Source: Emiliania huxleyi CCMP1516
Taxonomy: Eukaryota
Assembly: GCF_000372725.1 (NCBI RefSeq)
Contig: NW_005202428.1
Location: 1 to 64,000 of the forward strand
Direction: 5' to 3'
Length of the DNA: 64,000 nt
Of the stretch, positions 1-64,000 are shown one piece after another. Each line of letters starts with the position of its first letter. Within the stretch, counting starts at the first letter, position 1. The notes beneath the pieces are model-generated. The model searched no databases. It was given only the letters and a program-made list of their open reading frames with translations, and was not told where the DNA came from. A program made the translations under genes and the position numbers.

Positions 1-2059
1 CGCTCGAGACGTTAGGAAGTGTCAGGAAGTGTCTAGGAAGTGTCTAGGAAGTGTCCAGGAAGTGTCTACGAAGTGTCTAGGAAGTGTCCAGGAAGTGTCC
101 AGGAAGTGTCCAGGAAGTGCCTTGGAGTGCCGCGGTGCGCCGGGGCTCGCAACGAGGGAGATGCCTAATGAGTGGAAGGAGGGAGGGAATCAAGGAATGC
201 AGATCAAGCCGAGGCCTCCGCCACGAGGAAGGGGATGCCATAGTCGCGGGTCGCGTTGTGTAGCGTCTCCCGCGACGCGCGCTCTTCCTGCAGATCGGAG
301 AAGAGCAATGAGCAATCCCCTTCGCCCCCCTTCTCCCCCCTTCTCTCCCCATCTCTCCCCATCTCTCCCCATCTCTCCCAATCTCTCCCCATCTCTCCCC
401 ATCTCTCCCCGTCTCTCCCCATCTCTCCCCATCTCTCCCCGTCTCTCCCCACCCCTCCCCACCCCTCCCCACCCCTCCCCATATCTCCCCAGATCTCCTC
501 TCCTGCAGATCCGAGAGCATCATGATGCCCCCCTCGGCCGGGGCGGCGCCGCCGCCCGCCTCCTTCTCCTCTTTCTCCTTCTCGCGCACCACGGAGTCGA
601 GAGGGAAGAAGTGCTGCTCGCCACCGCCTGTGGCCAATCAAAAATGAATCGCAACCTTGCTGATTAATGGCGGGAAAGAAGTGCTGCTCGCTGCCGCCTG
701 TGGCCAATCAAGAATGACTCGCAACCTTATTGATTGGTGGAGGGGAAAGGGCTGCTGCTCGCTGCCGCCTCCCGCGGCGTCTGGAAGCCGGTCGAGCTGC
801 ACCTAAAAAAAAGAAACTCGCTGCGAAAAAAGAAACGGAAACGACGGCCGAGCTGCAACCGGTGCTAGTTGCGTTGAGTGGGTGTGGGTTGAAAACATGT
901 GCATGTGCATGCACATGTGCATGTGCATCCCCGGCGATCGGCCGTAAATACGCGGCGCAAGGAGGGCCCACTGCCGCGCATCGGTTGGAGTGGTACGCGG
1001 CGCACCGGCGCTGAGTTGGCGGGCAGCAGCGCCGGAGACATGCCAACCACGACAGAGGGCAGGCACCCCGATGGCAGCAGAGCCGGCGACGGGAGGACGC
1101 CTATAGACACTTCCTAGACACTTCCGAGACACGTCCTTGTTCACAGCAGAGCCGGCGACGGGAGGACGCCTATAGACACTTCCTAGACACTTCCGAGACA
1201 CGTCCTTGTTCACAGCAGAGCCGGCGACGGGAGGACGCCTATAGACACTTCCTAGACACTTCCGAGACACGTCCTTGTTCACAGCAGAGCCGGCGACGGG
1301 AGGACGCCTATAGACACTTCCTAGACACTTCCGAGACACGTCCTTGTTCACAGCAGAGCCGGCGACGGGAGGACGCCTGGAGGGAGCGGCGCGGTGTGAA
1401 GAGAGGCGGCGGCCAGGAGGAGGGGTGGAAGGAGGGGAAAGAGGAGGAGTGAGTAGCGGCGGTGAGAGGAGAAGGAAGCGGGGAGGAAGGAGGGGAAGGA
1501 GGAGGAGTGAGTAGCGGCGGTGAGAGGAGAAGGAAGCGCGGAGGAAGGAGGGGAAGGAGGAGGAGTGAGTAGCGGCGGTGAGAGGAGAAGGAAGCGGGGA
1601 GCAGAGCAGCAGGGTGGGATTGTAATTCTATTCAGCAGGGCGGGATTGCCGATTCCGGCGCAGGCGGAGGCGAGCCAGGGCGAGGGGAGCTCGTCGCGCA
1701 CTGCGGCGGTCGAGCCGCTCGACGAGTCGTCCGCCGCCTGCGGAGGGGAGGGGCGCCGTGTGAGGGTGAGGGAAGGAGCAAGGCGACGGACAGCACAGGG
1801 AGCGGGCGGCGGGCCGTGGGGAGAGAGAGAGAGCAAGGGAGCAGGGACGAGGATGTGGCGTATCTGAGAAGCGGAGCGGCGGCTGGACTGCGCGGGAGGG
1901 GCGCAGCTCGCGCGAGGCCAGCAGCCGGAGGCGCGGCACATCACGCGCCTGCTGCAGCGGAGACGGCAGGCCGGAAGACACTGGATTCAGATCAGAGGCC
2001 GGCTTGGGCAAGCGCGAGCGGCCGGCAAAGGCGGGAGAGGCATCAGGCGGCGGCGGCAT
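1..2059 (-). CDS. Hypothetical multi-exon protein, 3' end runs off the window
   Basis: ATG at 2059 (MPPPPDASPAF...). Exon-like segments at about 1630-1740, 920-1100, 750-800 and 505-625 are separated by satellite-filled introns. No recognisable domain. Confidence 0.4.
1074..1378. repeat. 69-bp tandem repeat (about 4.4 copies) containing a mini-exon plus intron
   Basis: Unit CAGCAGAGCCGGCGACGGGAGGACGCCTATAGACACTTCCTAGACACTTCCGAGACACGTCCTTGTTCA is repeated verbatim. Confidence 0.9.
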
Positions 2060-2618
2060 CGATTCTGAAGCGTGGCCGGCCGACGCCGGCCGCTCATGCA
2101 GCTCTGTTGAACCACGCCCAGGCCGCGCCGTCTTCGTCGACCGCGCTTGGAATTCTTTTCTTGGCGACTATCAAAGTCCCGCGTCCACCCATACCGCGCT
2201 GGTGTCCAGTCCGAGCCTGACTGTTCTTCACCTTTCTACCTAACCTAACCTAGTCAATGGCGACACCGTCATGCTCGCCGCACAACAGCAACCATTACGC
2301 GGCTGGCGGCGACCAACCAACCAGTCAGTTAGTTCGCAGCGCAGCTAGCAGAGGCGCGGGACCAGCACGGTCCCTTCTATGCCGCCTACGACGAACTCCT
2401 CGAGGACATCACGGGCTATCGCGATTGATTCTGACTCGGTAGGGTGCCCACAGGACCCCCCAAAAGAAAGGAAACAAGAAATGGGCCACCCCCGATCGCA
2501 GCACTTAGCTGTGCATCTATAGATGCTTGTGGCGTCTAAGATGGAACGCGCAACAAAAGACACGGCGCGGCCATCTCCAGGACAGCGAGCCGTCGCATCC
2601 TAGAATGCCCTGTGTTAT

Positions 2619-4281
2619 GATGTATCTTATTCGGACCCCCCCCTCCGCGCCTCGTGTTTTTCGTGCCAAACCAGCGCGATCTCGGCGGGGCGTCAGCGCC
2701 TCTCGGAGGGGCATCATGCGCTCCCGGGGCCGCCCGACGGCGCGGGCCTCTTGCCGATGGACCCAGCCGAGGTGCCCAACCAGTTGGAGCGCGCCGACGC
2801 GCTGCGCGCGACCACCAGCCAGCTTTCCGGCCGGGCCGAGAACGGTGTGTCGAGAAAGTAGACACTCAAAGTAGCAGCCGCTTTTTTTGCCTCTTTTTGA
2901 GCGCGGCTGCTGCACACCCTGCCCACCAGTGATACTAGAAGCACCAGATTTACCCCGTCGCGAGCTTGACCGCGACCCCGATGACCGCCCACAGGTGGCT
3001 GATCGCGGCGCCACTCATCGCTGCTTTTCGGCGCCTGGCTCTCAGAGGGCCCCTGCGGCTCTCGCTCGTCGCGCGACCGCCGCCGACATCATGTGCTTGG
3101 TCGTCCCCGCCGGCACGGAGCTGCGCCACGTCGAATTGTTCGGCGGCTCGACCGCCGGCGCGCCCACCCTCGCCTCCTGCGCGCCTCACACCCAGAATTC
3201 TCCTCGCGCGCGGCCGACAAAGTAGGCACACGACCACCTCCCTCCCACTCACCCCCCCCACGATGCACAGCCCGTCCACTCTCGCCGGCAAGGCGCACGG
3301 AACGCCCAATTTGGGCTGGAAATGCCGCCGCCACGGGTTGGTGGCGCCCTCGGCAGCGGGGCAGCGCCACGCCGCGCAAACTTGCGCGACAAACTTGCGA
3401 CCTCTGTCCCTCGTATTCACCCCAGATTTTGCCCTATCCAGGCTCACCCGGTACCGCGAGCGGCGAGCCGCGCCAAGTTTGCTCCATTTCCGACAAGTTC
3501 ATCCCGCCCGAACGCCGATCTTCGGCCGCCTGGAGGCCCAGGACGGGGCTCGGGACCGGCCAGGTGTGGATTCTCCTCGGCGCTGCGGTGTATCTGCGCG
3601 CCCATGGCGCGTTCAGGGGTGCGTCTGAGGCGTGTAGACTGCGGGGCGCCGCGATAGCGCGGCGCCGACGATTGTGTCAGCTCACTGTCACACCGTCGAC
3701 ACGGTCACAGTGTGTGTGCAGTGCGTCCACTCCGGCGACCGTGACGCCGTCGGTTCTCGCCTATACCGGCCAGTGTGGAGCTATCAGTGTGGTTGCGTGT
3801 TGTACTAGTGATGCTGCACTAGGCGGCCCGTTTTTAGCAAAAACCAGATACCAAATCGCGTGTGGTCGTCGAAAAACCGCATCTTCGCCCGTCTGGGACC
3901 TCGTCGTACGGGCTACGGCTCCAAAAACCGCTCCTTGACGACGACTACGCGGCCCGGCGGTCGATCTGCGCCTGCTCAGCGGTGGAGGGGATGTGGGCGG
4001 TACGTGCGTACCGCGTGGTGTTGCGACGGTTTGACGATTGCGACTCCCAGCGTCGACTTTTCGACCCCACGGAGCCTCTGCTGCTCCGGGGGGGGGGGGT
4101 CTGCAGACCACCCGGCCGAACTTCAGAGTGGCGGTGCTCCTCAAATACCGCTCAAACGCCCACGATGTTGTGGAGGGGACATATGCTGATGATCCTGGCC
4201 CGATTGGTTCGCTCAGAAAGCTTCTGGGCGGTCGCTAAGGTTCGCTCCCCGCACACGGGCCCCGGAATAAGTTACATCGCA
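2619..4281. mobile_element. Non-autonomous TIR DNA transposon (TA TSD), copy 1 of a 1.6-kb family
   Basis: 2636-4266 is largely the reverse complement of 28805-30428. Imperfect TIR TGATGTATCTTATTCGG / CCGGAATAAGTTACATCGCA, flanked by TA at 2617-2618 and 4282-4283. Confidence 0.75.
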
Positions 4282-4700
4282 TAGTGTACCCGAGCGACAA
4301 TATGGTATCTGCGGCTAGTGCGATGTCCCCCACCGCCCACCGGGAGGACGACCCCGGCTAGTCGCCGACCACACCCACAAAGAACCCTGCACAAAGATCC
4401 ATCTCACAGTACAGAGGTGTCCGTTTTTATTTATTTATTTAATATGGTATCTTTGATTTGAGATGAAATTGAAAAGTGCGTCCTAGAGAATGCGTTTTTT
4501 TGCATTCTAGGATGCATCGGTAAACAAAGATGGGGGGGGGAGGGGGGGGGGGCAAACGGACGCCGCGCTCCCCTTCTGCGCTCGGCGCTCACCCGTCACC
4601 GAAGAAAAACACGCCAACGAGCCCACTGCGGCACAACAGGCTGCCCTGCACAAGGCTGCCTAGCACCACCTCACACACCCGACTCCGCTCTCCCGCTTCG

Positions 4701-5814
4701 TCACTTCTTGCCCAGCTCGCGCGACCGTGCCGTCGCGGCGAGCACCGCGTTCATCACCGCCGCGCGCATCCCGCCCTGCTCCAGCGCGTGGACGCCCGTG
4801 ATTGTCGTGCCGCCAGGGCTCGTCACCTGGACGGGCCAGAAACTGCTGAAAGCGAACTCTGGGGCGCCAGCCTGCGGCTGTGGCAAGGCTCGTCACCTGG
4901 TCCTTCAGCTCCCCCGGGTGCTTGCCTGTCTGCAGCACCATCGTCGCCGCGCCGCGAACGGTCTTCGCCGCGAGCGCCTAATCGCCCGAGATCACCCGAG
5001 ATCACCCGAGATTACCCGAGATTAGGCGCCGCGAACGGTCTTCGCCGCGAGCGCCGTCGCGATCGGGCGGGTGAGGCCTGCGCGCACGCCTCCGTCGGAG
5101 AGGGCCTACTCTCGGGTGACTTCGGGCCATCTCGAGGTCGCGCAGCCGCACGCGACGAGCCGGCCGCAGCTGCCTCGATAAACTGAAAGACGTAGGCGGG
5201 GCCAGAGCCTGACAGTCCCGTCACCGCGTCCAGGTCGGCCTCCTTGACCTTGAACGCCGTGCCGAGAGCGCCGAGCAGAGAGCCGACCGTCGCCTGATTC
5301 TTAATCATTCATTGGTTACTTCATACGCCCGCCGCCCGCACCGCAGAGAGCTGACCGTCGCCGCGTCGGCGGCGGAGCACGCTGCGTTGGGGGCGTAGGC
5401 GGCGGCAAGCTCGCCGACGAGGCACGGCGTGTTTGGCATCACCCGCACCACGCGGGCGCTCGAGCCGAGCCACCCCTCGAGCGACTCGATCGTGACGCCC
5501 GCGGCGATCGAGACGACGAGAGGATTGGTGCCGGAGCCCTTGATGTCTGCACACACGTCCTCCACCATCTGCGGCTTGACGGCGAGGACGATGAGGTCGG
5601 CGAACAAGGCGACGTCCTTGTTCGAACCGCCCGACGTGATGCCCAGCTCCTCGGCCAGCCCATCGACGCACGGCTGATACGCGTCCGATGCAATCACGCA
5701 GTCGGCCGGACACGTCTTCGAGCTCACGAGGCCGCGGATCATCGCGCCGGCCATCATGCCGGCACCGATGAAGCCGACCTTGACCGGTACCATCCCTTCG
5801 CTGCACAACACCAT
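4701..5814 (-). CDS. proC: Pyrroline-5-carboxylate reductase (about 5 exons)
   Basis: Rossmann motif [11 protein letters not shown], then [29 protein letters not shown] and VTSPGGTT, all diagnostic of P5CR. Confidence 0.95.
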
Positions 5815-6095
5815 TTTATAATACCAAAAGGAGGGCTACACGAGGCCCTCTACGCTGGGGCGCCGGCGCCCTACTGGCTCGGGTCGACTCGGCGCCGAAT
5901 TCGTGAAAGAGAGAAAAAAACACTCCCCCTCTGGCGGGTAAGGTGAAAACACGCAGGCCTTGGTGCTGCAGAAGCTAGGAAGGACCGCGGCGATGTGAGG
6001 TGTTGTCTACTCGGTCCACAACGTGCACCTTGGCAGGTTCGTTCTCACCGCGGTTCGAAGATGGAAGGTAAAAAAGAAGACAACCCAGGGGAGGA

Positions 6096-6647
6096 CGGCA
6101 CGCCGCCACCACACAGGGATTTTAATAAGGAGAGGAGTGTGGTGCTAGCCGTCGCCCGCCCTTGGGCGTCTGCCTCTTTCTATCTCTCTTCGCAGTCCCT
6201 CGCCGATTCTCGCTGCAACCTTCATGCCACCTCGCGGTCGTCCTCCTATGGAAGGTATAAAGTTTGCGGTCGCGCGACTTATCGGACTTTTGCAATACTC
6301 GCAAATTTGCAGCGCTGTGGTGGCAACAGCTCGGGTAAGTGTTGTCCCCGGGGGTAAGGCCTCGCCCCCGCTGCGACCGATCGCGCCCGGGCCGCACCGT
6401 GGCGGCGCAGCGCGGCTGGTCGGCCATGCACACCCGCCGCGCCTCCTCGCTCGGGCTGCTCTGCGCACTTCCAGCGATTGCCAAGGGAGGGATGGGAGAA
6501 CGGCACGCCGCCACCACACAGGGATTTTAAGGAGAGGGGTGTGATGCGCTAGCCGTCGCCTACCCTAGGGAGTCTGCCTCTTCCTATCTCTCTTCGCAGT
6601 CTCTCTCCGATTCTCGCTTCAACCTTCGTGCCACCTCGCGGCCGTCC
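6096..6647. repeat. Pair of ~148-bp direct repeats (6096-6244, 6500-6647) in the proC/coactosin divergent intergenic region
   Basis: Both begin ACGGCACGCCGCCACCACACAGGGATTTTAA and end GCCACCTCGCGGYCGTCC. A related segment lies inverted at about 39268-39310. Confidence 0.85.
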
Positions 6648-6756
6648 CACTGTGCTGTGTGAGAGACTTGTGTTGTTTAAATTCTTTTTCACGATGCCCT
6701 AAATCGCCGGCAGGGGAGACGCCGAGGCATTCAGCGAGGGCAAAAAGGCGCGAGCC

Positions 6757-9604
6757 ATGGGTTCGGTGGACGTGAGCGACGGTGGAATCTCCACGGCAAT
6801 CGCCTCGGTTCGAGACGACGGCACCGATGACATGTACGCCATCCTGAAATACGACGGCAAGGCGAGCGCCGCCCGCCCGAGCAAAGCATCGCCTCTGCAG
6901 CCCTGTCTCTCGCCTCTGCCGCGATGGCGCTGCACGGCCGCCGCAACCGACCATCAACGCCTCCTTCTCAGGCGAAGCTCATTCTCCAAAAGACCGGAAG
7001 CGGCTCGATGGACGAGATGGCCGGTTCACTCTGCAATTCGCCGGCACAGTGTGTGCTGCTCGGGAGCCTTCTCGGAGGCGCCGCGGGGGCCGCCGTAGGC
7101 GAGCTGGATGACGGCGAGGTGCAGTACGTCCTGCTGCGCGTCGAGGGCGGCCGTGACCAGGAGTCCAAGGTGTGCCCATGCCTGCCCCGGCGTCTGCTTG
7201 CCTGCCGCTTGTTGCCGTCGCCGAGCCACTGAAGAAAACTGGCACACGCCCGCACTCGCACCACAGCGCACCCCTCTGAAGCCCGTCCTCGCTGATTCGG
7301 TGCAGGCCGTCAAGTTTGTCTTCATCACGTGGGTAGGGTCGTCGGTGCAGTCAGCCCTCTCTGAGACACGACCGTCTCTGAGACACGACCGAGACATGAC
7401 ACGTCCGAGACACGTCCGAGACACGTCCGCGACACGTCCGAAACACGTCCGAGACACTGCACCGCCGGGGCAGCGAAGAGCTAGAGTGGTCGGCTCCCGC
7501 AGTGCAGGCCGCCACGGGCTTGCTGGCGTGCGCAGACCTGCAGCCCAAACACTTCCGAGACACTTCCGAGACACTTCCGTGCTCCCACCCCTGGCCAGCA
7601 CCGAGGCGCTTGGAGATGTTGCACGGTAGCTGGACGGCGGCACACAGCAGCATGGCGACGCCAAAGGTCGCACGCACACGGACCAGCTAGAGGACGGGCG
7701 GACATATCTCCCCATATCTCCCCCTATCTCCCCATATCTCCCCAGCCAGAGGACGGCCGGACAGGCAGAGGTCTGGCGAGTAGAGGCCCCGCCCACCCAG
7801 GGTACCCGCTCCGAGGACCCATTTGGGTCACTCGCCGCGGCTCCGCTCCTAGAGACCTCGAGAGAGCGTGCGTGTGCCTCTCCTCGCCAGGGCTGAGGCC
7901 CCGACCGTCGGGCAAGGCAAAAGAAGACACGCACTCGGCGACACCGCGGCCGCGGCAGCCCTGGCAGCCAGCCGCGCCAGTGCGTTCATGCCTGCTCTGG
8001 AGCACGGGCGACGGGGCACACGCTCACTCGCGGAGCACACACGGGGCATTGCAGTCAGGGAACCAGAGCTGTTGCCCGGCCGGCACAGGTGGGGAGGGGT
8101 GGCAGACGGCCCATACCCCATATCTCCCCATATCTCCCCATATCTCCCCATATCTCCCCATATCTCCCATATCTCCCCATATCTCCCCATATCTCCCCGT
8201 ACCTCCCCACATCTCCCCGTACCTCCCCGTACCTCCCCGTACCTCCCCATATCTCCCCATATCTCCCCGTACCTCCCCATATCTCCCCATATCTCCCCAT
8301 ACCCCCCCCGCACAGGTGGGAGGGATGGCAAAGGGGCGTGTGGCTAGCCACAAGATGGCGGTCAAGGTGAGTTGCCCCGAGATGGAGCCGAGATGACCCG
8401 AGATGGGCCGAGTTGTGGACTGGCTGACTAGCCGAGAGATGATGGCCGAGGATTAGCCGAGGTCTAGCCGAGGTCTAGCCGAGGTCTAGCCGAGGTCTAG
8501 CCGAGGTCTAGCCGAGGTCTAGCCGAGGTCTAGCCGAGGTCTAGCCGAGAGATAGCAATATTGATCAATTACTTAACAGCGGGACCCTGAGTATTGTAAA
8601 CACACCGTGAGGCATATCGGTTCCCTGGGAGTTCACTAGCGCTCGCTTGCTTAAGTAATTGCAATGCGCGCCTGGCGGGACACCTGCATTACTGAACCAT
8701 GAATTACAATGAAGTAACTGCGGTGCGTGCCTGGCCGCAGGACGCCCTCGGCTGGACGGTGGTTGACATCCAGGCTGACGACAAGGAGGGCCAATAGCCG
8801 AGATATGGCGAGATATGGGGAGATATGGGGAGATATGGGGAGACATCCAGGCTGACGACAAGGAGGGCCAATAGCCGCTACGAGCCGAGATCAGCCGAGA
8901 TTCGCACCTGAGATCAGCCGAGATCAGCCGAGATTCGCACCTGAGATCAGCCGAGATCAGCCGAGATTCGCACCTGAGATCAGCCGAGATCAGCCGAGAT
9001 TCGCACCTGAGATCAGCCGAGGTTCGTACCTGAGGGCGTCTCGTCATCTGGCCGAGATTCGCCGAGATTAGCCGAGATTAGCCGAGATTAGACATAGCCC
9101 GGCCGTGAGCGGCGCTTGGCGGTGAGGCAAGAAGCACCGCCCGTTCGTTTTCTTTTCTGCCCTAGGACGACATCTCAGAGGAGGTGATCCGCGAAAAGCT
9201 GAAGAAGGCGCCGGGCGCTGTAGACGGCCCTCGCATGGACCAGTCGAATGGCGTGGGACTCGTTGCTGATGTCACCTCAGGCGTGCCCCCCCCCCCCCCC
9301 CCCTCCCCTCCCCCCCCCGCGCCGTCCTCCATGCCAGGAGGCGTGTAGCGCTGACTGGCTGCTGGCGGGCTGGTTGCCTCAGGCGTCGGGCGCAAGTGAC
9401 GACCTCGGCTCCCCAGATATGGGGAGATATGGGGAGATGTGGGGAGACATGACTTAGGCGTCGGGCGCAAACTACGACCTCGGCTCGAACGCGGGCGGCA
9501 ACTACGAGTCCAAGGCGTACCCACACAGACACACAGACACAGACACACACACAGACACAGACAGACACAGACACACACACACACACACACGCACACACAC
9601 ACGC

Positions 9605-9679
<75 letters not shown>

Positions 9680-10948
9680 CACACACACACACACACACAC
9701 ACATACACACACACCGGGCCTTGCACGTTCAATGCCGTGGGGCTCCTGTCGTCTAGACGTGGAGTCCCCATATCTCCCCACATCTCCCCGTACCTCCCCG
9801 TACCTCCCCGTACCTCCCCGTATCTCCCCGGACCTCCCCATATCTCCCCGTACCTCCCCGTACCTCCCTGTATCTCCCCGTACCTCCCCATACCTCCCCG
9901 TATCTCCCCGGACTCCCCGTACCTCCCCGTATCTCCCCGTACCTCCCCGTATCTCCCCATACCTCCCCACATCTCCCCGTACCTCCCCGTATCTCCCCAC
10001 ATCTCCCCGTACCTCCCCGTACCTCCCCGTATCTCCCCGGACCTCCCCATACCTCCCCGTACCTCCCCGTACCTCCCCGTACCTCCCCGTATCTCCCCGT
10101 ATCTCCCCGTATCTCCCCGTATCTCCCCATACCTCCCCGTAGGCGGGCGAGATACAGGCGGCCGGCCGGAACAACTACCAGACGCTCGAAAAGGAGTCAA
10201 ACATCGGCCCGGTCGTCTTTGAGACCAGGGAGATGCGCCGAGATTGCCCGAGATGCGCCGAGATTGCCCGAGATGCGCCGAGACTGCCCGAGAGTGCTGC
10301 GCGCGCTGCCTCCGCGCCGCCTCTCCCCGCCTTCCCCCCGCCGCCCAGCCGCCGCCTCTCACCGCCTCTCTCTGTCTCCGGGCGCAGGCGCTTCCGAAGG
10401 AGACGCCGATTGATTTGGGAGGGCGGCCGATGGTGCGCGGCTAGACGATCCGAGAGGAGCCGAGAGGGGCCGAGGGGAGAGGAGGGGAGGGGAGAGGCGG
10501 GGAGAGGAGCCGAGAGGAGCCGAGAGGGGCTGAGGGGAGAGGAGGGGGGCCGAGAGGAGCCGAGAGGAGCCGAGAGGGGCCGAGGGGGGAGGAGGGGAGA
10601 GGAGGGGAGAGGAGGGGAGAGGAGGGGAGCCGAGAGGGGCCGAGGGGGGCCGAGAGGAGCCGAGAGGAGCCGAGAGGAGACGAGGGGCAGCCGAGGGTGA
10701 GGGTAGCCGAAAGGAGCCGAGGGGAGCCGCTGGGTCCCAGGAAGGCGAATGCGATGACGGCCTCTAGCGCGTGCTCACGCAATAGGTAGTAGGCAGCCTT
10801 AGTGTCCAAGACCTGCCCCCCCCCCTCTCCACGCCCCATCCCACCCTAGCACCACACCCCTAGGTGGCGTCCGCGACGGAGGGAAAGAAGAACACCGTCA
10901 TCCGCGACGAGGTGGAGGTGGCGGCGGCCAAGAAGGGAGAGGAGTAGG
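6757..10948 (+). CDS. Coactosin-like ADF-H actin-binding protein with C-terminal extension (about 11 small exons)
   Basis: Exons read MGSVDVSD...YAILKYDGK / AKLILQKTGSGSMDEM / ELDDGEVQYVLLRV..DQESK / VKFVFITWVG / GGMAKGRVASHK / DIQADDKE / DDISEEVIREKLKK / ASGANYDLGSN / ...NIGPVVFET / ALPKETPIDLGGRPM / VASATEGKKN...KKGEE*. KFVFITWVG and ASGANYD are typical of coactosin. Confidence 0.85.
9765..10140. repeat. Intronic 10-bp satellite (AYCTCCCCRT)n; related arrays at 341-490, 8115-8300, 8810-8845, 41795-41945
   Basis: Directly visible tandem decamers. Confidence 0.95.
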
Positions 10949-11294
10949 GCCGTCCCCCCCTCCCACCGGGCGGAAGAGCGAGGAGTAGGCCTCCCCCTCC
11001 CCCTACCGTGCACAGACGTCCCATGGGCAGCCTCGTGCTGTGACTCGCGCGCCCTGGTGCCGACCTCCCCCCCCCCCCCCTCCCCCGGCACGTATAGCCG
11101 CCGGGGCGCCGTCCCCGTTGCGCCCTGCAGCTGTGTCGCACGGGTCGGCGGGGCAGCTCGTTCCATTTCCTCTCTCTACGCCCCCAGTGCATACCCTTTA
11201 GCGCGAGAGAGCCCCGGGGACGGAGCCCGGAAGTGTTTATTCGCGTTTTCGTGGATGCGAGAGACGGGTACGGTACTGGATAACGTACGGCTCT

Positions 11295-11510
11295 ACGACT
11301 TGGAGCACTTGCTTGGAGTGCAGTCCTCAGCCTCACATCCAGGGGGCCGGGGAGCTAAGAAGCGCACCCAGCGGGCCGGATGATCGGGATCGGGTTGCGG
11401 GCTAGGCCTAGGGAGCCCTAGAGCCCTGGGGGGTGTGCGCGTTCGCAGGGAAAGGGCCTTCCAAAGGGCCGTAAAATAAACACGGGGGTTGGTCGTTCCG
11501 TGTACCGGGT
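11295..11510. repeat. Dispersed repeat; inverted copy at about 39785-39955
   Basis: Shared CCTCACATCCAGGG..GCCGGGGAGCTAAGAAGCGCACCCAGCGGGCCGGATGATCGG...CGTTCGCAGGG.AAGGGCC. Both copies end an ORF with ...GRGAKKRTQRAG*. Confidence 0.85.
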
Positions 11511-11777
11511 CTCTCCCCTTAACTGCAGATCTGCAGAACGCCCCCTCGGCTACTCGGAGCTAACGGACACGCAACACTGTACTCCCCGCACGTACACAGC
11601 TACGCCTCGTCGTAGAGGGTCCGCAGCGTCCTAATCTAAAATCTGAGGATTCAGGATTGAGGCATCGCTTCAGTGAGGCCAAAGTGAGTTTATGGATGTG
11701 TGAGAACGGTACGGGACCGTGCGAAATCGGAACGCATGCTTGCACGTTACCGGTCGGCGATCGCATCGTGCCACCAG

Positions 11778-13120
11778 CTACGCCTGGCACGATGTAGGTA
11801 CGACAGCATGCGCGCAAAGCACCAGGGCAGCGTCGAGCGTCGTATTGTCAATTTCGACTGGCTGTGCCCGAAGCGCGGAACGCACACGAGCTTGGCAGAA
11901 TTTCTGAGCACGACTTCCATCATTCATCTCGCCCAAGTGATCACATTTACTGTAGTTGGTGGTGACCCACCCAGACTGCAGCGCATGTGGCGAGCCCACG
12001 CTAGCGTGCACGTCCCACACGCGCTGGCCCATCACCTGAACGTGACGCTGCGGGCTGAAGGGCAGCACGTAGCACGAGGTGTAGTAGCCGCGGGGGAAGA
12101 TCTCGACAAGGCACGGAAGCGGTTGCTGGGTCATAAGAAAGCGGTTGTTGAGCTGTGCGCCGTGCGGCGTGACGTACGCGTATGCAGGCAGACTCCACTG
12201 CTGCGCAGTATGGCATGTGTCATTGGTGCTCACCTGATCACGGAGGAGAGGCCAGCGTACCGCGCCGCGGCTGATCAGCTGACGCGGTGGGCTGCGATCC
12301 AGCAACACGACGCGCCGCTCGCTCGCTTGCCTCTCCTCGGGAGAATCAGCGTGACCGTTCACGGCAATGCGATGGGTGGGCGCCTGGTGAATGACCTGAT
12401 CGGCTGCTCTCGCGTCGGAGCTGCCCCGTGGCGCCTCCCACCACAAACTAGACGGTGATGCCCGGCCGTAATGCGTAGAGATGTTGCGGCACTCGTGTTG
12501 CATTTTGTGCCACACCGCGCTCGTCGCTCCTGGCCACGAGAGGAACAGCTTGGAGTCGTCCCCCCACGGCGAAATGGTCCAATTGTCTAGTCGCAGCTCG
12601 GTACAGCCCGGGCAGCCACCCTTCGGTAGCGGTCTCACGCCGTGCTCGTCAAGTGCGCTCAGGAGTGCTTGGCCCATTGGACCAACGACCTTCCACGGCC
12701 AGCTCTCACCCCTATAGACGCCTAGCCGAAGCTTGTGCGCGACGAAGGCGTATTCAAGCAGCCACCATAAGCGCATCGCGTCGTGATATGGGTGGAAGTC
12801 TTGGCGCCTCGGACTTCCATTGAGCGGAAAGATCACAACACCGCCACTTCCATTGAGCCCACGGCGCACGTCGTGGGCGCATCATGTCGTATTCATGCAC
12901 TTCGTGAAGCTGGACGCAATGCAGAGAGGAGGTATGCCTGCTGCTTGGATGAGACCACGAAGGATATCGCCGGACATGTGTGTCGCGTCGTCTATGGAGG
13001 CTATGACTAGCTGGCTCGGGGGCGCGGGCGTGGCGCCCGCACTCCTCCTTCTCTTTGTGGTCCTCGTCTCTTTTCTCTTTTCTGTGCTAGGGGTGAGCAT
13101 CCCGCGTTTAACGAGCATGT
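11778..13120 (-). pseudogene. GT61-like glycosyltransferase, intronless, in-frame TGA at 12882-12884
   Basis: VTPHGAQLNN...LVEIFP resembles the GT61 HGA(Q/G)L-N / VE-FP motif. ORFs 12882..13235 and 11778..12869 are in the same frame, separated by one stop. Confidence 0.55.
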
Positions 13121-13448
13121 ATGCAGGCGACAATAGCCGGACACGGGAAGGGGGGCGGGGGGGGGAGCCGATGCCGTTGGCGCCGCTGGCGGTGGCGTAA
13201 GCCGATGCCGCGGGACTAGCCGGTGGCGTGGGCAAACCCCCTCCTCACTGAGAGTGCGACACAAAGACTCACATTCAGACAGGACACGGGAGGTTCACTG
13301 AGAGTGCGACACAAGACTCACATTCAAGCGGGAGGGGGGGGGGGGGGAGCCGATGCCGGTGGCGTTGGCGCCGATGGCGGTGGCGCAAGCCGATGCCGCT
13401 GGACTAGCCGGTGGCGTGGGCGAGCCCCCCTCTTCACTGAGAGCGCGT

Positions 13449-15478
13449 CTAGTGGTGCAGTGCCATGGCGTCGTCCACCCGCTGCAGGTTGCGGCGGGTG
13501 ATCACCTTGGTGAGGTGGCGGCGCGCGCCCAAGCACTCCTGCGTGCGTGCCTGCACCGCCGGCGAGTCGAAGTTGGCGATGGACGAGTTGGCGGCGCGGA
13601 GGTTCTGCCGCACGGCGGCCGCGAGCTCCTGAAGGTTGGCCGGCACGGCCTCGAGCTGCAGCACGGCGAGGGCGCCGTTGGTGGCCTCGTCCACCTCATC
13701 CGGCTCGCCGGCGGACTCCTGCTCGGAGCATAGAGGGAGGCTGAGAGGGCGGGGGGGGCAGGGGGGGGGAAGGGCATGCGAGTGCACACCTGTGAAGAGA
13801 TGATGGACGCGGTGGCCTCGGTTGACTGCGAGGTCTCCAGGTCGGCCGGCGCGTCCCACAGGGTGAGGAGTCCGGTGCGGTTGGCGCCGTCCTCGAGGTG
13901 TACCATGAGATGCAGCCTGTCCTCCGCCCGCGAGAGGGCGACATTGAAGATGCATCGCTCCTCGTCCGCCTCCCACGACCGCCACGGGTCGTCCTTGAGC
14001 CTGAGCCGGTCGGGCAGCGGCAGGTGGTCGGGCTGGAAGATGCATACGCGAGTCGCCTGCCGGCCCTTGTACCCGTGGATCGTGGAGACGACGAGCGTGT
14101 CCCCAGCGGCGGCGTCTTCGGTGTACACCTTCTCCAGCCACGCCGAGTACGCGGTCCGCGAGTCGAGCGCGTCGATGTCCCCCGCCGACGCCAGCTTGGA
14201 CCAAGCAGTAATCGATGCCTGCAGGGCGAGGGTGGTGTCGTGGCGCTCGTTCTGCGACGCCGGAGCGGAGCTGTCGAGGCGCAGGTTGAGCCGCGTGAGG
14301 ACGGACGACATGGGCCCCTCGAGCTCACCGAGCAGCTTGAGGACATTGTCGCGGGTGGACTTGCGGCCGACCATCTTGACGTGAATGTAGCCCTTGGAGA
14401 GCAGCACGTTGTAGATCTCGAAGACGGTGGCGGCCATGCGCGTGAGCAGGGCGGTCCTCTCCCCCGCGACGATCGGGTGGGAGTGGAAGGTGACATTCTC
14501 GCGGTACTCGCCGTCGACGTCGCGAATCTGCACGATCGTGTCGGTGGAGCCGGTGGCGGCGAGAGCCGGCTGCGTCGCCTCGATGACGCTGCGGGCGCTG
14601 CGGTAGTTGAGCATGTGGGTGTACTGCTCGCGGCCGTGCAGCATCTGCTCGAGCGTCGCCTGTGGCGAGCATGACGTGTACAGTGTCAGGAGAGGGGGGG
14701 GGGGGGGGCGTGGAAGGGGGGATGCGGGGGGAGGGTTAGGCGAGGCGGGCGCGAGGCGGGAGGGGTGACGGCAGGGCGCCTTATCGCCGCCCATCCAGTA
14801 GTACATCGACTGCGCCGGGTCACCCACCATCAAAAGGTTGGCGCGCCGGCGGACGAGTTGCAGTATGAAGAGGTAGAGGATCCGGGTCACGTCCTGCATC
14901 TCGTCGACCATCACGTGCGTCCACATGCCGAGGTCGAGGTCGAGGTAGACGACAAGGTAGACGAGATCGTGCTGGTCGACGATCGGGAAGGGCACCAGCT
15001 CCCTGGTCACCTCGTTGTAGAGGTGGGTGCAGCCGTCGACGGTGAGCTGCGTGCCGATCTGGATGGAGAGGTCGAGGCAACTCGCGGCGACTTTGAGGCC
15101 GAAGTCGATGCGCCGTGACTCGTCGCCGATCTTGCGCTCGAGCTGCAGCTTCTCCGTCTGGTTGAGCTTGCCCGTCCAGGAGGACGCGAGGACCGGCGCG
15201 AGGTTGTACTCCTCGACGAGCGCGGAGAGCGTCTCGGTGTTGTGGAACGACTCCTCCTGGGGGCAGCCGATGGCCTTCTGCCGCGCGAGGTCCATCACCT
15301 TGGCGACAAACTCGCGGTACAGCTTGGTCAGCGCCTCACCGTGCTCGAAGTTGCGGAAGTAGAAGGAGACGACGAGCCGCGTCTTCTGCTTCACCACGGA
15401 CGGCTCGAACGCGGACAGGTCCCGCGGGTCCTTCCCCGCCATGATCTTGCGGTCCTTGTGCATAGCGCGGTTCCACAT
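13449..15478 (-). CDS. UvrD/Rep-type SF1A helicase, 5'-truncated (no Walker A), with introns at about 14665-14780 and 13730-13790
   Basis: Motifs VMVDEMQD (II), VGDPAQSMY (III), NYRS (IV), VSTIHGYKGRQ (V) and EERCIFNVALSRA (VI). No A/GxxGSGKT exon found upstream. Confidence 0.85.
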
Positions 15479-15715
15479 CTGCGGCGAGGGAGCCCAGAGG
15501 CGGAGGGTGCAGTGAGAGGGGCGGCGCGGCGGCAACAGGGGCGGGGGAGGGGCGGGGGGTGGCGCACGCGCGCACGCAGTCCGTCAGTTAGTCAGTCAGA
15601 GAGACACGCCTCCGCCACCGGCTAACGCCGAAGGCATCGGCGCGCCACAGCCATCGGGAGACCAACGGCATCGGCCGCCTCTGTGACCTGACTCCTGCAA
15701 TCGAATGCGTGTGTC

Positions 15716-16846
15716 GTGTTCACAGCGCCGAGTTTGATTACATTCGGATTTCATTTTGCGTCGTTCGAAGGCAGGGCAGACCGAGCGACTCGCATGCTGC
15801 TGCTGATCCAATCCGCAGCACTCTCTCATCGCTCGCAACACCACTCCCAGTCGCCGCCGCCCCTCGTTGCTCACGACGACACGCAGGTGCCGGACATGGC
15901 AGCGCTGCCCGGTGAAGGCATGAACGTCGGCGAGCTCGCCAAGAGAGAGCGCGGAGAGGCCGATGCCGGCCGTGCCATGCGCGACTCCTTGCGCGGCTCC
16001 TTGGAGGGAGAGCACGGAGAGGCCGTTGCCGGCCGTGCCAAGCGCGGGACCTTCAAAGTGCCGATGTCGGCTACCCCGTACGGCTACACCGAGAAAGATG
16101 CGGACAAGCGCAGTTTTTACTGGAGCACCTTCTCGCCCGCAACGGGGGGTTCTCACGTCTATGCCCTGCTGGCCTTTACTTTGGTCGTGCTCGTCTTCGG
16201 CTGGGCGAGCGACATCCGCCAGCGCCTGTCCCGGCTGGAGGACGATGTCTACGGTCAGGAGGATGGTCAGGAGGATGTCGACGCAGAGACCCACACGCCC
16301 ACTGCCGATGCAGAGCCCATTGCCCAGCCGCCGGCAGTGGGCATGAGGATCTCGACGGCTGCGGTCGTCGACACACCGGAGATAGCGATACACACCGTGC
16401 AGATGTTCGAAAGCATCAAGCTTCTGCTCAATCTCGACCCGCACACCTCCCCTCTCCGCACCATCCAAGAGGCCAACAGGCGGCTCAATCTGCCCGCGGC
16501 GGGCCGATTCCGCCAGCAGGCCATCGAGGTACTGCAGTTTGTGCTTACTGCAGCCACATACTATAACGCACCCAGCCAGAGTCGCGTTGGGCGCATCTCG
16601 ACCGGCGTGCTCGTGCAGAGCATCAAGCATCTGCTCGGACTCGTCACGATCAGCGGAGGGTTTGAAGCCACTATGCGATGCGCATACGAGCGGCTCAATC
16701 TCAACATTCGCCTCCCAGAGCGCAGCACCCACTTCGCGGCGAGAGTCCGCGGGCACGCCATCGTGGTGCTGGAGAGGCTCCTGGCTGATGCAATTTCACA
16801 CACCCCACAGGGAGACCATCTCGGAGCGATGGAGATCGCAGACTGA
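15716..16846 (+). CDS. Hypothetical protein with one predicted TM helix and two internal helical repeats
   Basis: 376-aa uninterrupted ORF. Hydrophobic ALLAFTLVVLVFGW; repeated units IKLLLNL...EANRRLNL and IKHLLGL...AYERLNL. Confidence 0.55.
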   Translation: MFTAPSLITFGFHFASFEGRADRATRMLLLIQSAALSHRSQHHSQSPPPLVAHDDTQVPDMAALPGEGMNVGELAKRERGEADAGRAMRDSLRGSLEGEHGEAVAGRAKRGTFKVPMSATPYGYTEKDADKRSFYWSTFSPATGGSHVYALLAFTLVVLVFGWASDIRQRLSRLEDDVYGQEDGQEDVDAETHTPTADAEPIAQPPAVGMRISTAAVVDTPEIAIHTVQMFESIKLLLNLDPHTSPLRTIQEANRRLNLPAAGRFRQQAIEVLQFVLTAATYYNAPSQSRVGRISTGVLVQSIKHLLGLVTISGGFEATMRCAYERLNLNIRLPERSTHFAARVRGHAIVVLERLLADAISHTPQGDHLGAMEIAD

Positions 16847-17222
16847 CCACGCGCGGACTCTGCGGAGAGATGTGAGTTCCGACGCAACCTCATGTGGGGA
16901 TGGATGCTGATGGCGTGTCGAGGCGCGCAGATGTGTTTCGATGTCGCATGCTATACTGCGAGATGAGATCTACCAGCAGCAGCAGCACCACCACCACCAG
17001 CATCAACAGAGACAGGCAGTGCAGGCGCAGAGGCGCTCGCAGAGCGGCGCTCAGCGCCGCGCACGCCACGCTGCGGACCGTCGGACGAGCGCACCGTACG
17101 TCGGCGGCGAGCCGCGTCGCCAGCCGTCTCGCGAGAGAGCGGCGCCGCCGCGTGCGCGCAGCAGCCGCCGCGGCAGAGGCGAGCCGCGGCGACGTCCGCA
17201 CTAACGGATAACGGCCATTGGC

Positions 17223-17260
<38 letters not shown>

Positions 17261-17342
17261 ACTCACACATACATTTTATTTTATTTTGTTTTCGCGCCTT
17301 GTCTGTATCCGCTCGACCGCCCGCGGCGCCCCTTCATTGTCA

Positions 17343-20300
17343 ATGGCGTCTCGGCACTACAGCGCGGCCGAGATTGAGGAGAAGCGGCGCATCGCGTTGA
17401 GCCGCCGGGCGGCGCTGGTGCAGCAGCCACTGCAGCCTCAGCAGTCGCCTCACCGTCCACAGCAGCAGCAGCAGCAGCAGCAGCAACCGCCGCAGCCGCT
17501 GCTGCCTCGGCCCGCAAGCGGCCCGTTGGCTGCGGCTGGCCCTCGGCCTCCGCTGCGCCCCGCGGGGCCGCCTCCAGCGCCGCAGCAGCCATTATGGCGG
17601 CCGCGGCCACCCGGGCCGCCTCAGATGCCGCAGCAGTGTCCGACGCTGCAGCTGCTCACGCCGCCGCAGCCACAGCCAGCGCCACCGCAGCCGCCGCAGC
17701 CCCAGCCGCCACGGCCATGGCTGCCGCCGTCGCAAATGCCGCGGCAGCCGTCGCCGCAGCAAGGGCAGCGGCTGCTGCCGACACGGCAGCAGCACCCGTC
17801 GCCGTTGCGGCCGCCTCCGCCGCCGCGTCCATCGCCGCTACACGCGACGCACCCGCCCGCGCGTCCGCCGGCGCCGCAGCAGCCGCACCCGTCGCCACTG
17901 CGCCCGCCTCTGCAGCCAGCGCCGGTGCAGCCATCGGGGCAGTCTTGGGGTGCGGTGCCACTGCAGCCATCGCCGCGGAACCACGGGCAGGGTGTCGGGC
18001 AGAGCGGGCCCGGCTGGAGTGTGCCGCCGAGAGCCGGCGGGGAGGGGGGCGCGCCGCGGCCGTTCGGCGTCTTGCAGGCGGCGGGCGCCTCCCCGGCCCG
18101 CCAGCAGCCTCGGGCCAAGGTCGCAACGTCTGCGAGGCCCTCCGCCGCCACCCTGCCTGCCCTGCCCGCCGCCGCCGCCGGCGAGGGGGAGGGCAGGGAG
18201 ATTGCGGAGGAGGGCGCGGCGGCGGCGGCGGCGGCGAGCGCGGCGGCGGGCAGCGCCGGCGTGGCGGGCGGCGGCGGCGTGGCGGGCGGCGCGGCGGCGG
18301 CGGCAGGCGCGGCGGCGGCGTGCGCCGCCGGGGCGTCTGGTGCGGCGGGGTCTGCGGCTGCGGCGGCAGACGTGAGCGAGGTCGAGCTGGACGTGGACCA
18401 GGAGCTCGGCGGGCTGCCCGTCCTGCGCGCCACCTTCCCGCCGCCGCTCGCCGCGGTCGCCGCGTCGGAGGCGCTGCTGGCGGTGGCGGGGGTGCGCGTG
18501 CTGCCGGGCGTCAAGGGCGGGCCTCGCAAGCTGGTCTGCCCGATGGGGAGCTACCGCGAGCTGTCGGCGGTGCTGCTCGGGGGAGGCGGCGGCCGGCGGG
18601 TGCGGTTGCGCATGGCGGCGAGCGACGTGGGGCAGCGCGCACTCGAGTACTCTGCCCCGGAGGGCGAGGCCGCTGGCCAGGCGAGGTACGAGCGGCTGCC
18701 ATCGCCCATGCGGGAGGCGCTGCTCCCTTTCCAGCGCGAGGGGGTCCGCTTCGCCCTCTCTCACGGCGGGCGGGTGCTTTTGGCGGACGAGATGGGGTTG
18801 GGAAAGAGCGTGCAGGCGCTCAGCGTCGCCCTCTGCTACCGCGACGAGTGGCCGCTGCTCGTCGTCTGCCCAAAGTCTCTCTGTGGCAACTGGCTCGCCG
18901 AGCTGCGCCGCTGGCTCCCCCTCGTTTGCAGCGCGCCGCTCGCGCCCGCCGCCGCCTCCGCCCCAGGCGGCGAAGCTGTNNNNNNNNNNNNNNNNNNNNN
19001 NNNNNNNNNNNNNNNNNNNNNNNNNNNNNNNNNNNNNNNNNNNNNNNNNNNNNNNNNNNNNNNNNNNNNNNNNNNNNNNNNNNNNNNNNNNNNNNNNNNN
19101 NNNNNNNNNNNNNNNNNNNNNNNNNNNNNNNNNNNNNNNNNNNNNNNNNNNNNNNNNNNNNNNNNNNNNNNNNNNNNNNNNNNNNNNNNNNNNNNNNNGG
19201 GCGCGTCGGGGGGGCGGCGTCAGAGCGGTGCTGTCGGATGTCGACACGTCAGAAGAGGAGGGTGCGGCGGAGGAGGAGGAGGCGGTGGCGGTGGAGGAGG
19301 AGAGGGAGGAGGAGACGGTGGGGACGGAGGTGGCCGCCGCGTGGGCGGGCGAGGGGAAGTGGGGCGGTGAGGCAGAGGCCGCGCGGGGCGCCGGCGCAGC
19401 TGGCGCGTCCGGCTGCGGCGGCGGCGGCGGCGGTTTGGGCGGCGGCGGCGGCGGCGCGCTGCCCCCGCTGCCGCGCGTCCAGCTGGTCGAGAGCGGCAAG
19501 GATTCGCTCTCGGGCGGGTGCGGTGTGGTGGTCATCTCGTACGACCTCGCGGTCCGGCGCGCGGCGGAGCTGCGCGCGGCCGGCTTCGGCGTGGCGATCG
19601 CAGACGAGAGCCACGCGCTCAAGGAGCCCGAGTCGCAGCGCTCGAAGGCGCTGCTGCCGCTGCTGGGAGGCGTGCGCAGGCTCGTCCTCGTCTCGGGCAC
19701 GCCGTCGCCCTCCCGGCCGGCGGAGATCTTCACTCAGGCGAAGCTGCTGCGGCCCGGGATCTTCGGCCGCCGGCAGGACTTCGAGCGGCGGTACGCCGCC
19801 GCACACCAGGGGCGGTTCGGCTGGGACGCTAAGGGCGCGAGCCATGTGAAGGAGCTCCACGCCGTGCTGACGCACGCGCTGATGGTGCGACGCACAAAGG
19901 CGGAGGTGCAGTCGCAGCTGCCGCCAAAGGTGCGAGAGGTGCTGCTGATCGATGCGCCCGAGGCTGCGCGCGCGTGGGCTCGAGTCGAGGCGGAGCGAGC
20001 GGCGGGCCCGGCCAAGGAGCACTCGGCGGAGATGACGCTCGCCTACATGGAGACGGGGCGCGCGAAGGCGGCGGCGGTGGCGGACCACGTCGCGAGGCTG
20101 CTTGCCGCGCCGGGGCGGCGCAAGCTGCTGCTCTTTGGCCACCACAAGGCGGTGCTCGACTTGTGGGAGGAGCGGCTGCGCGGCGTGTGCAGCCACGTGC
20201 GGATCGACGGCGAGGTGCCGCACGAGGCGCGCGACTACCGCGTGGCGACCTTCCAAGGCGACCCGGCCGTACGGCTGGCGATCCTCTCGATCCGGGTGGC

Positions 20301-20839
20301 CTCGCATGGCTTCACGCTCACCGCGGCCAGCGTCGTGGTCTTCGGAGAGCTGGCGTGGAACGCGTCCGACCTCGCGCAGGCGGAGGACCGCGCTCACCGC
20401 ATCTCGCAGCTCGCGGAGCGCGTGCAAGTCTTCTACTGCATCGCGCGCGGCTCCGTCGATGAGGTGATGTGGCGCCTCGTCGAGAAGAAGTTGCAGGTCA
20501 CCTCGTCGCTGATGTCCGGCGGCCGCGCCGCCGGGTTCGGCTCCGGTGCCTCTGGCCCCGCCGCCGCAGGCTTGCGTGGGGCGGCGCTCTCTGGCCCCGC
20601 CGCGGCGGCGGCAGCCAGCGGCGCAAAGCCTTCGTCGCCAGACATCCGCTCCTTCCTGCGGCCAGGTCCCCCCGCAGGCCAGTCTGGCGGCGGAGGCGGC
20701 GGAGGCGGCGGCGGGGTCGGCGGTGGCGGTCGCTGCGGCGGTGGCGACGGGGGCGGCTATGGAGGCTATGGAGGCTATGGAGGCTATGGAGGCTATGGAG
20801 GCGGCGGCGATTGCGGTGGAGGCGGCGGCGGCGGCGATT

Positions 20840-20900
<61 letters not shown>

Positions 20901-21174
20901 AGGGCAGGCATCAACTCGGCCTGCGGGCGCATCTGGCATCGCCGGCCTTCCGCGTCGGCCCGATGGCCCGCTCAGCCCTGGCGACGGCTCTGGCGCGTGC
21001 CTTGCCGTGCCGTCAGCAGCGGCGGGCGAGGCTTCTGTTGCCGGGCAGGCCAGCGGGGAGGCATTGCCAAGCCGCTCTGGGCGCGGCGGAGGCGGGTTGT
21101 ATGGCGGGCCTGGCTACCCCCGGTCCGCGACGGGGAAGCGGCTCAGGCCGGAGCGGCAGGACTTGTTTGAGTGA
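17343..21174 (+). CDS. SMARCAL1: SMARCAL1/HARP-like SNF2 annealing helicase (spans the N gap)
   Basis: N-terminal [14 protein letters not shown] resembles the SMARCAL1 RPA-binding motif. Also [45 protein letters not shown] and QAEDRAHRI. Confidence 0.88.
18980..19198. other. Assembly gap (Ns)
   Basis: Run of n characters. Confidence 1.
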
Positions 21175-21974
21175 GAGGTGTGGGGATTTGCCGCAACGGC
21201 GCTAGAGATGGCGCGGCTGAACGGGTACCGCGCGTACGACGCACAGTTTGGTCAGTCGAGTGAAACGGCAGCTTCGGCCTGGGGAGCAACCCCGGGTCAC
21301 GGGCGAACACAAGTCCGCCGACCGTACGGTTGTGTACACCGCTTCATAGCTTCATAGCTTCAATGGACTCCGCTGGCATCAACCCGATGAGGCGCGAAAG
21401 CCGAAACTAAGGTGATGCTCCTACATCCCCACCGAAACGCATTGTCCATTGATACACAATTGTGGCGGTAGGGACGTCCGCCGCAATTCGGACAATGCTC
21501 TTTCCCACGCCCGCCACATGACGCCCACCGCCGGCGCCGCGTTGGGCGGCGCGCGCCGACGCCGACCATCACCACCGACCGACGGCTCGCACGGCCGTGC
21601 GGTGAGCAAAAATTTGGGTCGCTGCGCGCCTGCCGGATGCTCTGCGACGTCTGGACGCTCGCCAGAAACGCCAGGAAGCTTGCCTTCCACCCCTGGGCCC
21701 GAGGGCGAACGGCAGTGGTCGGCAGCCTCTGCGACGCTCCGATCGGCTCCTCGACCTCATCGCCTGCGACGAGCCAGCATGGCTCGTCGCTCGACGGCAG
21801 CCTGCTCAGTATGCTCTTGGCATTCTGTACAGCCTCGCCAGGCTCTCTGAGACGGCCTGCAGGGCCGGCGCGGACCGCCTCGGGCGCGATGGCCCTCCTC
21901 AGTACCTACCCCTTCGATGCCTGTCGGCTCTCCAATCGCGTCGCCGGCGGCAGGCCCGCATGGCGCGCTGCTCG

Positions 21975-22335
21975 ATGGCAGCTTGCTCAGTACGCCTTGG
22001 ACAGTGACTTCTGCCTCGCTGCTCTTACTGCAGCCGCCTCCGGGGCCGGCGCCAGCCGCCTCGCTTCGCCAGTGCTGTCTACGCCTGCGACACGCGTGTC
22101 GGTTCGCCGCCCGCGTCGCCCGCGGCGGGCCCGCATGGCGCGCCGCTCGTCGGGAGCGTTCCCAGCAGGCTGTGCAGGGCAGTCTGCCTCACTCAGGGCG
22201 CCGCCGCCGCTGCGCGGGGCCGCCACCGGCGCTGCTGCCGTGAACAATGCCGACGTGTATGTCACCATCGCCTCTCTTCGTCGCCGATCTCGCCGACGCC
22301 GCTCGCCGCTCGCCGCCGCCCTGCCTTGCCCTGCC
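21975..22335 (+). repeat. Dispersed repeat; diverged direct copy at about 32725-33080
   Basis: Shared TTACTGCAGCCGCCTCCG, CGCCAGTGCTGTC, CGCCGCCCGCGTCGCCCGCGGCGGG and CCCAGCAGGCTGTGCAGGG.AGTCTGCCTCACTCA. Confidence 0.85.
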
Positions 22336-24438
22336 CTGCCCTCGCACAAACAATGAAACAAACCAACACAGACACACACACAAACAGACACACACACTCA
22401 CAACTCCTTGCTCCCGCGCCCTCCCGCCTCACGCCCTGCGCCTCACGCCGCGCGTCCCACGCACGCCCCGTCCCCCGCGCCCCCACGCCCCTCACCTCGC
22501 GCCTCACGCCTCCCTCCCCACCCTCTCAGGCATTTCTTCTCCCTGCTGCTCGCCGACTCCTCCTCCCCCCGCACGACCGACGACTACCCGTCCTTCAGCG
22601 ACTCCTCCCTCCTCGGCGCCAACGCCCACTACCCGTTCGGCCCGGTGAGGGGCAGGAGCGGAGCCATTCCAACGGCTGGGAAAATTTCTGAACGGCCGTG
22701 CATGCGCCTGCATGCCGGACAACTAAGAAGGTCCCTCGCTCCTGCTCCTCTCTCGGAAGACGTGCGCCGGCCTGGGGGATTCGCTTGCGATCCCGCTCCA
22801 GCCAGAGGCCGCGTGAGGCGTGTGGGACGGTGCACGCTGGGGCTTGGCCCCAAGTGCACTGGCCTCGCGTCTCGAGGGGAGGGCGGCTCGTAACTGAGGT
22901 TCGCCGTCAGAGACAGTCGTCCTCGCTCCCCTCCTCGGCCATTCCAACGGCCAGGCCGCTCGCTTAAGGCTGATTGGCTAGACGAGCGGTCTACCTCCAA
23001 TGGGGCTGTCTGGGAACGCGTGGAACCTGCCCGCCTCGGTGGGAGGTGGTTTGGCGCCGACGGACCGCCCTCTCCACCACCCTCGCCCAAGGGATCTACA
23101 ATGCTGTCTCAAGGTCCGACCTGCTGCCTTCGGGTCGCAGTCTTCTGATAAACGCAGTATGGAAGATACAAAGAGACGGAGGAGCAACGAGCGCCCTGGC
23201 GTGAGCCAAACAGTCGCACGTTTCTGGCAGGTTGAGTGCTGTGTGAGCTCTGTGTCTTGATTTGCCAACAATATACCTACGAGTGCGAGCCCTGCTTCAC
23301 AGCGCGGACACAACATATTTGCGTGCGTCCGTGTCTCGCCGACGACGCATTGCTGGCGGCAATGTGACTGGACTCGCCGTGCGCGCCCAGCTAACCCTAG
23401 CCACCAGCCTGCGCCATACCCAGGTACGGTCGCACCTGTCTCTCCACCTATCATCCCAACTCCTCGGGCGACCGCGCGGCTGCGCTACTCACAGGCAGTC
23501 TCCCTGCCTCAGCTGTTACACAGGCACCACCCACCGACCAGTCTCGACGACGAGCCGCGGCAGGGCTCGCTGCGCCGCTGCACAGCTTTACGCCACAACA
23601 CAACATATCAACCAACGTAACCTCCCCCTTAGTGACCCACCCTTGCGGGCTCAGTTGCCGCATTAGGAGCCTTCGCACCGCGAGTGGGCTCAGGTGAGAT
23701 CCACGGAGAGAGAGGTTCCATACACAGCCGCACTCTACACACCTTACCCCCTCTACTCGGGCGGCATCGTGGTGAGACCCTGGGCAGTCAGAGAGGCTGA
23801 CAGTAAGTGGCGGGCTGAGAACTCGGGCCTCTCCCGACCCGCCATCGCTGCCTAAGGGAGGATCCTATCGGCCACTAGACCATGACAGATCAGAGGCGCA
23901 CACGCCCTGTCCCAGCTCCCCCACTCCTCACACTGGGTTTGCAGTGCGCGGCCTCGCCACCTCCCTACCAGGGCAAACCCCCTCTCTCCCCCTAGGTGCT
24001 GCACTTGACGTCCATAGAAGGCGCGCGGCAGAGGCGGGAGGGAGGCGGGGAGAATCTAGCTCGCTCTGGCAGGGAGGCAAGGGTGTGATAGAGTGTTTGG
24101 GTGAGAACAGGCGGAGTGTGTGTGCCTGTACGCGATTGGGAGAGCACTTGTGACAAGGCATGGTTAGGCGAGTGGCAGTCGCTAGTGCGGACTTGCTAAG
24201 TCGTGTGTGCTCCCTTTTGCTGGCTAAGACTGGAACAAATCGTCTTGTGAGTGCCGTAGACAGTCGTGGCTCCACCGTTTGGCGGGCCGCCGTCGCCAAA
24301 ACGTGTCCAGGCTCTCGTCAAAAGTGTGAGAACAACCAGGCCGAAAAAAAGAACACACGCTCGTGGCACGTGTCCATTGTCTCGGCTCATCGCGTCTCGA
24401 GCCGTGTCGGTATCTATTGCAACACATCCGTTCCGGCC

Positions 24439-25332
24439 TCAGTCCGGCTGAAGAAAGCCTACGGCGGAGAGCAGTAGCGCCAACGACACTGCGAGCGCCG
24501 CCTCGGTGCGGCCTCGCCTCGTGGCGGCGGCTGCGACGGCGCCGATAGCCAGGGCGAGGTAGAGCGCCTCGATTGCGACGGCGCGCCGCCAGATCGCCAG
24601 CATGCGGTCCGTGTGGGCGCCGCTATCGTTGGCGCGCGGGAAGGGCGTGCGCGGCACGGGCACGCCGAGAAAGGCGCACAGCGGCGCCCAACCGTCCGAG
24701 GCGCGAAAGACAAGCAACCGCTCCGGCGGCACCGCCGCGGCGACCCGCGCATTCCACGCCTCGAAGCGGGTGGCGAGCGCACGCGTGTCACGCAGCTCTC
24801 CAGACATTACGCCGCCGTCAGAGTCCTCAAAAAAGTGGGCGCGGTAGGCGCGGCCGAGCCTGCGGGCGGCCGAGCGGAAAGGCGCAAGCAGAGCCGAGCG
24901 CTCGGCGCTGTACTCGCTCCAAATGGTCGTGGCAACAGATCGCGCCCAGTCGTGCGGGTCGCGCACGGTCAGGATCACCTTGGCGTCTGGAAAGCTCGCG
25001 AGCAACCACTGGTACGCAACCGACGCGGGGAAGTCGACGCTGCAGCCGAAGCCGCTGAGGAGCCCGCGCCAGTCGGCCCGCTCCGGCTCCTCCAGCGCGC
25101 GAGCCCACGGCCGCTCGCGTACCATCTTCGCCACCGCAGCCATGCTGTGGCACGGTCCAAACCCAAGCCGCTCGAGGGCCATGCTGAGCGAGGTCGTGCC
25201 TGTGCGGCCGCAGCCCGCGCCAATGACCTGGAGCTCCGCCGGCCGCTTCCGCGGCCTGGCGCGGTGGCGACCGCTCCGGGCGGAGCTGTTCGGCAGGGCG
25301 TCGAATCTCGCAGCATGGATCTTTTGCGCCAT
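24439..25332 (-). CDS. P-loop sulfotransferase-family protein with C-terminal hydrophobic anchor
   Basis: VIGAGCGRTGTTSL..AL..LGFGPCHSM, VDFPA, PDAKVILTVRD..W..S, VPPERLLVF..DGWAPLCAFLGVPVP..PFPRAN. Confidence 0.9.
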   Translation of the reverse strand: MAQKIHAARFDALPNSSARSGRHRARPRKRPAELQVIGAGCGRTGTTSLSMALERLGFGPCHSMAAVAKMVRERPWARALEEPERADWRGLLSGFGCSVDFPASVAYQWLLASFPDAKVILTVRDPHDWARSVATTIWSEYSAERSALLAPFRSAARRLGRAYRAHFFEDSDGGVMSGELRDTRALATRFEAWNARVAAAVPPERLLVFRASDGWAPLCAFLGVPVPRTPFPRANDSGAHTDRMLAIWRRAVAIEALYLALAIGAVAAAATRRGRTEAALAVSLALLLSAVGFLQPD

Positions 25333-25491
25333 GCCGTCACCCGAAGAGCAGCTTTGAACCCGCCACTCTGACTCGACAGCGAGACGGCGAGTGGCGTCGA
25401 AAAAGTGGCTGCGCAGGCCAGTCAGTGGCAGGCCGCGCCGGCGCCCCAGCGTAGAGCCCCAGTACCCGGGTACGGAGTCGGCTCGACACTA

Positions 25492-26428
25492 CTCGCATAA
25501 TGTGGGTAAACGAAAAAAGTAGCGCGCAATTCGTCTACGTACGGCTTAGTGTGTGGTTGGGGTGGCCTCAGGCATCCCCAAGGGAGCCTCTGCGGTGCCA
25601 CATAAGCAGCTTAGTGATTGTCGAGACTTTAAGGGATTCGTTTGAAGATCTCGCAAACAAGACAGACCACTACTATGGGTCACCAGTAAACGAAAATTCG
25701 ACTTTGAGGGATAATATCTCAACAGACTGGGTGAGAGCATAGCATTATTATTGCATATTAGGCCGCATAAGGTCAGACTTGACCCCACAAGCATCCAGAA
25801 CCCGATGCTCCGGCTCGACTGTGCCGGCACACTGCCTCCTCGCGCACGCGGCTAGCAGGCCGTTGCGGCCCGTGGTGCACCAGAGAGAGAGGTCGACGCG
25901 TTGCCCCCGCTGGCGACCCCGCGCGGCTCAGGCCGGCCAGAAGGTGTGTGGTGACGGCACCGTGGCAGGAGTGCGGAGATGAGCTCGCCGAACGCGAGCA
26001 GCAGATGGCCAAAGTGTGCCAGCGCGAGAGCCTCGCGAGCGGGCGCAGAAGGAGCTCGCCGTGACACGATGCCGGGCGGTGGTGGTGCTCTGGCGACTGT
26101 GCACAGTGGGCAAAGTCAGGCTGCAACAGGGCAGCACGATGGTAGTGCCCTGCTGCAGCCTGGCCTGACATGCACAGGGCGAACAGAGACACTACTATCG
26201 TCTGGCGCTCGTCACCGAATCTGGGCGAACTTCGACCGCCGCCACAGCTGGCCACGAGCACGCAGCGACAAAATGCTGACTGTACGGAAGTTGAGGCTGG
26301 TCGAGAGGAAGAGGCTGCCGTGCGAGCCGGCAGCTGGCTGGCTCGGGCGGACTGACTCCGGCGTGTTTTTTCGGCTTCTTCTTTCATAGTAGCGTATACG
26401 CTACTTTCGTTTACCCACATTCTGCGAG
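25492..26428. mobile_element. Non-autonomous Tc1/mariner-like element (TA TSD, ~30-bp TIR), copy 1
   Basis: TA|CTCGCATAATGTGGGTAAACGAAA...TTTCGTTTACCCACATTCTGCGAG|TA. Closely similar copy at 37730-38662. Confidence 0.9.
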
Positions 26429-26757
26429 TAGCCGTGAATCACCTACAGTGGGTTAAATAACGCGACGGCCCTCAGCGGAGCTGGGAATAGGACCGCCGCA
26501 AGCGGCGTGGCGTGGAGCGGTTGAGCATCCCTCCGGGGGCCCCTCTGCGCCGGGGAGGCGTTGTTGGAGGCTAGGACGCAAGCGTCCGTCGCCCTTTTCA
26601 AACTCGGGGCCCTCTCCGCTACGCTCCGACCCGAATTTGGAGGGCCATGAAGTTTAAGGTGTTGCTGCGCAAAAGGGGTGGCGGCGCGGCGGCGCCGAAA
26701 AGAAGCACTCACTTGACAAGAGGTAAGTAAGTCATAATGTTAATGGGACACCAATCC

Positions 26758-29700
26758 TCACTCCTCACACTCCATGCACTGTAGAGAGGAATGAGCGGCC
26801 ACGGTAGGCACCACAGCTGGTACTGGCGCGTTGAGCACGGCTCGCGCGATGCGGTCCACTCGTGACTCTCCGTTCGGATCGAAGCTCGGCAAGATCACGT
26901 GCTGATGCAGCTCAGAGATGCGCTCACTGGCATGTTGACGAGAAGAGCGTTCTCCAGAGCATTGCATCCACTTTGCGTATGTAATCCCTTGCTCCGTCTC
27001 GCCGCCTGGCACTGGTCGAAAGCCAAGTACGGTCATGGTTGCGCGCCCGAGCTGCCAATGATCACAGCAGTATCCCGGCGCAGCAAAGGCCCAGGAGGGC
27101 TGGTCGGTGGTAGCAGAGCGCATCTCAAGCCCGCAGCAGCGGGTGGGGCCATACCTAGGTTGCCAGGAAGTGGAGGGCCGCAGAGGGTTCCGCCGCGCCA
27201 TCTCTTCCTGCAGGGATCGCTCGGCGTCCCTCCACATCGATGGCGGCCCCTCTGCGGCCCGACGGCAGCAATCGTGGACGTAGTTATCATAGGTGAGGTG
27301 CTCGAGGATAGCCATCTCGGGATGGTAGTGGTGCTTGCACAGTGCGCCTTGCCGCTGGTTGAGGTCGACGAGCGCCTTGAGAATGTGGTGTTTGGTCCGC
27401 CCGTCATTCGTGCAGAGGTACGGCAACGCAAAGTTTGGTGGTAGCACACACGTGTCGCAGCCGCCCAGGGGCCGGTGCCCAATCCACTGGTTTCGCTGCG
27501 GGCACCACCACGGCGTTTCGATGCTGTGGTGGCTGTTGAAAAGATAATTGTTCAAGAAGTTCGAACTTGATCCACCCGTCGAAAAGAATGCCTCACCCCA
27601 TCGGCCGTTCCAGCCATGCCAGTTGGCACGCTGTCGCTCGAGGGGCATGCCACCGACGAGGTTGAGCTCGTTGCCGAGGTACTGTGCCCGCTCTTTGTCG
27701 AATCGCCGCTCGCCGAGGCCTGCCAGCTGCATGTGGGAAATGAGGGCCAGATTGCACTCGACGTGTCGCGAGTCAGACTCCTTTGCAAAGCCAGGTGGGG
27801 CGTAGAAGACGGAACGCCACCACAGCCGGCGCCCGTGCATTTGCAACCGTGACTCCATGATGGCGAGCACGCGCCGAATCAGCAACCACGGAGGAAGTAG
27901 CCCCTCACTCCCTCGTCCACCCATACCCTCTAGCCGCCAATCTGCAAAGATTGAATTGGGTTCGAGAGTTTGATCGCAGGTCAATGCCTTTGTGTCATCC
28001 CACCGCGAGCGAAGCCAGTTCCATTCTCGAGAGAGTCCGCTTGCATCATCCTCTGCTGACGACTGCACCTGAATCTCTAGCCACCTTGACGGGTCGCCCT
28101 CGAAGACTTCAGCTTTGAGGTACGCTGGCCAGTCAAGCTTGGGGCCGTTCCACACAGCATAGAAGGGCTCTGCTTTGCCATGCTCGCCGTCCCAATCCTG
28201 GCGTGCCGCCTCCGCCTCTGCGTCGTACATGATCCCGCTGGATCTTCCTGACTCAAAGCGGCTCTTGACGTCTTCGAGATGTGGCACAGGTAGGCTGATG
28301 GGTGGCAAACGCGGCAATGAAGGCAGAGCTGCTGCGTCCCTTGCATCTGCCTCGCCACGTCCGTCGCACAAGTGGATGAGCCGGCAATCCGACGGGCTCG
28401 TGTGAGGCTCGAAAATTGGCTGCTCGCAGTGCGGGCCGTGGCACTGGAAATTGTGCAACCATTCAGGGCTGTCAACAATCATACGTGCACCGTCCTCCCC
28501 CGCCAATTTATACGCCACCCCCCAGAGTTGCGGGCACATCTGCAGCTGCTCATGTCGGCGCCGCTCAAAGCCCAATACCATCGGCTTAAAGGGAACGAGC
28601 CCATCGGCGCCCACTGCTCCCAACAGAGTTGCCGCCATTGCGCCTGCGCGTGACTCGAGGATCGAAGCCTGCGCCTCTTCGTGGGGCAACAGCGCCGTGG
28701 AAGCCGCGTTGGTGGCAGCACGACTAGCAGCAGCTGCATCACGATAGCTGTCACGGTGGCCTTGGCGATCCGTCTCCTGCTGCTGCCGTCTAGGGTACGA
28801 TACTTCCGGGCCGGTGTGCGGGGAGCGAACCTTAACGACCGCCCAGAAGCTTTCTGAGCGAACCAATCGGGCCAGGATCATCAGCATATGTCCCCTCCAC
28901 AACATCGTGGGCGTTTGAGCGGTATTTGAGGAGCACCGCGACTCTGAAGTTCGGCCGGGTGGTCTGCAGACCCCCCCCCCCGGAGCAGCAGAGGCTCCGT
29001 GGGGTCGAAAAGTCGACGCTGGGAGTCGCACTCGTCAAACCGTCGCAACACCACGCGGTACGCACATACCGCCCACATCCCCTCCACCGCTGAGAAGGCG
29101 CAGATCGACCGCCGGGCCGCGTAGCCGTCGTTAAGGAGCGGTTTTTGGAGCCGTACGAAGAGGTCCCAGACGGGCGAAGATGCGGTTTTTCGACGACCAC
29201 ACGCGATGTGGTATCTGGTTTTTGCTAAAAACGGGCCGCCTAGTGCAGCATCACTAGTACAACACGCAACCACACTGAAAGCTCCACACTAGCCGGTATA
29301 GGCGAGCGCCGACGGCGTCACGGTCGCCGGAGTGGACGCACTGCACACACACTGTGACCGCGTCGTGGGTGTGACAGTGCGCGACACAACCGTCGGCGCC
29401 GCGCTATCGCGGCGCCCCGCAGTCTACACGCCTCAGGCACACCCCTGAACGCGCCATGGGCGCGCAGATACACCGCAGCGCCGTGGAGAATCCACACCTG
29501 GCCGGTCCCGAGCCCCGTCCTGGGCCTCCAGGCGGCCGAAGATCGGCGTTCGGGCGGGATGAACTTGTCGGAAATGGAGCAAACTTGGCGCGGCTCGTCG
29601 CTCGCGGTACCGGGTGAGCCTGGATAGGGCAAAATCTGGGGTGAATACGAGGGACAGAGGTCGCAAGTTTGTCGCGCAAGTTTGCGCGGCGTGGCGCTGC

Positions 29701-30713
29701 CCCGCTGCCGAGGGCGCCACCAACCCGTGGCGGCGGCATTTCCAGCCCAAATTGGGCGTTCCGTGCGCCTTGCCGGCGAGAGTGGACGGGCTGTGCATCG
29801 TGGGGGGGGGGTGAGTGGGAGGGAGGTGGTCGTGTGCCTACTTTGTCGGCCGCGCGCGAGGAAAATACTGGGTGTGAGGCGCGCAGGAGGCGAGGGTGGG
29901 CGCGCCGGCGGTCGAGCCACCGAACAATTCGACGTGGCGCAGCTCCGCGCCGGCGGGCACGACCGAGCAGATGATGTCGGCGGCGGTCACGCGACGAGGG
30001 AGAGCCGCAGGAGCCCTCTGTGGAGCAGGCGCGCGAAAGCAGCGATGAGTGGCGCTTCGATCAGCCACCTGTGGGCGGTCATCGGGGTGACGTCACACCT
30101 CAGCGAGCTGGATCCGGGAAGGGCATGGGGTCACGCGGGCCCTGTCTGCAGCAGCAGTGCTAACTAAAACGACAAAATTCCGGATGGACCGGAGAGTGTC
30201 TACTCTTTCGGCGCACCGTGCTCGGGCCCCTCGAAAAGCTGGCTGGTGGTCGCGCGCGGCGCGTCAGCGCGGCTGCGACTGGTTGGGCACCTCGGCTGGG
30301 TCCATCAGCAAGAGGCCCGCCCCGTCGGGCGGCCCCGGGAGCGCATGATGCCCCTCCGAGAGGCGCTGACGCCCCGCCGAGATCGCGCTGGTTTGGCACG
30401 AAAAACACGAGGCGCCAAGGGGGGGGGGTCAAGTATCGTACCCTAGATGCGCGCTCTCGCGCCGGGCCTGCGCACGTCGTTCATTCTTGCCTGTCCAGCC
30501 GTCCCACATGTCCTTCATTTTCTTGAATGACGTATACTCCTGGTCCCAGGTCGGCTCGCCGGAAATCTGCAGGTACCAGCAGTAGGGCGCCGTGCCGGGC
30601 CCTCGCTCTTTGCAGTGGCGCAGGCTGGGGTACGGGTGCTGCGCAGCGTTGTCCTTGGTGATGCGCGGCCACGTACGGCCAGTATTGTCGACCATCACCG
30701 GCTCCCCGCTCAT
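26758..30713 (-). pseudogene. Large intronless Trp/Cys/His-rich unknown protein, interrupted by a TIR element
   Basis: About 675 open codons at 26758-28790. A putative N-terminus (MSGEPVMVD...) lies at 30713-30445 on the other side of the 28793-30443 insertion. Confidence 0.6.
28793..30443. mobile_element. Non-autonomous TIR DNA transposon (TA TSD), copy 2 of the 1.6-kb family
   Basis: cTA|GGGTACGATACTT ... AAGTATCGTACCC|TAg, a perfect 13-bp TIR. The interior matches the reverse complement of 2636-4266. Confidence 0.9.
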
Positions 30714-31350
30714 GCTCGATGAGAGAGGGGAGTGGCGCAAAAAGCCGTCGGTCGTCCCCCCAAAAGGACGGATTAGGGACGCATCCTTTCTGCATGCACG
30801 GGCGCCGTGTTGAACGTGGGACGAGAAGTTTGCGTCGCCGAACGAAAATCCGACGATATGCACGAATTTTAATTATATTTTTTTCGTGTGGGGGTTGATG
30901 GCCCGCCGCAGTCGAAAAAAATTTAGGGTCGGGGTTCCCCTATGCCAAAGAACTCTGAGAGGATTTCGGCGGCCGGCGCGCCGAGGCACAGCGGTTCGCG
31001 CTGCCTGCCGAAAGCCCCTATTGTCGGGGGGTGCGCGGCGGAAAGATTTTTAGTTTTAGTTTTTCCATCCCGCTCCCCTGTCCCTGACGGTCTCTCTTTC
31101 GCTAGGGGATCAGAACTTTCGGGGATTCGGTTGGGCGCGATTTCTTTTAAAGGCTATCGCGCGATACACACAATTAAGAAAAGCCTTTGCGATTCGAAGC
31201 CCGCCTGCAAGTTCTGCACGTGGAACGGGTATGTTCCACGCCCGGCCAGTGCACGATCCGAACGCTACCGCGTTATAATGTGGTAAGCTAAAACGCGTCC
31301 AAGTGCTCCAAGTGCGTCGTGTTTACGTCCTGAGACTCCTGTCTCAGCTC

Positions 31351-32620
31351 TCACCCGCCGAAGAGGCTCGCGAGCAGCCAAACCGGCAGAGACGGCTCGG
31401 CAGCCTTCAGCGTGAAAGTCGCGCCGACATTGTACTCGAGATTCACGACGGCGTGCGGCGCATACGGCGGCACGTAGACCGCCTCGCCCGCTCTCTGGAC
31501 AAAGAGCGCGAGGCGCGGCACCGCAAGCAGCGTCGGGAGCTCGGAGCGGAGCCAGCGATGCGTCGACATGTTGGAGACGCGGCCGTACGTGAACCGGCGG
31601 AGCGGGCCGCCGCTCGACGAGCGCGGCGCGACCAGCCACAGCTTGGCACCCGCCGCGAGGTAGTTGAGGGCGCCGGCGTGCCAATGAAGGTACGACCCGG
31701 TGAGTGCGGCGCCCGCATAGAGCCGAGCCACGGTGAGGTCTCTCTCCGCGAGCGATCCCAGCCGCGCGAGCGACGGCAGGGGCAGGTCCCTCGCCAAGAG
31801 CCTATGGCGCACACGCACTTGTCGCGGTGTGTGCCCGCTTCGTACTGCGGCCCAGCTGCGGGTCTCGCCTCCACGAGTCGCGTCCTCCCGGACTGCTTGC
31901 ACCTACGCGGCAGCCGTGGCGCGACCAGCTCTTCGACGTGGGCGACGGGTGCGTGCACGAGCTGCTGCCGGCTACATGCTGTGGACGCTGCGCAGCCTCC
32001 CGTTCTTTCCGTTGCTCGCACGGCAGGCTGTGGATGCCGCCGGCTACATGCTGTGGATGCCGCCGGCTACATGTGGATGCCGGCTAGATGTCGGCTACGT
32101 CTCGCCATGTGCGTCTGGCCCGCTCTGGGCTCTGAGTGCTCTTTCTCTCGGTAGATTTGGGAGCTCCACCGGGCATCGCTTCGTGAAAGAGGTAGGAGTA
32201 GTCGTGCCGCGACGGCCACCGGCAGGGCGCACGCCGGCTGCGCTCGAGCAGAGCGGAAAGCTGCCGACCGCCATGCACGCAGCCTCCGACGGTCGACGCG
32301 GGCGAGTGAGCCACCTCGAGGCAGTCGTGCGCGGCGAGCGCACGGCCTAGGTAGACTGGGTCGCGCCAGCGTGTCAGCGCCGGCGAGACGCCAAGCAGCG
32401 GCGAGCGGAAGAGGACGGCGGGCCGGTCGTGCCGCGAGTACTCGGTTAGCCTCGACGAGTCGCAACTGCGCGTCGAAGGGCACACCACGAGGCCATCGCC
32501 GACCAGGACGCTCCCGCCCAGCGAACCGGATGCCGGACTACCCCCCAGCGCGCGAGCGAGCAGCGCCGCAATCTTGCTGTCGACGAGCGACGATGGTGTG
32601 GCATTCGCGGCCTCAGGCAT
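31351..32620 (-). CDS. JmjC (cupin) domain protein
   Basis: GSYLHWHAGALNYLAAGAKLWLV...FVQRAGEAVYVPPYAPHAVVNLE. The upstream exon has RPAVLF...RWRDPVYL, typical of JmjC N-terminal parts. 5' end uncertain. Confidence 0.75.
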
Positions 32621-33084
32621 GTCAGGAGAGGCCTGGCAGTGGCCTGGGGAGCCAGGCAAGCCTGGCAGGGTTCTGGCTCCTTCCCAGTAGGGGGCCTGGT
32701 CGCGCCAAAGTGGCAGCGACGCGCTGCGGCAGCCTGCTCACTACACCCTGAACAGTATCTTCTGGCTCGCTGCTTTTACTGCAGCCGCCTCCGAGGCCGG
32801 CGCTGGCTGCCTCACCTCGCCAGTGCTGTCCAAGCCTGTGAGAGGCGTGTCGGCTCGCCGCCCGCGTCGCCCGCGGCGGGCGCGCGTGGCGTGCCGCTCG
32901 TCGGGAGTGCCCAGCAGGCTGTGCAGGGTAGTCTGCCTCACTCAAAGCGCCGCGGCGCGGGGCCGCCGTCGGCGCTGCGCCGCGAACGCTGCCGCTGTGT
33001 GCGTCACCATCGCGTCACCACTGTGTCCTCGCTGCGTCGTCGACGCCGCTCGCCGCTCGCCGCTGCCCTGCCCTTCCCTTCCAC

Positions 33085-33455
33085 GTATTATTAATTGCTT
33101 GAGGGACAAGTCCTCACCTAATTATTCATCGCCCGAGGTGGCACGTTCTCAATTATTTATTAATTGGTCGAGGCTCTTCACACGTCGTTCCTTCACAGGT
33201 GACAAGTCCTCACCTAACTAATTGCTCGAGGCTATTCACACGTCGGCCCTTAACAGATGACAGGTCCTCACTTATTTATTAATTGGTCGAGGCTCTTCAC
33301 ACGTCGGTCCTTCATGGAGGACACGTCCTCACTTATTTGTTAATTGGTCGAGGCTCTTCACACGTCGGTCCTTCACAGTAACACAGATGAAAGTTCGGGG
33401 CACTTCACGCGTCGGCACCTCACAGTTGACACGTCCTCATCTAACTATTAATTGT
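33085..33455. repeat. AT-rich ~61-bp minisatellite (about 6 degenerate copies)
   Basis: Repeats of TTAATTGGTCGAGGCTCTTCACACGTCGGTCCTTCA...GACAMGTCCTCACYTA. Confidence 0.85.
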
Positions 33456-33962
33456 AATCCCGGGTAATCTAGGGTGATGCATCTCGGGTCGTCTCGGGTA
33501 ATCTCGGGTAATCTCGGGTCATCTCGGGTCATCTCGGGTCATCTCGGGTCATCTCGGGTCATCTCGCACGGTTGCCCGCCCGAGCGCCTAACCACACGTC
33601 TGCCCGCCGCTGCGCCCCTACGTACTACTTTTCTGACGTATTCGCCCCCGTTGCATTCCGAATTTCCGTACATACCTCTGACGTATTCGCCACCCCCCTT
33701 GTATTTCGTATCTCCGTACGGACTTCTGACGTCGATTCGCCACCCACCTTGTATTCCGTAAGTATTCTCGGAGCGGAAGCTTCGTGCAGGACTGACGAGG
33801 GGGGCAACTCGAGTCTACTCTCAACATGACGCTCTAAGACCAGACAGGCCAGAGCGCGCGAGGTGGGTCACTTGGGGCTACGGCCCTCACTCCGAAATAG
33901 GTGCGACGCAGTGCTGAGCACGGTACGTGGCGATGCGAGGCGGTGGCGTGGCGTGCCATCAG

Positions 33963-34048
<86 letters not shown>

Positions 34049-34348
34049 ACGCTATTAATAATCGGGTAATAATTATTAATTATTAATCATCGGGCGGGGG
34101 CGCGGCGCGGCGGCGAGCGGCGCGAGGCGGCGGCGCGGCGAGGCAGCGGGCGACGCAGTGCGGGGCGGCGCGGCGGCGGGTGGTATAATTGTTTATTACT
34201 TCATTAATAATGAATTAATAATTGTCGGGCGGCGGCGCGGCGCGGCGACGGGCGGCGCGAGGCGGCGGCGCGGCGCGGCGGCGCGGCGCGGCGGCGGGCG
34301 ACGCAGGGCGGGGCGGCGCGACCAACTGCACTGACGTGGTCTCTGGCC

Positions 34349-35198
34349 ATGGAAGCGGTGCATTGGTCGCGTCGCCCATGTCCCGACCAACACCCCGACC
34401 GGCAACGACGGAGAATGCACTCCGTGCCGGCGATAGACAAGCGTCGGTTTGACCAAGTTGATAAATTTCCTTGCCACCCGAAAGGATGCTACAAAAGCGA
34501 GCGTTTGGCCGACTTCTTTCGAAGCTCGCCATCGCTGCCGCCGCCATCGCCGCCCCCCAAGCCCCCCAAGGCAGTGGATGGGGCAGATTGCTATCAAAAT
34601 GACTACTGCGAGAGTGGCTATTGCATGGGTTCCTATTTTGGCACTGGTACCTGCACCGCCAAGAATGGCCCGAATCAAGTGTGCCCTGATCAGAGTGGTT
34701 CAGATTCCGACTCAGGGTGTACGACCGGCATTTGCTGCGACATACGCGGATCAACGGATTACTGCTCCGATGCCTCAGGGAAATGCCCAGAAGGGGCCGA
34801 CTGCTGGTCAAACGAAATATGCCAGAGTGGCCATATCAACATGGTATACGGTTATTGCAGTTGGGTGGCTGGCCTTGGTACCTGTCGAGAGCTAAAGGAT
34901 ATTCAAGAATCTTGTGGCACTGTCGGTGGTGGCGACCAAGAGTGTTATAGTGGGCAGTGCACATGCAACAAATGCGTCGAATCGGACGGCCTGATGTATC
35001 CGGGTGGGCCCTGTCGCGTGAACAGCCAGTGCCATAGCTCATACTTCTGGATTTACCGCTGGCTCGGTGTGCTCGGGGGCGTGCGAATATAAGCTTGCCA
35101 ATGGCATATCGTGCAACCGGGTTCGCTATGGGCACGACCAATGCCAATCCGGTTGGTGCTACTGTTGGTTGGGTTCTTGCAGTTGCCGTGCCCAGTGA
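34349..35198 (+). pseudogene. Cys-rich repeat (C-x4/5-C-x-S-G-x-C) extracellular-type protein, frameshifted at about 35047
   Basis: Units DCYQNDYCESGYC, DCWSNEICQSGH and QECYSGQC continue in another frame as ...VCSGACEYKLANGISC...DQCQSGWCYC...CSCRAQ* (TGA 35196-35198). Confidence 0.7.
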
Positions 35199-36366
35199 GT
35201 TGCCGTGATTGATGAGCTGAAGGGCCAGCCTTAAGGCGTGATGATGTACACTCGCTTGTGGGAAGGCGCACGCATGGCGTCGTGTTGCATACTCATCCCA
35301 CTAGACGAGGACACGCAGGCATGTGCGAGCTTCCCAGCAGGCACATGACATGACCACTGACAGCTCTTTGTCACGCGAGCACCGACACGCTCCGCTGCGC
35401 CACCGATGTGCTCTGCCGCTTCTTGGCTCGTGGAGCCGGGGGGTTAGAGCGACAGACGCTTAGTATGCCGCGACGCCGCGGCAATAGATCGCTGCGGCCA
35501 GTCCGATGCGCGCGCACACTTGCGCACATGAACATGAACATGGCGTGGGACGCACGAGCCTCGCTCGTGCGTGTCTGTAAGTGTGCAGACATCGTAAGTT
35601 GGGCTGTACCCTCGTTCAAAGTTCGAGCTCTTTTGGCCGAATTCCGCGTAGTTATGCTCACACGTTGTCTCGCGGCGTGGCGGTTAGGAGGGTGAAGGGG
35701 TAAGGGGCTGTGTGGGGCAGAATCTACATCTGACTACTCCATCTAGCCTGGGGGGTCGGAGGAGGGGGGGGCACGGAAGGGGTAAGATATGGGTGAAGCC
35801 AGCGCCGAGTTCGGCGATTGAGCGCCTCCCTCTCTCTCCGGCTGCGCGCCCGACCGGTGCGGCCTCCGAGTCGGCGTCTAGCGCGCGCGATAAGGTTTTT
35901 GCTCGCCTTCCCTGGGACCCCGTGTTGCATGTCACTCGGTCATCACTGTGCGATTTCGGGGCCCGGGGTTGTGCGTTTACGTGAAGCCAGCTAGTCGGAC
36001 GCCCTGTCGTCGGAATACTCCTCGGAGCCGGTGTCCTCGTCATAAGATACATCACGTAGCGTACTAGGTAAGGTAGTAAGATAAACTTCTCCACACACAC
36101 AGTCACAACCTACGTTGTAGCCCACGAAGAGGTGGTGGGGCGCTGCGGGGGAGGGGGGGGGGGGGGGGGCGACCCTGCAGCTGCACCCTCGCGCGTCTCC
36201 CACGCAACCCACACTGTCTTTACGTCTCGCTAAACGACAGGATCAGGAACCGCCCACGCGGGACGGCAGCAGTTGCACGTTTAAAATGCCGTGTACACGG
36301 ACGAAGAAGGAACATGAACAGTGGCAATGCTTGAACAGTGCTTGAAGGGCGGCCTTGCCCCACGTG

Positions 36367-37636
36367 TCAGATTGGATCTTGCAGCTCGCTCAGCAGACAC
36401 CGCCGTATCTCCTCCCAGCTCCCCGCCTCCCACACCACGCCAGGGCTGTCTGCGGCGGCCGCGACCTCGCCCTCCTGCGCACCCCGCGCTGCGAGGCACT
36501 CCCGCAGCGACGGCGGCAGCGGCGCGATCCGGACGCCAAAACGGCGCGCGATGAGGCGCGCAGAGGCGGACTCGCCGATGATCACCCCAACGTCAGCCTC
36601 GAGCATCGCAAGCAGGTCGGTCGGAGAGTCGCCCACGTACACGACTGGCCTCGCGCACACCGCGTCGACGAGGGCAGCGATTCTCGCGCGCTTGGCGGCA
36701 GCGCCGGGGACGGGAAGCACGATCGACCCGTCCGGCTGCAACTCGTTGCACCAGAGCTCTAGCGGAGCGGCGAGGGGGGAGAGGGTCGCGCGGATCAGCG
36801 GCGGAGACCAGTTGATCGACAGGACCCCGAGCCGGCTCCCGGCCGCGGAGGCCGAGCCGAGAGTGCTTGCGCAGCCGTGGCGCAGCTCTGCGATCGGCGG
36901 CGCGGCTGGGTTGGCCGCCCACTCTGCGAGCGTCGGCGCGACGGCGGAGGGAGAGATGCCGGCCAGCACGCCGCTCTCGCCCACGCGGTTCGTCACCTAG
37001 AGGCCCGGTCCGGCACTTCTTGCTCCGGAGCACCCGGCCGTCTCTACTTGCTTGTTCTATCTCGGCTGATCGCGGGCTCCAATCTCGGCCGATCTCGGGA
37101 TCGATCTCGGCCGATCTCGGGCTCGATCTCGGCCGATCTCGGGCTCGATCTCGGCCGATCTCGGGCTCGATCTCGGCCGATCTCGGGCTCGATCGGGCTG
37201 TGGGTGCGTCGCCTCGGTCGAGTGGGCGTCTTGCTCCGCGAGGCAGCGCTCCTGGAGTGTGAACACACACCGCCAAGGCGTTGGACGGCCGCACACTGCG
37301 TGCACCGAGCGGAGAGAAGGGATGCAAGGCAGGCAGGCAGAGAGGGCGAGCGAGGTGTGTGTGAGAGCGCTCCAGGCCGACGAGGTCGAGCGAGGCCGGC
37401 GGAGGCCCGTCGAGGTCGTGACGCGCGTTCACGCGGCGTATGCCGGCGATGTACTCCTCCTCCAGCTCCTTGAAGCGCGCCAGCTTCGCCGCCGCCGCAC
37501 TCTCCTGCCCAAGGTGGGCGGCCAGCCGTGGCAGCAGACCGATCGTCTCCTTGACGGTGCAGGTGCCGTCAAAGTCGACGACGAGGAAGCCAGGGACGAG
37601 GCGTGCCGCCGACGCGACCGTGGAGAGCGCTTGCAT
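36367..37636 (-). CDS. HAD-superfamily phosphatase resembling the HAD domain of plant TH2 (thiamine monophosphate phosphatase) / yeast CTO1
   Basis: VDFDGTCT (motif I), LSINWS (II), CNEL, and YVGDSPTDLLAMLEADVG (IV). Introns at about 37000-37200 and 37255-37370. Confidence 0.85.
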
Positions 37637-37729
37637 GTGTAAAATTTTAGTGGAGCTGTCACTCGCCGCGCGCTGTTGTAGCCAAAGTCTGCACAGCCTT
37701 GTGGTTGAGAATTCTACAAGCCAGAACTA

Positions 37730-38662
37730 CTCGCATAATGTGGGTAAACGAAAAAAGTAGCGCGCAATTCGTCTACGTACGGCTTAGTGTGTGGTTGGGG
37801 TGGCCTCAGGCATCCCCAAGGGAGCCTCTGCGGTGCCACATAAGCAGCTGAGTGATTGTCGAGACTTTAAAGGATTCGTTTGAAGAAACGCAAACAAGAC
37901 AAACGGTACTATGGTCACCAGTAAACGAAAATTCGACTTTGAGGGATCATATCTCAAAAGGCTGGGTGAGAGCATAGCATTATTGTTGCATATTATACCA
38001 CATAAGGTCAAACTTGACCCCAGATGCATCAAGAACCCGATGCTCCGGCTCGACTGTGCCGGCACACTGCCTCCTCGCGCAAGCTGCTCGCAGGCCGTTG
38101 CGGCCCGTGGTGCACCAGAGAGAGAGGTCGACGCGTTGCCCCCGCCGGCGACCCCGCGCGGCTCAGGCCAGCCAGAAGGTGTGTGGTGACGGCACCGTGG
38201 CAGGAGTGCGGAGAAGAGCTCGCCGAACGCGAGCAGCAGATGGCCAAAGTGTGCGAGCGCGAGAGCCTCGCGAGCGGGCGCAGAAGGAGCTCGCCGTGAC
38301 ACGATGCCGGGCGGTGGTGGTGCTCTGGCGACTGTGCACAGTGGGAAAAGTCAGGCTGCAACAGGGCAGCACGATGGTAGTGCCCTGCTGCAGCCTGGCC
38401 TGACATGCACAGGGCGAACAGAGGCGGTACTATCGTCCGGCGCTCGTCACCGAATCTGGGCGAACTTCGACCGCCGCCACAGCTCACCACGAGCACGCAG
38501 CGACAAAATGTTGACTGTATGGAAGTCGAGGCTGGTCCATAGGAAGAGGCTGCCGTGCGAGCCGGCAGCTGGCTGGCTCGTCGGGACGGCCGCCGGCGTC
38601 TTTTTCGGCTTTTTCTCTGATAGTACCGTATACGGTACTTTCGTTTACCCACACTCTGCGAG
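37730..38662. mobile_element. Non-autonomous Tc1/mariner-like element, copy 2
   Basis: TA|CTCGCATAATGTGGGTAAACG...CGTTTACCCACACTCTGCGAG|TA; interior co-linear with 25492-26428. Confidence 0.9.
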
Positions 38663-38675
38663 TAGAACGCGCCTC

Positions 38676-39190
38676 TCTCGAGGTTCTCGAGGTGGATATC
38701 CTTTGGCCGCGTTGGGTAGCGAGGATTGGTGTAACCCGAGCCACGGAGGCGTGTTTTCTGGCGGCCGACCGTCAGTGCACGGAGTTGCCACTTCTCCGAC
38801 TGCCCCGGCTAGTTCCCCAGGCTCGCCGGGTTTCCCCTACGTCACCTAGGACCTAGCGCGGGTGGGTTGGAGGGGCCTCAGAAAGGCGCGCAAGCACGCC
38901 CTACGTCTTCCCCTCCTCCCCATCGGGCCGCATAAGCGGCCACGCCTCGCAGATTCGTTTTCGCGCCTGGGTCAGGCGCGCGGGGCATCCCCCGGGTCGC
39001 TCGACCAGCGATCCGAAGAGTGGCCGCTATGCGAGGGAAAGAGCGGGGCCCTCGACGCCTCAGTCCGGCCCTCCGAGGGGGGAAGGGAAGTGCGGGGTCC
39101 CCACGGGCGCCTCAGTTCGGCCCTCCCGAGGGGGGGAGGGGAGCAAAGGGGTGGGGGGATCGGGGCGGTGGGGAGGGGTCTCGGATTTCG
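38676..39190 (+). repeat. Truncated copy of the repeat element at 47059-47935 (inverted)
   Basis: TCTCGAGGTTCTCGAGGTGGATATCCTTTGGCCGCG... through ...GGGGTCTCGGATTTC matches the reverse complement of about 47435-47935. Confidence 0.9.
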
Positions 39191-40333
39191 CACCTGTGTC
39201 GAGCCTGTGTGCTGTGAGAGAGAGTTGTTTTGTTTAAATTCTACAAAAACAAGCCCCTCTCACAGCAGCCTGTGTGGTGGCGGCGTGCCGTCCTCCCATC
39301 CCTCCCTTGGGTTGTCTGTTTTCTTTCTTTCTTTCTTTCTTTAGCAGACTGGCACGAACTAGCACCACAAAAGGCACAGCAGACAACGGCCCCTTATGGG
39401 CCGTCGAAGAGGCCGTCATACTCCTCCGGCCTCGCCCCCCCTTCCCAACCCTCCCCTGGCTCAGGCTCCTCATCCTCGCGGCGCGCAGTGCGCACCCCGC
39501 CCCGCGAAGACGAACCCTTCCGCCGGCGTGCCTCGCGGGACTGCCGCCCGCTGCCGCCGCCCTTCCTCCCCTCCGCCGCCCGCGCCTTCTCCGCCGCCCG
39601 TGCGGCCTCCTCCACCTCCTCCGCGAATTCTTAAAATACAAGCCTTTCTCACACCACACTGGCACGACAAGGGCGCGGACTGGCGCGGACTGGCACACAC
39701 ACCGGCTCACCACCGGAGCCGCCTAAGCGACTCCGTTAAGAACGGCAATGCACTCCGTTGTTGAGAAGAAAGTACTCGGAGCCCTCGGAGACCCGTGTTT
39801 GTTTGTTTACTTTTACGGCCCTTGCCCTGCGAACGCGCACCCCCGGGGCTAGGGCTCCCTAGCCCGTAACCCGATGCCGATCATCCGGCCCGCTGGGTGC
39901 GCTTCTTAGCTCCCCGGCCCTGGATGTGAGGTTGATGACTGCACTCCAAGTGCTCCTCAAGTGCTCTCGACCAATAAGCATCCCCCGAATCGTTGCTGAT
40001 TTCTATGGCGTCGCTGCTGCTGTCACCCGAGACAGCCCGGCGCCGGAGGGTACCTTCCGCCGAAGACGGTGGCGGAGGCGAGGACGGGGAGGACGCCGAT
40101 GGCGAGATAGCCGAGAGCCGCGGCTGGCGGCTGCGCTGCTGGCGCCGCCAGCCGCGCGAGGGACCATGCGGAGTCGAACGGGCAGCCGGTCGGCGGTCTG
40201 GGGTGCTCCGGCTCCACTGAGCTGCTGGAGTGCACACAGCCTGCGGCGGGTGCCTTATGTGCCGCTGAGCTGCCCGCTGCCCCGTACTCCGATACGCAGC
40301 TGCTGGATGCCGGTGTTGGCGCAGGCCAAAAGA

Positions 40334-40367
<34 letters not shown>

Positions 40368-41743
40368 GATCCGACGGGAGCTCGGACCGCCCTCCCTCCT
40401 AGCTGCCGCCCTTGCCGATGATATGGCCGACCTCGCCTCGCCTTCCGTCGCCGGTCACGACGGCGACCGTTCAAGTCGCTCGGGACACGTTGACCGAGGG
40501 GCAGCGGGAGCGGGCGGCGCGAAACCTGCGATGGGCGATCGCTAGACGAGCCGGGGGATTGGGCAGGGAAGTCGATGGGCAACAGGGGGGCGGTGCGGCA
40601 TCGCGCCCTCCGCAGATGGCCGTCTCGCTTGCTCTCGTGCGCCGCCACGACCAGAACGGCTCCGGGGGCCGATGGCAGGTGCTCCTCACGCGGAGACCGG
40701 CCGGGGAATGGCACCTAGAAAGTACTCGAGTACTATGGCGCTGTGCGCTGGTCTGTGAGAGGATGAGGTGCACAGGTTTGTGAGGGCACGATCGCGGCGT
40801 GAACACGACTAACTGACGGATCTGCTCCTGACAGTCGCACGCGCCGCGCTGCGGGGCGTGCGACTAGTTGCAAATACGGGGGTGCTGTGGAAATGACCAC
40901 TTTTGATGTTTTTTGTCCGTGTTGCTCCCAGCGCCCTCCCCGCGCTCCCTGAGGCCATGGCTGGTGCTACTAGTATGGGGGGCCACCTGGCTACCGCGAG
41001 AGCGACCCAACTCGTCGACATCGTCCGGTGATGGTGCCTCAAAGTCAGCCTCCGGAGGCTATCGTGCGTCGAGCCGGCGGTGGCCGTGACATGTGGTTCC
41101 ACCACCCCTCGCAGGCTTTGCCTCTGACCGCCACCGTTCCCAGGCTGCCTAATGGGATGGAAAGGAAGGCTCGGCGAGCGTATAGAAGCGTGCTCGACCT
41201 CGTCGTGGCAACCTGTACGCTCGGCAGCGCTGGTAGGCGCGATGAGCGTCGTGCCACCTGACCCGAGACGGGTCGCAGGCGTCGTACCGAGCGCGCCGAG
41301 ACCGTGTCCTGATGTGATCTGCACGGGTGAGTCACGTCGGCGTCAAAGGAGCGACGTGTGACCTGTCAGAGCCTGATCTCCGATCTCATCGGCGTCGAGT
41401 CGCCTTCGGTGGCGACAGCTAGGATGCATCTCCTCCGTCGTTTTTCGCGCGATGGCCCTGGGAAGCTGGCGGTGCACGCGGACGGACCTTGTGTGTGCAC
41501 GGAACGCTTAAAAAGTGGGTGCTCTACGTCACTTTTTTTTGAGTAGATCGTGCCGAGCTGACCGTGACAGCGTTTTTGGTAGTTTTTGATTTTTCCTTGT
41601 GAGACTTTTTGCAACTAGTCGTGCGACTGTCTTTGTTTGAAGTGAAAAGTCGAATCAGAGCGGTGTTTGTGCCGCGTCCTGTGCCCCCGAGTTCATATAA
41701 TAAATCAGAGCGGTGTCGCGCTGTCGGAGCAACATCAGTCCTA

Positions 41744-41980
41744 GTGTGGACGGTTTTTTTGCGGTATCTTGATATGTATCTCTCCAATATCTGACTGTAT
41801 CTCCCCGTATCTCCTTGCATCTCCTCGCATCTCCCCGTATCTCCCCGTATATGCCCGTATATGCCCGTATATGCCCGTCTGCCCGTGTCTCGTATCTCCT
41901 GGTATCTCCCGGTATCTCCCGGTATCTCCCGGTATCCCGCCGTATCCCGGCGCGGATACCGCGAAAAAAACCGTCCACAC
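41744..41980. mobile_element. Miniature TIR element (~25-bp TIR) with a satellite interior
   Basis: GTGTGGACGGTTTTTTTGCGGTATC (41744-41768) and GATACCGCGAAAAAAACCGTCCACAC (41955-41980) are inverted repeats. No clear TSD. Confidence 0.7.
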
Positions 41981-42030
41981 CAAGGATAACATCGCGGCGC
42001 GCGACGGAAGGGCACAGCCTTCTTGCAAAA

Positions 42031-42892
42031 ATGGCAGCGCTCCTCGCCGCTCCATGCCGGGGAGCCGGGGCTGAGCACCGACGCCGGTCAGCCAAACGCC
42101 CTCTCCCACGCCGCCACCTCCTCCCAGCCGACGACGCGAGGCCCCTCCTCCCGCAGCCGCCTATCCACAGCCGGCGGTGTGAAATAAGTGCCACTTCACC
42201 ATGCACTTCGCCGCGTGTGCGCGGGCCGCCTCAGCGCGCGCAGCGCCCGCTCCTCCCTCGCCGCCACGGAATCCGCCCTCTGGGTGGCAGAGCTCTGTAC
42301 AGCCACCGCCGCCGCCGCCGTACGTGCTGCTGCGATGGCACCCCCTGGCAGCTGCGTGCCCTGCAGCCGCCGCGCGCCTCCTCTCGGCGCGCGCATTGCG
42401 AGCAACGCCGCCGTCCGCGCTCGAGCCGGCGGCGCCTGCTTGCGCGCGGCCGATGGCGCGCTCGGCTCCGCGCGCCGCTGCCCCCTACTCACACTTGCGG
42501 GGCGTTGAGGACATGCTGCTTCACGCTCACAGCACCGCCGCGAGCGGGTGCCACCGCTCTCCCAGCACCGCCGCCGACGAGCCGTTTGCGCCGGCTGCGC
42601 GGCCGACAGCCTGGAGCACGATCTCGCGGCGATGAGGCTGCGCACGGCGCGCAACGGCGCCTCGCTGGGGAAAGTGGAGCGGTGCAGCGTCTGGGGCGGG
42701 AGGTGCAGCCGAGAGACGGCCGAGAGACGGCCGAGAGACGCCGAGGTGTGGCCGAGGTATAGCCGAGATACAACCGAGAGATTTCCGACCAGCTCCCTCT
42801 AGGGCGGGGGCAGCCTGCCAGGCGGCCGCTGGGTCTGCGGAGAAGCGGCTCGGGTGGCATCCGTAGCCCGGCCACGCGACCTACTCCGTTGA
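42031..42892 (+). CDS. Possible small multi-exon hypothetical protein
   Basis: ATG in an AAAAATGG context. Exon-like CAADSLEHDLAAMRLRTARNG...CSVWGG and GGGSLPGGRWVCG...DLLR* are separated by a CCGAGA-satellite intron. Confidence 0.3.
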
Positions 42893-42901
42893 GGGGTGCA
42901 C

Positions 42902-45262
42902 TCAGTACAGCAGCCCGGGCGGCACCCGCAGCACCCGGCGATGAGCGGCCGGGTTGCCGCCGTAATAGTCAACGGCGCCGCGCGAGCCCCGCGGGCCGGC
43001 ACTGGGCTGCAGCGCTCGGTCGGCGGCGCGCATCAGAGCCACGGAGCTCCTCTCTCCGCACGTCCTTATGTACCAAGCATGCACCTGTTCACGCAAACAC
43101 ACAGCCCCTCTTCACACCCGCAGCTGTGAACGGGCCTCGTCTCCCCGCCACGGTGTCGTGGGGTGCACCTCGGTTGCATCTCTGCTGCCAACCGCTGCTT
43201 CTCAGGAAGCTGCACCTCGGCTGCCTCTCGGCTGCCTCTCGGCTGCCTCTCGGCTGCCTCTCGGCTGCCTCTCGGCTGCCTCTCGGCTGCCTCTCGGCTG
43301 CCTCTCGGCTGCCTCTCGGCTGCCTCTCGGCTGCCTCTCGGCTGCCTCTCGGCTGCCTCTCGGCTGCCTCTCGGCTGCCTCTCGGCTGCCTCTCGGCTGC
43401 CTCTCGGCTGCCTCTCGGCTGCCTCTCGGCTGCCTCTCGGCTGCCTCTCGGCTGCCTCTCGGCTGCCTCTCGGCTGCCTCTCGGCTGCCTCTCGGCTGCC
43501 TCTCGGCTGCCTCTCGGCTGCCTCTCGGCTGCCTCTCGGCTGCCTCTCGGCTGCCTCTCGGCTGCCTCTCGGCTGCACCTCGGCTGTCTCTCGGCTGCAT
43601 CTCGGCTGCATCTCGGCTGCACCTCGGGCTGCATCGCCGTCAGGCGGGGAGGAGGGACGCGGAGCTCCCCCGCGTCTGCGGCGGACAGGTCGAGGTCGTC
43701 GCCACGGTCCTGCTGCGCCGCGAGCGGCGGCTGCTCGAACCTCCACAGGAGCGGCGGGAAGGCGGGGCGGGCCGAAGCGGACGACGCGGCGTGCGTGTGC
43801 AGCCACTCTCCGTACCGCGACCCATTGGGCCCCGACGGCCCGTCGTGCTGCTTCAGGTAGTGCACTGCGATCGACGCGGCGCTTGGAGCGACCCACCCCA
43901 GCCCTCCTGCACGGTGGAGGTAGTGGTGGCCCTTCGTCCACGTCATGTCTGCGACGGTCAGGTTGAGACGGCACTGCCCAATCCAGTGCCCGACGGTGCA
44001 GTCGCAAGACGTGGAGGCGAAGGTGGTGGCGCGGCTGGTGCCCCGTCGCTTGGCGCAGTTGCCTGCCCGCCGGTTCTCGGCGCGGCCAACCTGAGCAAAC
44101 TCGACGGCTGTGACATGCACCAGGCGACTTCTTTGAAGGTTCGGTTTGCATTTGCAGCACGCGCACTGCCCCCTGAAGCTGCCGAGGCTACGTGTGTGTG
44201 TGTGTGTGTGGTGGTGGTGGTGGGGGGGGGGGGGGGGTGCCTCTTTGTGTGTGCCAACCTCCATGAAGCGGCGCGTGTAGCTGCACGTCTCAAACACCGC
44301 GCGCGCAACCTCGGCGGCCTGCACGTCCAGCGGGCCGGTGGCGAAGGGTGCGGGGGCCCCGCCGTGGCACTTTCGCGGCTGCCCGCGCGGCCAGTGACGC
44401 CTAACGGGTTGATGATTCACGATGAGCTGTCAGCCTTTAGGCGCTCGAGTCCGACACAGGGCAGAGGCGCAAGCTCTCGGGGGCCGCCGATTCGAACTCG
44501 CCCATCCAGCAGCCGGCGTACCCGCTGGGCGTGTGCCTGGCGGCGGCGAGCGGCGGCATGGCGCACGCGTTCATCAGCCCGTAGTAGACCGCCGGGAGCC
44601 TGCGCAGAGAGTGCAAGTCGGCGAGCAGCTGGCGCAGGTTGACATACGTGTCGTCCTCCGTCTTCGCGTACCTAGAGCGAAGCGCGAAGAGCTAGGTGTG
44701 AAGTGTCCTCTGTCGTGGCATGTCTCGCAGCGAGGTGCGAAGCGGTGGCGTACCAGCGAGCGGCTGGCCAGCGGCGCAGCGCATACGTGTACCAGCCGTG
44801 CACCTTCTCGATGCAGGAGCACGGCATCGCCACGCTCTTCCCGTCCAGCGCCTGCGGTGTGGCGCCGCGCTGGCCTGAGCCTCGGTGCAATCTCAAATGT
44901 GTGCGCCGCCTCGGATTTCTGCCGCTCAGCGCGCCTGCTCCAGCAGCAGCACGTCCGAGTAGTTGGCCGCCTCACCACGCAGCTGGTCGCTCTCGCCGCG
45001 CGGCAGCGCCTCGAGGCCAACGACGAACCGGAAGACAACCTCGCCTCGCTGGACGGGGCCGCCCGATAGCATGGTGCTGCGGACGAGCCATCGCTTCGCA
45101 AGGTTGAAGGGCGCGACCATCATGCCCATCGCCAATTGCGGGCCGTCCGAGGCGCGGGCGTCGCGGGCGTTGTGCAAGTCTGTGTGCATGGAGCGGTCGT
45201 TGTGGACGTCGTTGTGGAGCCGTCGTGGTGTTCTCGAGGTTCTCCAGGTGCGCGCGATCCAA
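42902..45262 (-). CDS. GT31-like (beta-1,3-galactosyltransferase-type) glycosyltransferase, multi-exon
   Basis: R..VRSTM, VFRFVVG, L..EAANYSDVLLL, EKVHGWY, AKTEDDTYVN (DxD-type), YYG, PFATGP and AVHYLK. Start uncertain. Confidence 0.75.
43210..43625. repeat. Intronic 11-bp satellite (CTCGGCTGCCT)n; also 49983-50150 (opposite strand) and degenerate at 61435-61630
   Basis: Directly visible tandem array. Confidence 0.95.
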
Positions 45263-45407
45263 ACGCAGGCAGGAGGGTAAGACTGTGACTGCACCCAGTA
45301 ATATGAATTGAGCTGGGCGGCGCCTTCTCGTGGGCGCCGGGCACCGGCAAGTTTGGCCGGCGCAAGGCAGGAAGCGCCCTCACGGCCCCCAATGGCAAAC
45401 CCGACTC

Positions 45408-45443
<36 letters not shown>

Positions 45444-46375
45444 ACTCACTCACACCCGACTCCCTCCATCCGTGTGGCGCCGCCCGATGGTGCCGGGAAC
45501 CCTATTCCGGAGCGATTTCCCCTAGCTAGGGTTAGCGCAGAAAAAGCCGGGCCCCTTAGCTCCGGCTAGGGCTAAGTAAGGGGCCTCCGCAGCCGACCGC
45601 GAGGAAGGGCCGACTTAGATAGCATAGCGGGCCGATAAGGCCGCCCACACCCGCGGGGATGGTTGTGTGGTTGCCTCCTCGACTCGGACGGCCGCCTCAG
45701 AGGGCGGGGATGCTTCCTCTCGCCCTCTCACCCGCGGGAGATGGCCGAGTCCACGGAGCCGCACGCTGCCTCTCCTTGGACGCAAGGCTCCGACTTCTAT
45801 AGAGAAGGCCCCTTCTGCACCAGCGTTTTAAAGTGAAATCGTCAAGAGAAATCGATGCCCCGGGCTGGGCTTTGGGGTAGGCAGCCACCCTTTCGAAGGT
45901 GAGGCGTGATGGTCGGTGCCACAGACAGCAAGATGTCGCCTCACCCCCTCGGGGCCGGTCTGCTTCCGAGCCGGGCGGCGCGGCGGCGGGTGATGGTGGC
46001 GGGAGAGCGACGAATGTGTGTATTTTGACCCCGGCATGCGATTTTTCGGTTTTTTCTTTTCTTTACACATAGTATGAAGCACACGCGTGGCGACCTCCAC
46101 CCACACCAGACACTCGTCTCTCGTGTCTCGCCACGTACCTCTCTCGCGCCCGCACCCTCTGCGCCTTGCCCCTACCCACTGCTAAGTAAGGGCGTCCTCC
46201 TCGTGTCGTCCCGACACCCGGCCAGCCCCGGCTAGTCCAGGCCCTGGGCAGGGGCCGCCGCCGCGCCCCGCCCTCCTCCTCTGGGGCTACATGAAGGTGC
46301 AGCACTGGTTCTGCTTCTTGGCCGTCTTGAAGAACATCTTCGACGAGCCCGACAGGTCGGGGGCGGGGATGTCGA

Positions 46376-47029
46376 GGGATGTCGGGGTGGGGAGCGGGTG
46401 GGCGCCGGAGTGGGAATGGTGGTGTGACTGCTCCTGTGGTGCGGGCGACGGCTTCTGAGGAAGCCTTCGCCCGCGCCTCGCCTGTCGCGTGAATCGTGTC
46501 GTGCGACCGCCTTTCGTTGTAAAATTCTTTACCTGGAGCTGCGTCTTTTTTCTTTGAGTGGCCACAGGTGTGGGGAGCGGGTGGGGCGGCTGCTGCGGCA
46601 AAGGCGGAGGGCGGCTGCCTGCCCCTGCCTTCTGGTCCTGGACGAGCCCGCTTTTACGTCACCAGCGAATGTCAGTCGCCCGAGTCCGACTCGGTCGCGG
46701 TCGCTGCTGCGTCGATTTCTTCAGCGAGACCACAGGATCGGAGGGCGGGCGAGGCGGAGGCCGTCGAGATGCCGGCGCTGGCGGCGGTCGGGCGGGCGGG
46801 CGCGGAGGCTGGGCGAGGCGGCGGGCGAGACGGCGGTGCGGCGGGCGACGGGCGGCTGGCGTCGTGGGACGTGGGCGAGCGTGGGGTGGGGTGGGGATGT
46901 CGGGGTGGGGAGCGGGTGGGCGCCGGAGTGGGAGTGGTGGTGTGATTGCTCCTGTGGTGCGGGCGACGGCTTCTGAGGAAGCCGTCGCCCGCGCCTCGCC
47001 TGTCGCGTGAATCGTGTCGTGCGACCGCC
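46376..47029. repeat. Pair of ~135-bp direct repeats (about 46376-46511 and 46894-47029)
   Basis: GGGATGTCGGGGTGGGGAGCGGGTGGGCGCCGGAGTGGG...GTGAATCGTGTCGTGCGACCGCC occurs twice. The end of copy 1 recurs inverted at about 61034-61071. Confidence 0.85.
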
Positions 47030-47058
47030 CTTAGTTTGGAAATCGTTACTTATTTACT

Positions 47059-47935
47059 GATCGGGGCCATACCGAGCGAACCCCGCGGTGCAAGGCCGTC
47101 CACCGAAGCCGTCTCGGGGCAGGTCCGTCTCGAATGGATAGCCTTGGGCTCGGCCGGGTGGCTCGGCTAGCACGAGACGTGGGGACGTGTAACGACTCGA
47201 CACGGGTGGGCGAGAGCTTGAGATAGAGTCTAGCCGCCTCGAGAGAGGTTGCCCTGCGTAGTGGGGCGGAAAACCCCGCGACGCCCGTCAACATTACCAC
47301 AACCATACATAGGCGCTCGATACCCCCTCTCGCTGCCTACTCGCTGCCTCTGGGGAGGAGGGGAAGACGTAGGGCGCGCGCCACTGCGCTCGCCGTAACC
47401 GAGGCCCCTCCCCGAAAGGCAAGTCTTAGACCCATGAAATCCGAGACCCCTCCCCCCCGCCCCGATCCCCCCACCCCCTTGCTCCCCTCCCCCCCCCGGG
47501 AGGGCCGAACTGAGGCGCCCGTGGGGACCCCGCAATTCCCTTCCCCCCTCGGAGGGGGCCGGACGGAGGCGTACCCCGTGGGCCCCGCTCTTTCCTTCGC
47601 ATAGCGGCCACTCTTCGGATCGCTGGTCGAGCGACCCGGGGGATGCCCCGCGCGCCTGACCCAGGCGCGAAAACGAATCTGCGAGGCGAGGCCGCTCACG
47701 CGGCCCGATGGGGAGGAACGGGGCGAGCCCCCTCCAACCGCAACCCACCCGCGCTAGGTCCCGGGGGACGAAGGGGTCACACCCGACGACCTCGGGAACT
47801 AGCCGGGGCAGTCGGAGAAGTGGCAACTCCGTGCACTGACGGTCGGCCGCCAGAAAACACGCCTCCGTGGCTCGGGTTACACCAATCCTCGCTACCCAAC
47901 GCGGCCAAAGGATATCCACCTCGAGAACCTCGAGA
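47059..47935 (-). mobile_element. ~880-bp non-coding repeat element flanked by 11-bp direct repeats ACTTATTTACT
   Basis: ACTTATTTACT at 47048-47058 and 47936-47946; a partial second copy lies at 38676-39190. Confidence 0.65.
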
Positions 47936-47987
47936 ACTTATTTACTTACCGTCCGGGCCCGGGTCGGGCAGTTGTCTCGCAGTCGGC

Positions 47988-50900
47988 ATGGGGGCGCGCA
48001 GGACGCCGCCGCACGGCTCGCACGGCAGCGCGGACATCTCCCACGATGCGGACTCCTACCCTCAGGAGGTCGAGGTCGGCAACGTCGAGTACAAGCTGAA
48101 GCTCGTCTCGCCGACGCCGGCGCGCTTCCAGCAGCTGGTGACGCAGCTGGCTTACCGGCTTGCCGAGGGGCGGGGCCGTGCGGTTTACCTCCTCGGCGTG
48201 GAGGACGACGGCGCGCTCCACGGTCTCTGCCCTCGCGACATGTCCGCGTCGCTTGGCACTCTCCGCCGGATGTGCGGCCACGTTTCGGCGCGTATGGTGG
48301 TCGCCGCGCAGCGGACCAAGGGCGTGCCGACGGGGCGGATAGCCGAGGTGCGAATCGAGCAGTTTGCGGAGTGCGCGCAGGTGGAGGTGCGGATCGCGGT
48401 GCTGGGCAGCGCCCAGGCGGGCAAGTCTTCGGTGGTGGGCGTCCTCGCGGGAGGCCCAGGCGCGCTTCTTTGGCAGCACAGAACCCTCCGTTGCGCTCAG
48501 CAGTCTGCGACTCACACCGGTCCGGTGGTGGGGCAGGCGCGCTCGACGACGGCAAGGGCTCCGCGCGGACGCTCGTGATGCGGCACATGCACGAGCTGGA
48601 GACAGGCGCAACGTCCTCCATCTCACAGCAAGTGCTCGGCTTTGACGGCGCCTGCCGGCTGCTCAGCTGTGAACAGCGTCTCTTCACACCTCCTGCTGTG
48701 AACAGGTGCTCGGCTTTGACGGCGCCTGCCGGCTGCTCAACTGGACGGAGGAGCTGTGAACAGCGTCTCTTCACACCTCTTGCCGTGAATAGGCGCCTCG
48801 CGCCTGCTCAACTGGACGGAGGAGCTGGCGCGCACGACGTCGGAGCTGTGCGCCTCCTCGTCGCGGGTGATGACGCTGCTCGATCTCTGCGGCGAAGGCA
48901 GCTACTAATTAACTATTCATTAACTATTAATTAGTTGTTAATTAACTATTGATTACGCTGCTGGACCTCTGCGGCGAAGGCAGCTACTCACGCAACCACA
49001 CAGCCCCGGGCCCCAAGATCGCACACGCACGGGCGGTCGAGAAGGGAGAGACAGCGGCGGCAGTCAGAAGGCAGCACTGCGTCCCAGGAAGGCGAATGCG
49101 AGGCCGGCCTCAAGTGTCGCTGCCCACAGCCAGTCCAGTCCAGCCTTACACACACCGAGGCACGGAGCACGGGCCCACGCGCACACACACGCGCGGCTAC
49201 ACACTCCCCACGCTCGCCGCACACGAGCGGCGCGACAAGCCGACGCGAGGCCACTCTGTGGCACCGGCCACAGTCACGTCTGTGTCGGCCGGCGCCTCCC
49301 CCACGCCACAGGCCGCTACCCCAAGACGACGCTGTGAATTCACTACGGATTGGGTATGACTGAACGATGAATCAGGCCGGTTTCTCAAGACGACGCTCGC
49401 GGGTCTGACCGCGCACGCGCCTGACTACGCGCTGCTCTGCGTCGGGGCGGACGCCGGCATTCATTAACGATTAATTAAATACTAATTAGCTATTAATTAG
49501 GCGCTGCTCTGCGTCGGGGCGGACGTCGGCATCACCGCGGCCACGCGGCTCCACGCGCTGCTTGCGGCGGGGCAGGGCGTCCTAGAAGCAGAGGACGTGT
49601 TCTTGTCTCCCGACTAGCGCCCGAGAGGACACGTCTTCAGCCGTGCTCATCCGTATTCCGCTGCACTCACCTGTGTCACTGTCCGTTGTCTTCCCGCGGT
49701 GCTCTGAATACGCTGCGCAGAACCGCCCTGAGGCTGGTGTCTTCAGCGCGTAGGCTGGGCGTGCCCGTCGTGGCGCTGCTCTGCAAGGCGGGCGTGGTGG
49801 ACGACACCTCATTCACAGCTCAATCAGAGTCCATTCAGAGTGAACTAACGATGAATTAGGCGGACGTGGCGGACGCCACCTCGCTGGGCAACCTCGCCGA
49901 GGCGACGCTGCGGCTGCTGGCGGAGTGCGGCCTGCCGTCCCCGCTCTACCTCGAGAGCGAGGCCGAGCTCGAGGCGAGATGTAGCCGAGAGGCAGCCGAG
50001 AGGCAGCCGAGAGGCAGCCGAGAGGCAGCCGAGAGGCAGCCGAGAGGCAGCCGAGAGGCAGCCGAGAGGCAGCCGAGAGGCAGCCGAGAGGCAGCCGAGA
50101 GGCAGCCGAGAGGCAGCCGAGAGGCAGCGGGGAGGCAGCCGAGAGGCAGCGGAGATGCGGATACACCCCTCGCCAGCCCCCCTCGCCAAGAGAGGGGCGG
50201 CGTGCGCCGGTCGAACGAGCGGTGCTTCGTCGACTCTTTCCCTACTACTATGTTCACAGTTCACCCACACTGACTACACATTGGTGAGCCACACATTGAT
50301 GAACCAGCGGTGCCTCCGCCAGGCGGCGATGCTGGCCGAGCCCCCCCTAATTAATTAATTCATCAATCAATTAGTTAATTCATTTACTTAGGCGGCGGTG
50401 CTGGCCGAGCCGCCCCCCTTCTCTGCGCACTGCCCCTGCCTCGCCCTCCCGCCCAGCGGCGCGGACGGCGGCAGCGAGGACGACAGCGGCGGCGCCGAGC
50501 CGGACGCCGCCGCCGCCGGCGGCGGCGGAGGCGGCGGCGGCGGCGGAGGCGGCGGAGGCGGCGGAGGCGGCGGAGGCGGCGGAGGCGGCGGAGGCGGCGG
50601 CGGCGGCGGAGGCGGCGGAGGCGGCGGAGGCGGCGGAGGCGGCGGAGGCGGCGGAGGCGGCGGAGGCGGCGGAGGCGGCGGCGGCGGAGGCGGCGGCGGC
50701 GGCGGCGGCGGTGGCGGCGGCGGATGCGGCGGTGGGGGCGGTGGGGGCGGTGGGGGCGGCTTCGGCGCTGGCGACGGGGGCGCGGGCGGCGTCACCGGCA
50801 GCGGCGAGGTGGGAGGCGAGGCGGGGGGCTCTGCCGTCCTGCTCTCCTCCTCTCTGCCGACGGCGGGGTCGACGGCTTCGATGCGCAGTTGTGGAAGCAG

Positions 50901-53900
50901 CGACGGCGGCGGGCCCTAGAGAAGCGGAGCACGTATCTCCCCATATCTCGCCGCCCCAGAGAAGCGGAGCGCGTATCTCCCCATATCTCGCCGCCCCAGA
51001 GAAGCGGAGCGCGTATCTCGCCATATCTCGCCGCCCTAGAGAAGCGGAGCGCGTATCTCCCCATATCTCGCCGCCCCAGAGAAGCGGAGCACGTATCTCC
51101 CCATATCTCGCCGCCCCAGAGAAGCGGAGCGCGTATCTCCCCATATCTCGCCGCCCCAGAGAAGCGGAGCGCGTATCTCCCCATATCTCGCCGCCCCAGA
51201 GAAGCGGAGCGCGTATCTCCCCATATCTCGCCGCCCCAGAGAAGCGGAGCGCGTATCTCCCCATATCTCGCCGCCCCAGAGAAGCGGAGCGCGTATCTCC
51301 CCATATCTCGCCGCCCCAGAGAAGCGGAGCGCGTATCTTCCCATATCTCGCCGCCCCAGAGAAGCGGAGCGCGTATCTCCCCATATCTCGCCGCCCTAGA
51401 GAAGCGGAGCGCGTATCTCCCCATATCTCGCCGCCCCAGAGAAGCGGAGCACGTATCTCCCCATATCTCGCCGCCCCAGAGAAGCGGAGCGCGTATCTCC
51501 CCATATCTCGCCGCGCCAGAGAAGCGGAGCGCGTATCTCCCCATATCTCGCCGCCCCAGAGAAGCGGAGCGCGTATCTCCCCATATCTCGCCGCCCCAGA
51601 GAAGCGGAGCGCGTATCTCTCCATATCTCGCACGCCCTAGACTCCCTAGAAGCTGACGCAGCACGCACTCTTGCACTCCAACCGGCGCTCGAGAGGGCAC
51701 GGACTCCGCGCCGCATTCGGCCGTTGCTCCGCTGCAGCTCTGCTGTAGCTCTGCTGTAGTCACTGTGTGCTCGCAGCACCTCGTCCTCACGCTGGGTGCT
51801 CTGACTACTCTGCACAATGCCTGCTCTGATACTCTGCACAATGCCTGCTATGATACTCTGCACAATGCCTGCTCTGATACTCTGCACAATGCCTGCTCTG
51901 ATACTCTGCACAATGCCTGCTATGATACTCTGCACAATGCCTGCTCTGATACTCTGCACAATGCCTGCTATGGTACTCTGCACAATGCCTGCTCTGATAC
52001 TCTGCACAATGCCTGCTCTGATACTCTGCACAATGCCTGCTCTGACTACTCTGCACAATGCCTGCTATGATACTCTGCACAATGCCTGTGCTCTGACTAC
52101 TCTGCACAATGCCTGCTCTGATACTCTGCACAATTCCTGCTATGACTACTCTGCACAATGCCTGCTATGATACTCTGCACAATTCCTGCTATGACTACTC
52201 TGCACAATGCCTGCTCTGATACTCTGCACAATGCCTGCTCTGACTACTCTGCACAATGCCGCCTCCCCGCCCCGAGGGTCAACCGGCATTCTTTGCGCAG
52301 GCGGGGGAGGGTCGACTGGCGGAACAGAGGAGGCGGGCGACGGCGCCACGTCGGCGCAGGCGGAGGCTGTCACGCCGCTGCTCGGGCCCCTAGAAGCGGA
52401 AGATCTCCCCATATCTCCCCCCGTATCTCCCCACATCTCGGACCCCTAGTAGCGGGAGGCGCACTCGGAAGTCACTCGGACCAGCGCTCGAGAGGACGCG
52501 GACTCCGCTGCACTCCGCCGCAGTCGGCTGGGTTCGCTGTGTCCGTAGCCCCTCGTACTCCACGCCGGTGCTCTTCATTGCACTGCGCACGACACCGCAT
52601 TCCCGCGCCGAGAGGGCGGTGTGTCCAGCGCTCCGGCTCGGCATCTCTGCGCGGTCCGGGGGGCCTCTTAGTCCACCATTAGTGGTTGATGCCTTGAGAA
52701 TTCACCACGAGTGAGTGGCAGGCTCGGCATCTCTGCGCGGTCCGGCTAGTAGTGAATTACGTAATCATTCTTACTTGTTGATTTACCACGAGTGGCAGGC
52801 TCGGCATCTCTGCGCGGTCCGGAGCCGGCCTCCCCCTGCTCATCCGCACTCTCGGGCGGCTCCCGCCCCGCGACTGGGGACTTCTGCAAGGCGACGACAC
52901 GCCGCCGCCTCTGTTCTCTGCGTCGGGGGTGTGCGCCCGCAGTGGACGGACCGTCGGGTGGAGCTGATGATAGGAGGGCGGCTGCTGCTCTCCATCGACG
53001 GGTGCCACATGCCGCGCTCCGCTGCCCCCGTGCTCAAGGTTCGGGTACCGTGGGGGTAGGGGATGGGTGCGGGTACCGTGGGGGTAGGGGATGGGTGCGG
53101 GTACCGTGGGGGTAGGGGATGGGTTCGGGTACCGTGGGGGTAGGGGATGGGTTCGGGTACCGTGGGGGTAGGGGATGGGTGCGGGTACCGTGGGGGTAGG
53201 GGATGGGGAGAGCCCTGCTGACTCGTAGCCGGTTGACGGTGACTAGGACGACGACCCTTGGGTCTGCGACGCGCGGGAGTGCGGCGGGGAGGCGCCGGAG
53301 CCTAGAAGCGGACGATCTCCCCATATCTCCCCCCGTATCTCCCCCGTATCTCCCCCACACCTGGCAGCGCGGAGCCTAGAAGCGGAAGACGCACTCTTGT
53401 CCTCCAACCAGCGCTCGAGAGGACACGCACTCATCCGCGCTCCGCCGTATTCAGCCGTGGCATGGTCGCTGTCTCCGCACCCCGTGGTCGCTGCTTCCGC
53501 ACCCCGTGTGCGCCACGCGGAGCTCGGCGTACACTGCACAAGACCGCCAGGCTGGCGTGTTCGCACCGTAGGAGCCGGAGCCGTGCGATGGGCCCGTCGT
53601 CTCAGGCAGACTGCTACCCATCTCGGCTGCATCTCGGCCACACCTCGGCTGTCTCTCGGCGATCTGTCGCGCACATCTGTGGAGCTCGCTCAAGTGCCGC
53701 TCGCGCGCGGGGGGGGCGCTCTATCTCCCCATATCTCCCCACACCTCCCTGTATCTCCCCGTATCTCGGCCCAGGCACGCTGCTGCGCGGCGCACTCTGC
53801 GCGCGCGCCGCCGTCCCCTCGCCCGCCCCCGGCCGGTTGCTCGTCGGCCCCGACGCGCGCGGGCGTTGGGCGCCGGCGACGCTGCGGTCGATCAAGTACA

Positions 53901-55291
53901 AGGAGCTCGGTGTCGGCCGTGCGGTCGCCGGCCAGTCCGCCACCGTCAGCTTGCAGGTCGCCCTAGCGGGTACCGTGGGGGGTAGGGGACGGGTGCGGGT
54001 GCCGTGGGGGTAGGCCAGTCCGCCACGGTCAGCTTGCAGGTCGGCGCCCTAGGGTTCGGGTCCCGGGGGGGTAGGGGATGGTTCGGGCTACCGTGGGGTA
54101 GGGGAGTCCGCCACGGTAAGCTTGCACGTTGCGGCACGCCCCCCCGCGCTGCCCCTCCCCCCCCCCCCCCCCCCTGAGCGTGCAGCTTGGCGTGTGTGCG
54201 CGGTTTGTGCCGCGCCCTCCTCCGCCGCGTGAGTGCGCCTCCCGTCTCGCAGGTTGCGGACGGCGGCGGCTTCAAGCTGCGGCGCGGCATGGTCCTCGTC
54301 GACGAGCGCACGCGGCCGGCGCCGAGCGCCGTGTGCGAGTTCGGGGACGTCTCCGCCACACGTCGGTGACATGTCCGAGACACGCCCGCAGGCGCCGTCC
54401 GCCGTGTGGGAGTTCACCGCGCGCGTGACGGCGATCCAGCTGCCGGCCGAGGTCGTGGCTTACTTCATACTGATTCATGGTAATTAATTAGTTAATAAGA
54501 TCCAGCTGCCGGCCAAGGTCGTGGCTTAATTAATACTGATTCATGGTAATTAATTAGTTAATAAGATCCAGCTGCCGGCCAAGGTCGTGGCTTAATTAAT
54601 ACTGATTCATGGTAGTTAACTAATTAATACTAAGATCCAGCTGCCGGCCAAGGTCGTGGCTGGCGCGGAGCTCGTGCTGTACTGTCTGGGCGTCAAGCAG
54701 GTCGCGCGCGTGCTGCCCGCCGTCAGGAGCGGCGACGCGTCGCCGCCGCACTCTTCCGCCCGAAGTGGCAGCGGAGGCAGCGAGAGCAGAGGCAGCGGAG
54801 GCAGCGAGAGCAGAGGCAGCGGCGGCAGCGGGGGCGGAGGCAGCGGAGGCAGCGAGAGCAGAGGCAGCGGCGGCAGCGGGGGCGGAGGCAGGGGGGGCGA
54901 GGGGAGGGGCGGTGAGGGCAGGGGGGCGGAGGCGAGGGGCGACGGCGACAGCGGCGGCGGGCTGCTCCTCCGGTGCCGCGCCGCGCGGCGTCCTTCTTTT
55001 CTGACCGCTGGCTTTGCGGGGTGTAGGGCTGCTCCGGTACGGCGGCACACAGCTGCTGCGGCTCCGCTTCGTCCACGCGGCGGAGTACTTGCTCGTGGGC
55101 GCCGCTGCTCACAGTGAACGAGGGGCGCGCCGGTGGGAGAGCGGCTGCTCACCGGCTGGCTGTGAACAGGCGCCGCGTGTGTGCTGCGCGAGGGTTCTGC
55201 AGGAGGGCGCGACCTCGGCGTCGCCGTCGGCCGAATACACGCCACCGCAAGCGCGCCAGAGTGCGGCGAGGAGCAGCAGCAGGGAACTTAG
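47988..55291 (+). CDS. GTPBP2: GTPBP1/GTPBP2-family translational GTPase, highly intron-rich
   Basis: [42 protein letters not shown]...AGKSS, LDDGKG.AR....RH.HE.ETG.TSSIS, LLDLCGE, FLKTT, PDYALL, GP...G.W, AGQSAT, LRRGMVL, WEF.A and REG...GVAVG; stop at 55289-55291. Paralog assignment is tentative. Confidence 0.85.
50917..51630. repeat. 40-bp intronic minisatellite (about 18 copies)
   Basis: Unit GAAGCGGAGCGCGTATCTCCCCATATCTCGCCGCCCCAGA. Confidence 0.95.
51798..52260. repeat. 24-bp intronic minisatellite
   Basis: Unit ACTCTGCACAATGCCTGCTMTGAT. Confidence 0.95.
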
Positions 55292-55493
55292 CTGCACCGG
55301 GCGACTCCCACCCGGGAGTTCTTCCTACTCGCCGGAGGTGCCATCGCAGAACGACCATAGTCGTCGCCGCCGAAGTAGACGAGCCCAAAAGGCGCGCAGG
55401 GCCGCAGCTGGTTGGCGATTTTATTAGAGGCGTGTGAAGCAGCGACGCGAGCGCAGCGCGCGCTCTGGGCAGCCTGGAAATAAATGTTGGGCT

Positions 55494-57708
55494 CTGTCAG
55501 TCGTGACAGAAAAAAAACTCGGACCCACGAAGACAAGGAGCGCGCGCCAATGGCCGCCTCCGTGACACTCCCACCTCCTGGGCCGGCGCGGGAGTTTTAC
55601 TGCCGAGTTTCTCCCGGCCGGCCGCCTCCTGACACGCCCACTGACCGAGCCCATCGAAAAAAATTCGGCGCGCCGCACTGCTCTGGAGCGAGTGACGGGT
55701 AATCGTGGCCGTGGCCAAGAAACTCAAAATATTAAGCTCTCTATTTGGACCACGGCGAAAAACTCGACGGTTTTGGGCGTTTCAGAGCACGCTGAATCGA
55801 TTGGCTAAGCTAGAACTCTCCCTCTCCCTTTCCTTTCATAATTATTGACTCAAAACTCGATGATCGCGCGATTTTGGAGAAGTTCTAGCTTAGCCAAAAC
55901 GTTCCTCTCGAAAAGTTGACTTAGGAAGCCGCAAACGGCAGCTTCTCAAAGCCTCACCGGCGCTTATTCTCTTGATCTTTCAAAACCTAGGCCTGCGGCC
56001 AAAATTTTCTAAAGGCCGCTGCGCGGCCAGCGCAATGCGCAACCAGTCAGCGACCGACAGTCAGCAGCAGACTGTGACGATTGGCGGCCTCGCGCCCTCA
56101 GTCGACCTCCTCTACCAACTCCCCTGCCCAGCCCATATGCCTCATCCACGGTGGCGCAACCACTCGCGCAGGGAGAGAGAGAAAGTCGGCGATCTGCGCC
56201 GTGCAGATGAGCTCCGCCTCGTCTGCGTCGAGGACGCCCATCGCAGGGCTGTCATAGCGCCATTGCATATGACGTACTGCATGTTGTTCATTACTTCGCA
56301 GGTGCCAAAGTCGAGGATAATCTCACTCAGCGATGGCGAAGGCTGCACTCCCGGCCGGCGGTAGGAGGGATGAAGGTTAATGTACTTCGCAGTGTACAGT
56401 GCCTTCCGGCGCGAACAGTGCCCGGGACGAAAGAGGAGGCGACGTCTCCCTCGTCCATGGACGGTGTAGCCAGCTTGAGAGACGGGAACGAACGGCGGTG
56501 AATCGCCGACAGCGGCGCCTTCGTTCCTTTCCAGTGAATCGCCGGCGGGTGCCCTGACTGAGCGTTGTATCTGTCGGCCAGTTGCCGCACCGCCGGCAGC
56601 AGCTCCGCAGCAGCCGCCCAGATGGCGCCGGTTAGGACAGGAGCGAAGCCGCGTGGACACGGCTGAGCGACGCCGTGCGTCTCGTTTGGATGCTGCAGGC
56701 ATGCCGGGCAGCGCGCGTGCTCCATCCATACCGCGTCGGGCGCCCGCCGAAATCTTCGATTTCTTCGGCGTAGGGGACCAAAAAACCCTGAAAATTTTCT
56801 TCGCCTGCGGCGGGCAATTAATTTCGATACTTTCGCTTTCACAGCTCTTTCACACGCCTTTATCCGTCACTCGCTCTCTGACCCCTGCTCGCCCCTGCTC
56901 GCCCCTGCTCGCCACTGTCGCCTCGGTTGCCGAGGCTGCCGCGCACCCGCGCGCTACGCGACTACGAACTGCACCAGCTGGGCTCGAACCAACGACCAAA
57001 ACGTCCCCGACCCGAACGCTGCACCAACTAGGCCACACCGCAGGCTCGATATGCAATACGCACAAAACTGGCCGCTCATAAAGCACTACTCATTTGCCGA
57101 GGCCACGCGGCGCCCCTCCACAGCCAGCCTACCCTCCTATCGCGCCACTCGAAGCCCCGCGGCCGCCTCTCGCCTACCGCGCTGCCCTCGCCTGCCACCG
57201 CACCGCCCGCGCTCCAGCCTAACCAGCTCTGCATCTCGCAACACACACTTGACAGGGACAGACCAGGCGCAGGAAAAGGGAGCGGGGCCCGAATCCAAGG
57301 GACCACCCCGTCGGGCGGAGGAGCTGTGAACTCAGGTCCAGCAGGAAGGCTGCTGGCTCCTGACTCATCCCCCAAATCCCCCACACCTTGGCGGCCTGAA
57401 ACCTTACCATTCCGACACCTCACACACACCCCTCCCCTAGGGCTAAGCAGTGCGCGAGCCCACCCGACTTCAGGCGAGACGTTGACCACTCCTTTGGAAC
57501 AGTTCTGTCAGTGGCTGCACTAGACGCCCACAGAGGCGCGCGGCGCGGGCAGATGACTAGGGGAGAAAAAGCGGAGAACCTAGCTCGCTGGGAGATGTGC
57601 GCAACCTAAAGTCGGGAATAGGGGAGAAGTGTCAGTGTGAGGGGAGGGCGTAGGCTGGCGTTTTTGCCTTTGAAAACTGAACAGTTTTTTTTTCTGTCAG
57701 TCGTGACA
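55494..57708. mobile_element. Putative ~2.2-kb composite TIR element
   Basis: CTGTCAGTCGTGACAGAAAAAAAACT (55494-55519) and AGTTTTTTTTTCTGTCAGTCGTGACAG (57682-57708) form imperfect inverted termini. No TSD identified. Confidence 0.5.
56970..57042 (-). pseudogene. tRNA-derived sequence (tRNA pseudogene or SINE head)
   Basis: A-box TGGCCTAGTTGG and T-arm GTTGG-TTCGAGC-CCAGC at tRNA spacing. The anticodon and acceptor stems do not pair properly. Confidence 0.6.
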
Positions 57709-58173
57709 GGGAGTCCGCTGCTTGCAGTTTAAATGTTTCCCCTTACCTTACCTTTTTCCCTAAGCGTAAGCCGTATGTTCGGGGGGGGGTTCCACCCAGC
57801 GAAGACTGAGCGGGAAGAGCTTCCTCAGCCACTCGATGTGGGCAAAGCCGTGCTTCCCGCGAGCGCGCTCGTCGCGCATCCGCTCGTGGTGGGCCTGCCG
57901 ACGCGCCACGCCGGCGCCCGTGTGCCTCGCCGCCGCGTCCGCCTCCGTCCGGCGCCGGCATCGATCGCTGCCACAGGGCGTTCCACAGGTCGTCCCAACA
58001 GGTCGTCCCACAAGAGCGGACGCATCCGAACCGCCGCATTTCGCCCGCCGAAAAGTCTCCCACTCGCGCCCTCCCCAAACCCAAATGCTCTCCTCTCTCT
58101 CTTTGACTCATTCGTGACTTTGTACATACATACAAAAAGAAATATATATGCGAATAGCGTCGAAGAGAGACCG

Positions 58174-59558
58174 CTGAGCCCTGGCTGTCAGGCTGTCAGG
58201 TGCTGTCAGGTGATCTGTCAGGCTGTCGGGCAGCTGTCAGGCGCTGTCAGGTGCCTCTGTCAGACCAGCTGTCGGGTGCTGTCAGTGCTGTCAGGTGCTG
58301 TCGGGTGCGTGTCTGACATCAGAGGGGATCTGTAGCTGTCAGGTGCTGTCGGAGCTGTCGGGTGTTGCTGTCAGACGCTGTCGGAGCTGTCAGAGCTGTC
58401 AGGCTGCTGCTGCTGTCAGACGTTGGGCTGTTGCTGTCAGGTGCTGTCAGGTGGTGCTGTCGGGTGCTGTCAGGCTCTGACACACACCAGCCACACTTAT
58501 GACACTATCAAGAGGAGACCAGCAGGACTCTGCTGCACATACTCTAGTCTCTACTCTGCCTCCGGTCCCACCATCTTCTTCATGGTGGACGTCACCATCT
58601 TCTTGTCTGCCGCACTGAGAGAATAGCAGAGAGGCAGGGTGGAGTGCTTCTTCAGGTACACCTTGCTGATGATCTGGTAGTTGCTGGTCCAGCGGAAGGC
58701 CTCCCCATCGTTGTCGCTCGTCAGTAGTACTTGCACGCTCTGTTCTGGTAGCGCGGGCCGTCTGGGGGGGTCCCGTCACCCTTCACCTCACGGTACCACC
58801 GGAGGATAAAGAGGCCCTTGGGGTCGTTGATGAAGACCCCGTTGCTGCGCTGACTCATCGAGAGCTGGCGCAGGTACTCTGCGCTCGAGCTGCCAGTGGC
58901 GCGGCGCGCGTCTACGCCGGCGGCTACGCAGCTGCCCCCCTCCTACGGCGTGATCACGCCGGCAGCGGCGGCCGCCTGGGGAGCGCAGATGGCGGCGCAG
59001 GCGCAGGCGGCGGCGGCACAGACGGCGGCGGCCACCCCCACCCAGACGCTGTAGGCATATGGCTGTAGGGCCCCAGAAGGCTAGCTGGTAGCTTCATTTG
59101 TAAGGTAAGGTAAGGTACCTTGCTTCATTTGTAGTAGCACAGCCGCGGGTCCGCAGAGGTGGGGCGGGAGGGTTGAGAGAGAGACCCATGACCAACCCAT
59201 GACTACATGAACCACACACACATGTCTTTGCATGTAATAGTTTTGTTATACCCTCATGGGGCACAAGAAAGAGGCTGCACGGACTGTGTACGGTCTGTGC
59301 TGCTGTCGGGCTGGTCGGGCTGTCGGGCTGTCAGCGCTGCTGTCAGGCCGCTGTGTGCTGTCGGGCTGTCGGGCAGCTGTCAGGCTGTCAGGTTAGGGCC
59401 TGACAGCGACGGGACGCCTCTGATGTCAGGCTCTGCTGTCAGGCTGTCAGATACGTGCTGTCAGGCTGTCAGAGAAAGTGCTGTCAACGCTGTCAGGCTG
59501 TCGGGCACTGTCAGGCGCTGTCCGGGGTTTGCTGTCAGGCTGTCAGACCAGGGCTCAG
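58174..59558. mobile_element. Non-autonomous hAT- or MULE-like element with subterminal CTGTCAG arrays and internal gene fragments
   Basis: TIR CTGAGCCCTGG/CCAGGGCTCAG. TSD AGAGACCG (58166-58173, 59559-59566), or 10-bp GAGAGACCGC if the TIR is one base shorter. CTGTCRG arrays at 58185-58480 and 59300-59547. Confidence 0.88.
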
Positions 59559-59722
59559 AGAGACCGCGTACCGCGAGGAGGACCGAGGGGCACACGGTAG
59601 AGCTGGCGGCCCCAGTGTGTCAAGAAGTGTACACGGTACACGCTGCACGTACACCCTACAGCCTGGTGCAGCATGAGTGTACGGGCGAGACCGAGAGAGC
59701 CGTCACCCGTCCACTCCCAGAG

Positions 59723-60852
59723 CTACCGCGGCCGCTTGCCGATCGGGCACGACACGTGGTGGGGCGAGCGAACCTCCACCTCGAGGACGAGCGCCTGTTC
59801 ACAGTCAAGGCTGTGAATGGACGCCGCCCACAGCCACAGCGGCGACCCGCCTGCTCTGGGTAGAGCTCTGGGCGCCGCTGGCTCGCCGGTAGAGCCTCCG
59901 AGCTCCTTGATGCGGAACTGGCCGCACGCCTGCACCTCCTCCCACGCCATCGCGTTGCCAAACTCGGGCGGGCTGCGCGCGTAGGCCGGGTTGGCGTAGA
60001 GCAGCCCTGCCGCCTACGCTCGCGCAGTCTCCGGCTCATCTCGGGGCAGTCTCGCGCACTCTCGTTGGCGTAGAGCAGCCCTGCCGCCTCGCAAGCGCGG
60101 AAACATGCGGCAAAGCGCTCCGCCGTCTCGAGGTAGACACAGATGTGGTACGCTGCCGCCTCGTTCCGCTCATACTCGTCTGGAGGCGGCGCTGAGCGCC
60201 TCTCGGCGAACACGAGTTGCTGCGGCGCGGCGCCGAAACGAACCACGCACTGCTGCAAGCCGGCGGTGTCTTCGCCACTCCCCGCCCCGCCGGCAACGCC
60301 GCCCTCGCACCACAGAGGCGGCGTGCCTGAAGGCTGAAGCTCGCACGCCTCGCCGCCCAGCGTCTCCTTCCAGAAGTGCGCAAGCCGCGCGGCGGCGCCG
60401 GGGCGCACATCGTGCACGGCGCGGACCAGACGCGTCAGAGCACCGCTGCCGGAGGGGTGGCACCCCCAGCCATCGCAGCTTCCGGGCGCCTCGTGCCGAA
60501 TCACAAAGGCGTTGCCGTACGGGCAGCGGACTCGCAGGACGTCGCTCGCGCCATCTCGCACATGGCCACGCAGCTTGTGCCGCGTGAGCCGGTCGGCAAT
60601 CGCGTCGAGCCGCTCCGACGTCCACAGCTCGATCTCGCCCGCCCAGCGCTGCGCCGCGGTCACCGGTGTGACACCCTCCGCCTTACCATACTTGCGCAGC
60701 AGGTGGAACTGCGTCGCTCCCATGTTGACGTGAAGCTGCCGCTCGTTCGTCGTCGGCTCATTCACGACGGCGCCGAGGCAGGAGACGTAAAACTCGCGTG
60801 CCGTCGGCTCGTCGAGGATGTTGAGGTTGATGTGCTCAAGCAGCGCAGTCAT
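59723..60852 (-). CDS. VOC/glyoxalase-like protein (3 exons)
   Basis: LLEHINLNI.D...AREFYV..LG, LHVNMGATQFHL, RCPYGN.F, YHICVY, QFRIK and LEVEVRS..H..CP. Confidence 0.8.
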
Positions 60853-61074
60853 CGTCGGGAAGCCTGCGAGTGCCTGCCAGCCGACGAGTGCATGCAGCCT
60901 GCGAGTGCCTGCCTGACAAAAAAAGAAATACGCGGTTTTAAAAAAAGAAAAGAACAAGGAAAAGAAATTGTGGGGGCGGGGGGGGTTGTGTGACAAAAGA
61001 ATTTTCCGACAAAACTCCCTCGGAAAAAAATGAATTTTACAACGAAAGGCGGTCGCACGACACGATTCACGCCC

Positions 61075-61395
61075 TAGCAGCCCGAGCAGCAGCCCGAGCA
61101 GCAGCCCGAGCAGCAGCCCGAGCAGCAGCCCGAGCAGCAGCCCTCACAGCAGCCCTCACAGCAGCAGCAGCCCGAGCAGGGGCCCTCGCAGCAGCCCGAG
61201 CAGCAGCCCGAGCAGCAGCCCGAGCAGCAGCCCGAGCAGCAGCCCGAGCAGCAGCCCGAGCAGCAGCCCGAGCAGCAGCCCTCACAGCAGCAGCAGCCCG
61301 AGCAGGGGCCCTCGCAGCAGCCCTCGCAGCAGCCCTCGCAGCAGCCCTCGCAGCAGCCCGAGCAGCAGCCCGAGCAGCAGCCCGAGCAGCAGCCC
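61075..61395. repeat. 12-bp tandem repeat (GCAGCAGCCCGA)n
   Basis: Directly visible array immediately upstream of the first recognisable OPT exon. Confidence 0.9.
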
Positions 61396-63993
61396 ATAGC
61401 TCTCTACTACGCGCTCAAGGTCGTTGCTCGTCACCTACATCTCGGCTGCATCTCGGCTGCATCTCGGCTGCATCTCGGCTGCATCTCGGCTGCACCTCGG
61501 CTGCCCCTCGGCTTCACCTCGGCTTCACCTCGGCTTCACCTCGGCTGCAGCTCGGCTGCACCTTGGCTGCACCTTGGCTGCACCTCGGTGACATCTCGGT
61601 GACGTCTCGGTGCCTGCCTGACTCGGCTGCCTGACCGCGCCAAGGTTGGCTCGGTGCCGTCGCTCAACATCGCCGCCGCGTTGGGCGGCTACCTTGCGAT
61701 GAAGGCACGGGCCACATCTCGCACATCGATCGTCCACCTCGGCTGTCCCCGCTGACCAGCGGCTCTGGCGACGGAAGGCGGCGCTGCGCTGCATGCCGCT
61801 CGCCCGCTCGTTCACGGCGCAGGAGAGCTGCGCCAGCGGCCCGCATGTGCGTTGCTCTACGAGTGAGCAGCGTCTCTCCACGATTCCGAATTTGAACAGG
61901 AGAATTGCGTCGCGCAGACTTGCGCCGTCGCTGGCTACTCGATGATTGCGGCCGGAGGTTTCTCCTCCACGCTCCTGGCGCTGAGCCGCGAGGAATATTT
62001 GGCGATGGCTGCCGGAGCGGTCGGCGACCAGGCCGGCAACAACGCGGCCGACGCGTATGATCTGACGTGGGGCCGCTGCGTCGGTTGGTGCGTCAGCCTC
62101 GCCCTTTTCGGTTTCTTCGTCGCGATTCCGTTGCGTAAGAAGCTCGTGGTCGACTACCAGCTGCTCTTCCCCTCGGGAACCGCCGCGGCCCACCTCATCC
62201 AGAACCTAAACGCGCCCGACGGTGCCGCGTCTGCGCTCGCGCAGTGGACGCGGCTGCGGAGGTACCTTGGCCTCTCCTTCACCTGGTCCGCCTTCAAGTG
62301 GGCCTTCACCCTCGAGCGGTGGCCGCTGTTTGGCATGGCAGCCTTTGAGCGCTACGGCTGGGAGACGGGCTTTCACGCTGGGTACGTCGGCACCGGGCTC
62401 ATCATGCCGCTCCAGGTGTCCCTCTCGATGCTCCTCGGCGCGGTGGTCAGCTGCGGCGTCATGGCTCCCTACCTGCAGAACCATCGTGCGGACTACACCT
62501 GTCCGCTGGCCGGCGCGGGCAGTGGCGTCGATTGCGTCCTCAAGCAGGGCAAGTGGTACAACGGCCATCTCGATGCGGGCGGCTCCATACACGGTCAGTA
62601 TGGGTACAAGGTCTTCACGGCCCTCTCCATCATTCTGGTGGACGCCGTCATGAACTTGGTCAAGGTTACCGCCAAGATCATTTGCGACCTCCGCGCCCCG
62701 GCGGGCAATGCGTCGCTACCAAGCAAGGCGGCGCAAGCGCCAGACCAAGGCGGGAAGGGCGGCGGCGGCGGCGATTGCGGGCGGGCCAAGAATAGCAGCG
62801 GCCATGACGCCGAGAAGGACCGCATCTTTTGCAGCGAGGCGGTGCCTGCGCGGCTGTGGCTCGGCGGACTCGCGGCGTGTGGCGCGCTGGCAATGGTGCT
62901 GCTGCCGCGCCTCTTCGACGTGACCTGGTACATGGTCTTCATCGCGCTGCTTTGCGCGCCGCCCTTCTCGGTCGGCATCATCTACGGCACCGGCCTCACG
63001 GACCACAACCTCGCGAGCGCCGTCGGCAAGCTCGCGATGTTTGCGTTTGGCCCAGCGGGGAACGGCTCCATCACCCCCGCCCTCGTCATGTGCGGCCTTG
63101 TCATCTCGGTCTGCTCTCAGGCGACGGACCTGATGCAGGATTTCAAGGCGGGATATCTTGTCCGGGCGCGGCCCCGGGCAATGCTTGTCGCGCAGCTCGT
63201 CGGCGCGCTGTTCAGCTCCATCATGGCGCCGTCGCTCTTTGCGCTGTACATACGCGCATTCGAGATTCCGGGCCCAGTCTACAAGGCGCGAGCCGCGCTT
63301 GTCCGCTGCACCCGACGCGCTTCAATGTGCGGTCGCGTTCCCACTCCGCTCCCGCCCGGCGTTGCGTGCAGGCGCCCTTTGGCCGCGTTTACCGCGCAAT
63401 GGCCATCGTCGCCACCAGTGGCCTCGACGCACTCCCCGCGCACTGTTGCAGCCTCTGCGCCGCCTTTGCCGCCTTTTCCTTTGCCGTCGCTGCCGCCGCA
63501 GAGTCGCCTCGGTGCAGCGCGATCAAGCCGCTCCTCCCCTCCCCGCTGGCGATGGGGGTGGGCGTGCCTTCTCGGGACCCATTCAATCGGCTACCCATCT
63601 CTTCTCACCCAAGACATGTGCGCAGGTGGGAATGTACCTTGGGACGTCGCTTGCCGTGGACTCCACCGTCGGCGGGCTGATCGCCCACCACTGGAGGACC
63701 TCCGACCCAGCCGGGTGCGTGCGCGGAGCTCGCCATCACCAACAACCGTGAGGAGACGCCACTCGCAACGCTTGCCCTTAGGTATGCTGCCTTCTACCCC
63801 GTCGTCGGCAGCGGCCTCATCGCCGGAGAGGGGCTCTGGTCGCTGCCTCAGGTGTCATCCGCTCCACTCCCTCCTCCGCGCTGACGACAAGCCCGGGTCT
63901 CACCAGACACTGGTGTGCGTGGCATAGGTGCTGCTCGCAATCGCGCGGGTGAAGCCGCCCGTCGCAATCGGCTTCTCGAGCGGTGGAGCGTGA
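61396..63993 (+). CDS. OPT/YSL (yellow-stripe-like) transporter, multi-exon, 5' end unresolved
   Basis: YYALK/VGSVPSLNIAAALGG, FTAQENCVAQT, AIPLRKKLVVDY.L.FPSGTA.A.LI, YVGTGLI, YGTGLTD.NLAS..GKL, DLMQDFKAGY, APFGRVYRAMA and GSGLIAGEGLW; stop at 63991-63993. Confidence 0.92.
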
Positions 63994-64000
63994 GGCGGGG

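What the first reader, a model, noticed from the sequence alone, without database searches (positions are those of the whole stretch)
4817..60089. Introns that begin with a near-perfect copy of the next exon's start: a window-wide intron-generating signature
Seen: across unrelated genes, introns are bracketed by long direct repeats of coding sequence. proC: 4949-4978 = 5026-5055 (30/30), 5275-5294 ~ 5343-5362 (19/20), 4817-4830 = 4887-4900 (14/14). Coactosin: 8765-8800 ~ 8843-8878 and 9381-9411 ~ 9456-9486. GTPBP: 48870-48906 ~ 48952-48988, 49429-49460 ~ 49501-49532, 50322-50347 ~ 50391-50418, 54320-54342 ~ 54392-54415. VOC: 59990-60015 = 60064-60089 (26/26). Between the two copies lies a short core that supplies the AG acceptor, while the donor (often GC) falls at the start of the first copy. 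Inference: introns arise by insertion of a core with a long, variable (14-37 bp) target duplication at G|GC or G|GT sites, as in staggered-break repair or target-primed insertion. This would also explain frequent GC donors. Known Introners are mostly DNA-transposon-like with short fixed TSDs, so this looks mechanistically different. The high identity of the repeats implies recent or ongoing activity.
Basis: partly seen in the sequence, partly recalled or inferred. Interest (0 to 1): 0.9.

Follow-up and report, generated by a model that had tools for sequence, protein, structure and literature searches.

The report
Algal introns built from duplicated exon
In the alga Emiliania huxleyi many ~70-base introns are a 14-37-base copy of the next exon plus a ~40-base tail often shared with introns of unrelated genes, and some wild contigs lack them, so new introns likely arise when an old intron's tail is copied, probably via RNA, into a staggered DNA break.

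Summary
Real and genome-wide. The host is Emiliania huxleyi. RNA contigs and protein homology show clean splicing. One 40-nt core is a dispersed family: at 62 of 71 distinct sites in marine metagenome contigs it follows a 14-37-nt copy of the downstream exon, giving 59-78-nt introns, nearly all in sense, mostly with G|GC or G|GT donors. The 3' end is fixed; the 5' end is fuzzy and can carry a parent intron's own exon copy. One whole 74-nt intron was copied into another gene with no duplication. Four filled/empty pairs were found. Many unrelated cores share the geometry. Best reading: one-ended copy-and-paste of intron tails into staggered breaks, likely RNA-templated; HUH transposition (Replitron-1/Helitron2-like) and DNA-templated repair remain open. 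E. huxleyi introners are already catalogued, with duplications called unresolved, absent or 2-4 nt; my ten searches listed no report of the long duplication. This scan noted a similar 15-nt footprint before in another haptophyte (e1-2577349, unchecked). New variant of introner; enzyme unknown.

The parts
4827..4896 (-). proC intron 4, 70 nt, GT donor; 14-nt repeat spans the junction (4 nt upstream, 10 downstream)
   Evidence: spliced protein 268/269 identical to P0001
4978..5054 (-). proC intron 3, 77 nt, GC donor; first 29 nt identical to next exon; 10-mer repeat core
5106..5173 (-). proC intron 2, 68 nt, GC donor; no detectable duplication
5294..5361 (-). proC intron 1, 68 nt, GC donor; 18 of first 19 nt match next exon; AT-rich core
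7683..7763 (+). 22-nt duplication around a 10-mer repeat core, apparently inside an intron (offset 59)
   Evidence: intron context read from sequence
8765..8877 (+). 36-nt perfect duplication that appears to span an existing donor; core is a G-rich 10-mer repeat; not a new intron
   Evidence: in-frame stop inside the repeat; no RNA laid
9383..9457 (+). predicted 75-nt intron, GC donor, about 29-nt copy of next exon
   Evidence: no RNA laid
48460..48536 (+). GTPBP intron, 77 nt, GC donor, 10-nt junction repeat
   Evidence: RNA joint in X10 and X12
48632..48705 (+). 74-nt unit: 34-nt exon copy plus 40-nt family core; removed together with 48722-48792 as 145 nt (one intron, or two introns with a microexon; not separable)
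48666..48705 (+). 40-nt dispersed core, copy 1: 11-nt terminal direct repeats, small hairpins, ends in the AG acceptor
48722..48792 (+). 71-nt unit, GC donor, 31-nt exon copy plus core copy 2 (48753-48792)
48868..48988 (+). 39-nt duplication spanning the donor at 48898, AT-rich core; lies in intron 48898-49375, which also holds an older 63-nt unit at 49313-49375
   Evidence: (X12 record 8)
49429..49500 (+). 72-nt intron, GC donor, 32-nt exon copy (31/32), AT-rich core; absent from contig L080
49788..49859 (+). 72-nt intron, GC donor, 23-nt exon copy
50323..50391 (+). predicted 69-nt intron, GC donor, 25-nt exon copy, AT-rich core
   Evidence: no RNA laid
52636..52822 (+). nested events: three copies of a 24-nt exon start; the second duplication (33 nt) spans the earlier acceptor
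53931..54013 (+). predicted 83-nt intron whose core resembles the 28-mer satellite at 53042-53207; followed by a second, degenerate unit
54319..54391 (+). predicted 73-nt intron, GC donor, 24-nt exon copy
54433..54661 (+). tandem array of the unit [exon copy + AT-rich core], period about 66, 3.4 copies
60014..60087 (-). predicted 74-nt intron, AG|GC on both sides, first 24 nt identical to next exon
   Evidence: no RNA laid

Best explanation
These are spliced introns made of a 14-37-nt copy of the downstream exon plus a ~40-nt tail, and they likely arise when the 3' end of an existing intron is copied, probably from spliced intron RNA by target-primed synthesis, into a predicted staggered break whose fill-in would duplicate the exon and supply the donor. 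Shown: the architecture, splicing, the fixed 3' and fuzzy 5' junctions, intron-to-intron copying, and filled/empty pairs. Inferred: a staggered break with nicks 14-37 nt apart; a precise join of the intron's AG end at one nick; microhomology joining at the other; an RNA template; selection keeping mainly exonic events that leave a donor at the duplication start and a 59-78-nt intron. The enzyme is unknown. My odds: intron gain by one-ended copying about 0.9; RNA template about 0.5.
For: Splicing: RNA joints and pieces in X10 and X12; spliced proC 268/269 identical to transcript-like P0001 and collinear with haptophyte homologues; spliced GTPBP collinear with its closest homologue at six junctions, all GC donors. 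Family: 62 of 71 distinct sites have the duplication above the 99th percentile of 1790 mismatched pairs; it starts at exon base 1 in 53 of 62 and within 4 nt in all 62, with no parent exon seen after the AG. Introns 59-78 nt; donors G|GC 26, G|GT 19, G|GA 6 of 60. Sense orientation 54 of 59, 37:1 where confident. 5' microhomology of >=2 nt at 22 of 28 direct junctions, three being arrays, against 14% by chance. Carry-over: L001 shares 16 nt with L037's own exon copy and the same core variant; L023 and L078 share 8 nt with L019's. L057 holds L082's whole 74-nt intron (72/74) in an unrelated reading frame with no duplication, both ends at the parent's splice sites; it is spliced exactly in X11 and X14, and DNA runs X2 and X6 hold both junctions. 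Filled/empty pairs in 4 of 6 pairs aligned; for 49429-49500 the empty copy equals the exon copy, whose Val is shared with the closest homologue P0129.
Against: No reverse transcriptase or other enzyme was found or searched genome-wide (no genome held). Of 93 other events, 37 have no donor at the repeat start, and among 49 non-donor events AG ends are not enriched (17 of 49, about 40% expected), so not every insert is an intron 3' end. The 40-nt core has 11-nt terminal direct repeats and hairpins, as expected of a HUH element. Precise ends and sense bias can be produced by selection. The whole-intron case is a single event. Empty contigs could be losses through the direct repeat or assembler collapses; L027/L063 are otherwise 100% identical. 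DNA runs X2 and X6 showed no empty site at the GTPBP introns or at L057 (the joint table was cut). The 71 sites were found with an exact 27-nt pattern, so truncated cores are excluded by design.
Confidence: 0.5

Rival explanations
1. One-ended DNA copy-and-paste by a HUH endonuclease (Replitron-1- or Helitron2-like): the 40-nt core is a minimal non-autonomous element, its fixed end happens to be a splice acceptor, and the variable duplication and fuzzy end come from the transposition reaction.
For: Replitron-1/N1 insertions are orientation-specific at a dinucleotide, have short terminal direct repeats, a fuzzy end carrying parental flank, and variable duplications. Helitron2 CRe-1/2/3 have intact 3' ends, 7-19-nt (up to 443) duplications, captured 5' sequence, and no duplication when the 5' end is complete. 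The core matches this geometry and has 11-nt terminal repeats, perfect in 41 of 71, plus hairpins.
Against: Among 114 cores, 62 are singletons and the rest fall in 11 clusters, yet all share the geometry; one transposase would need shared ends. Craig's survey names only two haptophytes with Replitron proteins, not E. huxleyi. The core is far shorter than the 52-53-nt ends alignable between Replitron-1 and N1.
Confidence: 0.22
2. Ordinary repair of staggered double-strand breaks with a DNA-templated patch (polymerase-theta-like), as proposed for Daphnia, with selection keeping only spliceable outcomes; abundant intron repeats are simply the commonest templates.
For: Same offsets (89 of 136 hits at 60-79) for many unrelated and simple-repeat cores, including events inside introns or across old splice sites; no AG excess in the non-donor class; microhomology at junctions.
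Against: Random patching predicts many ragged, antisense or intronic copies of the 40-nt core; 93 of 98 matches keep the acceptor end and orientation is 54:5 sense. Daphnia junction repeats are 4-12 nt, against 14-37 here.
Confidence: 0.2
3. Old introns whose 5' part was overwritten by spliced cDNA (partial intron loss), so the positions are ancient and nothing was gained.
For: It would also give an intron that starts with the next exon. Intron positions in other haptophytes could not be checked.
Against: The same 40-nt core sits in 71 unrelated sites with few variants; parent-to-child carry-over and a whole-intron copy exist; empty alleles exist.
Confidence: 0.05
4. Assembly artefact or coding tandem duplications.
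For: Repeats of 30 nt or more can confuse short-read assembly; one RNA run has contigs that run into intron sequence.
Against: Two independent DNA data sets and contig L080 carry the same inserts; RNA removes them; lengths are spread over all three frames (21/18/21).
Confidence: 0.01

Closest known systems
Introners of E. huxleyi CCMP1516 in Gozashti et al. 2022 (PMC9860276) and 2025 (PMC12130899)
   Same: Same species; repeated introns with listed lengths 37 and 70; 82% in genes; one 2025 family is 'co-opt 5', carry 3'' with '10bp terminal direct repeats'. The family here may be among them.
   Different: Duplications are listed as '?', 'N' or 2-4 nt; families are unclassified or called LTR; low-complexity families were filtered out.
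Symbiodinium, Polarella and Aureococcus introner-like elements
   Same: Element carries the acceptor; donor recruited from the target duplication; GC and GA donors.
   Different: Fixed 4- or 8-nt duplications, with terminal inverted repeats in Symbiodinium; here 14-37 nt, variable, direct terminal repeats, fuzzy 5' end, many unrelated cores.
Replitron-1/N1 of Chlamydomonas reinhardtii (Craig 2023, PMC10288648)
   Same: Copy-and-paste, one fixed and one fuzzy end carrying parental flank, variable duplication, short terminal direct repeats, orientation-specific.
   Different: 910-3600 nt, known transposase, not described as making introns in the parts read; no partner found here.
Helitron2 families CRe-1/2/3 (Bao and Jurka 2013, PMC3627910)
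   Same: One-ended; intact 3' end; variable duplications; none when the 5' end is complete.
   Different: Long elements inserting after TTTT; mostly 7-19-nt duplications; no intron creation in the passages read.
Daphnia pulex neointrons from staggered-break repair (PMC4202315)
   Same: New introns with a junction repeat of exon sequence; presence/absence polymorphism; repeated internal events.
   Different: Repeats 4-12 nt; source of inserts mostly unknown; no copied family.
[quoted passage not shown]
   Same: Precise 3' junction; error-prone 5' junction with truncation, microhomology and extra bases.
   Different: Ribozyme plus its own RT; the model read shows no long target duplication; spliceosomal reverse splicing into DNA is not known.

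Membership tests
Introner (intron-generating repeat family) | Many similar introns at unrelated sites | tested here: met
   71 distinct sites share the 40-nt core
Introner (intron-generating repeat family) | Spliced out without changing the protein | tested here: met
Introner (intron-generating repeat family) | Presence/absence among genotypes | tested here: inconclusive
   4 filled/empty pairs, all for other cores or units, none for the 40-nt family; loss or collapse not excluded
MITE-like introner (DDE cut-and-paste) | Short fixed-length target duplication | tested here: not met
   14-37 nt at 54 sites; none at L057
MITE-like introner (DDE cut-and-paste) | Terminal inverted repeats and two defined ends | tested here: not met
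   terminal repeats are direct; 5' end fuzzy with parental carry-over
Replitron / Helitron2 (HUH) | Short terminal direct repeats or end hairpins | tested here: met
   11-nt direct repeats and predicted ssDNA hairpins in the 40-nt core only; fold energies not compared with shuffles
Replitron / Helitron2 (HUH) | One fixed end, one fuzzy end with parental flank, variable duplication | tested here: met
Replitron / Helitron2 (HUH) | Autonomous Rep or RepHel partner with matching termini | not testable with these tools
   no genome held
Non-LTR retrotransposition product (TPRT) | Precise 3' end, truncated 5' end with microhomology, variable duplication | tested here: met
   the TPRT signature is recalled from general knowledge
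Non-LTR retrotransposition product (TPRT) | Poly(A) or repeat tail shared with an autonomous element | tested here: not met
   the 40-nt core ends in the acceptor AG with no tail; end-phase test on simple-repeat cores inconclusive
Spliceosomal intron transposition via RNA | Copied unit bounded by the parent's splice sites | tested here: inconclusive
   3' end at AG in 62 of 62 duplication-bearing sites and both ends in one case, but selection predicts the same; non-donor events lack AG excess
Tandem-duplication intron (AG|GT inside a duplicated exon segment) | Intron consists only of duplicated local sequence | tested here: not met
   about 40 nt of each unit is foreign to the local exon; in 29 of 93 other events a splice-site pair does lie inside the repeat

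The most novel reading that the evidence does not exclude
Any spliced intron RNA in E. huxleyi can act as the mobile unit: its 3' end is joined to a nick in a transcribed exon and copied, usually for about 40 nt and sometimes whole, while a 14-37-nt staggered break builds the donor. The genome would then record ongoing RNA-mediated spliceosomal intron transposition with traceable parent-child pairs, and this one process would account for much of the species' GC-donor, ~70-nt, repeat-filled intron population.
Probability: 0.3. Interest if true: 0.92.

Novelty: new variant of a known kind. Interest (0 to 1): 0.76.

Why it matters
How new spliceosomal introns arise is an open question, and cases with a visible parent are rare. 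Here each young intron carries a copy of its own exon, which works as a barcode: it dates the event, marks the original locus, and lets child insertions be traced to parents. That makes RNA-mediated, HUH-mediated and repair-mediated gain directly testable in a species with long-read genomes and large natural populations. It also offers a mechanistic source for the majority GC donors reported in E. huxleyi, shows that introner screens which look for short duplications or drop low-complexity families can miss this class, and bears on gene prediction (the NCBI model of this proC is 194 aa against 276 aa from transcript-like records).

Tried and rejected
No own genome was held, so genome-wide work rests on 90 metagenome loci (185 kb) selected by one exact 27-nt pattern. 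The same pattern had 0 matches in viral contigs. The repeat finder was swamped by microsatellites. The homologue search used a wrong frame and is void; it was repeated. The open-frame test could not tell strand (53 of 57 on both strands). The codon model had one training gene in the wrong frame and was redone. Mismatches between copies showed no third-position excess (7/16/15; 12 synonymous, 26 not), so no sign that intronic copies are constrained or come from other alleles. Length compensation (donor-to-core SD 3.7 against 5.8 under independence) is partly built into the definitions and is not used. A fixed end phase in simple-repeat cores (telomerase-like or LINE-tail idea) was inconclusive (14, 4 and 1 events). 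AG ends in non-donor events were not enriched. Contig depth over the core is orders of magnitude above flanks but is not a copy number. No empty site in DNA runs X2 and X6. A sequence look-up in earlier findings gave two unrelated notes and a place look-up gave none. I considered that L080's empty site was a recent loss because the intron copy might hold the ancestral residue; the closest homologue has the exon's residue, so the test does not show loss, though 17 more distant homologues have Ala and only that one has Val.
Full report
Observation. All ten repeat pairs are present, two with a one-base slip. A scan of offsets 40-300 after masking tandem repeats gave 43 hits, 24 at offsets 59-90 (p about 1e-11, hits not fully independent); ten shuffles gave 0-2. 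Eight of the ten are introns that start with the next exon's first bases. The pair at 48868 spans an RNA-supported donor, and the pair at 8765 appears to do the same.

Host. The proC exon's best hit P0001 (99%) clusters with proteins named Emiliania huxleyi CCMP1516, followed by other haptophytes. GC content is 65%. Feldmesser et al. report 56-65% GC donors in this species (PMC4028052, passages).

Splicing. For proC, the only intron set that rebuilds P0001 has four introns of 68, 68, 77 and 70 nt (268 of 269 residues identical); three of four carry the duplication. For GTPBP, RNA contigs from two studies join 48456-48534 and 48646-48792, and the pieces of X12 record 8 imply four more junctions by length arithmetic. 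The spliced product is collinear with its closest homologue and all six donors are GC. DNA runs X2 and X6 carry the inserts, so they are not a window misassembly.

A dispersed core. The core at 48666-48705 drew contigs from many other loci, with loose ends at both borders and contigs of the form core, 21-29 nt of exon-like sequence, core. One exact 27-nt pattern found 98 matches in 90 metagenome loci. I dropped 5 matches without a recognisable acceptor end, 3 too near a contig end, and 19 repeats of the same site, leaving 71. Sixty of 71 have an upstream copy of the downstream exon by ungapped score (5 of 1500 mismatched pairs), 62 of 71 by gapped score. The copy starts at the first exon base in 53 of 62 and within 4 nt in all. 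Duplications run 14-37 nt (54 sites after removing six array or indel loci), introns 59-78 nt. Donors are G|GC 26, G|GT 19, G|GA 6, other GT 4, other 5. A codon model (55 of 55 strands right in leave-one-gene-out) puts the host gene in sense at 54 of 59 sites. Nine of 71 sites fail the test; some look like decayed duplications and one is the whole-intron case below.

One-ended copying. The 3' junction is fixed. The 5' junction is direct at 28 sites, with microhomology of 2 nt or more at 22 of them (14% by chance; three are arrays), or has 1-19 extra bases at 32 sites. Some extra bases come from another locus's own exon copy: L001 shares 16 nt and the core variant with L037; L023 and L078 share 8 nt and the variant with L019. 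L057 holds the entire 74-nt intron of L082 (72 of 74), whose first 35 nt are a perfect copy of L082's exon, inside an unrelated membrane-transporter-like frame with no duplication (the transporter label is my reading of the translation). RNA runs X11 and X14 remove exactly these 74 nt, and DNA runs X2 and X6 each hold the child junction and a second contig that leaves at the donor, as the parent would.

Generality. Outside the anchor, the loci hold 136 further repeats, 89 at offsets 60-79 (some are the same site in two contigs). Among 114 cores from loci and window, 52 fall in 11 clusters (10- and 11-mer repeats, AT-rich, the 40-nt family) and 62 are singletons; medians are repeat 26, core 43, offset 70. 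Of 93 non-redundant other events (nine redundant or overlapping locus rows, six window rows and contig-edge rows dropped), 56 have a donor and AG at the repeat start (28% by chance), 29 have them inside the repeat, 8 have none; donors are GC 30, GT 14, GA 1, against exonic GGC 104, GGT 49, GGA 36. The non-donor events show no excess of AG ends (17 of 49, about 40% expected). This counts against a spliced-intron 3' end as the template for every insert.

Polymorphism. I aligned six pairs that showed gaps or lower identity in an all-against-all search. Four differ by exactly one unit: L080 lacks window 49429-49500 while keeping neighbouring introns; L039, L063 and L033 lack units of 67, 70 and 68 nt. 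In L080 and L039 the single copy equals the exon copy; for L080 the exon residue is shared with the closest homologue. This fits a pre-insertion allele, but loss through the repeat or assembler collapse gives the same picture. Tandem arrays of the unit (window 54433; L004, L006, L051, L083) and a copy-number difference between L048 and L077 show the repeat is recombinogenic or slips.

Mechanism. Shown: architecture, splicing, copying between introns. Inferred: a staggered break, fill-in that duplicates the exon, a precise join at the AG end and a microhomology join at the other. I put an RNA template first (0.5) because the fixed end is the splice acceptor, the longest carry-over stops at the parent's donor, no parental exon follows the AG at 62 sites, and unrelated cores share the geometry. 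A HUH element (0.22) fits the terminal direct repeats and has close precedents. DNA-templated repair with selection (0.2) fits the non-donor class. These may coexist.

What is known. Gozashti et al. 2022 list 653 introners in five E. huxleyi families of average length 37 or 70, duplication '?' or 'N' (PMC9860276 supplement rows, file cut when stored; bioRxiv version, passages). The 2025 paper lists three families with automated duplication calls of 2 or 4 nt or none (PMC12130899, passages and supplement rows). Donor-from-duplication introners with 4-8-nt duplications are described in dinoflagellates (10.1101/2020.10.14.339549, part 1 of 4; review PMC11282704, passages). Daphnia repeats are 4-12 nt (PMC4202315, passages; review PMC3443670, passages). 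Replitron-1 (bioRxiv 10.1101/2022.12.15.520654, parts 1-4 of 5; PMC10288648, passages and part of section 9) and Helitron2 CRe families (PMC3627910, passages) show the one-ended geometry. Linear group II retrohoming (PMC3280974, abstract and Introduction) and intron-lariat spliceosome activity (PMC11146597, passages) are the RNA analogues. A recent G. huxleyi genome preprint mentions introns once, in a figure legend (10.1101/2024.05.26.595999, passages; its supplements are closed). Ten searches listed no paper describing long exon duplications at E. huxleyi introns. The 2013 genome paper and Huff et al. 2016 did not appear in the listings and were not read, and the introner consensus files were not seen; any of these may bear on novelty. 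An earlier, unchecked note of this scan describes a 15-nt version in another haptophyte (e1-2577349).

Verdict. A real, spliced, widespread and probably still active way of making introns. It belongs with introners by behaviour, fails the short-duplication and inverted-repeat tests of the MITE-like class, and has no identified enzyme. New variant of a known kind; interest 0.76.

Noticed in passing
window 2616-3312 and 29749-30436: Two inverted copies of a ~700-nt dispersed repeat, also present in L024 at 85-90% identity; possibly a non-autonomous element.
   Followed up: no
window 13505-21171: ORFs with UvrD helicase and SNF2/Helicase_C hits around an N gap at 18980-19198.
   Followed up: no
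window 4600-5793: The NCBI model in this proC cluster is 194 aa, against 276 aa for transcript-like records; missed GC-donor introns are a likely cause.
   Followed up: partly
window 606-770, 1075-1378; 33148-33378: Arrays of period 61-70 that look like expanded [duplicate + core] units outside the genes studied.
   Followed up: no
L067 near 3113; L012 near 1767: Cores made of telomere-like TTAGGG/CTAACC repeats between long direct repeats with the same 64-65-nt offset.
   Followed up: partly
L033, L036, L048, L075, L083 at the core insertion: The donor's second base differs from the exon copy: three GC introns from GT exon starts, one the reverse, one GA from GC; may reflect donor turnover after insertion.
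   Followed up: no
window 55097-55169: A longer variant of the core family with the same acceptor end and repeated internal motifs, with little exon duplication left.
   Followed up: no
window 47900-47937, 49004-49141, 49572-49753: Further high-copy repeats upstream of and inside GTPBP introns, seen as depth peaks in all four runs.
   Followed up: no
window 50913-51637 and 51797-52260: Long 40-mer and 24-mer minisatellites inside the GTPBP locus; the 40-mer joins two motifs that also occur in intron cores.
   Followed up: no

What the first reader, a model, noticed from the sequence alone, without database searches (positions are those of the whole stretch)
13167..15675. UvrD/Rep helicase fragment enclosed by ~62-bp inverted repeats
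Seen: GCCGATGCCGTTGG...TGGC.GTGGCG..GCCGATGCC...TAGCCGGTGGCG at 13167-13228 (tandem second copy 13349-13416, just past the stop codon) has an imperfect inverted counterpart at 15613-15675. That is exactly where the missing Walker-A exon should continue. Known: helicase-bearing eukaryotic TEs typically carry PIF1-like (Helitron) or RecQ-like (AcademH) helicases. Inference: either a TIR element that captured or encodes an intron-containing SF1A helicase, or an inversion/deletion breakpoint that truncated the gene.
Basis: partly seen in the sequence, partly recalled or inferred. Interest (0 to 1): 0.7.

Follow-up and report, generated by a model that had tools for sequence, protein, structure and literature searches.

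The report
Decapitated algal helicase gene between repeats
In this marine alga, a DNA-helicase gene that is whole and spliced in other samples has lost its first exons at a three-letter junction, likely by a real deletion, and the short inverted repeats on either side may be worn ends of a mobile element but are not shown to be.

Summary
The inverted repeat is real: 13167-13228 and 13349-13416 against 15613-15675, 78% and 75% identical. It is not the breakpoint. The gene is a spliced UvrD-like helicase; its best database match is the Emiliania huxleyi model EMIHUDRAFT_193707. Public RNA-type contigs hold the whole transcript with the Walker A exon. Contigs of three other runs leave the window at 15538, 75 nt before the repeat and inside an intron. 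The repeat-bearing piece has another left neighbour in five runs. The window joins the two pieces at a 3-nt overlap, CAG. So this is most likely a 5'-deleted copy. The two left repeats lie in the 3' UTR. No transposase, target-site duplication, defined terminus or high depth was found. The protein belongs to a very diverse clade (20-45% identity; both source-named members are haptophytes) nearest to phage UvrD helicases. Many members carry a zinc finger and a J-domain-like tail; paralogues and stray fragments occur. A helicase-bearing mobile element is therefore not excluded (about 0.3) but is unproven.

The parts
13167..13228 (+). Repeat copy A (62 nt, imperfectly palindromic), inside the helicase 3' UTR
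   Evidence: RNA?-labelled contig X5 rec 26 spans 13163-13655
13349..13416 (+). Repeat copy B, tandem twin of A (87.5%), inside the 3' UTR
13105..13448 (-). 3' UTR, about 344 nt; the end is computed from the length of contig X6 rec 23, assuming it is collinear
   Evidence: inference
13449..13718 (-). Last exon: J-domain-like helical tail (here without HPD) and stop
13719..13789 (-). Intron, 71 nt, GT-AG
   Evidence: 71-nt skip in X5 and X10; ends read
13790..14659 (-). Exon with helicase motifs IV-VI
14660..14779 (-). Intron, 120 nt, GC-AG
   Evidence: 120-nt skip in X5; ends read
14780..15478 (-). First exon still present: motif II (DEMQD) and motif III; Walker A lies in the missing exons
15479..15538 (-). 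3' remnant (60 nt, with AG acceptor) of the intron that normally precedes this exon
   Evidence: contigs of X1, X3, X4 match to 15538 and then continue in other sequence
15536..15538 (.). Junction: CAG shared by the helicase intron and the repeat-bearing piece (microhomology)
15539..15685 (.). Repeat-bearing piece. It has another left neighbour in X1, X2, X3, X4, X5, and exists in at least two versions (9 substitutions and a 2-nt gap over ~120 nt)
15613..15675 (-). Repeat copy C, inverted against A and B; folds as a double hairpin as RNA (z -3.6)
15896..16846 (+). Divergently oriented 316-aa ORF of no known family; contiguous with copy C in X2 and X1, with depth like the helicase's in four runs

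Best explanation
The window holds the 3' three exons of a spliced UvrD-like helicase gene joined, at a CAG overlap inside an intron (15536-15538), to a repeat-bearing piece; this is likely a real deletion that removed the Walker A exons and would leave a dead enzyme. Shown: the exon structure, both introns spliced, a full-length transcript with Walker A in other samples, and the two halves of the junction attached to other sequence in other samples. Inferred: the lost DNA (more than 1 kb, since about 1010 nt of mRNA alone are missing) lay between the two halves on one chromosome and was removed by microhomology-type repair. Also inferred: the intact protein is an ATP-driven 3'-5' single-strand DNA translocase like other SF1A helicases. 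The 62-nt repeats are low-copy, hairpin-prone motifs that already flanked the intact gene, two in the 3' UTR and one upstream. They are not acting as transposon termini at present.
For: Spliced contig X5 rec 28 (2672 nt) skips both introns and has 1009 nt 5' of 15479 that are not in 10500-18500. X6 rec 23 (3202 nt) joins the exon at 15478 to 30 letters that I translated by hand as FHSHGKVYI, the residues before MWNRAM in P0006, which carries AGSGKT. Contigs of X1, X3 and X4 leave the window at 15538; the loose end is identical in X1 and X4. In X2 (0 differing letters on the listed helicase contigs) one 1711-nt contig links another left neighbour to 15536-16966, the same right flank as the window. 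Depths of helicase and right flank are alike in four runs: 57.6/51.1, 7.3-9.1/8.5, 20.1/22.7, 5.7/6.0. The repeat at 11301-11567 reaches 144,572 (the tool warns that depth is no copy number). A 3-nt overlap is too short to be a likely cause of an overlap-assembly join (inference). No transposase, no TSD.
Against: No listed contig in the 7 runs laid bridges 15538 as the window does (both tables were cut), so the junction itself has no read support. That the other left neighbour leads on to the first exon was not seen; only 30 letters of it are visible. The window carries a version of the repeat piece that differs from the X2 version by 9 letters and 2 gaps, while the flank beyond is nearly identical; a simple deletion does not explain this. 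A low-copy motif in inverted orientation on both sides of one gene is unlikely to be incidental, and the protein family looks like cargo of selfish DNA.
Confidence: 0.5

Rival explanations
1. The unit is an internally deleted copy of an undescribed haptophyte mobile element that carries a phage-type UvrD helicase. The repeats are its (sub)terminal inverted repeats, and a transposase or HUH nuclease would lie in the deleted part or on another copy.
For: The motif is confined to the two sides of this gene; 6 of the 8 GCCGATGC in the window lie in the three copies, all pointing inwards, and one more begins the other left neighbour (loose end). The inward-reading strand folds better than shuffles as RNA (z -2.0, -2.7, -3.6). 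The relatives form one clade (33 of 34 rows assigned to it, SH-like 99) with only 20-45% identity among the 12 long members compared. The nearest outside relatives are phage helicases. A second paralogue (about 85% DNA identity over 98 nt) is present in X1, X3, X4. A 5'-truncated relative sits beside an unrelated gene in L001. 9 of 15 listed members of the P0030 cluster lie on contigs of 5.2-6.6 kb, and 3 of 11 first-exon proteins on contigs of 7.1-7.4 kb.
Against: Arms only 75-78% alike, with no significant extension. No TSD. Homology between versions runs on past 15685 with indels, so no terminus is seen. No transposase found. Depth is low. No compensatory change among 25 predicted pairs, and DNA folding is weak (z 0.5, -0.9, -1.8). 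GCCGATGC is not enriched window-wide (8 against 6.5 expected). Equal contig lengths also arise for single-copy DNA between assembly-breaking repeats (inference). The gene has at least four introns and a spliced transcript, like a host gene.
Confidence: 0.3
2. The junction at 15538 is an assembly or clone chimera; the strain has only the intact gene, and the closeness of copy C to the exon is an artefact.
For: No listed contig bridges the junction in 7 runs. X2, which matches the window letter for letter on its listed helicase contigs, gives another path into 15536-16966.
Against: The overlap is only 3 nt. X2's helicase contig stops at 15425 at depth 7, so it cannot show a second haplotype, and the tool notes that contigs drop rare variants. 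No protein of 549-2000 aa with the Walker A exon from this strain came up (weak evidence by the tool's own note).
Confidence: 0.15
3. An inversion with a breakpoint at the repeat flipped the 5' exons nearby.
For: Inverted repeats can mediate inversions (general knowledge). X1 also leaves the window at 12988.
Against: The Walker A exon and the first exon are absent from both strands of the 64 kb. The break is at 15538, outside the repeat. No opposite-strand joint there.
Confidence: 0.05

Closest known systems
UvrD/Rep/PcrA (SF1A) helicases, phage and bacterial short type
   Same: Pfam UvrD-helicase, AAA_19 and UvrD_C hits. Best solved matches are UvrD, PcrA and Rep (profile E 3e-26; Foldseek E 7e-18). 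Best viral models and Atlas clusters are tailed-phage helicases; tblastn gives ~22% identity to Pseudomonas phage helicases.
   Different: Separate clade. N-terminal CxxC..HxxC finger in 13 of 22 proteins with a Walker A, and a C-terminal HPD/HTD J-domain-like tail in 17 proteins. Introns in the Emiliania branch. The window's copy lacks Walker A.
AcademH and KolobokH DNA transposons
   Same: DNA transposons that carry a helicase (PMC10799480, passages; RecQ helicase in Academ: PMC3627910, passage).
   Different: Their helicases are DEAD/Helicase_C (SF2) and they have a DDE transposase (the latter recalled). Here SF1A, and no transposase found.
Helitrons/Helentrons, IS91 and Replitrons (HUH transposons)
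   Same: End hairpins, short (sub)terminal inverted repeats, usually no TSD, need for a helicase (bioRxiv 10.1101/2022.12.15.520654, passages).
   Different: Helitron helicase is fused to a Y2 Rep domain and is PIF1-like. No Rep/HUH domain in any of the 14 relatives scanned or in the window ORFs.
Transpovirons and Tlr1
   Same: Elements with an SF1 helicase of bacterial or phage affinity; transpovirons also have TIRs and a zinc-finger gene (PMC7031253 and PMC3671162, passages).
   Different: Transpoviron TIRs are 380-520 nt and there are 6-8 genes. Their helicase is described as fused to an inactivated polymerase (reference title) or, in Tlr1, to GIY-YIG. I did not align their helicases to this family.
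FBH1 (eukaryotic UvrD-like helicase)
   Same: Eukaryotic SF1A helicase; weak profile and fold match (E 1.5e-9; 2.3e-14).
   Different: Ranks below bacterial UvrD and phage models. No F-box in Pfam scans.

Membership tests
UvrD/Rep (SF1A) helicase | UvrD N- and C-terminal domains with motifs II-VI | tested here: met
   motif names are recalled
UvrD/Rep (SF1A) helicase | Walker A in the window's copy | tested here: not met
   absent from the window; present in P0006 and the X6 transcript
UvrD/Rep (SF1A) helicase | ATP-dependent 3'-5' unwinding | not testable with these tools
   needs an assay
TIR (cut-and-paste) DNA transposon | Inverted repeats at defined termini | tested here: inconclusive
   inverted repeats exist, but homology runs on beyond 15685 and no terminus is seen
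TIR (cut-and-paste) DNA transposon | Target-site duplication | tested here: not met
   none of 5-12 nt within 60 nt outside the repeat ends; 2-4 nt TSDs and more distant ends not tested
TIR (cut-and-paste) DNA transposon | Transposase in the element | tested here: inconclusive
   none among 7 + 58 window ORFs scanned; the deleted part could not be read
TIR (cut-and-paste) DNA transposon | Several copies with the same ends in different flanks, or an empty site | tested here: inconclusive
   no genome held; depth like neighbours and no joint across the unit; a paralogue exists but its ends were not seen
Helitron/Helentron | Rep (HUH) domain fused to a PIF1-like helicase | tested here: not met
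   UvrD-type, no Rep domain in 14 relatives or in the window
AcademH/KolobokH | SF2 (RecQ-like) helicase | tested here: not met
   SF1A domains
Transpoviron/Tlr1/polinton-like virus | Long TIRs, several element genes, capsid, integrase or polymerase-fused helicase | tested here: not met
   62-nt repeats; no such genes in the window; no true relative in 5 viral-contig scans (the one locus L002 was a chance hit)
FBH1 | F-box plus FBH1-clade helicase | tested here: not met
   no F-box; phage and bacterial helicases rank higher; FBH1 was not placed in the tree

The most novel reading that the evidence does not exclude
Haptophyte algae carry an undescribed family of mobile elements of roughly 6-7 kb with hairpin-forming inverted ends, built around a phage-derived UvrD helicase (zinc finger, SF1A motor, J-domain-like tail). 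The window holds an internally deleted copy. It would be a eukaryotic transposon with a UvrD-type motor, unlike Helitrons (PIF1) or AcademH/KolobokH (SF2).
Probability: 0.3. Interest if true: 0.75.

Novelty: new variant of a known kind. Interest (0 to 1): 0.42.

Why it matters
At the least it marks a reference-genome gene model as a beheaded copy that is also mis-spliced: the model drops 16 residues with motif III, which the 120-nt GC-AG intron keeps. It also points to an uncharacterised, very diverse clade of phage-type UvrD helicases with a zinc finger and a J-like tail; its two source-named members are haptophytes. I found no paper on it in the eight searches made (result listings read). 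If the family rides on a mobile element, it adds a new helicase type to eukaryotic transposons and could help explain the strain-variable gene content of this alga. That is directly testable on existing chromosome-level assemblies.

Tried and rejected
Whole-genome BLAST: no genome held.
A terminus at 15685 starting CACAG (CACTA/Transib-like; names recalled): rejected, because the other version continues homologously with indels.
A longer decayed inverted repeat: not above shuffles.
A Harbinger/ISL2EU-like transposase piece in the N-terminus of P0006 (a resemblance from memory): Pfam shows only helicase-type hits and an AMIN-like match at E 0.047; rejected.
Fused or longer forms: only P0002 among proteins of 549-2000 aa (weak by the tool's note).
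DNA context of relatives: the metagenome scan gave 1 locus from 169 pattern matches. Five viral scans and two GTDB scans gave no true relative; L002 is a chance hit.
Rfam: 0 hits in 11000-17300.
Conserved RNA structure: 0 of 25 pairs compensatory among 3 copies; the mRNA-sense strand of A and B folds no better than shuffles.
Neighbour ORF 15896-16846: no Pfam hit under E 0.1 and no Atlas hit.
First-exon proteins against the window at loose settings: only noise; that output was cut.
The mixture-model tree did not finish; FastTree was used. 34 family rows and 19 outside rows were picked from the 103 hits and their cluster members; three proteins were trimmed where they leave frame. One family-labelled row (P0116) grouped outside.
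The VIA fold search was not obtained.
The AcademH paper was not held.
Earlier findings of the scan: nothing.

Full report
Observation. BLASTN within the window gives A against C 78.5% over 65 columns (E 4.9e-8), B against C 74.7% over 75, and A against B 87.5% over 88, with no fourth copy. Shuffles do not reach these scores (0 of 300 each), but the match does not extend beyond the core. Inverted hits of this strength are not rare in this window: 53 of 1480 tiles have one, mostly satellite or GC-rich repeats. No TSD of 5-12 nt lies within 60 nt of the ends.

The gene. The minus strand encodes a UvrD-like helicase. Its best match, 100% identical in the best local alignment, is EMIHUDRAFT_193707 of Emiliania huxleyi CCMP1516. 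The exons are 15478-14780, 14659-13790 and 13718-13449, with a 120-nt GC-AG and a 71-nt GT-AG intron; together they give an open frame of 612 aa that keeps motif III. An RNA?-labelled contig skips exactly 120 and 71 nt there, and a polyA metatranscriptome contig shows the 71-nt skip. The database model drops 16 residues with motif III. Walker A is missing from the window on both strands.

The whole gene exists elsewhere. P0006, a JGI protein 97% identical over the shared part, has AGSGKT and runs without a break into MWNRAM. Contig X5 rec 28 has 1009 nt, and X6 rec 23 has 1018 nt, 5' of the exon; the X6 loose end reads, by my hand translation, as the P0006 residues just before it. Both runs come from one sample and their RNA status is a guess by the tool, but spliced joints argue for RNA. 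Eleven metagenome proteins carry the first exon. The X6 contig leaves about 344 nt of 3' UTR, which would cover copies B and A; X5 rec 26 spans 13163-13655.

The junction. Contigs of X1, X3 and X4 follow the intron to 15538 and then go on in other sequence, identical in X1 and X4. The piece from 15536 has another left neighbour in X1, X3, X4, X2 and X5. The two halves share CAG at 15536-15538. In X2 one contig joins that other neighbour to 15536-16966, the window's own right flank. No listed contig of the 7 runs laid (of 15 found) bridges the junction; 3619 pieces and 6 were not shown. The simplest reading is a deletion of more than 1 kb that removed the first exons; a chimera remains possible. 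Unexplained: the window's version of 15539-15630 differs from the X2 version by 9 letters and a 2-nt gap, while both versions occur in X1.

Copy number. Depth of the helicase contigs equals that of the right flank in four runs. It is up to about three to four times that of the neighbouring genes in X1 (52-72 against 18-30), against 144,572 for the repeat at 11301-11567. The tool states that depth is no copy number; I take it only as a sign against a high-copy element. A paralogue at about 85% DNA identity is present in X1, X3 and X4; its loose ends read as P0156/P0025 (hand translation).

The family. phmmer found 103 proteins at E up to 0.001. The long ones share 20-45% identity, and 33 of the 34 rows I assigned to the family form one branch (SH-like 99) apart from 19 bacterial- or phage-type sequences (FastTree, midpoint root). 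The only source-named members are from E. huxleyi and Chrysochromulina tobinii; the taxonomy of the rest is unknown. Thirteen of 22 proteins with Walker A have a CxxC..HxxC finger before it, and 17 end in an HPD/HTD J-domain-like tail (DnaJ hits of E 0.008-0.012 are below cut-off). The Emiliania protein keeps the helical tail without HPD, and its first exon shows no clear finger. A model of P0027 (pLDDT 78.7) matches UvrD, PcrA and Rep and, better, tailed-phage helicases; the Atlas and tblastn agree. A 5'-truncated relative lies next to an unrelated gene in L001, without the repeat.

How it most likely works. The intact gene is transcribed and spliced and would give an SF1A motor that moves 3'-5' on single-stranded DNA (inferred from the family). 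The window's allele lost the exons with the P-loop through a microhomology join and would be inactive, even though an ATG opens the remaining exon. The repeats flank the gene but were not the substrate of the break. Whether they are worn ends of a selfish element is open. For it: their confinement to both sides of this gene, hairpin folding as RNA, and a diverse, phage-related, fragment-strewn family. Against it: low identity, no termini, no TSD, no transposase, no covariation, low depth.

Literature. I read passages (term searches) of PMC11417382, PMC3627910, PMC12480563, PMC10799480, PMC7031253, PMC3671162, bioRxiv 10.1101/2024.05.26.595999 and 10.1101/2022.12.15.520654, and the listings of eight searches. 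None describes a UvrD-bearing haptophyte element. PMC11417382 mentions a UvrD_C_2 domain only as part of some RepHel ORFs. No supplements were read; Repbase and the AcademH paper were not available and may bear on the novelty claim.

Verdict. Real but modest: a truncated allele of an expressed gene from an uncharacterised helicase clade, with a 30% chance that it marks a new kind of mobile element. Interest 0.42.

Noticed in passing
window 11301-11717, second copy 39950-39817: Very high-depth dispersed repeat (bin depth 144,572 in X1, 23,745 in X2; many loose ends at 11312, 11344, 11402-11405); an 87% inverted copy of 147 nt lies 28 kb away. Looks like a MITE- or SINE-like element.
   Followed up: partly
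window 11688-12988: Segment with long ORFs of no Pfam family on both strands. In X1 its contig leaves the window at 12988 for 1148 nt; in X2 part of it has about three times the local depth. Possibly another rearranged or multi-copy piece.
   Followed up: partly
window 14780-14827: The database gene model (P0002) omits 16 residues with helicase motif III; the 120-nt GC-AG intron seen in contig X5 keeps them.
   Followed up: yes
window 17345-21174 (+): SNF2-family helicase gene (PF00176, PF00271) with an assembly gap of 219 N at 18980-19198; probably an ordinary host gene.
   Followed up: no
window 2636-4267 / 30426-28804; 25488-26431 / 37726-38665; 38676-39189 / 47935-47436: Three further dispersed repeats of 0.5-1.6 kb at 90-94% identity. 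The 944-nt pair has ~36-nt inverted ends (89%), MITE-like.
   Followed up: no
window 26758-29034 (-): 758-aa open frame without a Pfam match.
   Followed up: no
window 15629-15802 and 15894: In X3 a 2058-nt contig lacks most of 15629-15829 and has a 21-nt insertion at 15894: strain variation in the ORF region next to copy C.
   Followed up: no
L001 1-850 and 1575-2590: A 5'-truncated, frameshifted helicase relative sits about 700 nt downstream of a gene that reads like a prolyl 4-hydroxylase (my recall, not searched).
   Followed up: partly
window 24439-25488 (-), 61867-63927 (+), 50913-51641: Sulfotransferase and OPT oligopeptide transporter genes, and an 80-nt tandem array.
   Followed up: no

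Follow-up and report, generated by a model that had tools for sequence, protein, structure and literature searches.

A probable hAT-like Introner family, old and non-autonomous, in the haptophyte Emiliania huxleyi

The 64-kb stretch of DNA analysed here (the window) contains a GTPBP2-like gene. Its exon 1 has 345 homologues, the named ones being GTP-binding protein 2, and matches GTPBP1 in the PDB with an E-value of 1e-18; homology backing of the gene model ends at about residue 740. Twelve of its 17 introns open with a repeat of the beginning of the following exon, and four carry one copy each of the element described below. The features, all on the + strand, are as follows.

47988–55437, +: GTPBP2-like gene; model of 936 amino acids with 17 introns (14 GC and 3 GT donors)
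49572–49753, +: intron 1 (GC..AG, 182 nt) with copy 1; consists of an exon G, the left TSD (49573–49580) and the element (49581–49754) minus its last G
50906–52300, +: intron 2 (GC..AG, 1395 nt) with copy 2; left TSD 50907–50914, outer 5′ end 50915, element body 51645–52301
50913–51641, +: array of 18.2 units of 40 bp (TRF; unit compared with the family consensus)
51797–52260, +: array of 19 units of 24 bp (TRF), amplified from element positions ~120–143
52380–52798, +: intron 3 (GC..AG, 419 nt) with copy 3; left TSD 52381–52388, outer 5′ end 52389, body 52445–52636 with a decayed right end
53292–53571, +: intron 4 (GC..AG, 280 nt) with copy 4; left TSD 53293–53300, outer 5′ end 53301, body 53375–53572

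The four segments start with CCTAG(A/T)AGC at 49581, 51645, 52445 and 53375, as the initial annotation had noticed, and are 61–69% identical pairwise, against a family mean of 77%. That annotation took the repeated spans for the introns themselves; they mark the element instead; all begin with CC and cannot be introns, the real ones being GC..AG. The CCTA..TAGG ends that it gave to two copies belong to copies 1 and 4 (copy 2 has CAGG and copy 3 is decayed), and GC(A/T)GGGCGT is present around copy 1. The flanking duplications (TSDs), put earlier at about 9 bp, are 8 bp long and are preceded by a G. Around copy 4, the sequence GCCGGAGCC given as the duplication takes in two bases of the element, and its second occurrence begins at 53574, not 53573. 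The right TSDs of copies 1, 2 and 4 occupy 49755–49762 (7/8 match, exonic), 52302–52309 (5/8) and 53573–53580 (7/8), respectively.

Among the joints listed, copy 3 alone gives direct evidence of splicing: the joint 52379→52799 (GC..AG) is found in four of four RNA runs from three studies. The acceptor at 52798 replaces the one proposed at 52628 and lies in a stretch that arose later, when the beginning of the next exon was duplicated. Splicing of copies 1, 2 and 4 is derived from contig-length arithmetic in RNA run X12. A 158-nt gap in its record 9 equals 55+71+32, a sum that works only with intron 1 cut. The length of record 10 (424) equals 110+80+90+65+45+34 with intron 2 removed, and for intron 4, records 10 and 12 show a 45-nt and then a 34-nt piece with a 30-nt unitig overlap at 53574–53603. 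The junctions of introns 1 (in the alignment of the host-gene model) and 3 are colinear with homologues. Copies 2–4 carry further duplicates of the element's 5′ tip together with CATATCTC-type filler, which accounts for the outer 5′ ends given above; the unit of the 40-bp array is this tip plus such filler.

A profile built solely from 58 metagenome copies recovers the four window copies (E-values of 4e-42, 7e-23, 1e-24 and 1e-29) along with the 3′ part of copy 2 and yields no further family match in the 64-kb window. In the metagenome, the family occupies at least 108 distinct insertion sites. The element is ~181 bp long and non-coding, has imperfect 17-bp inverted ends (TIRs, 13/17 matching) and contains about ten GTATTC-like subterminal motifs. 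Conservation drops to background outside its ends: the similarity stops at the acceptor on the 3′ side and, on the 5′ side, 9 nt (G + TSD) inward of the donor, so that exons are excluded.

TSD, target and donor statistics were drawn from the 65 scorable sites among the metagenome matches listed. Only a TSD length of 8 stands out, with an identity of 0.67 versus 0.33 for shuffled pairs, while other lengths give 0.22–0.33. The target follows the pattern nTnnnnAn, with T2 in 27 (p 3e-7) and A7 in 30 (p 5e-9) of these listed sites. A G occupies position −9 in 52 of the 65 (p 3.5e-14) and in 29 of the 31 with clean TSDs, and there is no mirror-image C at +9 (24/65, p 0.44). Thirteen listed sites are without G at −9, about seven of which are rescued by a 1-nt slip; locus L065 has a perfect TSD without this G. 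Donors among the matches listed are GC (32), GA (14), GT (6) and GG (0), a mix that fits exon G-N frequencies with GG left out (chi-square p 0.29–0.51).

The listed copies lie in the coding sense of unrelated genes in 46 of 51 cases, antisense scoring better in the other 5, and 16 of 49 listed loci match 16 different Pfam families, three of them colinear across the junction. The best TDH relatives belong to clusters with members from Tisochrysis lutea (86%) and Prymnesium parvum (83%). Of the 65 listed copies, 42 have a branch-like motif close to their 3′ end in the sense direction and none has one near the antisense end, but the copies share ancestry and such element-internal counts are thus not independent. 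The 58 full copies listed are on average 76.6% and at most 94.7% identical pairwise and 74–92% identical to the consensus; near-identical copies, the survey criterion for a recently active Introner, are absent among these 58. At listed loci with two copies, neighbours share a strand in 13 of 13 distinct loci, show no greater similarity than pairs drawn at random (0.76 against 0.78, p 0.14) and are separated by less than 100 nt in 7 of 13. Local hopping, a possible cause of such clustering, would fit the short gaps but draws no support from the similarity of neighbours. Element-bin depth is ~266× and 443× that of the flank, and the copy number is probably in the thousands (a rough estimate is 2,000–3,000). 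In viral contigs, a 16-mer end pattern picked out 28 loci, and the family profile matched none of them; prokaryote genomes gave no family match, and Rfam gave one chance match far below the gathering score.

One further locus, L028, was followed in both RNA and DNA. A 194-nt skip in RNA corresponds to GA..AG on the gene strand; a GT..AG label was rejected for this intron, as it refers to the non-coding strand and the gene strand permits only GA..AG. In DNA runs X1 and X5, the sequence passes from the exon into the element, and no empty allele was seen in either run, so that the strain polymorphism that the initial annotation had suggested looking for was not found here. Spliced mRNA is identical in sequence to an empty allele, and the RNA and DNA come from different samples. 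The introns at L028 and at copy 1 consist of G + TSD + element and nothing more.

Considering (i) the copies elsewhere and (ii) the coincidence of window copies with spliced introns, the initial proposal of a diverged, mobile, Introner-like intron family is supported. It had named copies confined to one gene, or copies that are not spliced introns, as outcomes that would speak against it; the sites outside the gene, the RNA joint of copy 3 and the arithmetic for copies 1, 2 and 4 point the other way. Three adjustments are made to it: what moves is a TIR/TSD DNA element supplying the acceptor end only, with the donor given by the target; the TSD measures 8 bp; and the copies belong to an old family. 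The four inserts very probably represent diverged versions of one ~181-bp element, itself likely a hAT-like, non-autonomous DNA transposon, with the intron donor formed by the exon G and the first TSD base and the acceptor by the AG of the right end.

In this model, a transposase supplied in trans would cut an 8-bp target, preferably nTnnnnAn, and insert the element. The product would read G-[TSD]-CCTAG...TAG-G-[TSD], the arrangement present in the sequence, and splicing would run from G-H to AG, as seen directly for copy 3 and L028 and by arithmetic for copies 1, 2 and 4. Every insertion makes a whole intron, which is why the element is missing from the mRNA, and because its terminal G replaces the lost exon G, the mRNA equals the pre-insertion, empty-site sequence. 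Exonic insertions would last only with a G before the target and a next base other than G, and only with the branch-point-like CT[GCA]A end lying downstream; others would break the gene and be purged. Copies would then decay by local duplication with filler and by microsatellite growth, as is apparent in the window, where one acceptor has been replaced.

The termini of hAT elements follow the consensus (C/T)A(A/G)NG. Both ends of the present element begin with CCTA, which departs from it, and the family is therefore filed as hAT-like and not as a hAT member. It has the 8-bp TSD and short (10–25 bp) TIRs by which hAT is defined in the available part of PMC8961557, and T2 and A7 of nTnnnnAn, which together with an 8-bp TSD is the Hermes/Ac-family pattern according to the available parts of PMC10368747 and PMC8961557. 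The element is also MITE-like, being short, non-coding, flanked by TIRs and TSDs and present in high copy number (at least 108 sites). It shares with Introners the similar introns in unrelated genes, the common orientation, the correct splicing, and the combination of TSD and TIR.

Transposons of the P, Merlin, Novosib and Zisupton-like groups also generate 8-bp TSDs. The same element might belong to one of these superfamilies, with the G at −9 and the orientation reflecting a preference of its transposase instead of selection for splicing, a reading that we regard as unlikely. Its CC termini misfit the hAT consensus, and the longer, transposase-coding copy that the initial annotation had proposed to look for was found neither in 29 window ORFs nor in 88 flank pieces; a Repbase Novosib entry exists for E. 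huxleyi in the available part of PMC12130899 file 8. The symmetric T2/A7 preference, however, suits hAT-Ac, and the bias for G at −9 without G at +1 is asymmetric, which would be hard to explain by a dimeric transposase.

It is very improbable that MITE copies landed in pre-existing introns, decorating and not creating them. Introns 2–4 do reach 65–740 nt past the element body and the copy 3 acceptor is outside the element, but the extra sequence derives either from the tip of the element or from the beginning of the exon. Furthermore, the donor is fixed at −9 in 52 of the 65 listed sites, the element's own terminal AG serves as acceptor, the right TSD falls in the exon, and the introns of copy 1 and L028 are bare. 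We give similarly little credence to an RNA-borne spread, in which lariats reverse-splice into other transcripts with no DNA transposase. The strong sense orientation and the same-strand neighbours at every listed two-copy locus would suit it, but the first 9 nt of the intron vary from site to site, being copies of the exon downstream, the TSD, TIRs and nTnnnnAn require a staggered DNA cut, and L065 combines a perfect TSD with no G at −9. Local duplication within the host gene, suggested by the clustering of all four window copies inside 4 kb, is refuted by the distinct sites elsewhere and by window copies that are less alike than the family average.

The hAT-like Introner family offers a testable cause of GC and GA donors in E. 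huxleyi, a globally important alga. Donors in this species are 56% GC, 40% GT and 4% GA, for which GC content has been given as the cause (PMC4028052). It is conceivable, though we would not call it probable, that this spectrum largely records intron birth, with donors borrowed from GC-rich exons by the hAT-like Introner and by duplication plus filler. If so, a large share of E. huxleyi introns would be young, and for a newborn intron any G-H donor would be acceptable to the spliceosome. The family is a clean example of introns arising without scars from insertions that have 8-bp TSDs, and it provides hundreds of natural insertions in which donor tolerance can be read (GC, GA and GT accepted, GG not). 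At the roughly estimated copy number, it may rank among the larger Introner families (published range 5 to >2,000), and its profile would correct many gene models.

The mechanism is already known; the family is likely new and unlisted for E. huxleyi. In the available parts of the surveys, the Introners of E. huxleyi CCMP1516 have mean lengths of 70, 70, 37, 37 and 37 nt (PMC9860276 Table 6) and, for fam11, fam24 and fam4, ~67, 70 and 38 nt (PMC12130899 file 8). They too are introns in genes, but none of those listed is ~190 nt long or has an 8-bp TSD or GA donors. The family's motifs are absent from the available supplements of both papers, which may contain no sequences, and the open literature searched gave no account of this family. 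Its absence from the survey tables is likely due to ab initio gene models missing GC and GA donors and to the divergence of the copies.

In the available part of PMC12130899 file 8, the hAT Introners Panicum fam14, Styela fam1, Fusarium fam2 and Zymoseptoria are likewise intron-forming non-autonomous elements, and some hAT-classified Introners (best 30 of 63) have 8-bp TSDs; those 30 have 4–28 copies, mostly GT donors and the label 'co-opt both', and none of the 15 haptophyte rows there is of hAT or TIR DNA class. The family resembles Hermes/hobo (hAT, Ac family) and their MITEs in its 8-bp TSD, nTnnnnAn target, short imperfect TIR (17 bp in Hermes) and subterminal repeats, as far as these are described in the available parts of PMC10368747 and PMC8961557, and differs from Hermes/hobo in termini that start with CC. 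Like the Introners of Aureococcus, another marine alga, it has an 8-bp TSD (PMC9860276 Fig. 2F); those, in the part of that paper available, carry both splice sites and add 12 nt to the mRNA, whereas the E. huxleyi family adds none. With Introners that have a 4-bp TSD, as described in the available portions of the sources, it shares the nature of a non-autonomous DNA element with TIRs, the carried acceptor, a donor taken from the target, an unchanged mRNA length, and GC and GA donors within the reported 0–50% and 0–40%. Unlike them, it has a TSD of 8 bp, a donor made of the G before the TSD and the first TSD base, a minority of GT donors (6/52 listed), old copies (mean 77% pairwise), and a terminal G that repairs the exon.

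Four related inserts lie in the GTPBP2-like gene (47988-55437, + strand), and their element bodies begin at 49581, 51645, 52445 and 53375 (copies 1-4). The homology that the initial annotation had recognized among them is real, with pairwise identities of 61-69%. A profile derived exclusively from 58 metagenome copies recovered all four in a scan of the window (E 4e-42 to 7e-23) and gave no further match there, none of the copies falling in the five neighboring genes (tabulated here together with an N gap):

13502-15580, − strand, UvrD-like helicase
17205-18977, + strand, SNF2 domain gene
18980-19198, N gap
24442-25488, − strand, sulfotransferase
59659-61143, − strand, glyoxalase (weak match)
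61867-63924, + strand, OPT transporter

Our model of the host gene comprises 936 codons and 17 introns, 14 of which have GC donors, and the GC content is near 65%. Homologues align colinearly across the junctions of copies 1 and 3; copies 2 and 4 are located in poorly conserved stretches. Within the modeled G-domain region, an exonic GGC/GGA microsatellite (50517-50759) encodes a glycine run of ~80 residues; RNA cover is masked as repeat there.

The spans originally taken as introns (49581-49753, 51645-52300, 52445-52628 and 53375-53571) open with CC and delimit the element, not the intron; used as cuts, they truncate the reading frame for copies 2-4. The copies do, nevertheless, coincide with spliced introns, as had been claimed. 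Four of six available RNA runs were used, and the copy 3 joint 52379→52799 (GC..AG) was present in all four, which came from three studies. The joints of copies 1, 2 and 4 were absent among the 15 joints listed (34 more existed) and were fixed by contig arithmetic. In record 9 of sequencing run X12, the 158 nt between listed pieces equal 55+71+32, with intron 49572-49753 removed, and the 424 nt of record 10 equal 110+80+90+65+45+34, with the introns containing copies 2, 3 and 4 (50906-52300, 52380-52798 and 53292-53571) removed; records 10 and 12 overlap by exactly 30 nt. GC..AG ends are common to all four introns, and each donor sits 9 nt upstream of the outermost CCTAG.

The family extends well beyond this gene. 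A metagenome scan with one degenerate pattern gave at least 128 matches within at least 121 loci, corresponding to at least 108 distinct sites. The scored set contained 110 items (106 listed sites and the four window copies; two sites were too short). The right end was callable in 74 of these, and 68 (65 metagenome, three window) passed the flank filters; the 42 items left out were truncated, decayed or carried unresolved 5′ duplications. Copy 3 has its orthologue at one of these loci, L104 (96% identity), which ties the metagenome loci to the species of the window or a close one.

The consensus element is 181 bp long, its inverted ends agree in 13 of 17 positions, and it carries ~10 GTATTC-like motifs. 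In the scored listed sites, the sequences on the two sides of the element agree at k=8 alone (0.67 vs 0.33), so the flanking duplication, initially put at roughly 9 bp, is a target-site duplication (TSD) of 8 bp; nine are perfect and 31 have at least six of eight matches. The base directly before the left TSD is G in 52 of 65 listed sites (background 0.34, p 3.5e-14), and the mirror C on the other side of the TSD shows no enrichment in the same sites. A 1-nt slip restores a G-H donor in ~7 of the 13 sites without this G. The splice points are set in an arrangement G-TSD-element-TSD, and the element's terminal G restores the exon sequence after splicing. Donors at the listed sites are GC (32), GA (14) and GT (6), a ratio equal to exon G-N frequencies minus GG (p 0.29-0.51); GG is absent, which has a probability of about 4e-8 by chance.

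When listed sites were scored with a codon model based on 1,595 codons from the window, the sense strand was preferred at 46 of 51 sites with G and at nine of 13 without. The hosts are also unrelated genes: a Pfam search with 88 sense-frame pieces from 49 loci, run without an antisense control, matched 16 different families at 16 loci, and the HSP70, RPE65 and DUF6938 matches are colinear across the element junction. A branch-point-like CT[GCA]A occurs 16-42 nt upstream of the acceptor at 42 of 65 sense ends and at none of 65 antisense ends of listed sites. As AG-G is available at both element ends, this motif likely accounts for the single orientation. Two loci, L065 and L006, have a right end that is a mirror of the left over 8 bp. 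The former, with a perfect TSD, no G before it and an opposite-strand GT, may be a reverse-orientation intron.

Locus L028 combines a perfect TSD with a GA donor. An X12 RNA contig there omits 194 nt plus two other introns, and the sole possible G..AG cut on the gene strand is GA..AG; run X11 has the same join with an overhang of just 15 nt. DNA reads of runs X1 (kind not on record) and X5 pass from exon into element, and neither run shows an empty site. Because a spliced mRNA looks like an empty allele and RNA and DNA came from different samples, L028 supports GA..AG splicing but does not prove it. GA-AG introns occur in conserved genes at L028 (threonine dehydrogenase-like) and L019 (Hsp70), where the junction lies between HSP70 profile positions 363-394 and 396-429. 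For the L028 protein, the nearest named relatives fall into clusters that contain sequences from Tisochrysis lutea and Prymnesium parvum, hence the host is a haptophyte. E. (Gephyrocapsa) huxleyi, as far as described in the part of PMC4028052 consulted, is consistent with the GC content, the GC donors and the marine occurrence.

Judged by sequence, the copies are old: pairwise identity among 58 listed copies averages 76.6% (maximum 94.7%), and those of the window share 73-82% identity with the consensus. At L028, the depth of the element's 5′ part relative to the flank is ~266x (X1) and ~443x (X5), and the likeness filter of this measure would let through 16 of the 107 copies sampled. Together these point to roughly 2,000-3,000 copies, an order of magnitude only, as read depth is no true copy number. 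At least 13 distinct loci hold two copies (L003, L007, L009, L016, L023, L025, L034, L039, L048, L050, L055, L084, L118), always on the same strand and with gaps below 100 nt in seven; neighbors are no more similar than random pairs. A second dispersed repeat is found in window intron 48898-49375 and at L030, L036, L053 and L059 (81-87% identity over 68-130 nt), apparently within family copies at L036 and L053.

We propose that the element would be inserted by cut-and-paste with a transposase acting in trans. This transposase is probably hAT-like; the target preference (T at 2, A at 7 in 65 listed sites) is that of Hermes and Ac-family hAT elements in the sections consulted of PMC10368747 and PMC8961557. 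The preceding G, the lack of GG and the strand bias would originate from purifying selection. Once the copies were in place, local duplication with filler copied the 5′ tip of copies 2-4 again, in copy 2 as an 18-unit array, and amplified an internal 24-mer 19 times. In copy 3, the right end decayed and a new acceptor then arose from such a duplication.

Duplication plus filler resembles a second route to introns, and it also rebuilt the copy 3 acceptor. Eight of the 13 other introns of the gene (48460-55169) open with a copy of the first 7-32 nt of the next exon (22, 32, 23 and 24 nt in the introns at 48648, 49429, 49788 and 54319, respectively), after which comes filler that is AT-rich or of the CATATCTC type. 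In length, several of these introns measure 71-77 nt, and introns of this kind may correspond to the 70-nt families of published surveys. That exon-borrowed donors explain the GC/GA donor spectrum of the alga is a tentative and rather unlikely reading; it needs this second route (8/13), since the hAT-like family alone would make up only a few percent of introns.

The ends of our family do not match the terminal consensus of the hAT superfamily, and we therefore use the label hAT-like. No description of this 181-bp family was found in the literature searched, and it may be present as an unclassified repeat in Repbase or Dfam. Its motifs were not found in the supplements of PMC9860276 and PMC12130899, which may contain no sequences and of which one file was truncated. 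The parts consulted of these papers and of the review PMC11282704 already describe Introners, TSD-derived donors, GC/GA donors and hAT-class Introners. The E. huxleyi families in the tables of the former two are, however, about 37-70 nt long and are given without an 8-bp TSD, in contrast to the 181 bp and 8-bp TSD described here. The inserts are real and well accounted for as members of a new, old and abundant family that represents a type of Introner already known.
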